Below are positions 1 to 32,570 of a stretch of DNA of 32,570 bases, piece by piece. Location: positions 1 through 32,570 of the forward strand of contig NIVC01004536.1 of the NCBI GenBank assembly GCA_002269645.1, written 5' to 3'. Both the position numbers and the translations under genes were made by a program. Positions within the stretch are counted from its first letter, which is position 1, and every line of letters begins with the position of its first letter. The notes beneath the pieces were generated by a model. That model was not told where the DNA came from. It saw only the letters and a list, made by a program, of their open reading frames with translations, and did not search any database. Source of the stretch: Macrostomum lignano (lineage: Eukaryota).

Positions 1-401
1 CCAATCCGTGGCCAGGTGTTCAAAGTTCGAGCTCCCTGGCTCAAACGAGCCGTGATTGGACCGAATGGGGAGACGTACATCTACCCGGGAGCTACCGACA
101 TCGTTACAGTTGGCGGTTGTCGCCAACCAAACAGCTGGTCGACCGAGCCCTGTCCCGACGACGCCTCCAAAATCTGGTCTCGAGCTACCCGACTCGTACC
201 GTCAGTGGGCGGCGCAGAAACTGTCAATCAACTGGCGGGCTGAGGCCGGCTCGACTCGGCGGGATTCGGGTCGAATTAGATTCCACCGACTCGCGAATAG
301 TGCACTGCTACGGCCACGGCGGCAACGGGGTGGCCCTGGCCTGGGGCACCGCATCTGAGGCAGTTAAACTCGGCTTAGAATCGCTGCGCAGAGGCGGCTG
401 A
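1..401 (+). CDS. D-amino-acid oxidase / D-aspartate oxidase family, 3' part (5'-truncated by window; -1 frameshift at 240/241)
   Basis: Frame 1 reads PIRGQVFKVRAPW...YIYPG...VTVGG...LAG; restoring one C at 240/241 (ggc ctg agg) continues GLRPARLGG...IVHCYGHGGNGVALAWGTASEA to TGA at 399-401. P-RGQ, GLRP and HxYGHGGxG are DAO/DDO family motifs. DAO vs DDO not resolvable here. Confidence 0.9.
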   Translation, partial: NPWPGVQSSSSLAQTSRDWTEWGDVHLPGSYRHRYSWRLSPTKQLVDRALSRRRLQNLVSSYPTRTVSGRRRNCQSTGGLRPARLGGIRVELDSTDSRIVHCYGHGGNGVALAWGTASEAVKLGLESLRRGG

Positions 402-677
402 CAGCGGCTAATGCGCTATTTTCAAATGCACCGATATGTATCGAAAATAGTATTTTTTAACTTTGATTCTTTGCAGCATCAGCTGCTCCTAGACAAAACT
501 ATTGAAATGCTCGAGCTTTGCTACTGTCAGTAAGTGGCCAGGATATTTATTTGAACTTTTTAGTTGTCTTTATCTGTAATAAGTGCATTTTAAATTTGTT
601 ATGATTTTTTATTTATAAAATGCCTATTTTCATACCGTTGTTTTAAAACCGTGCAATTAAAATTTGTTTTGGTGCGC

Positions 678-683
678 AATAAA
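678..683 (+). terminator. Candidate polyadenylation signal AATAAA of the DAO-family gene
   Basis: AATAAA in AT-rich sequence ~280 nt after the stop. Confidence 0.35.
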
Positions 684-789
684 TTTCTGGATTCTTTTTG
701 GCTTCAGTTTAACCATTGTTAATTGCTTTTTAGCTTCAGTTTTAACTTGAACAAATTTTTGAAGCGTTAATATGACTAAATTTTCAAGG

Positions 790-2050
790 CACCTGTTAGA
801 CTGGTTTCGCTTGTTAGACACTGAATGTCACCTGTCAGAAACTGAGTGTCGCCTGTTAGACACTGTTAGACACTGGTCTCGCCTGTTAGACACTGGATGC
901 ACCTGTTAGACACTGAATGTCACCTGTTAGAAACTGAGTGTCGCCTGTTAGACACTGAATGCACCTGTTAGACACTGGGTGTCACCTGTTAGACAATAAA
1001 TGTCACCTGCTAGAAACTTGGTGTCGCCTGTTAGACACTGGGTGTCGCCTGTTAGACACTGAATGTCGCCTGTTAGACACTGGGTGTCACCTGTTAGACA
1101 CTGGGTGTCACCTGTTAGACACTGGATGCACCTGTTAGACACTGGGTGTCACCTGTTTGACAATAAATGTCACCTGCTAGAAACTTGGTGTCGCCTGTTA
1201 GACACTGGGTGTCACCTGTTAGACACTGGGTGTCGCCTGTTAGACACTGGGTGTCGCCTGTTAGACACTGGTGTCACCTGTTAGACACTGGGTGTCACCT
1301 GTTAGACACTGGGTGTCACCTGTTCGACACTGAGTGTCACCTGTTCGACACTGAGTGTCACCTGTTAGACACTGGGTGTCGCCTGTTAGACACTGGGTGT
1401 CGCCTGTTAGACACTGAATGTCACCTGTTAGACACTGAATTTCACCTGTTAGACACTGAATGTCACCTGTTAGACACTGAATTTCACCTGTTAGACACTG
1501 AATGTCACCTGTTAGAAACTGAGTGTCACCTGTTAGACACTGGGTGTCGCCTGTTAGACACTGAGTGTCGCCTGTTAGACACTGGGTGTCACCTGTAAGA
1601 CACTGAATGCACCTGTTAGACACTGGGTGTCACCTGTTAGACACTGGGTGTCGCCTGTTAGACACTGAGTGTCGCCTGTTAGACACTGAATGCACCTGTT
1701 AGACACTGGGTGTCACCTGTTAGACACTGGGTGTCGCCTGTTAGACACTGAGTGTCGCCTGTTAGACACTGAATGCACCTGTTAGACACTGGGTGTCACC
1801 TGTTAGACACTGGGTGTCGCCTGTTAGACACTGAGTGTCGCCTGTTAGACACTGAATGCACCTGTTAGACACTGGGTGTCACCTGTTAGACACTGGGTGT
1901 CGCCTGTTAGACACTGAGTGTCGCCTGTTAGACACTGAATGCACCTGTTAGACACTGGGTGTTACCTGTTAGACACTGGGTGTCGCCTGTTAGACACTGA
2001 ATGTCACCTGTTAGAAACTGGGTGTCGCCTGTTAGACACTGAATGTCACC
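790..2050. repeat. 21-bp minisatellite (CACCTGTTAGACACTGGGTGT and variants), ~60 units, containing an 83-bp higher-order repeat
   Basis: Direct tandem units; 4 identical 83-bp (21+21+21+20) blocks start at 1610, 1693, 1776 and 1859. Confidence 0.97.
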
Positions 2051-2300
2051 CATTAATAACATATATCATATTATATGCATAACATAAGTGTTAACGTAAC
2101 AAGTGAACAGTGACTTATCCTGGCACTGGCACTTAGACACATCGTTTTCTGGGATGAGCTACAATGTATAGATAATTTAATATAAGCCTACATGCTCCTG
2201 TTTCCTTATTAGGGAGTCTTTCTCAACGGTAGTAATTGGCCGACTCAGACTCTGTCCGTATATTGCTCCAGCAGTCATGTACAACACACAAGACCGAGCT

Positions 2301-2340
2301 TCTCTCTCCTTCCCTCCTCTCTCTCTCTCTCTCTCTCTCC
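2301..2340. repeat. (CT)n microsatellite upstream of SLC5A7, followed by a 7-bp inverted repeat CCGCTCA-gtgag-TGAGCGG (2339-2357)
   Basis: Seen directly. Confidence 0.85.
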
Positions 2341-2553
2341 GCTCAGTGAGTGAGCGGTCCGAACTCGGGCAAGAGAAAGTAACGGAAAAAACTGGCTGCA
2401 CTTGAAGGAGCGGCGGCGCAGATTTCTTTATAGCAGAGGCCCGTGTCCTTTGAGCTCGATCCCTTGCTCAAGGCAGATTCTTGCTAAACTGGATCTGTCT
2501 TCCTCACTTGCCGGCGGCGTTCCAGTTTAATCCAGTCGAGTAATTTTTCTGCA

Positions 2554-2728
2554 ATGGTTTTAGAGAATGTGAACATTATTGGACTGGTATCCGTGCTGCT
2601 GTTCTATCTGCTCATTCTAGCTGTGGGCATCTGGGCTGGACGAAGGAGCAAGAACCGCGGCGACAGCGAAGAGGTCATGGTGGCTGACAGGAGCATCGGG
2701 CTGACCGTGGGAATCTTCACGATGACTG
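2554..2728 (+). CDS. SLC5A7: SLC5A7 exon 1
   Basis: ATG 2554; [29 protein letters not shown]...GIFTMT; donor G|GTGAGT. Confidence 0.93.
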
Positions 2729-5700
2729 GTGAGTCACAGATCTACGAGGGGCGTCCGGAAAGTAGTGTTACTATTACTCGGTGTGGACGTATGGAAAGTT
2801 GCACTTGCATGAGTTTGGTGTCATTTGAAAGCGGCAAGTCTCTTCTTTAAAATGACACCAATTGCAAGAGATTTGAATATGTGCTTCAAGAGATATGGAC
2901 CAAGGGGCGCCAGCACCAAGGGGCGCCAGCACCAAGGGGCGCCAGCACCAAGGGGCGCCAGCACCAAGGGGCGCCAGCACCAAGGGGCGCCAGCACCAAG
3001 GGGCGCCAGCACCAAGGGGCGCCAGCACCAAGGGGCGCCAGCACAATTTCCTGTAAAAGTAGCTAGTAGTCCATACATATAAATAAGCCACTGATAATGA
3101 CAATTGCTCCACAACTTTCCCATTCCAACACGCACAGCCACCTGGGTTGGCGGAGGCTACATCAACGGCACGGCAGAGACGGTGTTCAACCCGGCCATCG
3201 GGCTGGTTGGTGCTCAGGCTCCGTTTGGCTACGCTTTCAGCCTGGTCTTCGGTTTGTAACAATTCTTGTAGATTTTGTGCGCACTATTTGCACCAACTAC
3301 TTAAAGTAGACTTTTGCGAGTAAAGTGCATAATTTATAAATTAATTAGACTAAATGATAAGTATATGACGCGCTTCTTTTAACTGAGTTGCTGGGCCAGC
3401 CTCCCAGATCCTCAGTTGCTGGGCCAGCCCTGTCAGATCCTCAGTTGCTGGGCCAGCCTCCCAGATCCTCAGTTGCTGGGCCAGCCTCCCAGATCCTCAG
3501 TTGCTGGGCCAGCCCTGTCAGATCCTCAGTTGCTGGGCCAGCCTCCCAGATCCTCAGTTGCTGGGCCAGCCTCCCAGATCCTCAGTTGCTGGGCCAGCCC
3601 TGTCAGATCCTCAGTTGCTGGGCCAGCCCTGTCAGATCCTCAGTTGCTGGGCCAGCCTCCCAGATCCTCAGTTGCTGGGCCAGCCTCCCAGATCCTCAGT
3701 TGCTGGGCCAGCCTCCCAGATCCTCAGTTGCTGGGCCAGCCCTGTCAGATCCTCAGTTGCTGGGCCAGCCTCCCAGATCCTCAGTTGCTGGGCCAGCCTC
3801 CCAGATCCTCAGTTGCTGGGCTAGCCTCCCAGATCCTCAGTTGCTGGGCCAGCCCTGTCAGATCCTCAGTTGCTGGGCCAGCCTCCCAGATCCTCAGTTG
3901 CTGGGCCAGCCTAGCAGATCCCCAGTTGCTGGGCCAGCCTAGCAGATCCTCAGTTGCTGGGCCAGCCTCCCAGATCTTCAGTTGCTGGGCCAGCCTCCCA
4001 GATCCTCAGCTTAATAATACCAGCCACAATCGCTCTCACACCTAGGCGGGCTGTTCTTCGCGAACCAGATGCGCACCAGGGGCTACGTGACCATGCTGGA
4101 CCCGTTCCAGTACAAGTACGGCGAGAGAATGTGCGGCCTGCTGTTTGTGCCGGCTCTGCTTGGCGAAGTTTTCTGGTCGGCTGCGATTCTGTCCGCACTG
4201 GGTGAGCCTCATTAATAGCGAGAGGTGCAAGGTGTATCTACCTACCTAAATGAGCATTGAGTTGTCAGGGCAGCCTACTATGTGAATTTTCAAAGGACAC
4301 GAGTGCCGGATAGAGAGGCTTCGCGGGCCGTCTGAGGCCCTTGTTTACATTCGAACTAGGCAAAAATCATGTGGCGACGCGAACGGTCCCAGAGTCGAAG
4401 TAAAACTTAGGCATCTCAATGAAGTGTCAATTAAATTTACATCTGACACTCCAGATTGCGGGTTTTATGCTTGATTCAGATGCAACTTTAACCATAACAG
4501 GAGATTAAAATTCGTTTCTGAATTTATTCAAAACGCAGGCGCCACACTCAAAGTGATACTAAACATGGACAACACTCACGCTGTGATTGTGTCAGCCTGC
4601 ATCGCACTCGGCTACACTCTGTTTGGAGGTCTCTACTCGGTGGCTTACACAGACGTTGTGCAGCTGTTCTGCATATTTATTGGACTGGTAAATGATTGCT
4701 TCGGCGTCTGCTTGACGTTTTACCTAAAGGTGTCACCTGGATGTGTCTCCAAGTGTGCCTGCAAGTGTGATTGCCTAAAGTGCGTCCTGCACGTGATACA
4801 TGATGTTTAACAGTTTAACCTTCACTGGGCAGCCTTGTGCAGAGCCTTCGATAACATCTTCCAGTGAATCCTGCTCATTCAGCTAACTCTTGAGAACATT
4901 TACAAGTGAGCCAGTGTCGTACACAGACACGCACTCATACACACGCTCACACAGGGTGTACAACGGGCCCTAATTGATTTTCTAATCGTCAGACATGTAT
5001 ACTCACTGCTGTGCCTTGGGGGTTGGCCCTCATGGTTGTGAATCACAGGACAACCCCCCAGAAATATTTTCTGGCACAAGCAAGACCCAAATGAATGTTG
5101 CCGCACACGGAATAAAACCAGGGGTACTAGTCAGATGCTTAAATTGAATAGAATGATACATTGAAAGCTTGCTGATTGAGAGCCAACCTATTCACACTTT
5201 ATCCTCATCAGTGGCTCTCCATTCCGTTCGCCATGATGAACCCGCTGGTGCAGCCCATCGCAACCACAGCGCTCACTCGGGTTGTGAACGGCACCGAACA
5301 GACCGGCTGGCTGGGCACCGTGGCACCTCAGGATGCCGCTTACTACGCCGATAATTTTTTGATGCTCACCTTTGGCGGCATACCCTGGCAGGTGTATTTT
5401 CAACGCGTTCTGTCGGCCAAGACGGCTCGAAATGCTCAGTTATTGTCGTACATTGCCGCCTTTGGATGCTTGGTGATGGCTCTGCCATCCGTTCTAATTG
5501 GAGCTGTGGCAGCTTCAACAGGTAAGAGAGCTCTCTCTGTGCCGCGCGCTGATGATTTCTCCACCACATCAAATATCACACTGACCCTGATGCAACGTCT
5601 TTTGACGCAGTCATACGCACAGGCACACACTCATACAGGAGTGTACAGCGGCCCTAACTTTATTCATCTTCGTAAATTGCACTAGCAGACCCGAGCCGAG

Positions 5701-6690
5701 ATTCCAATTTAGTCCGAAATTAACGTGACTGCACTTGGAATCGAGCCTGGGCCGCTGGCACATGGAGCACCGCACCAGACCACTAGGATACGTCCCCCCA
5801 ACAAATGCCCCTATTCCATCTTACAAACTGGTAACATGCGCATGGTACTGTTCATGTGATATCATTAGCCTTGTCCAACACATTCCCCTGCCCCACTGCC
5901 AGACTGGGAGAGCACAGCCTACTTCAACCTGACCCAGTCGACGCCATTTAGCAAAGACGACATGAAGCTGATTCTGCCGCTAGTCCTGCAGTACCTCTGC
6001 CCGCCGGCCGTCGCTTTTGTCGGCTTGGGCGTCGTCTCCGCCGCCGTGATGTCCTCAGCGGACAGCTCGATCCTCTCTGCCGCTTCCATGTTCGCTCGCA
6101 ATGTGATGAAGCCGATTTTTTGGCAGACGGCAACTGACCGCCACGTCATCTGGTCGATGCGGGCAGCCATTGTAGTTGTTGGCATCATTGCTTGCATCTT
6201 AGCCATCCAGATCTCGACAATCTACGGCTTGTGGTTCCTCTGTTCGGATCTTGTCTATGTAGTCCTGTTCCCGCAGCTGATCTCTGTTATCTACCTAGAC
6301 TGGTCCAACACGTACGGCAGTTTGGCCGGTTACGTCACCGGGATGTTTCTGAGAATATCGGCCGGCGAGGCGCTGATCTTCCTGCCCGCTCTGTTCCACT
6401 ATCCCGGCTTTGTTGACGGCAGCGAATTTTATCAACGATTTCCCGTTAAAACATTCAGCATGCTGGCTTCGTTGGCTTCGTCCGCTCTAGTGAGCTACAT
6501 GACTCACCGACTTTTCACTGAAGGAAAGCTGCCACCTGCTTGGGATGTTTTTCAATGCGTTGTCCCGAAGGAGACTCGAAGTGTCACCATCGCTGCTGCT
6601 GCTGAAGATGATGATGGATTGATGCTGCCACCAATGGTTCAGCCGAAGCCAGAGGCCAACGAGCCTGAGTTGCGATCTGATATTGATTAA
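2554..6690 (+). CDS. SLC5A7: High-affinity choline transporter (SLC5A7/CHT1/cho-1), 6 exons: 2554-2728, 3138-3251, 4046-4201, 4539-4687, 5212-5521, 5903-6690; 1692 nt = 563 aa + stop
   Basis: All five introns are GT-AG with compatible phases (1,1,1,0,1). The spliced protein has CHT1 motifs: [113 protein letters not shown]. Confidence 0.97.
2899..3042. repeat. 16-bp minisatellite (ACCAAGGGGCGCCAGC) x9 perfect, SLC5A7 intron 1
   Basis: 144 bp = 9 identical units. Confidence 0.97.
3138..3251 (+). CDS. SLC5A7: SLC5A7 exon 2
   Basis: Acceptor ACAG|CC; [38 protein letters not shown]; donor G|GTTTGT. Confidence 0.93.
3386..4009. repeat. 28/29-bp minisatellite (AGTTGCTGGGCCAGCCTCCCAGATCCTC / ...CCCTGTCAGATCCTC), ~22 units, SLC5A7 intron 2
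   Basis: Two interspersed unit variants, seen directly. Confidence 0.97.
4046..4201 (+). CDS. SLC5A7: SLC5A7 exon 3
   Basis: CTAG|GC; [52 protein letters not shown]; donor G|GTGAGC. Confidence 0.95.
4539..4687 (+). CDS. SLC5A7: SLC5A7 exon 4
   Basis: GCAG|GC; [11 protein letters not shown]...[21 protein letters not shown]; donor |GTAAAT. Confidence 0.95.
5212..5521 (+). CDS. SLC5A7: SLC5A7 exon 5
   Basis: TCAG|TGG; WLSIPFAM...[14 protein letters not shown]...GAVAAST; donor G|GTAAGA. Confidence 0.95.
5903..6690 (+). CDS. SLC5A7: SLC5A7 exon 6 (terminal)
   Basis: CCAG|AC; [10 protein letters not shown]...[14 protein letters not shown]...SDID*; TAA 6688-6690. Confidence 0.95.
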
Positions 6691-6786
6691 GCTTGGACAT
6701 CCGCGTTGTAGCGGGTTAGTACAGTCTACATATAGCTTGACAAAATTTATTGTTGTTTTAATACTAAAGTATTAAAGTAGTTTAGG

Positions 6787-6792
6787 AATAAA
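6787..6792 (+). terminator. Candidate polyadenylation signal AATAAA for SLC5A7
   Basis: First AATAAA, ~100 nt after the stop. Confidence 0.45.
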
Positions 6793-7610
6793 ACTTAAGG
6801 CTATCTATATGTATAGATAAAGCTACTTAAATATTTTTATAATTGGGTAGCTCATCCGTTAGCTGTAGATAAAAATGCACACGCTCCGGAAAACAAGAAA
6901 GTTGAATATTGTATTTGATTAATGCTATTTTCTCATTCGCAGTTATTCACAAAATTCGAGGTTGTTTTTTTTTTAATTTAAAAATTTAGATTTTTTTTTA
7001 ATCTGCTTGAAACATATACTGTCAAAGTATTATTGCTTTTCAATATCTAACTTTACATATTTTTGCTGTTATTTTTAATATAAATTTTGCGCTCATATTT
7101 GTGCATTGCATACTGTAGTATCAATGCCGATGCAAATGATAGTTATTCCGTTTCAAAAAGGTTGTAGAATCAATATTTAACTTTTTAATCAAGGATTTTG
7201 TTTAAAGTATTTTTTATTTGCTACCTCGCAAATCATCAGCAGTTTTATTCATTTTTAGTCAACTCGACGAAGGTTTTAGCTTGATGTTCATTTTTTTTAT
7301 AGCTCTTTCTGTAGTTTTTTTAACTTTTCGGCTGACACTTTTATGCTTTACGATAGTTTGTGTTCATTCTACTTTTGCGATTATTATAACATGAAATTTC
7401 ACTCAAATACACGTTGATTTTTACAGCACTCTTTGTTGAAGCGCTGCCCGAACTTAGAAGAGATGGGTTATCAAGCTTATTAAATAATAAAACTCATTCC
7501 ACACTTAGAATTAACTGACTATTAGCTGATTAACTTTAATTTTAATTTTTCGAGATTAACTACGATGGGAACAAGCCTACTACAACTATCGCCTGTTTTG
7601 GGCCTTCTAA

Positions 7611-7787
<177 letters not shown>

Positions 7788-8669
7788 CTGTTTTGGTGTT
7801 TTGTAGTTCTGATTCTCAGAAATTCTGTATTGTGTTTCTCAGCATGATCAGCTTCAGCGAATGCCTTTCTAAATAGAGCGTCTTTGTAAAATAATTTGAA
7901 CGGGCGAACAAGGAGTGTTTAACTATTTATAGGCTCCACCATACCGCTCACTGCCCAGTACACAAACCGACGTTGAAAAACATGAAGTGCAGTAGTTGAT
8001 TTTACCCTCATTGCCGTCAACCTTAATGAATTATTCATGAAGATCTTAAACCGCCTTAATTTTACTGGAATAACACTGCACGCGGTAAGTCCTTTATAAG
8101 AACGGCACGGTAAAGAGCTCCTCACATGGCATTCTCTGGCTGTGCGCCTACCAAAATGCCGGGGCCTCCGAACGACATGCTGACGGAGCTGCAGAACCGG
8201 CAGCGGGCCTACATTCAAAGCACTTGTGAGCCGCCATCGCCAACCCACGAGCCCGAACGTGACGTTGTTGAAGACTGCAACAACGGTTCTAGACAACGAC
8301 AGAATGCTAAAACGATGGTGACTGGTGAAGGTCAGTGTGAGTTGCCGATGCTCTTGTGGTTACACATGTAACATATGTACAGTATTCTTCGGTATCGACA
8401 AAAGGCAATTGCGGCTGTCAGCATGCTGGCGTATGTCACTTTACATGACAATAATTAAAGACTAGAACCCTACAGCAATCCGACATATCGATGTGACTAG
8501 CAAATTATTACTGTTACACTACAGCGACGTTCACCCGACGTCTACAATTACGATGACAAGGGTGTTCACAAACATCCTGGATGCCACTGCTGAACCAGGA
8601 ACTTCTCTTCCCGCGCTCGCCAGCACTTTAGCCTCTCTCTCTGCTCGTTCTCCTTTGCCGACTCGCCCG

Positions 8670-9066
8670 CCAGCACATCCGGCCTCCTCATTGCCTTCAA
8701 TACCACAACGGCTGGGAATCCACTTCAGGATGAATTGGTGAACAGTTTGGACCAGCTTCTTACTAAGCTCTTTACGGATTTTGCTACCTAACGGATTTCT
8801 ACCTCTGCCGCTGATCATATGCAGCCCGCTCTTGTTATCCATGTAAATTAGCGCCTTCTTCCAGGCGTGTTAGAGTCTCCAACCATCTGACCGCCTGAGA
8901 AGTGCGGAACGCAAAGTTCCGCATGAGAAGAAGACGCGAGTCTTCCGCCCGCCACTTTCCGCAGCTCGATCGGCCCTCTGCTGCTCTTTGATCTGCCCTG
9001 CACCACGCCACCTCCCCTACTGCCCGCCTTGTCTACAGAAGCAACCATCTGTGAGGATGGTCAAGT
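8670..9066 (-). mobile_element. Degenerate RNase H domain of a non-LTR retrotransposon
   Basis: The minus strand gives, across frameshifts and in the correct order, ILTDG..., SSSHAEL, IYMDNKSGL and FILKWIPSRCGIEGNEEAG. These match the D/E/D/D motifs of non-LTR RNase HI (IYTDGS, AEL, IxTDSxSAL, WIPSHxGIxGNExAD). Confidence 0.75.
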
Positions 9067-9194
9067 GCACGGGTATTAGACTTATTTCTATACTAGTGGT
9101 TCTTTGAAAAAAATATCATCACACGTAACTCTGAAATATCACCTAAAGATGCATCACTTGGAATTTGAGGAGTCTGAATTCGTGGATATGACTA

Positions 9195-11348
9195 ATGGAC
9201 TCCAAAAAACAGAACGTCGGTTTTGAAAAAAGAGCCCTAACTCAACAATTGAATCGAAGTTTAAGCTCAAGGTTGTATTTATTTAATTTTTCGTACATAA
9301 TACGATTCAAACACAATTCCAGCTCACCACAGCAGTACGTGCCGTATTTTGCTGAGCCAAATCTCAGCCCTGGGAGCTGTGGGTCTGACGATCAGCCTGA
9401 CCGGCCTCATCACCGTCTGCGTGGGATTCGCCTTGAGCAGATCCGCCATCGGCGAGTTCGTGCGACAGCATCAGGACCGACATGATGTCACGTTCGACAT
9501 GATGTGAGGCTGCAATGCGGTCTGTTAAATAACATAAGCAGTGTTTTGACTTCTTGGTCAGCTGAAGCAGGACCATTTTTGCAGGAAATTTTTAGGATTA
9601 GATTTTGAATAGCTCGCCTTCTGGATTGCCGAATTCTCGGAATCTGGCCTCTTTCAGATACTTTTTAAACAGCTAGGAAGGCAAGTAAACCTGATAAGTA
9701 ATCTCTTTTACCTACGCCAGGTGTCCCAATGTGACCAACAGTATCATAGGTATCGTTGTTGGAAGCTTCACGTACTCGGCGATCCACTTTCTAGTTAATT
9801 GCGTCACATCTACTGGCTTCGGCTTCGGCTGCCGAAAGCGAACACTCGTGGCTATTGTGAGTAGCTATTTTTGTTAAACAGCATCTCTTTAACACGTCTC
9901 AATGGCAAAGCCATTTAGCACGTCTTCCTGTCAAGGAATTTTTTTCGCACATTCACTTTCTGGAGCAACTGTGGCACAAAAGCGTTCTTCGTCTTTCCAA
10001 GTGCGCTCAGCAAACCGATGTCAGCGATGTCCGGTAAGAAATTTCGCACGGGAAGGTTCCAAAACGTTGTGTACTGTCCAAAGTATAGCTGAACTGCTCT
10101 GACCACTTCCAACAGGGGTCGGCATGCACACTCCGACCCGCGGATCACACATGCGGCCCGCGAAGCCTCTATCCGACCTTCGGGTCCGAGAAACTTCACG
10201 GGTAGTGTCTCTGTTAACTCTCTTTTTTATTCTATTCCCTCTCCTCTCTTTCTTCCTCTCCCTTCTCTCTTCCCTTCTCTCCACCCTCTTCTTCCACCTG
10301 CTCTATACCCTAATTCTTCCTTCTTTGCCTTTTTTTCCTCTATTCCCTCTCTTCTCTCTGGCCGGCAGTCATGCGCTAGATTATATACTTGTCCCTAAAG
10401 TCAAAACAGTTTGCTGACACCTGACTTAGAGCTTTTTTAATACTCGTAATTTCTGCTTATCTACATCATTACTTGAATTTCTTATGACTTGTCAAACCAA
10501 AACAAATCATTTTCGGCTCTTACAAAAGCAAACAGTAATCCTGACGTCGATAGAAGTCGCCGACGCACGTTGGATTGTTGCACAAGTAAGCAGTAAAACA
10601 GATTGCTAACAAGTCTGATCTCCTGACCCTCAACCGCAGTGGCTGACTCTGGACATATTCGTCACAGCTGGCTGGTATCTGCTATCCTGCCTGTCCTTCG
10701 TGCCCCTGTTCGCTCACCTGGCCTACTCCAGTCGATTAAAACGAGGCGTACATGACTTGGACCTGAATCATTACATCACCGCGTTGGTGGTAAATCCTAA
10801 CCTAATAGTTACAATGACAACAGGTGACGAAGCATCCGCCTTGAAGCCGGCTGTAAGGAAACAACGATTTCAACTTAAAAACCTTATAATAAAAAACCGA
10901 ATTGCATCATATATAAAAGTACGAGAAATCCTTTTCAGTCGTTCTCTACATTTTATCCAATATTAACGCTATACATTGGAAACTGCGTTGTGACAGCTAG
11001 TCTGGTAAACTCCATTAATTTATTGGATTTGACTTGTTATACAACAGCTTATAGTAGTCCTTTAGCTTCACTGATTAGCCAGTAGCTTCGCTTAATAGTA
11101 GCAAGTAGAGTGTAGTTTCATTAAATTTTAATTCAGTTTTAGCTAAAATAACGAACAAACAATTTTCGCTGCAGGTACTTCAAGCGAGTTGCCTTGCTGT
11201 AAATCTGGTTACAAACCAAATACTTCGTGGTAATCGGCAAGAAAAATCATCCAATAATCGACGAGATATACAAAGTCAGCCTGCTGTCACTGATCAATCG
11301 AGGCAAGTCGTTGCTATGAATACTACAGGCTGCATCTTGCCAAACTAA
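9195..11348 (+). CDS. Putative four-transmembrane protein (LAPTM/tetraspan-like topology), 5 exons: 9195-9271, 9333-9503, 9721-9856, 10640-10789, 11175-11348; ~235 aa; exon 1 is tentative
   Basis: Exons 2-5 join in frame at GT-AG sites (AT|GTGAGG..GCCAG|G; ATT|GTGAGT..CGCAG|TGG; GTG|GTAAAT..TGCAG|GTA), giving four hydrophobic segments, an NVT sequon in loop 1, a basic CRKR cytosolic loop, TAA at 11346-11348 and AATAAA at 11360-11365. The family call is inference. Confidence 0.7.
10220..10360. repeat. Pyrimidine-rich (C/T) low-complexity tract, intron 3 of the 4TM gene
   Basis: Seen directly. Confidence 0.7.
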
Positions 11349-11359
11349 ATTTGATCGAT

Positions 11360-11365
11360 AATAAA
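11360..11365 (+). terminator. Candidate polyadenylation signal of the 4TM gene
   Basis: AATAAA 12 nt after the predicted stop. Confidence 0.4.
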
Positions 11366-12029
11366 TACTTGAAACAAATACTTGAATTTACTTCAAACGT
11401 ATCCCTCCAAAGTATCTTTTTATCACACTTTGTTAATCACAATTTAATAGTGATTAGGTGAATAAGATAAACAGCCTACTTGAGTCAACAAATATACTCT
11501 GAAGTTGTTAAGCCGTTTATATACGAGAAGTAACATATTTCAAGGTAAAATAACATAACAGAATAAATTACAATGTCATATAGTTAATTACACAACCGAC
11601 TCTAAAATGATAGAGCCAACTCAATTAGAGATAAAAGCTCGTCGACAAATACGCACGAAACTAACAAAAGATTATTTACATTAATTAATTTCCAAGGCAA
11701 ACGCACTGTCGGGAACACATCAAGTTAGCAAACCTAGTCAAACACAGGCGCAAATAATCCATCAATTTATGAGTTAGCCAATAGCACTACATGTAAATGG
11801 GATTGCCATTCAATTATCGGGTATTTCCTATTCCCCGATAGCAAATAACGATGATTGCTGCCCATGAACACTGCTTAGTTTGGACTATATGCAATCATAA
11901 AACGCATACCGGATGCAATATTGTCAGCTTCAATACATCCATTGTAGCATTCAGAGACTACATGTACATATAACAGCATCGCAGATGCGTATTAGTCGAA
12001 TTAGAAGCATCTAAGTCGAATCTTTCGCG

Positions 12030-13358
12030 ATGGCTGTCGAAAGCATGAAGCTACTTGCAATATTGCTTCTGTTCTGTTCGATCCTCGCAACGGAATGCAT
12101 CGCCAAGCGGAGAGACTATCAAGCCGAGCTGTTCAAATACTTGAAGAACAACATTACTGACTACAGTCCGAAACTGCGACCTACGCTCGACCCAGACCAG
12201 GAGGTGGAAGTACACGTCATCGCCTCGCCAAGAATGATTGTATCCGTGGACAGCGCCAAGCAGAGCATGACAATAGCTGGCATGTTTTTTGCCAGCTGGT
12301 ACGAGGAGCGACTGGTCTGGGACCCCCAGCTGTTCGGAAATGTCACAATGATGGACTGGGACAGCAACCAGCTCTGGCTCCCGGTCATAATCGTCTACAA
12401 CGGCATGGGAGACAATCAACTACTCAGTCCTCAGTTTCCGCCGTACATCACTTCCGTGCAGTCCAATTTGTCTGTGGTATCGACAACCTGGAGACAGGAG
12501 TGGGAGTTCTCTTGCGAGTTTAATATGACCCGCTTCCCTCTGGACCGTCACATCTGCGACATGGAGCTGTTCATGAATGCCCGCGCATTGGACAAAATCG
12601 TCCCGAGAAAAGGCTTATTATTGGCAAACTCATCGTTTGAATACAACGAAGGCGCGGCTTTTGCTCGTAACAGCGAATGGCGGGTGCTGAACCTCAGCAC
12701 ATTCATACGGTACAACGACTTCAAAATGTTCGAAAATCTGCCGCCAGTGAAAATGCCGACCTTTGTGATGCGACTGGAGATCGAGCGAGTGTCCACTTAC
12801 TACATGCTCAACGTGGTGGCTCCCCTAATGCTGCTCACGCTGCTCCAGGTGCTCGTCTTCTTCGTGCCAGTCGAGTCTGGAGAGAAGCTGGGCTTCGGCA
12901 TCACCATCACGCTGAGCTACACGGTGTTCCTGCTGCTGCTGGACGGCCTGCTGCCCAAGTCGCAGTCGATGCCGGCCGTGGCGTCGTTCATCACGGCGGC
13001 CATGGTGCTGTCGACGTCGTCTCTGCTGCTGACGTCGGTGGCGATTCGGTTCCACTTCGCTGCGGAGTCTCAGCCGATGCCGTCGTGTCTCCGGGTCGTG
13101 TTCGTGAGCTGCCTGGGCCGCGTGATGCTGTGCGGTGAGAGGCGAGGCGGCAGCAGGACGGCACCGGAGGGAGACCTCGATGATTCTGCTGTGAACAAAC
13201 CGAGCCGTGACGATGTTAGGAACGGAGATACGTCCGGAGAGCCGAGGCGCTCGGAGTGGCAGGTTGCAGAGGTCGCCGTGGAGCGGCTGCTGATCCTCCT
13301 AGGCTGTCCGGTCACTTTGGCCATCACGTTTTGTTTCCTTATTTTTCCGTTTCTTTGA
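12030..13358 (+). CDS. Cys-loop ligand-gated ion channel subunit A1 (nAChR-like, non-alpha), intronless, intact 442 aa
   Basis: Signal peptide; LRP, WxExRLxW, WLPVIIVYNG; Cys-loop CEFNMTRFPLDRHIC (C-X13-C, 12513-12557); M1-M2 linker PVESGEK; M2 LGFGITITLSYTVFLLL; M3; WQVAEVAVERL plus M4; no vicinal Cys in loop C. Confidence 0.95.
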   Translation: MAVESMKLLAILLLFCSILATECIAKRRDYQAELFKYLKNNITDYSPKLRPTLDPDQEVEVHVIASPRMIVSVDSAKQSMTIAGMFFASWYEERLVWDPQLFGNVTMMDWDSNQLWLPVIIVYNGMGDNQLLSPQFPPYITSVQSNLSVVSTTWRQEWEFSCEFNMTRFPLDRHICDMELFMNARALDKIVPRKGLLLANSSFEYNEGAAFARNSEWRVLNLSTFIRYNDFKMFENLPPVKMPTFVMRLEIERVSTYYMLNVVAPLMLLTLLQVLVFFVPVESGEKLGFGITITLSYTVFLLLLDGLLPKSQSMPAVASFITAAMVLSTSSLLLTSVAIRFHFAAESQPMPSCLRVVFVSCLGRVMLCGERRGGSRTAPEGDLDDSAVNKPSRDDVRNGDTSGEPRRSEWQVAEVAVERLLILLGCPVTLAITFCFLIFPFL

Positions 13359-13488
13359 AAAAACATTCGGTGGCACCTTCACGGAGATGGGTTTTCTGAT
13401 GGGTTAAAAATTCTCGTGTCTGACGAGAGTTTCGATATCTAAGCACCAAATTAACTTTAAAGATGATACGAAAACATTTTAATAGTAT

Positions 13489-13494
13489 AATAAA
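13489..13494 (+). terminator. Candidate polyadenylation signal for A1 (paralog at 26657-26662)
   Basis: AATAAA ~130 nt after the stop, kept in both copies. Confidence 0.4.
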
Positions 13495-13831
13495 GTCGGT
13501 TACTAATATATAGTTGCACTGAGTGAGGTGAAGAGTAAGTATCACGCTTCGACGTCACTAGTAAATTTTTTGGCGAACTGAATGTATACATGTATGCGGA
13601 CACTGTACTAAAAAATTATAATTACTCTTTTCTACGTCAAGTTTTTCTTTGGTAAGACCCTCTTGGCACAGCGCAAAAAGCTTAAAAAGATCAGAATAAA
13701 CAACTTTTCTATGCATTGCCGCTATCCAATAAGATTCTTTTAAAGTTTTTGATTGAAGATTGTCAAAAAACGCATGCTGCTTCAGGTGTTATTTATAATA
13801 TAAAGTAGTACAATCATATAATGATAGATAA

Positions 13832-14106
13832 CACCTGCCCTAATGGGCAGATTTGCAACCGACAGCTCAGCCGCAGCTATTGCGTGTCGCATCTGAAGGC
13901 TGCGTACGGCTGTTCAGTCCGAGGACTGGGGGGGGGGTTCATACACACCCTCAATTACCCCCAGCTAATGCTGGTACAAATTTTACAGCTGGGTGAACCG
14001 AAGCGTGTCAGTGTCTTGCTCGAGGACACAAATTGTTCCAAGAGGGTCGAGAATCGAACCCCCGACCTTCAGTCGTGAGTCCGACGCTCTGAACCACTAG
14101 GCTGAG
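13832..14106 (-). mobile_element. tRNA-derived SINE (copy 1) with a CORE-like central segment
   Basis: Minus strand: A-box-like AGCCTAGTGGTT, B-box GGTTCGATTCTC, then TGTGTCCTCGAGCAAGACACT...CACCCAGCTGTAAAAT resembling CORE-type SINE domains; no 5' acceptor stem. Confidence 0.75.
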
Positions 14107-15054
14107 ATTTAACTACATCCAATCAATAAGATCCAGTTACAGATGACGCAAGTGCAGGAATAGGTTCCGTGGGAATCGTGGCTCAGTAATTGCAAGTCTG
14201 AAAACGGCGCAGTAATTATTTATGCGAAACATTTTTGAAGGGACTGCGTTTGCGGAAAACTCTATTCGAATGAGATCACGCATGGGTTTCATCATAATAT
14301 TCATACCTTGGTTCATCTCATATACATTGTGGAAAAATATTGGCAATATTCGCGTCGACGGCATATTGGTAATATTCTAAGTTACGCGTCCTAAAGCGCG
14401 TCTGCTGCCCCTTGAGGATCAAGGGAAAGACTGAGCACTACCGTGACTTATTGATATGTAATGTTTAAGGGTCTTTGACCTTAACTATGTATATAAGCTA
14501 GGACACAATGGATCAATGGTACAAGCTAAAATTAAATTGGGCATTAGTTATTATTATACGCTATCGTATCTCAGATGAATCACGTGTAAGTTCTTAGTTT
14601 GCGGCCGATTAGAAACTTATAGCTACATTTAGTCATTCTACATTAGATGTCCACACGCTCCTCGAGCGAGCTTTATCCAGAGGCAAAGATCAGCAGAGGA
14701 GCTGCGTAGAATCCGCAAATATCAGTCATACCTGGCAAAGTCAATTTAGAAAATGAATCGCAAATAATACTAATTTTCTGATGAGACGAAAGTCACACAA
14801 TGAGATATACCTGGCTCAGTGCTGCATCAGATTAATTACGGGATACTCAGTGACTGCAATTCACAGATGCTCGTAGCAACTAAATAGGCAGACTATGCAA
14901 ACTTCAGAATTTGATAGCCTACTGCAGTGTCAACATGTAAAACGCATTTACGCTTGTATAGCTCAAAGGCTCGGGTTCAATAGGATCTGGGGATTTTATT
15001 GTCCAAGCTTAGCACGCTGCTCATCATTGAGACGGCTAACTCAACTACATCCAC

Positions 15055-16353
15055 GTGCCACAGTTCAGCCTTACCCGCTTCTGTTTGGTCTTCAGCGCCA
15101 TCGCTAGTGTTCAGGTGGCTCAGGCTAGAGACTTTGAAGCGGAATTGCTCGATTACTTGAAGACTAACAACTCTCGGTATAGCCGTACGCTCAGGCCGAA
15201 ACTAGATCCACATCAGGAGGAGCTCGGTGCTTGTCTGCTGAAAATTCTGGACGTAGACAGCGCCAAGCAGAGCGTCACCATAGCCGCAACTGTCTACGCG
15301 ATGTGGTTTGATGAACGCCTCGTCTGGGACCCGACCCAGTTTGGGAACATCACAATATTGGAATGGGACAACCAGAAAATCTGGTTTCCTCCAATCGTTA
15401 TTCTGAATGGTCTCGGCGACAATCAGCTGCTGAAGCCGGAGTTTCCATCATTTTTGGCCTCGATGTCATCGAACAAGACATTGGTGTCGACTATTTGGCG
15501 ACCAGATTTCGAGTTCACCTGCCAATTAAGCATGTACCGATTTCCAATGGATCGACACGTATGCAGTTTTAGTTTGTATATGGAGGACCAGGCTCAGCTA
15601 TACAAAAGTATAGTTCCAAGCAAGAAATTTTTGTGGAATGCGGAGAATGAGCAAGATGTGGAGTTAAATGAACTCGGTGCGCATAAAAACAGCAGCGAGT
15701 GGCGACTGCTAAGTTTGAGTACTTCGGTAGAATATGGACTTGTCAACTTTTTTAAGAATTCACCACTGATGCTAATACCAGCCTACAATATGCAAATGGA
15801 AATCGAGCGAGTGTCCACTTACTACATGCTCAACGTGGTGACTCCACTACTGCTGCTCACGCTGCTCCAAGTGCTTGTCTTCTTCGTGCCAGTCGAGTCT
15901 GGAGAGAAGCTGGGCTTCGGCATCACCATCATGCTGAGCTACACGGTGTTCCTGCTGCTGCTGGACGGCCTGCTGCCCAAGTCGCAGTCGATGCCGGCCG
16001 TGGCGTCGTTCATCACGGCGGCCATGGTGCTGTCGACGTCTTCTCTGCTGCTGACGTCGGTGTCGATTCGGTTCCACTTTGCTGCGGAGTCTCAGCCGAT
16101 GCCGTCGTGTCTCCGGGTCGTGTTCGTGAGCTGCCTGGGCCGCGTGATGCTGTGCGGTGAGCGGCGAGGCGGCAGCAGGACGGCGCCGGAGGGAGACGCC
16201 GATGACTCCGTGGTGAGCAAGGCGAGCGACGTCGGTGAAAGGCGCTCGGAGTGGCAGGTCGCAGCGGTCGCCGTGGAGCGGCTGATGATTTTCTTGGGCT
16301 GTCCTGCCGCAGTGGCCATTGTGGTTGCATTTGTCATTGTTCCATCCTGTTAA
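15055..16353 (+). CDS. Cys-loop channel subunit B1, intronless, open frame but GTG in place of ATG and a net 3-codon deletion in the N-terminal domain (possible pseudogene)
   Basis: Cys-loop CQLSMYRFPMDRHVC, PVESGEK, 4 TM; B2 has ATG at the same position; in-frame TAA at 15037-15039 excludes an upstream ATG. Confidence 0.85.
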   Translation: MPQFSLTRFCLVFSAIASVQVAQARDFEAELLDYLKTNNSRYSRTLRPKLDPHQEELGACLLKILDVDSAKQSVTIAATVYAMWFDERLVWDPTQFGNITILEWDNQKIWFPPIVILNGLGDNQLLKPEFPSFLASMSSNKTLVSTIWRPDFEFTCQLSMYRFPMDRHVCSFSLYMEDQAQLYKSIVPSKKFLWNAENEQDVELNELGAHKNSSEWRLLSLSTSVEYGLVNFFKNSPLMLIPAYNMQMEIERVSTYYMLNVVTPLLLLTLLQVLVFFVPVESGEKLGFGITIMLSYTVFLLLLDGLLPKSQSMPAVASFITAAMVLSTSSLLLTSVSIRFHFAAESQPMPSCLRVVFVSCLGRVMLCGERRGGSRTAPEGDADDSVVSKASDVGERRSEWQVAAVAVERLMIFLGCPAAVAIVVAFVIVPSC

Positions 16354-16901
16354 TTTTACTCGGCTAGACAAAAAATCGAAGCACAGTGATAGAGCGCTCT
16401 GTAGTAATATGAACTTATTAAACGTAATTTAAAAAAGCAGTCTCTTTTGTCTAATAGTTATTCTCTTTTACGTTCTCTAAGAAATGCCTCGCTGCTGAAG
16501 CCTTGGGGTCCAAAATTAAAGGTCACATTTGCTTAAACTATTTACACTAATGGGCAATGCTTAAAATACAAAATCCAACTTTAAAATCGAAGTGGTGTCA
16601 ATCGTTCTAAATACACAAATTTTATTCTTTTTGTGAATCTTTGTGGACTAATTTCTTTCTTAACCTTTTCTGCAACAAAGGGCATGATACTCCAAAACTG
16701 AGTCTATTTTGTACCTTATGTATGGAAAAGCTTTCACACAGAACTTACGGATTCAGAACGGTGAGTTGTATACAACTGTCACAACTTGAGACATCGCAAA
16801 ATCTGAAGCGATCGCTGAGTTGACTTCTGCAACTTTAACTTTTCGACTGCACCTTCGACTGCACCCGCATACTGCCGTCCAGGGCCATGAAAGGCACAGA
16901 G

Positions 16902-17280
16902 TGAGGACCAAGGGTTTATTAGGCTGAGGACCATGTGTTCATTGGGCTGAAGACCATGGGTTCATTGGGCTGAGGACCACGTGTTCATTGGGCTGAAGAC
17001 CAAGGGTTCATAGGGCTGAAGACTATGGGTTCATTGGGCTGAAGACCATGGGTACATTGGGCTGAGGACCACGTGTTCATTGGGCTGAGGACCATGGGTA
17101 CATTGGGCTGAGGACCACGTGTTCATTGGGCTGAGGACCATGGGTACATTGGGCTGAGGACCACGTGTTCATTGGGCTGAGGACCATGGGTACATTGGGC
17201 TGAGGACCACGTGTTCATTGGGCTGAAGACCAAGGGTTCACTGGTTTGAGGACCATGACTTCATGAGAACTGAGGACCAA
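16902..17280. repeat. 23-bp minisatellite, alternating GGGCTGAGGACCATGGGTACATT / GGGCTGAGGACCACGTGTTCATT (46-bp dimer)
   Basis: Strict alternation over ~17036-17220. Confidence 0.95.
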
Positions 17281-18009
17281 TAATGTGGTAGCGTGTGGCG
17301 TGTGTCTGGGGTGTTTGCATGGTGCTAGTTTGGTTTGGGTGTGTTATCGAATTATCGATTGTTCGTCCGAAGCTTCTAACGTTTTCGGCTTTGATAAATC
17401 TAAAGACAAAATATGTCAATAAATAAACTTTATCTGACATTTTCCAATATGCGAAATTTCCTCCACTCAATTGGCAGTGAAATTTGATAGCGAAGCTGCT
17501 ATTCTAGTATGATGCTTCGAATTTGGACGAAGCAATTGCTTCTCTTTCGACACCTAGATTTCGCCTCGAATAGTAAATTAATTTCACAAAAATATCAAAG
17601 CAGTCACGAACTATAGAGTAAACACCTGAGCCATTTTTACACAGACATGTATAGATGCATGGACACCTGAGGTATAGGCCGGTGGGATATTTTCGAATCT
17701 CTTTTAGGGTTATTATTGTCATCTGGATCGGTATCTGCCAGTCAAGGTCAACTGATTATAGGCTTTTAGCCTGTTAGTCAGTTCTGCAAAGCCTGTTAGA
17801 CAGTCTGTAGAGATCTCTAAAACATAGTATAAGCAGACTACTAGAAGTGGAAAGATAAAATATTTAAAAGACAAATTTTACATGCTTGGGTTCATACTCA
17901 ATTTTTAATAGTAATCACGAAAACAGTAAATGTCTATTCCACTATGCGAAAAACCGGTTCTCAACATCTAATTTTAGAACTTCCAAATATGGTAAATGTT
18001 GACCTGAAT

Positions 18010-19790
18010 GCTCTTTGCCGCCTCTCCTTTGATATCAATTACCGGAGGAGGGGCACAGAGGAAGGCATTCATGCCTTCAAAAGGAGTACAGGGTGGAGCG
18101 CCCATAGTCATGCGTCAGGCTCTGCCCTGGATTTTGTAGAGATTACCGAAATTCCAAAATTGCCGAAAGTGGGCTAGATGACCGCTAGCCCACACGAGGC
18201 TGGCGTAACAGATTGAGGTGCGCATAATGGCAGTGTAAATCCACCACAGTTTTCTGGGGGTGAGCCCTAGGTGGTTCCTACGGCGCGCCTGATCTGAGCC
18301 AGGACAGCCAGGGCTTTTTTGGCTTTGGTTTGGATGTGCGGAGTCCAGTTAAGCCTGTGGTCCAGAGTGAGGCCCAGGCCGCGGACGTGCTTCTCCATGG
18401 AAATATCCTTTCCATAGAGGGCGAGGGGCTTAATGGTCCAGAGCAGTTTGTTGGTAAACATGACCGCTGTGGTTTTCGACTCTGAGAGTCTAAGGCCACA
18501 TTGGTTTGCCCAACGCTCCGCTCGTCCCAGAAAGCCCTGCAGAAGATCTCTGAGGTATCAAACGAGGGACCCTCGCATATGGTGGTCACATTATAGGCAT
18601 AGCCCACCTTGAGAATGGTGTCATGGAGATCACTGCAAAGCAACTCATCCATGCGTCCTTTCTGGACAGGCGCCGTTAGAGAGCTGCTGTTCAGGTGGAC
18701 CACGACAGTGCGGTTCCGGATCATGAACATGATCCACCGGACAAGGGGAGGGTGCGTGGCCCTGGAGTCCAGGGCTCTGCAAAAGGCCTCGAAGATGACA
18801 TTGTCAAAGGCCCCCTCAATCTCCAGGAAAAGCGAGAGGGCAAAGCCGCTGCCAAGAACGGCCCTCTTCAGGAAGTCAACGATGACATGGAGGGCACTCT
18901 CAGTGGACCTGCCCGCGCGGAAGGCGTGCTGGTTCTGCGAGAGTGGGAAGCGCTTTAGCTCGATTGAAAGTAAGCGCCAAAGCACCAGTCTTTCGAGGAG
19001 CTTAAGGCAGAAGGAGGTAAGGCTGATAGGCCTGAAGGCCTTCACCTATTCGTAGTCGCAATATCCAGGCTTGGGGATAAAGACCACCCGGGCCTCTTTC
19101 CACGCAACTGGTACATAGCCCAGCTCCACACAAGCTCGGAGGAGACGACAGAGCAGGTCCAGGAAGCGGTGGTTTTTCACTGCCTCGTGCAAGAACGCTT
19201 AGTAGATGCCATCGGGCCCAGGCGCCTTGAACGGGTTGAAGGACCTTGTCGCTCTAGCAATGCGGTCTTTGGTGATCATAGACTTTGCTTGGCCTTGCCC
19301 TCCCACGGTGTGGTCAGGCGGGCCCTGCTGAGTCGGAGATTTAGGGAAGAAACTGTTGAGCATGAGCTCTAGAGTCTCTTCAGAGCTCTCTGTGACCGAG
19401 CCATCAGGTCTCTTCACAACAGAGAGTTTAGAAAAACGGTCGTTCGTGAGTGCCTTTACCACGTGGGCTACGGGGCGAGAGCCCTCAAGCCCTTCGCAAT
19501 ATTGGCGTCACTTGGCCGCCTTGGCCCTTCTGACTTGGCCCTTAAACTCGTGGATAGCACGGGTATAGGCCTCTCTATCAGATGGGTCTTTGGTTTTGAA
19601 CGCTCGTCTTTGGAGGGTCCTGGCTCGGCGCCGAAGGCTCTGGGTTTCACCAGGGAGCAGATTTCTTGCCTTTGAAGGCCTTAAGAGGGCAGGCTGCCTC
19701 ATAGGCAGTGGTGATCGCCCCGTCCAGGGGGGAGGCGTGATCATCCACAACCCGGCAGTCAGAGAGGTCACTGGGGACTGCTAGATCGGA
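18010..19790 (-). mobile_element. Degenerate non-LTR retrotransposon ORF2 relic (LOA/R1-like reverse transcriptase)
   Basis: FNPFKAPGPDGIY, WKEARVVFIPKPG, FRPISLTSFCLKLLERL, QHAFRAGRSTESALH, LFLEIEGAFDNV, YADD decayed to YAYN, KAKKALAVLAQIRRAVG, LWWIYTAIMR, TPFEGMNAFL; stops and frameshifts; clade call from motif style only. Confidence 0.92.
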
Positions 19791-19822
19791 ACCCAACCAT
19801 TCGATGGATGGAGTTGCCCTAG

Positions 19823-19962
19823 CTCCAGAGGCTTATTCTCTGGCGGCTGCTTTCATGCGAGCTGACAGCAATGCCCCTCAGCAATAATCAGCACGCCTTC
19901 CGTACCGAGAGAACGACTGACAGCGCCCTGCATGCGATAGTCGAGAAGATTGAACGGGCGGT
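19823..19962 (+). mobile_element. LOA/R1-like LINE relic, 5' piece (interrupted by a DNA transposon)
   Basis: LQRLILWRLLSCELTAMPLSNNQHAFRTERTTDSALHAIVEKIERAV; continues in frame at 22802. Confidence 0.88.
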
Positions 19963-21215
19963 CCCGGTGTAAAAAGTAGGGTCAAGCGGACGTCTTTCGG
20001 ACCCCGACGGGTCCTCATTGGGGTTGCGTCTGCTTTGAGAAAAAAATGTCTAGTTTTTACATTAAATCACTCTAAAGGGCCATATTTCAGTTACTTCATG
20101 GCTAAAAAGTTTGTCGACTTTGTACTTATGTGGGTCCGTTATTCGTCCCCAATGGTCCGTTTAGATCCGATCGACTCCTAAAAAATGCAAGTTTTTTCTA
20201 ACGCCGTATAAATGTCCCTTTTGCTGTGATTTCGGTTAGTTTTGGGTTTATTTTCAAGTATTCACCTTTGTGTACTGACAACTAGCACTTTTTGACAGTC
20301 CGATTTAAAAAGATACGTCAGATGAAAAATGACCCTTGGTCATTCTCCAGTTGCATAATTTACTACTTGTGATAGTAGAAAAGTTGGCGAAGTTTCTTTT
20401 CAAACTTTTCAAACTTTTCAAACTTTAGTCTTTTGTGTTTTGGGGCTTCTAGATTGCAGTCGCTTGACATTAGCCTTTCAGTTGAAAACAAATTAATCTT
20501 TTTGTGTGAATGTTATATTTTCGTTTTTCATAGACTAATTTTTACGCTATCTTTTAAAGCTACATTTTGGTTGGGGTGTCGCGTAAAATACGTATCAACA
20601 GTAAGTCTGATCATGCCTTACTACTTTCGACAGTAGGGTTCACCAGAAAGGACTATACCCTGAGTGATAACTGCTTTTTATTAAAAATACCAAATTACCT
20701 GGTTATTAATTGCGTACAATCACTTTGATTATATAAATATTTTGCAGTGCCAGAGCTTTTGAATTTGGAAAAGAAGTTGGTCAAATTTTCAGTGCGCACC
20801 TTATCCGTGTGAATAAGAGTTTAGCAACGTTGGGCGTGGGTGGGTTAAAACTCAAGAATTTCGGGAAAACAGAAAGTGAATGAGCTCAATGTAGCACTGA
20901 GCCGCCGAAGGGCTGGCGCCAGATTTTGGTGGACCAGGGCCCCGAAGCCCTAACTAAGATCAGTAGCGCAACGAGAAATTTTTAGGGGGGGGATTCTGGA
21001 GGGTAAAGCCCGGGAGGAAGCGGAGGGGTGTCAGGGTTGCTTTCACAAGGTCGAAATTTCATATCCTCGAAAATACATATCTCACATAGCACCCTATCCT
21101 TTCTTATCTCCCATTATCTTCTTATTTTTACCATCTCTTATCTCCTCGCTTCTCTCGTTTCTCTCCTCTCCATTTTCTCTACTCTCAGCTCCTTTCCTAG
21201 AGAAATTTCATATAT

Positions 21216-21601
21216 TGTTTGGGAGCCTGCTGTTTGGGAGGGGACCGCTTGCTGTTTGGGAGGGGACCGCTTGCTGTTTGGGAGGGGACCGCTTGCTGTT
21301 TGGGAGGGGACCGCTTGCTGTTTGGGAGGGAACCGCTTGCTGTTTGGGAGGGGACCGCTTGCTGTTTGGGAGCCTGCTGTTTGGGAGCCTGCTGTTTGGG
21401 AGGGGACCGCTTGCTGTTTGGGAGCCTGCTGTTTGGGAGGGGACCGCTTGCTGTTTGGGAGCTTGCTGTTTGGGACCCTGCTGTTTGGGAGGGGACCGCT
21501 TGCTGTTTGGGAGCTTGCTGTTTGGGACCCTGCTGTTTGGGAGGGGACCGCTTGCTGTTTGGGAGCTTGCTGTTTGGGAGGGGACCGCTTGCTGTTTGGG
21601 A
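21216..21601. repeat. Compound minisatellite of 22-bp (TGTTTGGGAGGGGACCGCTTGC) and 15-bp (TGTTTGGGAGCCTGC) units inside the DNA transposon
   Basis: Seen directly. Confidence 0.95.
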
Positions 21602-21749
21602 ACTTAGAAAGAATTAGAAATTAAAGAATACGTAAAATACGCATTTAGAGAGATTTAGAGTTATATAGCGACAGGTACAGGGAGGCAGATAAACATGTTC
21701 CAGGTCCTCTCTAACCCTGTGTGCAACCCACCCAAACCTACATTTACAG

Positions 21750-21930
21750 AGGACGACCCTCTGAGCGCGATGTAGAAGTCGCCGTTATTCAGGTGCTGAA
21801 ACACGCTGCCGAGAGGGAGGCCGCACGCCAACGTAGAAAATCCCTACGTGAAGAGCACCACGAAATGCCAGGAGACACCAGCGAGGCGCAGCAAGGGATG
21901 AGAAAGCGGGCCAGAATTGACTCTGATTGA
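21750..21930 (+). other. Exon-like ORF remnant inside the DNA transposon (GRPSERDVEVAVIQVLKHAAEREAARQRRK...), possible accessory-gene C-terminus
   Basis: Preceded by acceptor-like CATTTACAG; helical amphipathic plus basic pattern resembling DUF4806/BEN-like C-termini (from memory, unverified). Confidence 0.3.
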
Positions 21931-22011
21931 GATGTCGAGGAGTAACTGTTTATTTCTTTTCACCACAAAAACATTAATTTTCTGGATACGCACCAGAATA
22001 TCCTATGTATT

Positions 22012-22370
22012 AAAATTCAGATAGAGATAATTAGGATTCAGGTAAGAGATAATTAGGATTTAGGTAAGAGATAATTAGGATTTAGGTAATAGATTAGGAT
22101 TCAGATAGAGAGAATTCAGGTAAGAAATTAGGATTCAGGTAAGAGTAAGGTTAGAGATTAGGATTCAGGTAAGAGATAATTAGGATTTAGGTAATAGATT
22201 AGGATTCAGATAAGAGATTAGAATTCAGGTAAGAGATTAGAATTCAGGTAAGAGATTAGGATTCAGGTAAGAGATAATTGGGGTTCAGGAGATAAGAATT
22301 AGAATTTAGATAAGAGGTTATTAGGATTTAGGTATTAGATCAATAGAATTCGGGTATTTGATAATTAGGA
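22012..22370. repeat. Degenerate ~20-22-bp tandem repeat (TTAGGATTCAGGTAAGAGATAA) inside the DNA transposon
   Basis: Seen directly. Confidence 0.9.
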
Positions 22371-22801
22371 CTATTTCGGCCACTGCTGCCAAACCTGCTG
22401 CTCAACGACCCTGCCCCGTTCTGCTAATGTTGCGCTAAGTGATGTTATATATTTCATACTTTCTATTTTACCCGTAAACTATATGTAACTACGTAAACAG
22501 GAAATAAATGATAACTAAAATGCATTTTTCATTTCGCTCTTCAAAGTCTTCGTATACGTGATATAACTTTAACAAACTGAAACACTGCACGCAATGCAAC
22601 CTACTGAAAGTAGTGTGTAAATACTGGGGTCGAATAAAAGATTGCAAGTAGGAGTCATGAGGACCCCTACTGAACAGGGTCCGGTCTGCGTCTGAATCAG
22701 TCCTACATCAGCGTCTGGCGGACTCGATTTCAGTAGGACATAAGCACCCTACCCAGACGGCCCAAAACTGACGCCCGATGGACGGCTTTTTTTACACCGG
22801 G

Positions 22802-23836
22802 GTACTGGGTGACGGTTACGCCCTGGCTCTTTTTCTCGACATTGTTGGCGCCTTCGACAACGTTATCTTTGAAGCGTTTCAGAGGACCCTTCAAAACCAC
22901 AAAGCTCACGCTACCCTCATACGGTGGATCATGTACATGATCTCTAACCGTACGGTCACTGCCCAACTTCTCGGGCAAACTACCTCCGCCAGAGTCTGTA
23001 AGGGTGGACCCCAAGGCGGAGTCCTCAGCCCGACGCTCTGGAATCTGGTCATGGACGCTCTTCTGGGTGACTCCCGACCTGATCCCGTTTTCAAAGTCGG
23101 GTATGCTGACGACGTCACTGCCATTGTGGCAGGGCCGTCCCCCAGCACGCTCAGGGATCTGATGCAGAGCTTTATCCGCAAAGCAGAATCCTGGGCCAAT
23201 GACAACGATCTGGAACTCTCTGAGCCCAAAACCGTTGCCATTATGTTCACCAGCAGAATACGCTGAAACATACGACCTCTGCAGTTATAGGCAGAGATAT
23301 TGCCTTCGCGCACCAGACCAGATGTCTCGGGGTCATAATTGACCACCGGCTCAACTGGTCCTTTCACGTGAAAGCAAAAGCCAAGCGTGCCTCAACCATC
23401 CTGGCCCAGCTCCGACGAGCACTTGGCACCTCTTGGGGTCTATCCCCAAAGCGACTTTGGTGGATCTACAATTCCGTAGTTAGACCTGCCATTACGTACG
23501 CCTCGGTTGTCTGGGTTAGCGCTACCCAGGTCAAAAGTCATGCAGATTTGCTCAACGCAATCCAGGGCAGAGCGTGTAGGCTTATCTGCAACGCCACCAG
23601 GTCCACGCCCTTTGCCGGCATGGGGGCCTTCCTTAATCTACCGCCTCTCGACCTCTTCGTCAGGGGTGAGGCGGCTAGAACGACGCGGCGTTTACTTGAT
23701 GCCGGTGTCAAATTCCTTTGCATGAGGGCACCTGCTAAGCGGAACCTCGTCCCGCATAGCGACCTGTGCCTCAACATTCTTAACGAGTGTCAGGCCAATC
23801 GCGTCTTCACCGATGGCATTGCCTCAACGCTCAACA
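22802..23836 (+). mobile_element. LOA/R1-like LINE relic, 3' piece (RT domains 3-7 and thumb), 3'-truncated
   Basis: VLGDGYALALFLDIVGAFDNV, KGGPQGGVLSPTLWNLVMD, VGYADDV, KTVAIMFT, WGLSPKRLWWIYNSVVRPAITYASVVW, TPFAGMGAFLNLPPLDLFVRGEA; internal stops and frameshift. Confidence 0.93.
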
Positions 23837-23837
23837 T

Positions 23838-24510
23838 ATTGCTAAAAACTTTGCTTTCCTGACCCTCAACCGCAGTGGCTGACTCTGGACATATTCGTCA
23901 CAGCTGGCTGGTCCCTGCCATCCTGCGATTCTGCCAGAAAGTCGGATTTTAGCCATAAGCGATAGTGTATTCAGTACACCCCTGTACGCCAATTAGCACT
24001 GCGCCTTAGTGCAGCCTTTTCAAGCCTCCAAATTTCATCAGCACGTCGATCACACGCGGCTGCATCAGCTCTGACTTCTTTAGTCACTGGCCTTCATCCA
24101 GGCGGAGCTTCTGAACCTTCAACAGGTGGCACCAGGTGAGTTTGAGAAGTTGCACAACAAAAAGTTAGCCCGTGCTCTTGAATTTCGTGTGCCTGCGTTG
24201 ATCCGTTCAAGCGCATTAAAAAATTGTCAGAGGGGGGGTAAATTCCCCCCTTGGTAGTTCTACTGATAATAGTAGCAAGTAGAGTGTAGTCTCATTAAAT
24301 TTTAATTCAGTTTTAGCTAAGCAACGACCAAACAATTTTCGCAGAGTACTTCAAGCGAGTTGCCTTGCTGTAAAGCTGTTTACAAACCAAATACTTCGTG
24401 GTGATCGGCAAGAAAAATCATCCAATAATCGACGAGATAAACAAAATCAACCTGCTGTCACTGAATAATCGAGGCAAGTCGTTGCTATGGATACAACAGA
24501 ATGCATCTTA
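23838..24510 (+). pseudogene. Relic of the 4TM gene: intron-3 acceptor plus the start of exon 4 (23857-23926) and decayed exon 5
   Basis: 67/70 identity to 10621-10690; exon-5 homolog has an altered acceptor and premature TAA at 24466-24468; exons 1-3 absent. Confidence 0.75.
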
Positions 24511-24946
24511 GGACAGGATGCATATTTAGAACAAATTACTTGAATCGACTTCAAATGTATCACTGCAAAGTAATTTTTTATCAAACTTTGGTAATCACGA
24601 TTTATAGTACCGCATAAACAGCCTACTTGAGTCAACAAATATACTCTGAAGCTTTTAAGCCGTTTATATGCGAGAGGAAACATATTTCGAGGTAAAATAA
24701 CAAAACAGAATAAATTACAATGTCATATAGTTAATTACACAACCGACTCTAAAAATGATAGAGCCAAGTCAATTAGACATGAAAGCTCGTTGAAAAATAC
24801 GCACGAAACTAATAAAAAGATTATTTACATTAATTAATTTCCAAGGCAAACGCACTGTCAGGACAAATCAACCTACGAGTAATCAAACACAGACGCAAAT
24901 GATCCATCAATTTATGAGTTAGCCAATAGCACTAAATGGGATGGCG

Positions 24947-24992
24947 ATTCAATTATTCAATTATTCAATTATTCAATTATTCAATTACTCAA
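24947..24992. repeat. (ATTCAATT)5 plus partial octamer repeat upstream of A2
   Basis: Single copy at the paralogous site 11808-11815. Confidence 0.9.
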
Positions 24993-25198
24993 ACGGGTAT
25001 TTGCTATGCCCCGATAGCAAATAACCACGATTGCTTCCCATGAACACTGCTTAGTTTGGACTATATGCAATCATAAAACGCATACCGGATGCAATATTGT
25101 CTGCTTCTATGCATCCATGTAGCATCCAGAGATTACATATACCGGCATCGAAGCAGTGTATTAGTCGAATTAGAGGCATCTAAGTCGAATCTTTCGCG

Positions 25199-26526
25199 AT
25201 GGCTGTCGAAGGGATGAAGTTGCTTGCAATATTGCTTCTGTTCTGTTCGATCCTGGCAAAGGAATGCCTCGCCAAGCGGAGAGACTATCAAGCCGAGCTG
25301 TTCAAATACTTGAAGAACAACATTACTGACTACAGTCCGAAACTGCGACCTACGCTCGACCCAGACCAGGAGGTAGAAGTACACGTCATCGCCTCACCAG
25401 GAATGATTGTATCCGTGGACAGTGCCAAGCAGAGCATGACAATAGCTGGTATGTTTTTTGCCAGCTGGTACGAGGAGCGACTGGTCTGGGACCCCCGGCT
25501 TTTCGGAAATGTCACCGCGATGGACTGGGACGGCAACCAGCTCTGGTTCCCGGTCATATTTGTCTACAACGGCATGGGAGACAATCAACTACTCAGTCCT
25601 CAGTTTCCGCCGTACATCACTTCCGTGCAGTCCAATTTGTCTGTGGTATCGACAACCTGGAGACAGGAGTGGGAGTTCTCTTGCGAGTTTAATATGACCC
25701 GCTTCCCTCTGGACCGTCACATCTGCGACATGGAGCTGTTCATGAATTCCCGCGAATCGGACAAAATCGTCCTAAGAAAAGGCTTATTATTGGCAAACTC
25801 ATCCTTTGAATACAACGAAGGCGTGGCTTTTGCTCGTAACAGCGAATGGCGGGTGCTGAACCTCAGCACATTCATACGGTACAACGACTTCAAAATGTTC
25901 AAAAATCTGCCGCCAGTGAAAATGCCGAACTTCGTGATGCGACTGGAGATTGAGCGAGTGTCCACTTACTACATGCTCAACGTGGTGACTCCCCTAATGC
26001 TGCTCACGCTGCTCCAGGTGCTCGTCTTCTTCGTGCCCGTCGAGTCTGGAGAGAAGCTGGGCTTCGGCATCACCATCATGCTGAGCTACACGGTGTTCCT
26101 GCTGCTGCTGGACGGCCTGCTGCCCAAGTCGCAGTCGATGCCGGCCGTGGCGTCGTTCATCACGGCGGCCATGGTGCTGTCGACGTCGTCTCTGCTGCTG
26201 ACGTCGGTGTCGATTCGGTTCCACTTCGCTGCGGAGTCTCAGCCGATGCCGTCGTGTCTCCGGGTCGTGTTCGTGAGCTGCCTGGGCCGCGTGATGCTGT
26301 GCGGTGAGCGGCGAGGCGGCAGCAGGACGGCACCGGAGGGAGACCTCGATGATTCTGCTGTGAACAAACCGAGCCGTGACGATGTGAGGACCGGAGAGAC
26401 GTCCGGAGAGCCGAGGCGCTCGGAGTGGCAGGTGCAGAGGTCGCCGTGGAGCGGCTGCTGATCCTCCTAGGCTGTCCGGTCACTTTGGCCATCACGTTTT
26501 GTTTCCTTATTTTTCCGTTTCTTTGA
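25199..26526 (+). pseudogene. Cys-loop channel subunit A2 (paralog of A1) with a 1-nt deletion at ~26433 before M4; pseudogene or consensus error
   Basis: 1328 nt vs 1329 in A1; GGTTGC in A1 is GGTGC here; otherwise an intact frame. Confidence 0.8.
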
Positions 26527-26997
26527 AAAAACATTCGGTGGCACCTTCACGGAGATGGGTTTTCTGATGGGTTAAAAATTCTCGTGTCTGACGAGAGTTT
26601 CGATATCTAAGCACCAAATTAACTTTGAAGATGATACGAAAACATTTTAATAGTATAATAAAGTCGGTTACTAATATATAGTTGCACTGAGTGAGGTGAA
26701 GAGTAAGTATCACGCTTCGACGTCACTAGTAAATTTTTTGGCGAACTGAATGTATACATGTATACGGACACTGTACTAAAAAATTATGATTGCTCTTTTC
26801 TAGGCCAAGTTTTCATTGGTAAGACCCTCTTGGCACAGCGCAAAAAGCTTAAAAAGATCAGAATAAACAACTTTTCTATGCATTGCCGCTATCCAATAAG
26901 ATTCTTTTAAGTTTTCGATTAAAGCTTGTCAAAAAACGCATGCTTGCTTCAGGTGTTATTTATAATATAAAGTAGTACAATCATATAATGATAGATA

Positions 26998-27270
26998 AAC
27001 CTGCCCTAATGGGCAGATTTGCAACCGACAGCTCAGCCGCAGCTATTGCGTGTCGCATCTGAAGGCTGCGTACGGCTGTTCAGTCCGAGGACTGGGGGGG
27101 GGGGTTCATACACACCCTCAATTACCCCCAGCTAATGCTGGCACATTTTACAGCTGGGTGAACTGAAGCGTGTCAGTGTCTTGCTCGAGGACACAAATTG
27201 TTCCAAGAGGGTCGAGAATCGAACCCCAGACCTTTCAGTCGTGAGTCCGACGCTCTGACCACTAGGCTAG
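26998..27270 (-). mobile_element. tRNA-derived SINE (copy 2, duplicated with the block)
   Basis: Near-identical to 13832-14106 at the paralogous position. Confidence 0.75.
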
Positions 27271-28177
27271 ATTTAACTACATCCAATAATAAGACAGTTC
27301 AGATGACGCAAGTGCAGGAAGGTTCCGTGGGAATCGGCCAGAATTGCAAGTCTGAAAACGGCGCAGTATTATTTGATGCAAACATTTTGAAGGGACTGCG
27401 TGCGGAAAACTTATTATAAATCACGCATGGGTTTCATCATATATTCTTTACCTTTTCATCCATATACATGTGAAAAATACTTGCTTGCTGTTATTTATTT
27501 TAAGTTACGCGTCCTAAAGCGCGTCTGCTGCCCCTTGAGGATCAAGGGAAAGACTGAGCACTACCGTGACTTATTGATATGTAATGTTTAAGGGTCTTTG
27601 ACCTTAACTATGTATATAAGCTAGGACACAATGGATCAATGGTACAAGCTAAAATTAAATTGGGCATTAGTTATTATTATACGCTATCGTATCTCAGATG
27701 AATCACATGTAAGTTCTTAGTTTGCGGCCGATTAGAAACTTATAGCTGCATTTAGTCATTCTACATTAGATGTCCACACGCTCCTCGAGCGAGCTTTATC
27801 CAGAGGCAAATATCAGCAGAGGAGCTGCGTAGAATCCGCAAATATCAGTCATACCTGGCAAAGTCAATTTAGAAAATGAATCGCAAATAATACTAATTTT
27901 CTGATGAGACGAAAGTCACACAATGAGATATACCTGGCTCAGTGCTGCATCAGATTAATTACGAGATACTCAGTGACTGCAATTCACAGATGCTCGTAGC
28001 AACTAAATAGGCAGACTATGCAAACTTCAGAATTTGATAGCCTACTGCAGTGTCAACATGTAAAACGCATTTACGCTTGTATAGCTTAAAGGCTCGGGTT
28101 CAACAGGATCTGGGGATTTTATTGTCCAAGCTTAGCACGCTGCTCATCATTGAGACGGCTAACTCAACTACATCCAC

Positions 28178-29477
28178 ATGCCACAGTTCAGCCTTACCCG
28201 CTTCTGTTTGGTCTTCAGCGCCATCGCTAGTGTTCAGGCGGCTCAGGCTAGAGACTTTGAAGCGGAATTGCTCGATTACTTGAAGACTAACAACTCTCGG
28301 CATAGCCGTGCGCTCAGGCCGAAACTAGATCCACATCAGGTGATTGAAGTGTCGCTCGGTGCTTGTCTGCTGAAAATTCTGGACGTAGACAGCGCCAAGC
28401 AGAGGTCACCATAGCCGCAACGGTCTACGCGATGTGGTTTGATGAACGCTTCGTCTGGGACCCGACCCAGTTTGGGAACATCACAATATTGGAATGGGAC
28501 AACCAGAAAATCTGGTTTCCTCCAATCGTTATTCTGAATGGTCTCGGCGACAATCAGCTGCTGAAGCCGGAGTTTCCATCATTTTTGGCCTCGATGTCAT
28601 CGAACAAGACATTGGTGTCGACTATTTGGCGACCAGATTTCGAGTTCACCTGCCAATTAAGCATGTACCGATTTCCAATGGATCGACACGTATGCAATTT
28701 TAGTTTGTATATGGAGGACCAGGCTCAGCTATACAAAAGTATCGTTCCAAGCAAGAAATTTTTGTGGAATGCGGAGAATGAGCAAGATGTGGAGTTAAAT
28801 GAAATTGGTGCGTATAAAAACAGCAGCGAGTGGCGACTGCTAAGTTTGAGTACTTCGGTAGAATATGGACTTGTCAACTTTTTTAAGAATTCACCACTGA
28901 TGCTAATACCAGCCTACAATATGCAAATGGAAATCGAGCGAGTGTCCACTTACTACATGCTACTACTGCACTACTGCTGCTCACGCTGCTCCAGGTGCTC
29001 GTCTTCTTCGTGCCAGTCGAGTCTGGAGAGAAGCTTGGCTTCGGCATCACCATCATGCTGAGCTACACGGTGTTCCTGCTGCTGCTGGACGGCCTGCTGC
29101 CCAAGTCGCAGTCGATGCCGGCCGTGGCGTCGTTCATCACGGCGGCCATGGTGCTGTCGACGTCGTCTCTGCTGCTGACGTCGGTAGCGATTCGGTTCCA
29201 CTTCGCTGCGGAGTCTCAGCCGATGCCGTTGTGTCTCCGGGTCGTGTTCGTGAGCTGCCTGGGCCGCGTGATGCTGTGCGGTGAGCGGCGAGGCGGCAGC
29301 AGGACGGCGCCGGAGGGAGACGCCGATGACTCCGTGGTGAGCAAGGCGAGCGACGTCGGTGAAAGGCGCTCGGAGTGGCAGGTCGCAGCGGTCGCCGTGG
29401 AGCGGCTGATGATTTTCTTGGGCTGTCCTGCCGCAGTGGCCATTGTGGTTGCATTTGTCATTGTTCTATCCTGTTAA
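28178..29477 (+). pseudogene. Cys-loop channel subunit B2 (paralog of B1) with two frameshifts
   Basis: ATG at 28178; missing C at 28404/28405; 14 nt of B1 replaced by 7 nt at 28962-28968 (net -7) at the start of M1. Confidence 0.88.
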
Positions 29478-30034
29478 TTTTAACTCGGCTAGACAAAAAT
29501 CGAAGCACAGTGATAGAGCGCTCTGTAGTAATATGAACTTATTAAACGTAATTTAAAAAAGCAGTCTCTCTTGTCTAATAGTTATTCTCTTTTACGTTCT
29601 CTAAGAAATGCCTCGCTGCTGAAGCCTTGGGGTCCAAAATTAAAGGTCACATTTGCTTAAACTATTTACACTAATGGGCAATGCTTAAAATACAAAATCC
29701 AACTTTAAAATCGACGTGGTCGCATTCGCTCTGAATGCACCAATTTTATCCTTTTTGTGAATCTTTGTGGTCTAATTTATTTTTTAACCTCTTTTGCGAC
29801 TAAGGGCTCGGTACTCCAAAACTGAGGCTGTTTTTACTTTATGTACCGGTATGGAAAAGCTTGAGTTTACACGGCACCTACGGATTCAGAACGGCGAGTT
29901 GGAGACTGTCACCAATTGGGACATCCCAAATCTGAAGCGATCACTGATTTGACTTCTGCAACTTTAACTTTCAGAAACTTTTAGGCTGCACCTTCGTCCC
30001 GCATACTGCCGTCCGGGCTATAAAAGGCACACAG

Positions 30035-30297
30035 TGAGGACCAAGGGTTTATTGGGCTGAGGACCATGGGTTCATGAGAATGAGATCCATGGGTTCAATG
30101 AGCTGAGGACCATGATTTCATGAGACTGAGGACCATGAATTCATGAGACTGAGGACCATGATTTCATGAGACCGAGGACTATGAATTCATGAGACTGAGG
30201 ACCATGATTTCATGAGACTGAGGACCATGATTTCATGAGACTGAAAACAATGGGTTCATTGGGCAGAAGAACAAGGCTTCGTTGTGCTGAAGACCAA
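30035..30297. repeat. 23-bp minisatellite (CATGAGACTGAGGACCATGA[T/A]TT) at the site paralogous to 16902-17280
   Basis: Seen directly; a different monomer variant from copy 1. Confidence 0.93.
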
Positions 30298-31577
30298 TGA
30301 TGTCGTAGCGTGGGCATGTGTCGCGTTTCTGGGGCGTTTGGTGCTGGTATGAGGTTTCGTTTGATTGGTATTTAGTTGGCGTGGGGGCTGCTCTCTTATT
30401 ACTTGCAGCTTGCTTCACTTGCATCTCGCCACGCCAGTTGGGTGAGAGTCTATTTATAACCTTTCTATCGCTTTCTATCGCTAACAGAGACAGTGACAGT
30501 TCATTAGGTTAGAGACCATGATTTTATTTGTGCTGAGGATCATGGCTTCATGAGACTGGGGATCATGGTGTGGTGGCGTGTGTCGCTGTTTGCATATACA
30601 AAATGTCCTCTACTCGTTGACAGCGAACCTCGACAGCAAAACTGCTATTCCAGTGTGCCGCTTAGAATTTCGGACGAAACAATTGCATCTAGGTCGTATT
30701 TTGGCACCCCGAATAGCTTTTTGCTTTTCTTCCAGCTTTCCAATCTAAAGCAATAATAAATCCACAGTCACAGGCTCAGAGCGATAGCTAATGCATCCGC
30801 AAACACTGGATGAAAGCAAATTATTGTCATAAAAATCTCGAAGTAGTCACTGACCTAGAGTAAATACCTGAGCTATGTTTACACAGATATGTAAACACGA
30901 ACACTTGAGTTCAGACCAATGGAATATCTTTGAATCATTTTTTAGGATAAATATAGCTATCTGGATTGATATCCGCCAGTCAAAGCCAATGGATTATATG
31001 GCTCTGGTTCCAGTGCTGTCCGTTCAAACAAAACCCATCACAGGCAGGCTGGTCGCAAAGAAATTTGTTCTACACAGTGACCTGGCGCTGTTTGCCCTGT
31101 GCATTAGCCTAATTGCATTTCGGAGGAGTGTATTTACAAATAGGACTATAGAAACGTATGATTATTAGTGTCCAAATACCAAGTTTTCGGACAAAGCAAA
31201 GTTTGTCACGGTATAGATTGGAGTGCTTTCAGTTCCAGGCGTTCAATAAAGTCTTTTTCAGGAAAATCGAGTGTTTAGTTTATTTCTAATCCAGTTATTA
31301 ATGTTTGTGATTAAGTGAATAATTAATCTGTCAAATATCTTGTGTGTCCTCTAACGAATGTTTATCAATCTGCCGTGTTACTCACATTGCCAGTAGTTTA
31401 TCCAATTACCGCATTAGCAGTTTCATGCTGCAGCATAAATCTGATTAGCTTCAGCCAATAACTACTCACCAGGGAAGTGAAAAAGCAGCCGAACTCTAAA
31501 AAAGATGAGCCTGCTCACATAAAACCTGCGATTCACCAACCGGAGTTCACTGCTTACTGGTCTCAAATAAGAGCGAA

Positions 31578-32570
31578 ATGCTGTGTAAAATATTCATTAA
31601 AGCTCTTGCTCTTGTCGCCTTGCTGACCACTGAATATCAGTTAGCAGCAGGTGCTGAAGACTACGAGGCCGAACTGTTGCACTACTTAAGGCACAACATC
31701 ACCGGCTACAGCCCGACTCTCCGACCATTGCTGAATTCAAAGCAGACTGTCTTTGTGTCAGCAGACATTATAATTGGTCAGATAATCTTGGTTGACAGCT
31801 CAAAGCAGAGTGTAACAATTTCCGCAATTATCTCAGCCAGCTGGAGCAACGAGCGGTTAATCTGGGACCCGGCCAAGTTCGGCAACATCACCGTGATGGA
31901 CTGGGACAGCAGTCAGCTCTGGTTCCCTGTTGTGGTCGTCTACAACGGCCTTGGAGACAACCAGCTGCTGAGTCCTCAGCTTCCGACATTCATCACGTCA
32001 GTGTCGCCCAACAGATCTACAGTGTCCACCGGCTGGATCGGGCAGTGGGAGTTCTCCTGCAAGTTTAACATAAATCGGTTTCCGTTCGATCGGCACTCCT
32101 GCGAGATGGAGCTTTGCGAATGACCAGAGCCGCGGTTGCCCAGCACTGTTATAAAGAAAGGGTCATTTCTACTGATGCGCCATCGGAGCCAACGGAGTAC
32201 AACAATAAGGTGCCTATAGGACAATGGCGAATGGAACTTGGTCAACTTGACCACTTATATAAAGAAAATACCCTATGAGGTGCTTAAGGGAGCATCAAAG
32301 GTTAATCTGTCTACGTTGGCTTTGCACATGGAGCTCGAGCGAGTGCCCACTTACTACATTTTGAGCGTAATGACCCCCTGCTGCTGCTCACGCTGCTCCA
32401 GGTGCTCGTCTTCTTCGTTCCCGTTGAGTCTGGAGAGAAGCTGGGCTTCGGCATCACAATCATGCTGAGCTACACGGTGTTTCTGCTGCTGCTGGACGGC
32501 CTGCTGCCCAAGTCGCAGTCGATGCCGGCCGTGGCGTCGTTCATCACGGCGGCCATGGTGCTGTCGACGT
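31578..32570 (+). CDS. Cys-loop channel subunit C, intronless, 3'-truncated by the window; apparent stops/frameshifts at 32110-32380 are probably consensus errors
   Basis: Signal peptide, DYEAELLHYL, LRP, WSNERLIWDP, WFPVVVVYNG, Cys-loop CKFNINRFPFDRHSC, then PVESGEKLGFGITIMLSYTVFLLLLDG after restoring single bases. Confidence 0.85.

What the first reader, a model, noticed from the sequence alone, without database searches (positions are those of the whole stretch)
9195..11365. Hidden five-exon four-TM protein gene, invisible in the ORF track, ending ~680 bp upstream of receptor A1
Seen: four short exons splice in frame to ...STCRILLSQISALGAVGLTISLTGLITVCVGFAL-SRSAIGEFVRQHQDRHDVTFDMMCPNVTNS-IIGIVVGSFTYSAIHFLVNCVTSTGFGFG-CRKR-TLVAIWLTLDIFVTAGWYLLSCLSFVPLFAHL-AYSSRLKRGVHDLDLN-HYITALVVLQASCLAVNLVTNQIL-RGNRQEK...GCILPN*. 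Splice phases match at three successive junctions and an AATAAA follows the stop. The G-x-x-x-RKR-x-L-x-x-W pattern at TM2-TM3 recalls LAPTM/DUF4728-type tetraspans (inference). Established: small multi-pass proteins such as NACHO/TMEM35A act as nAChR assembly factors. A role as an accessory subunit of the neighbouring channels is speculation. The first exon is ambiguous (alternative ATG upstream near 9149 with acceptor 9322).
Basis: partly seen in the sequence, partly recalled or inferred. Interest (0 to 1): 0.7.

Follow-up and report, generated by a model that had tools for sequence, protein, structure and literature searches.

The report
Real flatworm four-pass membrane gene, remodelled
The spliced gene is real and encodes a four-pass membrane protein whose only detectable relatives are two uncharacterised proteins of the flatworm Macrostomum lignano.

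Summary
They have GT/AG borders and compatible phases. A TAA stop lies at 11346-11348 and an AATAAA at 11360.

An exhaustive search of 1.84 billion proteins found one credible relative, Macrostomum lignano A0A1I8JDR4. A profile search added A0A1I8I957 (290 aa). The alignment runs colinearly across junctions 9503/9721 and 9856/10640, so the gene is real.

The homolog also exposed a missed 66-nt exon (10939-11004) that encodes the conserved start of the fourth membrane helix. The revised 324-aa product aligns almost end to end with the homolog (E = 8e-31).

No Pfam, PDB or fold match was found. The LAPTM/DUF4728 resemblance is not supported.

The gene lies between a CHT1 choline-transporter ortholog and a tandem cluster of nAChR-like genes. 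A truncated, stop-containing fragment of it was copied along with one receptor pair. One M. lignano receptor array has no such gene within the 8-10 kb of flank held.

Verdict: an ordinary but genuine gene of an uncharacterised family known so far only from this window and M. lignano. The accessory-subunit idea remains speculation.

The parts
8126..8330 (+). Probable first coding exon. It starts at the first in-frame ATG (8126) and ends at donor AAG|gtcagt in phase 1. An alternative donor is 8336, AGT|gtgagt. It encodes about 68 hydrophilic N-terminal residues.
   Evidence: The phase fits acceptor 9322. The best six-frame local alignment of the M. lignano N-terminus within 6700-9322 falls here (8192-8308, score 37, shuffle p about 0.085). 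Codon-usage score is highest in this frame, +0.33 bits per codon. Adding it lengthens the BLASTP alignment to P0007 residues 6-278 and raises the score from 98 to 105 bits. Probable, not proven.
9057..9072 (+). Alternative short first exon (ATG GTC AAG TGC ACG G, giving MVKCT-). Donor CGG|gtatta, phase 1.
   Evidence: Phase-compatible with acceptor 9322. The donor is weaker and there is no homology support. Kept as a rival to 8126-8330.
9323..9503 (+). It encodes TM1 and the conserved loop motif G-x-F-VRQHQ-x3-DVTFD-M.
   Evidence: Acceptor ttccag|, donor GAT|gtgagg. tblastn of P0003 and P0007 hits it at E about 1e-6. Codon usage is best in this frame.
9721..9856 (+). Exon 3. It encodes the end of loop 1 (with an N-V-T sequon), TM2 and the basic TM2-TM3 loop (CRKR).
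   Evidence: Acceptor cgccag|, donor ATT|gtgagt. The homology to P0007 runs ungapped across both of its junctions.
10640..10852 (+). Exon 4. It encodes TM3 and the start of loop 3 (DLDLNHY). Both are phase 0.
   Evidence: tblastn of P0007 hits 10634-10777 at E = 1.7e-6. The 10852 donor leaves 26 residues between HY and SF, the same number as in P0007, and gives the higher BLASTP score (98.2 against 94.0 bits, 6 against 27 gap columns). The choice of donor is unresolved.
10939..11004 (+). It encodes SFSTFYPILTLYIGNCVVTASL, the conserved start of TM4. Acceptor ttttcag|, donor CTG|gtaaac, phase 0/0.
   Evidence: It aligns to P0007 227-249 (SFPMFYPSLALFIGVCLIEISLM) with a score of 64. The shuffle null has mean 30.8, sd 4.1 and maximum 53, with 0 of 300 shuffles reaching 64. 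tblastn gives E = 0.007.
11175..11348 (+). It encodes the rest of TM4 and a basic tail, and ends in TAA at 11346-11348.
Evidence: Acceptor ctgcag|, phase 0. It supplies the basic cytoplasmic tail also seen in P0007. There is no significant homology and codon usage is poor.
11360..11365 (+). AATAAA polyadenylation-type signal, 12 nt after the stop.
   Evidence: Read directly from the sequence.
23844..23926 (+). Dead partial copy: the last 32 nt of intron 3 and the first 51 nt of exon 4. It lies immediately after a retrotransposon ORF.
   Evidence: tblastn finds 88% identity over 17 aa. See also the alignment. Homology to copy 1 stops after 23926.
24267..24519 (+). Dead partial copy of the last intron's 3' end and the last exon. 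The acceptor is altered by a 2-nt deletion, codon 41 is an in-frame TAA, and the normal stop is lost.
   Evidence: There are 9 non-synonymous and 3 synonymous codon differences from copy 1. Exons 1-3 and the 66-nt exon have no counterpart in copy 2.

Best explanation
This is a genuine spliced protein-coding gene of a flatworm-like eukaryote. It has at least six coding exons:
- 8126-8330 (probable)
- 9323-9503
- 9721-9856
- 10640-10852 (or -10789)
- 10939-11004
- 11175-11348

It encodes a membrane protein of about 324 aa with four transmembrane helices. The detectable family consists only of this protein and two uncharacterised Macrostomum lignano proteins, A0A1I8I957 and A0A1I8JDR4.

Inferred topology: both ends lie in the cytoplasm. 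The TM2-TM3 loop and the C-terminal tail are basic, and loops 1 and 3 are neutral to acidic.

The most conserved part is the exit of TM1 and the first outward-facing loop, G-F-x-L-x-R-x3-G-x-[FY]-VRQHQ-x(3,4)-DVTFD-x-M-x-P. I take this to be the working surface.

The protein has no catalytic or pore signature. The mechanism I commit to, with low confidence, is a non-enzymatic tetraspan that acts by binding partner proteins in or at the membrane through loop 1. The partner is unknown.

Its position between CHT1 and the nAChR-like cluster is most likely plain neighbourhood. The second partial copy is a by-product of the duplication of a receptor pair whose breakpoint fell in intron 3.
For: Shown:
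- Exon borders and phases.
- An exhaustive phmmer search gave one credible hit, P0003 at E = 4.4e-7. The other two hits are repetitive proteins.
- A profile search added P0007. Both are M. lignano proteins.
- The revised 324-aa model against P0007 gives E = 8e-31 and 105 bits, aligning residues 23-306 with 6-278.
- The missed exon is found by homology.
- Codon usage favours the proposed frame for exons 1-4.
- Both proteins have four hydrophobic segments at equivalent positions, a basic TM2-TM3 loop (3 K+R in 16 residues, and 5 in 22) and a basic tail.
- AlphaFold places four long helices on these segments, at low confidence.
- Copy 2 is truncated and carries a stop.

Inferred:
- The topology, from the positive-inside rule.
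- The scaffold or partner-binding role, from the absence of any enzymatic or channel signature and from where the conservation lies.
Against: - There is no transcript evidence.
- The first exon and the exon 4 donor are not settled.
- The last exon has no homology support and poor codon usage.
- The homologs are themselves computer-predicted proteins, and one (P0003) looks mis-predicted at its 3' end.
- The structure model is poor (pLDDT 47.8), so the fold is not established.
- Function is not addressed by any experiment or by any characterised relative.
Confidence: 0.8

Rival explanations
1. The protein is an auxiliary subunit or assembly factor for the neighbouring nAChR-like Cys-loop channels. 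By analogy with NACHO, TARPs or LHFPL4, it would bind them in the membrane and control folding, trafficking or gating.
For: It lies 681 bp upstream of receptor A1 on the same strand. The neighbourhood is cholinergic, with a CHT1 ortholog upstream and nAChR-like genes downstream. Four-pass proteins are a common type of channel auxiliary subunit (established knowledge).
Against: There is no similarity to any known auxiliary protein or chaperone family in Pfam or PDB. The duplicated receptor pair A2-B2 took along only a dead 3' fragment. The M. lignano tandem array of the closest receptor relatives has no homolog within the 8-10 kb of flank held. Gene adjacency in animals rarely implies shared function.
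Confidence: 0.07
2. The 66-nt exon 10939-11004 would then be skipped or be an alternative cassette, and TM4 would be formed by ITALV + VLQASCLAVNLV.
For: Donor 10789 and acceptor 11174 are both phase 0, and the 66-nt exon is a multiple of three. Skipping therefore keeps the frame and still gives a moderately hydrophobic fourth segment.
Against: The skipped exon carries the only part of TM4 that is conserved with M. lignano. Including it raises the alignment score from 82.8 to 94-105 bits.
Confidence: 0.12
3. The locus is not a working gene. It would be a decaying or unexpressed relic whose open frames persist by chance or because the inactivation is recent.
For: The second copy in the same window is clearly dead. 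The last two exons have codon usage no better than introns. There is no expression evidence.
Against: Six exons remain open with intact GT/AG sites. The 31-35% identity to a protein of another species is spread over exons 1 to 5. Such conservation at that distance is not expected without selection.
Confidence: 0.05

Closest known systems
Macrostomum lignano predicted proteins A0A1I8I957 (290 aa, named 'DUF1206 domain-containing protein' by UniProt) and A0A1I8JDR4 (201 aa, 'Transmembrane protein')
   Same: True sequence homologs, with 31-35% identity nearly end to end. They share the four hydrophobic segments, the basic TM2-TM3 loop and tail, and the VRQHQ...DVTFD loop-1 motif.
   Different: They come from a different species and are uncharacterised. 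The N-terminus is more acidic. The A0A1I8I957 tail ends in -TQL, which has the form of a PDZ-binding end (my own knowledge). The window protein ends in -LPN. The DUF1206 label is not reproduced with current Pfam.
Four-pass auxiliary proteins and chaperones of ligand-gated channels (NACHO/TMEM35A for nAChRs, TARP/claudin-like gamma subunits for AMPA receptors, LHFPL4/GARLH for GABA-A receptors)
   Same: Size class, four membrane helices, and probably both ends in the cytoplasm. The gene lies next to channel genes.
   Different: No sequence or profile similarity. Loop 1 lacks the claudin W-GLW-C-C signature and has no conserved cysteine. No functional or co-expression data exist.
LAPTM / DUF4728 tetraspans
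   Same: Only the count of four helices and a basic TM2-TM3 loop.
   Different: No Pfam hit for the window protein at E <= 1 or for its homologs at E <= 10. The RKR-x-L-x2-W pattern is not kept in the M. lignano homolog.

Membership tests
Uncharacterised macrostomid tetraspan family (A0A1I8I957 / A0A1I8JDR4) | Significant full-length sequence similarity | tested here: met
   phmmer gives E = 4.4e-7 against 1.84 billion proteins. BLASTP of the revised model against P0007 gives E = 8e-31, aligning residues 23-306 with 6-278.
Uncharacterised macrostomid tetraspan family (A0A1I8I957 / A0A1I8JDR4) | Four hydrophobic segments at equivalent positions, and the loop-1 motif VRQHQ-x(3,4)-DVTFD-x-M-x-P | tested here: met
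   Alignment A4 and the hydropathy and loop-charge comparison.
LAPTM (Pfam Mtp) / DUF4728 | Match to the family profile HMM | tested here: not met
   No hit for the window protein at E <= 1 or for the two homologs at E <= 10.
NACHO / TMEM35A (DoxX-like) | Match to the family profile HMM | tested here: not met
   No such family appears among the Pfam hits.
Claudin / PMP22 / TARP superfamily | Profile match, and the W-GLW-C-C signature with a disulfide in extracellular loop 1 | tested here: not met
   No Pfam hit and no PDB hit with the profile. Loop 1 (SRSAIGEFVRQHQDRHDVTFDMMCPNVTNS) has one non-conserved Cys and no Trp.
Tetraspanin (PF00335) | Large second loop with a CCG motif and conserved cysteines | tested here: not met
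   No Pfam hit. Loop 3 of the revised model contains no cysteine.
Myelin PLP / M6 | Match to PF01275 above the gathering score | tested here: not met
   Only P0003 gives 13.8 bits against a cut-off of 23.8. The window protein and P0007 give none.
DUF1206 (UniProt's label for A0A1I8I957) | Match to PF06724 | tested here: not met
   Not listed for P0007 even at E <= 10.
Channel auxiliary subunit (functional class) | Physical association with the channel, or an effect on it | not testable with these tools
   This needs co-expression, co-purification or knock-down experiments.

The most novel reading that the evidence does not exclude
A flatworm-specific tetraspan has been recruited as a dedicated auxiliary subunit or chaperone of a lineage-specific, intronless, tandemly expanded clade of nAChR-like channels. 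It would sit in a small cholinergic gene neighbourhood (CHT1, tetraspan, receptors). That would be a new, independently evolved class of Cys-loop receptor accessory protein.
Probability: 0.07. Interest if true: 0.7.

Novelty: new member of a known kind. Interest (0 to 1): 0.3.

Why it matters
As it stands, this corrects a gene model and records a second species for a small orphan family of four-pass membrane proteins. That is useful for annotating macrostomid flatworm genomes but is not surprising.

It would matter more if expression or co-expression experiments tied the protein to the adjacent nAChR-like channels or to cholinergic terminals. Accessory proteins often decide whether invertebrate Cys-loop receptors can be expressed heterologously at all.

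Tried and rejected
- Pfam on the core and on both homologs: only sub-threshold, mutually inconsistent hits (DUF6056, Neurensin, TctB, DUF4064, Myelin_PLP).
- PDB profile search: only a designed protein, matching the low-complexity N-terminus, and noise.
- AlphaFold2 on the 3-sequence alignment: pLDDT 47.8.
- Foldseek against PDB with that model: best E = 0.02 and TM-scores of 0.1-0.26, mostly long-helix axonemal proteins. This is meaningless.
- JGI metagenome scan with the two motif peptides: 217 pattern matches, none confirmed.
- Exact-sequence look-ups of receptor A1, P0001, P0002, P0003 and P0007: not on record, so the genomic context of the M. lignano homolog could not be seen.
- Literature search for the two UniProt accessions, and for intronless tandem nicotinic receptors in flatworms: nothing relevant.
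- Rfam and tRNA scans of the window: nothing.
- Read-through of the 66-nt exon to the stop near 11083, instead of splicing to 11175. Considered and ranked lower because it gives no basic tail and no AATAAA, although its BLAST score is about equal (103 against 105 bits).
- A donor at 10823 (CAG|gtgacg). Rejected because its phase 1 is incompatible with acceptors 10938 and 11174.

Full report
**1. What is in the sequence**

The window is eukaryotic, with spliced genes, retrotransposon fragments and many minisatellites.

| Exon | Acceptor | Donor |
|---|---|---|
| 9323-9503 | ttccag\| | GAT\|gtgagg |
| 9721-9856 | cgccag\| | ATT\|gtgagt |
| 10640-10789 | ccgcag\| | GTG\|gtaaat |
| 11175-11348 | ctgcag\| | (stop TAA 11346-11348) |

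- The phases fit: 2+1, 0+0 and 0+0.
- AATAAA follows at 11360.
- The ATG of the first nAChR-like ORF (12030) lies 681 bp further on.
- The joined 212-aa core has four hydrophobic stretches.

**2. Is it more than chance?**

- Pfam gave nothing above threshold, and the word-indexed search of 5.8 billion proteins gave nothing.
- The exhaustive phmmer search of 1.84 billion representatives gave three hits. Two are repetitive junk. One, P0003, is credible at E = 4.4e-7.
- P0003 is UniRef A0A1I8JDR4, a 'Transmembrane protein' of the free-living flatworm Macrostomum lignano.
- A profile of query plus P0003 retrieved a second, longer M. lignano protein, P0007 = A0A1I8I957, 290 aa.
It has no gap at the positions of junctions 9503/9721 and 9856/10640.
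- Colinear conservation across two splice junctions in another species is strong evidence that the gene and these junctions are real.
- The closest relatives of the neighbouring receptors are also M. lignano proteins, at 45-46% identity. The window therefore probably comes from a relative of Macrostomum that is not itself in the databases.

**3. Correcting the model**

- I aligned the C-terminal 90 residues of P0007 to the three forward frames of 10780-12030.
- Window 10939-11007 encodes SFSTFYPILTLYIGNCVVTASLV, which aligns with SFPMFYPSLALFIGVCLIEISLM. The score is 64. The shuffle null has mean 30.8 and maximum 53, and 0 of 300 shuffles reached 64. tblastn independently reports the hit at E = 0.007.
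- The segment is bounded by ttttcag| at 10938 and CTG|gtaaac at 11004/11005.

*The exon 4 donor.* Exon 4 can end at 10789 or, still in frame and still phase 0, at 10852 (GCT|gtaagg).
- The longer version leaves 26 residues between HY and SF, the same number as in P0007.
- It also gives the better alignment: 98.2 against 94.0 bits, with 6 against 27 gap columns.

*The first exon.* Exon 2 has no ATG before TM1 and an in-frame stop at 9298, so the start must lie in an upstream exon ending in phase 1.
- A 16-nt exon at 9057-9072 (MVKCT) is possible.
- The best candidate is 8126-8330 (donor AAG|gtcagt; 8336 AGT|gtgagt is an alternative).
- The best six-frame match of the M. lignano N-terminus anywhere in 6700-9322 lies there (p about 0.085).
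- Codon usage is best in that frame.
- With this exon the BLASTP alignment to P0007 becomes nearly end to end: residues 23-306 against 6-278, E = 8e-31, 105 bits.

*The last exon.* Exon 11175-11348 is the weak point. Its similarity to the P0007 tail is not significant and its codon usage is intron-like. In its favour, it continues TM4, supplies a basic tail like that of P0007 and is followed by AATAAA.

*Best model* (324 aa): MAFSGCAPTK...MVTGE-A-HHSSTCRILL...FDM-M-CPNV...LVAI-WLTLD...ALKPA-SFSTFYP...TASL-VLQASC...GCILPN.

**4. The protein**

- Both the window protein and P0007 show four hydrophobic segments at matching positions.
- Both have a short basic TM2-TM3 loop and a basic C-tail. Loops 1 and 3 are neutral to acidic.
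- By the positive-inside rule this gives both ends in the cytoplasm (inference).
- Conservation peaks at the end of TM1 and in loop 1: GF-x-L-x-R-x3-G-x-[FY]-VRQHQ-x(3,4)-DVTFD-x-M-x-P.
- Other invariant positions are an H-x2-VN in TM2, F-x-PL at the end of TM3, DL-x-HY in loop 3 and FYP-x-L-x-L-x-IG-x-C in TM4.
- There is no conserved cysteine pair, no CCG motif and no claudin signature.
- Pfam on all three proteins gives only inconsistent sub-threshold hits. These include none to LAPTM, DUF4728, DoxX/TMEM35, claudin or tetraspanin, and none to the DUF1206 named by UniProt.
- A profile search of PDB sequences is empty.
- AlphaFold2 with the three-sequence alignment puts long helices on the four segments, but at pLDDT 47.8. 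The Foldseek search with it is meaningless.
- The fold is therefore 'four predicted membrane helices' and no more.

**5. Context**

- Upstream (2554-6690, + strand) is a multi-exon ortholog of the high-affinity choline transporter CHT1/SLC5A7. Its last exon matches PDB 8j74 at E = 2e-66.
- Downstream are intronless nAChR-like Cys-loop genes: A1 (12030-13358), B1 (15055-16353), A2 (25199-), B2 (28178-29477) and C (31578-).
- A block of about 6.5 kb (10604-17163) is duplicated at 23844-30296.
- The breakpoint of that duplication lies in intron 3 of the tetraspan gene. Copy 2 therefore holds only 51 nt of exon 4 and the last exon.
- In copy 2 the acceptor carries a 2-nt deletion, there is an in-frame TAA, and 9 non-synonymous changes stand against 3 synonymous ones. 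It is a dead fragment.
- The duplicated receptor genes A2 and B2 also change frame.
- In M. lignano, the locus of the closest receptor relative (L001) is likewise a tandem array of intronless receptor genes. It has no tetraspan homolog and no CHT1 within the 21 kb held, which gives about 8 kb upstream of the first receptor gene.
- The genomic place of the M. lignano tetraspan itself could not be retrieved.

**6. Interpretation**

*Shown:*
- A real, conserved, spliced gene for a four-helix membrane protein.
- A family restricted, as far as a 1.84-billion-protein search can see, to this animal and M. lignano.

*Inferred:*
- The topology.
- Loop 1 as the functional surface.
- A non-enzymatic, partner-binding role.

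The accessory-subunit hypothesis rests on adjacency alone. It is weakened by the dead duplicate, by the tetraspan-free M. lignano array and by the lack of similarity to any known auxiliary protein. I give it about 7%.

The cholinergic flavour of the neighbourhood (CHT1, tetraspan, receptors) is worth recording, but it is a single observation.

**7. Verdict**

- The finding is a new member of an uncharacterised, already predicted family, with a corrected gene model.
- It is of modest interest unless expression or co-expression data link it to the channels.

Noticed in passing
window 2554-6690 (+): A multi-exon ortholog of the high-affinity choline transporter CHT1/SLC5A7. ORF pieces lie at 2554-2850, 4553-4810, 5176-5685 and 5962-6690. 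The last piece matches human CHT1 (PDB 8j74) at E = 2e-66. Minisatellites lie in its first introns (2899-3044, 3383-4009). The tetraspan gene thus sits between a choline transporter and ACh-receptor-like genes.
   Followed up: partly
window 10604-17163 and 23844-30296: A segmental duplication of about 6.5 kb carries the 3' part of the tetraspan gene plus the receptor pair A-B. Identity is 94% over 11818-17163 and 86% over 11093-11817. The second block looks decayed. A2 changes frame near 26392-26434 and so loses its last helix from the ORF. B2 is spread over three frames (28178-28402, 28396-28962, 28992-29429). Assembly indel errors cannot be excluded.
   Followed up: partly
window 12768-13205, 15790-16227, 25937-26374, 28921-29351, 32323-32570: The transmembrane half of receptor paralogs A, B and C is 92-95% identical at the DNA level. 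Over their whole length A and B are only about 62% identical in protein. The ligand-binding half of C is about 74% identical in DNA to that of A. This pattern suggests gene conversion, or a shared recently swapped module, confined to the pore-forming half.
   Followed up: no
window 31578-32570: Receptor C changes reading frame at about 32375-32378, at the boundary between the ligand-binding and membrane halves. B2 changes frame at the same boundary (28962-28992), which is also where the homogenised segment begins. This could be a frameshift, a tiny intron or an assembly error.
   Followed up: no
window 18278-19771 (-) and 22778-23862 (+): Two fragments of non-LTR retrotransposon reverse transcriptase, seen as ORF translations with RT-like motifs including a YADD box in 22778-23266. 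They fill the space between the two receptor blocks. The second ends exactly where the dead tetraspan copy begins. They were not checked against Pfam.
   Followed up: no
window 786-2050, 3383-4009, 7600-7800, 16900-17280, 21216-21605, 30035-30244: Long minisatellite or microsatellite arrays, including a GTN codon-like run that reads as poly-Val in ORF 7565-7876. A CT-rich low-complexity stretch lies in intron 3 of the tetraspan gene (10210-10350).
   Followed up: no
L001 (M. lignano NIVC01000059.1, 185128-206432) 7953-9161, 10001-11305, 12879-14096, 16369-16671: The closest receptor relatives in M. lignano are also intronless and arranged head to tail in a tandem array on one strand, followed by a GIPC1-like gene. 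The tandem intronless organisation of this receptor clade is therefore shared between the two species.
   Followed up: partly

Follow-up and report, generated by a model that had tools for sequence, protein, structure and literature searches.

In the 32,570-nt stretch of DNA analyzed here (the window), divergent paralogs of a tandem Cys-loop receptor gene array share a tract of nearly identical nucleotide sequence, which very probably originated by recent non-allelic gene conversion in a neutral, mechanistic process seeded where purifying selection keeps the copies similar. Identity was high and bounded (97% inside the tract, 40–70% outside), silent sites were homogenized, trees of the tract and of the extracellular domain were discordant, and permutation tests were significant, in accord with the ectopic gene conversion proposed in the first-pass annotation. 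We regard this patch as a fresh case of a well-known process and not as evidence for a designed system of common pores and variable sensors.

Organization of the gene array

The window contained intronless, nAChR-like Cys-loop subunit genes, all on the + strand, in the order A1-B1, a spacer of approximately 7 kb, A2-B2, and C (Table 1). The spacer between B1 and A2 was composed of repeats and retroelement fragments. The 6.1-kb A-B unit was duplicated, with C located after it, and the p-distance between the two units was 0.058 overall and 0.045 in the A-B spacer. The five tract copies shared one strand and spanned less than 20 kb. Saturation of silent sites in the extracellular domain marks A, B and C as old paralogs.

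Table 1. Features of the array and positions of the homogenized tract
Feature	Position	Strand	Remarks
Duplicated unit 1 (A1, spacer, B1)	11093..17163	+	23-nt minisatellite at its end
Duplicated unit 2 (A2, spacer, B2)	24267..30296	+	compared with unit 1
Gene A1	12030..13358	+	ORF of 442 aa; predicted intronless nAChR-like Cys-loop subunit; Pfam and PDB matches
Gene B1	15055..16353	+	open ORF, 432 codons
Gene A2 (A1 duplicate)	25199..26526	+	frame shifted ahead of M4
Pseudogene B2 (B1 duplicate)	28178..29477	+	ATG retained; two frameshifting deletions
Pseudogene C (third paralog lineage)	31578..32570	+	gene cut by window end
Tract in A1	12780..13175	+	396 bp; GC 0.64, GC3 0.88
Tract in B1	15802..16197	+	11/396 mismatches vs A1, 9 vs A2
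Tract in A2	25949..26344	+	6/396 mismatches vs A1
Tract in B2	28933..29321	+	389 bp after 7-bp deletion; 95.5% identity to A1
Tract in C	32382..32570	+	near-identity (96–98%) to A/B; 3' end past window
A1 3' flank	13176..13300	+	M3-M4 loop and pre-M4 helix; intermediate A vs B divergence

Lesions were found in four of the five copies. A1, the only copy without one, encoded in order a signal peptide, the extracellular domain with the Cys-loop (C162-x13-C176), M1-M3, a short loop, and M4. B1 had a GTG start codon at the position where B2 has ATG and carried an in-frame 9-bp deletion at 15220; it is probably defective. A2 lacked 1 bp of a TT run, at the site corresponding to A1 13264, with the result that the ORF now stops at 26461; this frameshift may reflect an assembly error. 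Both B2 and C are pseudogenes. The deletions in B2 were of 1 bp in the extracellular domain (B1 15273, in an AGC context) and 7 bp at the start of M1 (B1 15831). C contained in-frame stops at 32121 (TGA) and 32217 (TAG), and 1 bp was missing where its M1 begins, just before 32375; this site aligns with A1 12821 and adjoins a C run. Exact and degenerate searches did not find the array in public metagenome contigs, and a record look-up gave no entry for the A1 protein in public assemblies.

Family assignment of the encoded channels

The products of A, B and C are predicted from sequence to belong to the nAChR-like cation-channel branch of the Cys-loop (pentameric ligand-gated ion channel) superfamily. 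Both PF02931 (E 7e-25) and PF02932 (E 4e-18) were detected in A1 and B1, and the best PDB matches were nAChR alpha subunits (residues 40-377, E 8e-34); M4 was identified by direct reading of the sequence. The Cys-loop of A1 (C-x13-C, CEFNMTRFPLDRHIC) has cysteines that were invariant across A1, B1 and two M. lignano proteins. The M2 segment SGEKLGFGITI(T/M)LSYTVF aligned with SGEK...L of nAChR alpha, and its Glu at -1' and Leu at 9', in our own reading of the numbering, correspond to a cation-selective motif, so that cation selectivity is predicted.

An assignment as ACh-binding alpha-type subunits was rejected. None of A, B and C had the vicinal CC pair of loop C in the segment from the Cys-loop to M1, and the nAChR alpha segment GTWTYDG, which holds the loop B tryptophan, aligned with FMNARALDK. 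The products are therefore classed as non-alpha or orphan subunits.

Copies and boundaries of the tract

The A1 tract covered the last codons of the extracellular domain (I-E-R), M1, M2, M3 and approximately 26 codons of the M3-M4 loop. BLASTN agreed exactly with the equal lengths and 11 differences previously reported for A1 and B1, and it confirmed the copies in A2 and B2. With the A1 tract as query, the match in C extended over 32335-32570 with 92.8% identity, truncated by the window end, and no further copies beyond A1, A2, B1, B2 and C were detected in the window. Nucleotide identity of the other copies to that of A1 was 93–98.5%, compared with 40–70% in the remaining coding sequence. The A2 copy had a single private change (12782) and was the nearest of all to the consensus.

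The first-pass annotation described both edges as sharp. For A versus B they lay where it had placed them, with flanking mismatches at 12779 on the 5' side and 13176/13177 on the 3' side, but the 3' flank was only intermediate in divergence (pS 0.34–0.5, 71% nucleotide identity, a 43-bp indel), and the 60-nt interval starting at 13250 was 88% identical. This flank may be a remnant of an older exchange. The tract was likewise present in C as claimed, but near-identity there started at approximately 32382 (A1 12828/12829), a delay of some 50 nt relative to A and B. In the interval 12780-12831, 10 of 50 sites differed between C and A.

At the protein level, A and B were identical at 78 of 149 residues from the N-terminal helix to the Cys-loop (a recount of the 79/149 given earlier), at 27 of 74 from the Cys-loop to the tract, at 128 of 132 within the tract, and at 11 of 23 in M4. 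These values bear out the lower identity after the Cys-loop and the different M4 that had been noted.

Silent-site divergence and tests of exchange

Between A1 and B1, pS was 0.84–0.86 and pN 0.32 in the extracellular domain, whereas the tract showed a pS of 0.064 and a pN of 0.014; in the 3' region pS was 0.48–0.52. Only 7 synonymous differences were present at 110 synonymous sites of the tract, giving a binomial P of approximately 1e-27 against the pS of about 0.55 at the same codons in M. lignano paralogs. Homogenization of silent sites beyond protein constraint, as first suggested, was thus borne out. Furthermore, the tract continues for approximately 26 codons into the unconstrained M3-M4 loop, a reach that protein constraint cannot explain.

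In a Sawyer-type permutation test with 10,000 permutations, the longest identical runs in A-B pairs comprised 50–67 polymorphic sites, and the largest run among the permutations was 26. Each of the four A-B pairs was thus significant (P <= 1e-4), whereas the control paralog pairs M1-M2 and M2-M3 were not (P ~0.28). Separate trees, a comparison suggested by the first-pass annotation, differed in topology and were unequal in divergence. The extracellular domains paired A1 with A2 and B1 with B2 and showed deep lineage splits (nucleotide identity 96.4% for A1-A2, 98.2% for B1-B2 and 57% for A-B), whereas the tract tree was star-like (6 differing sites for A1-A2, 12 for B1-B2 and 9–13 for A-B pairs). 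For B1-B2, tract pS was 0.063 compared with 0.022 and 0.00 in the flanks, a difference of borderline significance and without explanation.

Comparison with an intact array of M. lignano

The closest relatives of the A, B and C proteins were Macrostomum lignano sequences with 45% amino acid identity. One M. lignano locus (L001, on NIVC01000059.1) contains PAA92206.1 and two unannotated neighbors, forming three tandem paralogs. This array is intronless, tandem and on one strand like the present one, and the two have the subfamily and the M2 motif ESGEKLGFGITIMLSYTVFLLLLDG in common; it differs in that all three copies are intact, with a membrane-domain pS of 0.52–0.60 (pN 0.08–0.14) and a GC3 of 0.55–0.78. 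Nucleotide identity was 82–83% in the M1-M3 core, with exact runs of 29–60 nt, and 50–57% in the extracellular domain, with exact runs of 11–14 nt. No long tract of nucleotide identity was found in the L001 array, the sole hint being the 60-nt exact run in M2 of two copies. M1-M3 is conserved there at the protein level only, and homogenization in the A/B/C array is therefore lineage-specific, not family-wide. The pore domain of the L001 array is held by ordinary purifying selection without conversion.

Timing, mechanism and base composition

All tract copies coalesced at a pS of 0.03–0.13 (0.03–0.07 for A/B homogenization), and the unit duplication corresponded to a pS of 0.02–0.07 in the extracellular domain. 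Homogenization is thus about as old as the duplication of the 6.1-kb unit, and a burst fits better than intense ongoing exchange. Exchange had been described as recurrent. The shifted 5' endpoint in C, the older 3' layer and two incompatible sites agree with this, but the narrow coalescence of the tracts is better explained by a burst. Three sites separated the A and B lineages and two (12869 and 13041) were incompatible with the A/B split, which places A/B homogenization, in the scenario that we propose, just before the unit duplication, perhaps with minor exchange later.

Homology-directed repair would have copied the tract from a neighboring paralog used as template. Conversion would land on the membrane domain because purifying selection leaves no other segment with enough similarity for pairing, and by analogy with other organisms it may be seeded on exact runs of 29–60 nt. 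A segment once converted would then be more prone to renewed exchange. The intermediate 3' flank would probably go back to an older, longer exchange. That conversion also acts on pseudogenes makes the process look neutral and mechanistic.

GC3 was 0.85–0.88 in the tract, compared with 0.54–0.69 in the flanks and with the values given above for these codons in the L001 array, and the GC3 profile along the genes peaked in the tract. The earlier GC counts on three 60-nt lines (41/60, 27/60 and 22/60) were reproduced. GC-biased repair accumulated across repeated events is compatible with this composition; the outgroup is saturated and does not polarize the substitutions. Private changes after homogenization comprised 13 strong-to-weak and 2 weak-to-strong differences; since such an excess is expected of any GC-rich sequence, it does not discriminate between the hypotheses.

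Alternative explanations

The high GC3 could also derive from a GC-rich donor, that is, an unseen family member elsewhere from which one or very few transfers were later spread by duplication. No flank of A, B or C resembles the tract in GC3, the copies coalesce within a narrow age range, and the A2 copy is close to the consensus, as such a donor would predict. However, A, B and C are three old lineages with flanks of their own, so that at least two or three transfers would be needed, the 5' endpoint in C differs, and the 3' layer of intermediate divergence points to an event before these. We consider this reading rather unlikely, and it modifies the main explanation more than it competes with it. 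An assembly artefact, with the segment homogenized by cross-mapped reads or with haplotypes laid out as a tandem duplication, is very improbable. The 1-bp indels do resemble typical long-read errors (those of A2 and C lie in the TT run and beside the C run), and the second A-B unit might conceivably represent a haplotig set in the wrong place. The five tracts are nevertheless non-identical, each with private substitutions (fewest in A2, with one) and B2 with its 7-bp deletion, and each lies in frame within unique divergent flanks. Moreover, tract divergence agrees with the independent estimate from the duplicated flanks, cross-mapping would require a prior identity well over the 64–83% of unconverted relatives, and haplotype collapse cannot yield differences among A, B and C inside one unit. 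Nucleotide-level constraint without exchange (extreme codon bias, RNA structure or an antisense gene) is effectively refuted by the M. lignano paralogs, in which these codons show a pS of 0.52–0.60. The tract is rich in GC3, and long antisense ORFs exist (e.g., 15847-16371 on the minus strand), the latter as expected for GC-rich DNA, but the non-conserved loop is nearly identical as well, and so are the tracts of the pseudogenes. No Rfam match was found, and the predicted fold was no more stable than that of shuffled sequence (z = -0.97).

The first-pass annotation went further and proposed that a uniform pore is maintained for interchangeable sensors, i.e., that selection favors conversion to preserve a shared pore and assembly module with which divergent ligand-binding halves co-assemble. 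The tract closely matches the M1-M3 module, the extracellular domains are highly divergent, tract pN/pS is low (0.05–0.47), and a comparable argument has been published for TLR1/TLR6 (PMC2077338). Against this, A1 alone is free of lesions (B1 has no ATG, B2 has two frameshifts, and A2 has one that is possibly an assembly error), and C, whose extracellular domain is that of a pseudogene, bears a fresh tract despite two stops and a frameshift. The tract also reaches approximately 26 codons into the non-conserved M3-M4 loop, whereas M4, likewise part of the membrane module, is not homogenized. Subunit interfaces in the Cys-loop superfamily involve the extracellular domain too, and the intact L001 array maintains M1-M3 through purifying selection alone. 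We therefore did not retain this adaptive proposal, which appears quite improbable.

Related systems

Regional gene conversion in the variable exons of clustered protocadherins was reportedly described in zebrafish and human by Noonan et al. in 2004. In the protocadherin clusters, the 5' recognition part is divergent and the 3' part, including the membrane-proximal and transmembrane region, is >97–99% identical; the fugu variable exons show regional gene conversion with significantly raised GC3 in the converted part, and the coelacanth cluster does not show the conversion pattern (PMC1852091). The present array resembles these clusters in its tandem same-strand paralogs with a single large coding exon, divergent 5' part, homogenized silent sites and raised GC3, and in the lineage specificity of the pattern, which is absent in coelacanth there and in the L001 array here. 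It differs in encoding a pentameric ligand-gated channel, in being far smaller with mostly broken copies, and in having an internal patch with two boundaries, whereas the whole 3' end is converted in protocadherins.

In TLR1/TLR6, conversion of the C-terminal, transmembrane and signaling part is accompanied by a rise in GC3 while the ligand-binding part diverges, and the same region was converted independently in nine mammals, supporting selection (PMC2077338). Both cases involve tandem receptor paralogs in which conversion spares the ligand-binding part; here, in contrast, the L001 array compared is unconverted and most copies are pseudogenes. In lophotrochozoans, nAChR genes without introns have undergone lineage-specific expansion into tandem arrays according to Jiao et al. 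(2019), who report retroposition as well as tandem duplication in steps and nowhere use the term "gene conversion" (PMC6896357). Like those expansions, the A/B/C array is intronless and tandem, its ligand-binding domains are highly diverse, non-alpha subunits are numerous and pseudogenes common, but its genes are nearest to flatworm (Macrostomum) and not to molluscan sequences.

Organization of the receptor gene array

Genes of the family consisted of a single intronless frame encoding a signal peptide, a C-x13-C Cys-loop, helices M1-M3, a short cytoplasmic loop and M4. A1 and B1 matched Pfam PF02931 (ligand-binding) and PF02932 (membrane) of neurotransmitter-gated channels, and their nearest solved structures were nicotinic receptor alpha subunits (E about 1e-33). 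The M2 helix contained SGEK...L, a motif seen in cation-selective members. Because these genes lack both the loop-C cysteine pair and the loop-B tryptophan that ACh-binding alpha subunits have, we name the predicted products non-alpha, orphan nAChR-like subunits. The 6.1-kb A-B unit occurs twice (p-distance 0.058 overall), with a spacer of about 7 kb between them that consists of minisatellites and fragments of reverse transcriptase, and C comes after unit 2.

Locations of gene copies, tracts and other features in the window and in the M. lignano comparison locus L001
Feature	Location	Strand	Description
A1	12030-13358	+	nAChR-like gene copy, without lesion
B1	15055-16353	+	nAChR-like gene copy
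A2	25199-26526	+	nAChR-like gene copy
B2	28178-29477	+	nAChR-like gene copy
C	31578 to beyond 32570	+	nAChR-like gene copy, cut by window end
A1 tract	12780-13175		query tract
B1 tract	15802-16197		
B2 tract	28933-29321		
A-B unit 1	11093-17163		
A-B unit 2	24267-30296		
RVT_1 fragment	18278-19045	-	between A-B units
RVT_1 fragment	22778-23266	+	between A-B units
Choline transporter exon	5197-5553	+	SLC5A7/CHT1-like
Choline transporter exon	5890-6690	+	SLC5A7/CHT1-like
Minisatellite	863-2050		
Minisatellite	2899-3044		
Minisatellite	3386-4009		
Minisatellite	7612-7786		
Minisatellite	16902-17279		
Minisatellite	21216-21601		
Minisatellite	22015-22370		
Minisatellite	30035-30296		
Non-coding element	4921-5123		about 200 nt
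L001 paralog M1	7863-9188		full-length
L001 paralog M3	12783-14105		full-length
L001 truncated copy	16333-16674		M3-M4 only
L001 element copy	4187-4387		
L001 element copy	15203-15387		

In an exhaustive HMMER search of 1.8 billion representative proteins, the closest relatives were from the flatworm Macrostomum lignano (45-48% amino acid identity); all others reached at most 31% over comparable lengths, apart from two short partial matches at 36% and 43%. Word-index searching of proteins brought up no more than two relatives, even when the query was a profile. The A1 protein, P0001, P0002 and P0003 had no record in public assemblies, and degenerate-pattern and exact 45-mer scans gave no hit in metagenome contigs. 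The gene of one relative, PAA92206.1, lies on a 1.49-Mb M. lignano contig (NIVC01000059.1), in a 21-kb locus (L001) with three intact intronless tandem paralogs, here called paralogs M1, M2 and M3, and one truncated copy. Two full-length L001 copies and the truncated one flank the single annotated gene but are not called as genes in the record used; the array appears to be under-annotated.

Extent and edges of the tract

BLASTN with the A1 tract against the window hit exactly five places, namely A1 itself, A2, B1, B2 and C. The tract observation is real, its five copies being read from the assembly sequence. The coordinates and counts of the first-pass annotation proved accurate, with 11 mismatches in 396 nt between B1 and A1; A2 differed at 6 positions, B2 was 95.5% identical with a 7-bp deletion, and C was 92.8% identical over 237 nt up to the window end. 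In 60-nt windows, A-B identity was 40-70% across the extracellular domain (ECD), 90-100% from 12770 to about 13130, and lower again afterwards. The amino acid identity between A and B was 78/149 from the N-terminal helix to the Cys-loop (79 in the initial count, with the contrast to the tract borne out), 27/74 from there to the tract, 128/132 in the tract and 11/23 in M4.

The A/B mismatches bounding the tract were at 12779 and 13176/13177, so both edges sit where they had been placed, but the 3' flank is intermediate rather than fully divergent. In C, near-identity started only at about A1 12828/12829 (C 32382). B2 and C carried small deletions at the start of the M1 helix. The tract takes in about 26 codons of the M3-M4 loop, a segment that lacks conservation even among the closest relatives.

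Silent-site evidence for gene conversion

Synonymous (pS) and non-synonymous (pN) divergence between A1 and B1 was obtained from Nei-Gojobori counts. In the ECD (221 codons), pS was saturated at 0.84-0.86 and pN was 0.32; in the tract (132 codons) the values were 0.064 and 0.014, and in the 3' region about 0.5 and about 0.2. The silent sites are thus homogenised beyond protein constraint, as first proposed. In the L001 paralogs, pS was 0.55-0.64 over the tract-equivalent codons, and 0.52-0.60 with a pN of 0.08-0.14 over the M1-M3 helices alone, indicating strong conservation of the membrane domain at the protein level but not at the DNA level. Relative to this baseline, the binomial P for 7 synonymous differences in 110 tract sites was about 1e-27. 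In a Sawyer-type permutation test (845 polymorphic sites), the longest run of identity in each of the four A-B pairs spanned 50-67 sites, compared with a maximum of 26 in 10,000 permutations (P <= 1e-4), and the L001 paralog pairs M1-M2 and M2-M3 were not significant.

Origin of the tract by non-allelic gene conversion is therefore well supported. Protein constraint or codon bias as the only cause was ruled out by the L001 paralogs, in which the protein is conserved but the DNA is not. A single unequal crossover creating chimeric genes was rejected as well, because the tract is bounded on both its 5' and its 3' side. A structured RNA was likewise rejected: Rfam and a tRNA scan gave no match in the tract, and its fold did not stand out from shuffled sequences (z = -0.97).

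Within the M2 pore helix, 60 nt in a row were identical between paralogs M1 and M3 of L001 (P <= 1e-4 by permutation), although pS over their whole membrane domain was 0.52. This run might represent a short conversion tract within M. lignano.

History of the exchange

The ECD and the tract gave different relationships: the ECD paired the duplicates cleanly (A1-A2 96.4%, B1-B2 98.2%, A-B 57% identity), whereas the tract copies formed a star, with 6 differences between A1 and A2, 12 between B1 and B2 and 9-13 in A-B pairs. Only three tract sites (12824, 12828 and 13163) parted the A from the B lineage, and two went against that split (12869, common to A2 and C; 13041, common to A1 and B2 versus A2 and B1). 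Tract pS was 0.054-0.073 between A and B copies and 0.08-0.13 between C and the others. Since these values are similar to the divergence of the unit duplicates (ECD silent divergence 0.071 for A and 0.022 for B; A-B spacer p-distance 0.045), all the tract copies trace back to a common ancestor roughly as old as the unit duplication. Exchange between A and B would have taken place just before that duplication, with at most minor exchange afterwards, and the later 5' endpoint of C would require a separate event.

In the 3' flank (13176-13300), pS was 0.34-0.5, and the window starting at 13250 was 88% identical. A mid-ECD segment of A and C (12288-12470 versus 31836-32018) had a pS of 0.49-0.57, against 0.75-0.9 elsewhere, and may be an old conversion inside the "variable" half. 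Together, the intermediate flank and this segment suggest older, partly eroded exchanges. Conversion described as recurrent is accordingly reasonable over a long time, but the visible tract reflects few events in a narrow period.

Between B1 and B2, pS was 0.063 in the tract versus 0.022 and 0.00 in the flanks, with the opposite trend in the A duplicates. This excess, which comes from small counts (6.8 versus 3 synonymous differences), could be due to chance, to post-duplication exchange or to faster mutation of the GC-rich tract.

Confinement to the membrane domain and adaptive reading

Repair that depends on homology can begin only where two sequences are nearly identical over some length, with a threshold that may differ in this organism. 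In the L001 array, the M1-M3 core retained 82-83% DNA identity with exact runs of 29-60 nt, and the ECD 50-57% with runs of 11-14 nt; the conserved membrane core would thus be the only place where these old paralogs can still pair. Differential purifying selection alone would be enough to confine conversion to the membrane domain, and each event would ease the next one.

All copies except A1 carried lesions. B1 had GTG where B2 has ATG, with in-frame stops upstream, and had lost 9 bp; a 1-bp deletion took away M4 in A2; B2 had 1-bp and 7-bp deletions; and C had in-frame stops at 32121 and 32217 as well as a 1-bp deletion. In A2 and C the single-base indel fell within or next to a short homopolymer run and might be an assembly error, unlike that of B2, which was in an AGC context. 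The 7-bp deletion, the two C stops and the lost B1 ATG are not of the homopolymer-error kind.

The first-pass annotation had read the array as interchangeable sensors on one channel module with a pore kept uniform by gene conversion. Judged from this one genome window, that adaptive reading is not supported: A1 alone is free of lesions, M4 is not homogenised, pseudogene C has a decayed sensor half but a fresh pore tract, so that exchange is independent of function, and the intact L001 array manages without conversion; it might still apply to family members outside the window. A wider version would make the tract one case of a genome-wide selected "master" M1-M3 module across many more nAChR-like paralogs, in which conversion, possibly from a dedicated GC-rich donor, holds pore and gating uniform while the ECDs diversify as chemosensors, the broken copies being recent casualties of a fast birth-and-death family; we consider this very improbable.

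GC content

The GC counts initially reported for three sequence lines were exact on recount. GC3 in A1 was 0.68 in the region 5' of the tract, 0.88 in the tract and 0.62 in the 3' region; the corresponding values for B1 were 0.54-0.55, 0.85 and 0.69. Tract-equivalent codons of the L001 paralogs had GC3 values of 0.55, 0.62 and 0.78. Converted protocadherin regions have the same raised-GC3 signature (PMC1852091). The rise is compatible with GC-biased conversion, the substitutions being unpolarised because the outgroup is saturated at silent sites; a GC-rich donor located beyond the window would look no different. Private variants of single tract copies include 12848 and 12854 in B1, and 12890, 13040, 13084 and the 7-bp deletion in B2. 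Private tract changes since homogenisation comprised 13 strong-to-weak and 2 weak-to-strong changes, a skew that is expected in any GC-rich sequence and does not discriminate on GC bias. The GC-bias claim is plausible.

Relation to known systems

Intronless, tandem and highly diverse nAChR-like expansions with many pseudogenes have been described in lophotrochozoans, in a paper that does not mention gene conversion (PMC6896357). Clustered protocadherins (PMC1852091) and TLR1/TLR6 (PMC2077338) are well-known cases of conversion limited to one domain among tandemly arranged receptor paralogs, in which, as in the window tract, divergent recognition parts accompany homogenised membrane-proximal parts with raised GC3. 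No earlier account of this pattern in Cys-loop receptors was found in the searchable literature. The array reveals no new mechanism but a known process in a further gene family, and it shows, cleanly and in a form that can be quantified, domain-restricted concerted evolution among ligand-gated channel genes, with L001 as a natural unconverted control from a related species. Trees and orthology calls of expanded invertebrate receptor families mislead if the membrane domain is included, and short-read assembly or polishing may mishandle such tracts. That differential constraint can by itself restrict conversion to one domain is a caution against adaptive "module" readings.

Other features of the window

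The RVT_1 fragments are retroelement debris, which may have entered after the unit duplication or mediated it. The window is rich in minisatellites, including arrays of a 21-nt unit (57 copies), a perfect 16-nt unit (9 copies), a 28-nt unit (22 copies) and (AGT)58; long ORFs across these arrays are repeat artefacts. Both A-B units have a 23-nt repeat at their 3' end. The non-coding element was 70-73% identical to its two L001 copies, forming a shared repeat family, which fits a flatworm source with kinship to Macrostomum. The two choline transporter exons are the final coding exons of a high-affinity transporter gene, with 50-57% (tblastn) and up to 61% (protein search) amino acid identity to nematode, schistosome, bivalve and annelid proteins. 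The source is probably a flatworm akin to M. lignano but distinct from it; no match of the choline-transporter exon exceeded 68% identity, and the one at 68% covered just 53% of the query. The nAChR-like array thus has a cholinergic-synapse gene about 5 kb to its upstream side.

Follow-up and report, generated by a model that had tools for sequence, protein, structure and literature searches.

A partly decayed tandem array of intronless non-alpha nicotinic-receptor-type subunits, probably from a flatworm-restricted family

In this study, five Cys-loop receptor units were found head to tail on the plus strand of a 32,570-nt window (the whole stretch of DNA that was analysed), with matches to Pfam Neur_chan_LBD and/or Neur_chan_memb at E-values of 1e-15 to 1e-28. 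The array is best explained as a partly decayed tandem cluster of a flatworm-restricted family of intronless, non-alpha nicotinic-receptor-type Cys-loop subunits, a reading that we regard as probable. The first-pass annotation had described five single-exon genes, head to tail, with a signal peptide and a C-x13-C loop. The five intronless units and their order were recovered, as were hydrophobic N-termini and the C-x13-C loop in all five (CEFNMTRFPLDRHIC, CQLSMYRFPMDRHVC and CKFNINRFPFDRHSC), but base-by-base mapping left A1 as the only intact gene, with a single unbroken frame from signal peptide through M4, while B1, A2, B2 and C each carried disabling lesions (Table 1).

Table 1. Coordinates of the receptor units, conversion tracts and duplicated blocks in the window
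Feature	Position	Strand	Description
A1	12030..13358	+	single-exon gene, intact; 442-aa non-alpha nAChR-like subunit with signal peptide, ECD, Cys-loop C162-C176, M1-M4
B1	15055..16353	+	open 432-codon frame; GTG start, 9 nt missing in frame from beta1; probably a young pseudogene
A2	25199..26526	+	A1 duplicate, 3% substitutions; 1-nt deletion ~26432, truncated before M4
B2	28178..29477	+	B1 duplicate, ATG kept; 1-nt deletion ~28404, 7-nt deletion ~28961; pseudogene
C	31578..32570	+	third paralog type, pseudogene; 3 indels; ends within M3 at window end
Gene-conversion tract, A1	12780..13170	+	M1 to start of ICD; sliding identity, dS
Gene-conversion tract, B1 partner	15800..16190	+	self-match, dS, sliding identity
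Segmental duplication block 1 (A1-B1 and flanks)	11093..17163	+	blastn self-match 92.4% over 6.1 kb
Segmental duplication block 2 (A2-B2 and flanks)	24267..30296	+	blastn self-match to block 1; substitution rates

The units belong to the Cys-loop pentameric ligand-gated ion channel superfamily and are nAChR-type subunits. PF02931 and PF02932 scored above the cut-off in A1, B1 and A2 (7e-25 for the ligand-binding and 4e-18 for the transmembrane domain of A1). The AF2 model of A1 (pLDDT 86.5, pTM 0.78) showed the predicted fold of a canonical nAChR subunit, a beta-sandwich with M1 (255-277), M2 (285-307), M3 (316-342) and M4 (409-438), and its best Foldseek matches were human nAChRs, with TM-scores of 0.7-0.85 to the alpha4beta2, muscle, alpha3beta4 and alpha7 receptors. 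Sequence search of the PDB gave nAChR alpha, beta and delta subunits as best matches and ranked alpha1 (120 bits) above 5-HT3A (87 bits). Using an ECD profile, the best scores were obtained with heteromer-type vertebrate subunits (alpha2, alpha3, alpha1, beta3, alpha6, beta2 and beta4), alpha2 reaching 93 bits ahead of beta3, beta2 and beta4, followed by CRT1 (66), 5-HT3A (61) and Alpo4 (60). The earlier designation as nAChR-like cation channels agrees with these sequence and fold matches, the subunits being non-alpha with a cation-type filter. Membership of the cephalopod CR clade was considered and rejected, CRT1 (8eis, 9e6b) scoring under alpha2, alpha3, alpha1, beta3, beta2, beta4, DEG-3 and delta; CRT1 was found neither among the best 60 full-length sequence matches nor among the best 50 fold matches.

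The elements of channel architecture were retained. C162, P170, D172 and C176, which form the Cys-loop with its FPxD motif, were invariant in a 68-sequence alignment, and the loop was present in all three paralog types. The M1-M2 linker reads VESGEK, with Glu at -4', Gly at -2', Glu at -1' and Lys at 0', and Leu 9' is kept, as the first reading of ESGEK as a cation-type filter had stated. All window copies share the filter and M2 string VESGEKLGFGITI(T/M)LSYTVFLLLLDG, which is without Pro-Ala-Arg and has the outer acidic ring. By these filter criteria the family is predicted to belong to the cation-selective branch (nAChR/5-HT3 type). A1 keeps the Cys-loop FPxD, the pre-M1 Arg, Glu -4', Glu -1', Leu 9' and Asp 19', and would form part of a pentameric cation channel.

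The binding pocket was different. A1 retains the loop D Trp and the loop A Tyr; its loop B has no Trp, its loop C has neither Cys-Cys nor the Tyr residues, and its WxPD motif has no Asp. The lack of the loop C vicinal Cys-Cys/Tyr motif had been claimed before; the quoted strings were present, although the one quoted for C came from a piece out of frame with its N-terminus, and Cys-Cys occurred in no window or M. lignano family member, while 18 of 64 outside relatives carry it. The reported loss of the loop B Trp was also confirmed, the loop B column holding neither Trp nor any other aromatic residue (N in A, E in B, S or N in M. lignano) against Trp in 49 of the 64; HMMER alignment to alpha1 placed R or A at this position. 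Loop A reads WLPV in A1, WFPV in A2 and C and WFPP in B, again as first described, so that the WxPD position is V or P, compared with Asp in 45/64 relatives and Asp/Glu in 47/64. A, C and the M. lignano copies have the Tyr93 equivalent of loop A, where B has Leu. Conservation was lowest in pocket loops B, F and C (17-29% pairwise identity), and M2 was 94-97% identical between the window and M. lignano copies. The missing residues suggest that canonical cation-pi ACh binding would be precluded on the principal (+) face of A1, so that another ligand or an alpha-type partner would be required. Of these two, gating by a ligand other than ACh is slightly favoured.

Non-alpha subunits are defined by the lack of Cys-Cys, and muscle beta, gamma, delta and epsilon also lack the loop B Trp. 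Both features were missing together in 15/64 nearest relatives; their loss is common in divergent invertebrate subunits and typical of accessory non-alpha subunits. A possible but less probable explanation is that the units encode accessory or complementary subunits, which would bind no ligand on their own (+) face and join alpha-type flatworm nAChR subunits in ACh-gated heteromers, giving the (-) face or the fifth structural position. The preference of the ECD profile for heteromer-type vertebrate subunits fits such a role, as do the very strong constraint on pore and coupling elements and the loop D Trp (W90) in 7/8 family members without Cys-Cys, this Trp being a weak discriminator since it is found in 64/64 relatives. 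The adjoining cholinergic gene CHT1 points weakly in the same direction. Against it stands the loss of the WxPD Asp/Glu that most relatives carry, together with the distribution of the family.

This distribution was determined by exhaustive search of 1.84 billion (1.84e9) representative proteins. Only P0002, P0003 and P0020 exceeded 31% identity; outside the window the family was found in M. lignano alone, these close relatives being 45-48% identical, and all other proteins were at most 31% identical and were of mixed phyla and mixed names. P0003 is from M. lignano, as is P0001, whose cluster includes P0152, a protein bearing that species name; P0020 is near-identical to the third M. lignano ORF in locus L001, and for P0002 and P0020 the only identifiers are those of UniParc. 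Family members were not found in the parasitic flatworm and planarian protein sets of the searched collection. In a neighbour-joining tree of the 145 best matches, with nAChR, 5-HT3, ZAC and CR references limited to PDB score ranking, the window copies and four M. lignano proteins formed one clade in 200/200 bootstrap replicates, within which the window copies (171/200) and the M. lignano copies (178/200) grouped separately. Judged from sequence, the family is a small, flatworm-only clade of non-alpha, cation-type nAChR-like subunits. Nesting within conserved neuronal beta clades, which the first-pass annotation had named as an outcome that would speak against it, was not observed in this tree, and no orthology to a conserved beta-type clade was found. 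The lack of orthology to any conserved non-alpha clade, the absence from the flatworm sets searched and the maintenance of several divergent paralogs in M. lignano all argue against an accessory role.

The intronless state appears to be old. Locus L001 of M. lignano holds three intact intronless tandem copies and a fragment, and an M. lignano family gene, at 1305 nt, has exactly the length needed for 434 aa and a stop codon. The window and L001 copies each cluster apart, indicating lineage-specific duplications, while the intronless tandem state common to both arrays argues that introns were lost before their split. The earlier suggestion of an independent, retrocopy-founded expansion has to be modified accordingly: each array duplicated on its own, but from genes that had already lost their introns. 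The 3' flanks of the units held no trace of a poly(A) tail. The single exons, head-to-tail order and own-lineage paralog clusters are those of lophotrochozoan intronless tandem nAChR expansions. The neighbouring CHT1 gene, whose best matches were from Protopolystoma, Fasciolopsis and Heterobilharzia, has at least six exons, which makes the intronless units a real contrast. These CHT1 matches and the restriction of close relatives to M. lignano point to a flatworm host. Macrostomum genes have a mean of 3-5 introns (PMC10468722).

The array grew by an old A/B/C triplication and then by recent duplication of a 6-kb A-B block, C being an additional unit outside the block. The two blocks diverge by ~3%, with substitutions of 3.0% in the A CDS, 3.2% in the spacer and 2.1% in the B CDS; the equal coding and spacer rates (3.0% vs 3.2%) offer scant evidence that the recent copies are under constraint, and dN/dS was 0.39-0.53, calculated from only 27-40 changes. 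The ligand-binding domains of A, B and C were 40-49% identical, whereas their M1-M3 channel regions were 95-100% identical. The A1 tract showed 95-100% nucleotide identity to its B1 partner and to C from ~32400, with sharp steps in sliding identity at ~12780 and ~13170. Between A1 and B1, dS (NG86) fell from saturation in the ECD to 0.055 in M1-M3 and rose again to 0.26 in the ICD and 0.60 in MA-M4, while the M. lignano paralogs had M1-M3 dS of 0.85-1.2 (NG86) and were not homogenised. These data showed that a recent gene-conversion tract of ~400 bp homogenised the M1-M3 pore module among the paralogs. The ESGEK and M2 strings are identical across copies because of this recent conversion and not through independent conservation. 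Within a single exon, one domain has thus undergone concerted evolution beside the divergence of another.

The lesions were mapped individually. B1 has GTG at the position of the B2 ATG, with a stop four codons upstream and Met83 as the first usable in-frame ATG; its start could be rescued by a putative SL-donated AUG. The A2 deletion yields QRSPWSGC* instead of MA/M4. In C, a 1-nt deletion at ~32119 leads to TGA at 32121, followed by a second indel at ~32220 and a third, a 1-nt deletion in a C-run, at ~32375. That every lesion arose from assembly or consensus error, with five functional genes in the array, is very improbable. The A2 deletion (TT to T) and the third C indel do lie in short homopolymers, A2 past its frameshift is identical to A1 (dS 0 in MA-M4), the B1 start is one base away from ATG, and long reads underlie published Macrostomum assemblies (PMC10468722). 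However, the 7-nt deletion of B2 and its non-homopolymer 1-nt deletion at 28404 are atypical of consensus errors, C would need three separate corrections within 260 bp, and A1 (1329 nt) and six CHT1 exons needed none. A2 and B1, with one small lesion each and otherwise open, could reflect consensus errors or segregating null alleles. The B and C types are apparently dead or dying in this haplotype, a pattern of birth-and-death turnover and not of a maintained receptor repertoire; since all B-type and C-type copies are damaged, the locus looks unlike a selected receptor repertoire.

These lesions also bear on the proposal of the first-pass annotation that the array is an independent chemosensory repertoire, analogous to cephalopod chemotactile receptors and sensing environmental compounds, which we consider unlikely. 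Only one of five copies is intact, two of the three paralog types are represented here by damaged copies alone, and the family is small, with 3-4 genes seen in M. lignano, while octopus has 26 CRs. Nor is it close to CRT1 in sequence (66 bits vs 93 for alpha2). The gross CR syndrome is present, namely nAChR descent, intronless tandem genes, lost ACh-box residues and a kept cation pore (CR features: PMC11526382), variation is greatest in the pocket loops B, F and C, and lineage-specific duplication with pseudogenes is the birth-and-death pattern typical of chemoreceptors. However, hundreds of nAChR-like genes in molluscs show this syndrome too, and they are tied to development, immunity and stress, not to chemosensation (PMC6896357). 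Also improbable is an independently arisen flatworm-specific nAChR-derived family with a non-ACh ligand, in which gene conversion keeps the pore module uniform and the ligand-binding domains are free to diversify. An Arg conserved across the family beside the loop E Trp (WRxEFEF) would then suggest that the ligand is non-cationic. To our knowledge, nAChR-derived receptors for ligands other than ACh are established only for cephalopod CRs, with orphans such as Alpo4 as candidates.

Taken as a partly decayed non-alpha array, the locus alone is mostly pseudogenes, and its present value is as annotation and as a lead. Intronless tandem nAChR expansions in lophotrochozoans are already known, and the window is a further modest, mostly pseudogenised example. 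If functional, the family would add free-living flatworms to the molluscs, annelids and cephalopods in which duplicated nicotinic receptors have lost their introns and taken on new roles, and would offer a small tractable set of orphan channels (one intact gene here, three or four in M. lignano) in Macrostomum, a transgenic model genus.

Among known systems, the vertebrate accessory subunits beta3, beta1 and delta resemble the window family in lacking the loop C Cys-Cys and having a canonical cation pore, and the best PDB matches include beta3, beta2, beta4 and delta; the family differs in its lack of orthology, the lost WxPD Asp/Glu, its lineage restriction and its intronless tandem genes. 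The cephalopod receptors CRT1 and CRB1 (PDB 8EIS, 9E6B) are likewise nAChR-derived, intronless and clustered with canonical ACh residues lost, and have a non-selective cation pore (PMC11526382), but they form a different clade and most window copies are dead. Alpo4 of the annelid Alvinella pompejana (PDB 8BX5; PMC10338036) is also a lophotrochozoan, non-alpha, isolated and fast-evolving nAChR-like orphan without a Cys-Cys tip, which keeps the aromatic cage F103, W159, Y199, Y205 and W65 (PMC10338036), whereas the window family lost the loop B Trp and the loop C tyrosines. The mollusc and other lophotrochozoan arrays share with the window intronless, head-to-tail nAChR-superfamily genes whose paralogs cluster by species, high divergence from canonical subunits and many poorly expressed or, as in the window, pseudogenic copies (PMC6896357). 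Mollusc expansions comprise 99-217 genes, compared with 3-5 copies per locus in the flatworm family, and homogenisation of the pore module by gene conversion, seen in the window family, is undescribed in Jiao et al. 2019 (PMC6896357), who reported intronless nAChRs from molluscs alone and did not sample flatworms. The closest system is M. lignano PAA92206.1 (UniRef A0A267H1R5) and its neighbours on NIVC01000059.1. These copies are all intact and 0.8-1.5 kb apart, with M1-M3 unhomogenised and no CHT1 nearby, unlike the window; they fall in the window's clade (200/200), are 45-48% identical overall, are intronless and tandem without Cys-Cys, loop B Trp or WxPD Asp, and have nearly the window's M2 and filter (LESGEKLGFGITIMLSYTVFLLLLDG).

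The locus belongs to a small clade of nAChR-like genes, restricted to flatworms, that are intronless, tandemly arranged, non-alpha and of cation type; the clade evolves via segmental duplication, gene conversion and pseudogenisation and has one intact copy in the window. Five units with the Pfam domains Neur_chan_LBD and/or Neur_chan_memb were found on the + strand from 12030 to the window end, and every motif quoted in the first-pass annotation was recovered in them. The N-termini were hydrophobic, the Cys-loop was C-x13-C with FP(L/M/F)D, and loop A read WLPV, WFPV or WFPP instead of WxPD. Loop C had no vicinal Cys-Cys and the loop B column no Trp; the M1-M2 linker was VESGEK (Glu -4', Gly -2', Glu -1') and Leu 9' was present. 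Motif columns were compared in a 68-sequence alignment including the 64 nearest outside relatives, among which the WxPD Asp occurred in 45, the loop B Trp in 49 and the loop C Cys-Cys in 18; both Trp and Cys-Cys were missing from 15 of the 64, and all three features from nine. The motif loss in the window units is real, yet not unusual among divergent invertebrate subunits. The principal face of the family subunits has no cation-pi Trp, no loop C tyrosines and no loop C disulfide, and the loop D Trp is retained, as is the loop A Tyr except in B; the subunits are by definition non-alpha. A family-conserved W-R-x-E-F-E-F was observed at A1 residues 154-160 (window ~12489-12509) and equivalents. 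Its Arg comes right after the loop E Trp, at a position where Leu stands in beta2 and alpha7, and adjoins a gap of two residues in comparison with other nAChRs; the alignment there is uncertain, and the Arg, if pocket-facing, would make a quaternary-ammonium ligand less likely.

Three-frame translation and pairwise DNA alignment revealed that counting these units as five genes was an overcount, since A1 only is intact. The features of the window are listed in the table.

Features of the window, with position, strand and state
Feature	Position	Strand	Remarks
Minisatellite	863-2050		21/83-bp array
CHT1/SLC5A7	2566-6690	+	complete high-affinity choline transporter gene; at least 6 exons: ~2566-2730, 3128-3253, 4042-4203, 4538-4690, 5188-5520, 5902-6690
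Minisatellite	3386-4009		28/85-bp array; by position between CHT1 exons 3128-3253 and 4042-4203
(AGT)58	7612-7786
A1	12030-13358	+	442 aa, sole intact copy
B1	15055-16353	+	GTG where duplicate B2 has ATG
RVT_1 fragment (Pfam)	18278-19045	-	non-LTR retrotransposon; degraded, not full length
Two more arrays	21216-21601 and 22015-22370		in inter-block spacer
RVT_1 fragment (Pfam)	22778-23862	+	non-LTR retrotransposon; degraded, not full length
A2	25199-26526	+	1-nt deletion at ~26432
B2	28178-29477	+	1-nt deletion ~28404, 7-nt deletion ~28961
C	31578 onward	+	cut within M3 by window end

B2 and C are unambiguous pseudogenes. In C, a 1-nt deletion at ~32119 leads to TGA at 32121, and is followed by a second indel at ~32220 and a third lesion at ~32375, where one nt is missing from a C-run. 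The deletion in A2 puts QRSPWSGC and a stop in place of the end of MA (the helix before M4) and the whole of M4. B1 has a stop four codons upstream of its GTG, and its next in-frame Met at residue 83, and 9 nt are missing from its strand beta1. Both A2 and B1 are otherwise open frames with a single small disabling change apiece; either could be a very young pseudogene, a null allele or a consensus error. In M. lignano the spliced leader (SL) ends in ATG (PMC8629364), and in B1 the GTG leads, nine bases on, to CAG/TTC (window 15055-15066) with an in-frame AG at 15062-15063; since both hold, the start codon might come from trans-splicing, and an SL-donated AUG could in principle rescue B1 translation. 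The SL sequence itself was absent from the window, and scanning it for Rfam families and tRNAs gave no match. Long spurious ORFs arise from the dense minisatellites of the window.

Self-comparison of the window showed that a 6.1-kb block with A1 and B1 (11093-17163) recurs at 24267-30296 with 92.4% identity. Substitutions between the blocks amounted to 3.0% in A coding sequence, 3.2% in the A-B spacer and 2.1% in B coding sequence, and with coding and spacer levels this similar there is little to suggest constraint after the duplication; dN/dS was 0.39 for A1/A2 and 0.53 for B1/B2, from few changes. In loop B, A1 (12579-12608) reads NARALDKIVP and A2 (25748-25777) NSRESDKIVL, so that four of the ~21 replacements over 442 residues cluster within ten residues. 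An identical 23-bp minisatellite (TGAGGACCATGGGTTCATTGGGC) lies at the 3' edge of both blocks (16902-17279 and 30035-30296), and could plausibly have served as substrate when unequal crossing-over produced the duplication. The two blocks may instead be mis-assembled haplotypes, but the 7 kb between them, which match nothing else in the window except tandem repeats, carry non-LTR reverse-transcriptase fragments, and the blocks differ by structural indels.

The ligand-binding extracellular parts (ECDs) of the A, B and C types were 40-49% identical as protein, with saturated synonymous sites, and the types are old paralogs. Their M1-M3 regions had 95-100% nucleotide identity, and identity between A1 and B1 rose sharply at ~12780 and dropped at ~13170. 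The A1-B1 dS was 0.055 in M1-M3, 0.26 in the intracellular part (ICD) and 0.60 in MA-M4, and M. lignano paralogs gave 0.85-1.2 over the same M1-M3 region. Purifying selection alone was ruled out as the source of the high membrane-domain identity, because synonymous sites are identical as well, the tract takes in the normally variable ICD start, and dS among M. lignano paralogs is near 1 there. The M1-M3 homogeneity reflects a recent internal gene-conversion tract, which explains why the filter and M2 strings noted at first reading are identical in all copies.

HMMER, run exhaustively against 1.84 billion representative proteins, gave 7890 matches, only three of them above 31% identity: the relatives P0002 (48%), P0003 (TM fragment, 61%) and P0020 (ECD fragment, 36%). 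An ECD-profile search found no further relatives beyond P0020. By cluster look-ups, P0003 is from Macrostomum lignano and P0152, a member of the cluster of relative P0001, is M. lignano PAA92206.1; P0002 and P0020 have UniParc identifiers only. Exact-sequence look-ups of A1, P0001 and P0002 returned no contig, and a locus was obtained for P0152 only. At this M. lignano locus (L001, NIVC01000059.1), three intact intronless copies lie head to tail at 7863-14105, 0.8-1.5 kb apart, and only the middle one is called as a gene; a fragment with the TM part alone lies at 16369-16671. The third ORF of the locus is nearly identical to P0020. Such close spacing of the copies would be compatible with a trans-spliced operon. 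The L001 copies share the motif losses of the window copies, and their M2 is almost identical.

By neighbour joining of 145 sequences with 200 bootstraps, the family was monophyletic in 200/200, the window copies grouped in 171/200 and the M. lignano copies in 178/200, and ECD identity between window and M. lignano copies was 33-37%. Since window and L001 are both intronless and tandem, the tree and the ECD identities indicate that an intronless tandem family predates their split, and that the duplications are lineage-specific on each side. No orthology signal was found outside the family in the tree: the nearest outsiders were a mixture of Lingula 'beta-3-like', amphioxus 'alpha-9/10-like', fish and frog '5-HT3A-like', Mytilus, Elysia and chiton proteins. 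The 3' flanks had AATAAA/ATTAAA-like signals and no poly(A) remnant, a hallmark of the retrocopy origin proposed earlier. Macrostomum genes have 3-5 introns on average (PMC10468722), and the multi-exon CHT1 indicates that introns are normal in the host genome. CHT1 lies on the same strand as A1, 5.3 kb upstream, and best matched flatworm proteins of Protopolystoma, Fasciolopsis and Heterobilharzia (59-61% identity), so the host is a flatworm, one that the protein collection does not cover. Its position, a cholinergic marker beside nAChR-like genes, may be a coincidence; no CHT1 was found beside the L001 copies.

AlphaFold2 predicted A1 as a canonical subunit (pLDDT 86.5, pTM 0.78; input alignment without the M. 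lignano ORF translations), with disorder limited to the ICD and the region of loop F (190-207). In Foldseek the model matched chains of the human alpha4beta2, muscle, alpha3beta4 and alpha7 receptors (TM-scores 0.7-0.85). Pore and coupling elements were intact and extremely conserved across window and M. lignano members, with M2 pairwise identity of 94-97%, and conservation in the family was lowest in pocket loops B, F and C (17-29%). A1 would take part in a pentameric cation channel, and its own (+) face is predicted to be unable to bind ACh canonically. Of two competing readings, orphan, non-ACh gating of the A1 channel is quite possible and slightly favoured, though held tentatively.

Receptor type was compared by score ranking against PDB chains. 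A1 scored best with muscle alpha1 (120 bits), then alpha3, alpha4, alpha6, beta1, alpha7, delta and 5-HT3A (87 bits). The family ECD profile ranked alpha2 top (93 bits), followed by alpha3, alpha1, beta3, alpha6, beta2, beta4 and alpha4 (74-84 bits), DEG-3 and delta (70-71 bits), octopus CRT1 and ACR-23 (66 bits), alpha7, alpha9 and 5-HT3A (61-62 bits) and Alpo4 (60 bits). This ECD affinity to heteromer-type subunits speaks for an accessory or complementary subunit of ACh-gated heteromers, a role we consider possible but somewhat doubtful. A chemosensory role analogous to that of the cephalopod chemotactile receptors (CRs) is improbable: its sole basis is the syndrome shared with CRs, which hundreds of mollusc genes also show, other roles having been proposed for them (PMC6896357), the family has no clade affinity to CRT1, and the damage in all B and C copies speaks against a maintained repertoire at the locus.

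Literature searches found no description of the window family, and flatworms are absent from the surveys on nAChR expansions, CRs and Alpo4, the orphan receptor of Alvinella pompejana (PMC6896357, PMC11526382, PMC10338036). Lophotrochozoans are already known to have intronless tandem nAChR expansions (PMC6896357), and CRs (PMC11526382) and Alpo4 (PMC10338036) are known nAChR-derived orphan or sensory receptors. The family is, modestly, a further case of these established intronless tandem expansions, to which domain-limited gene conversion is a tidy extra.
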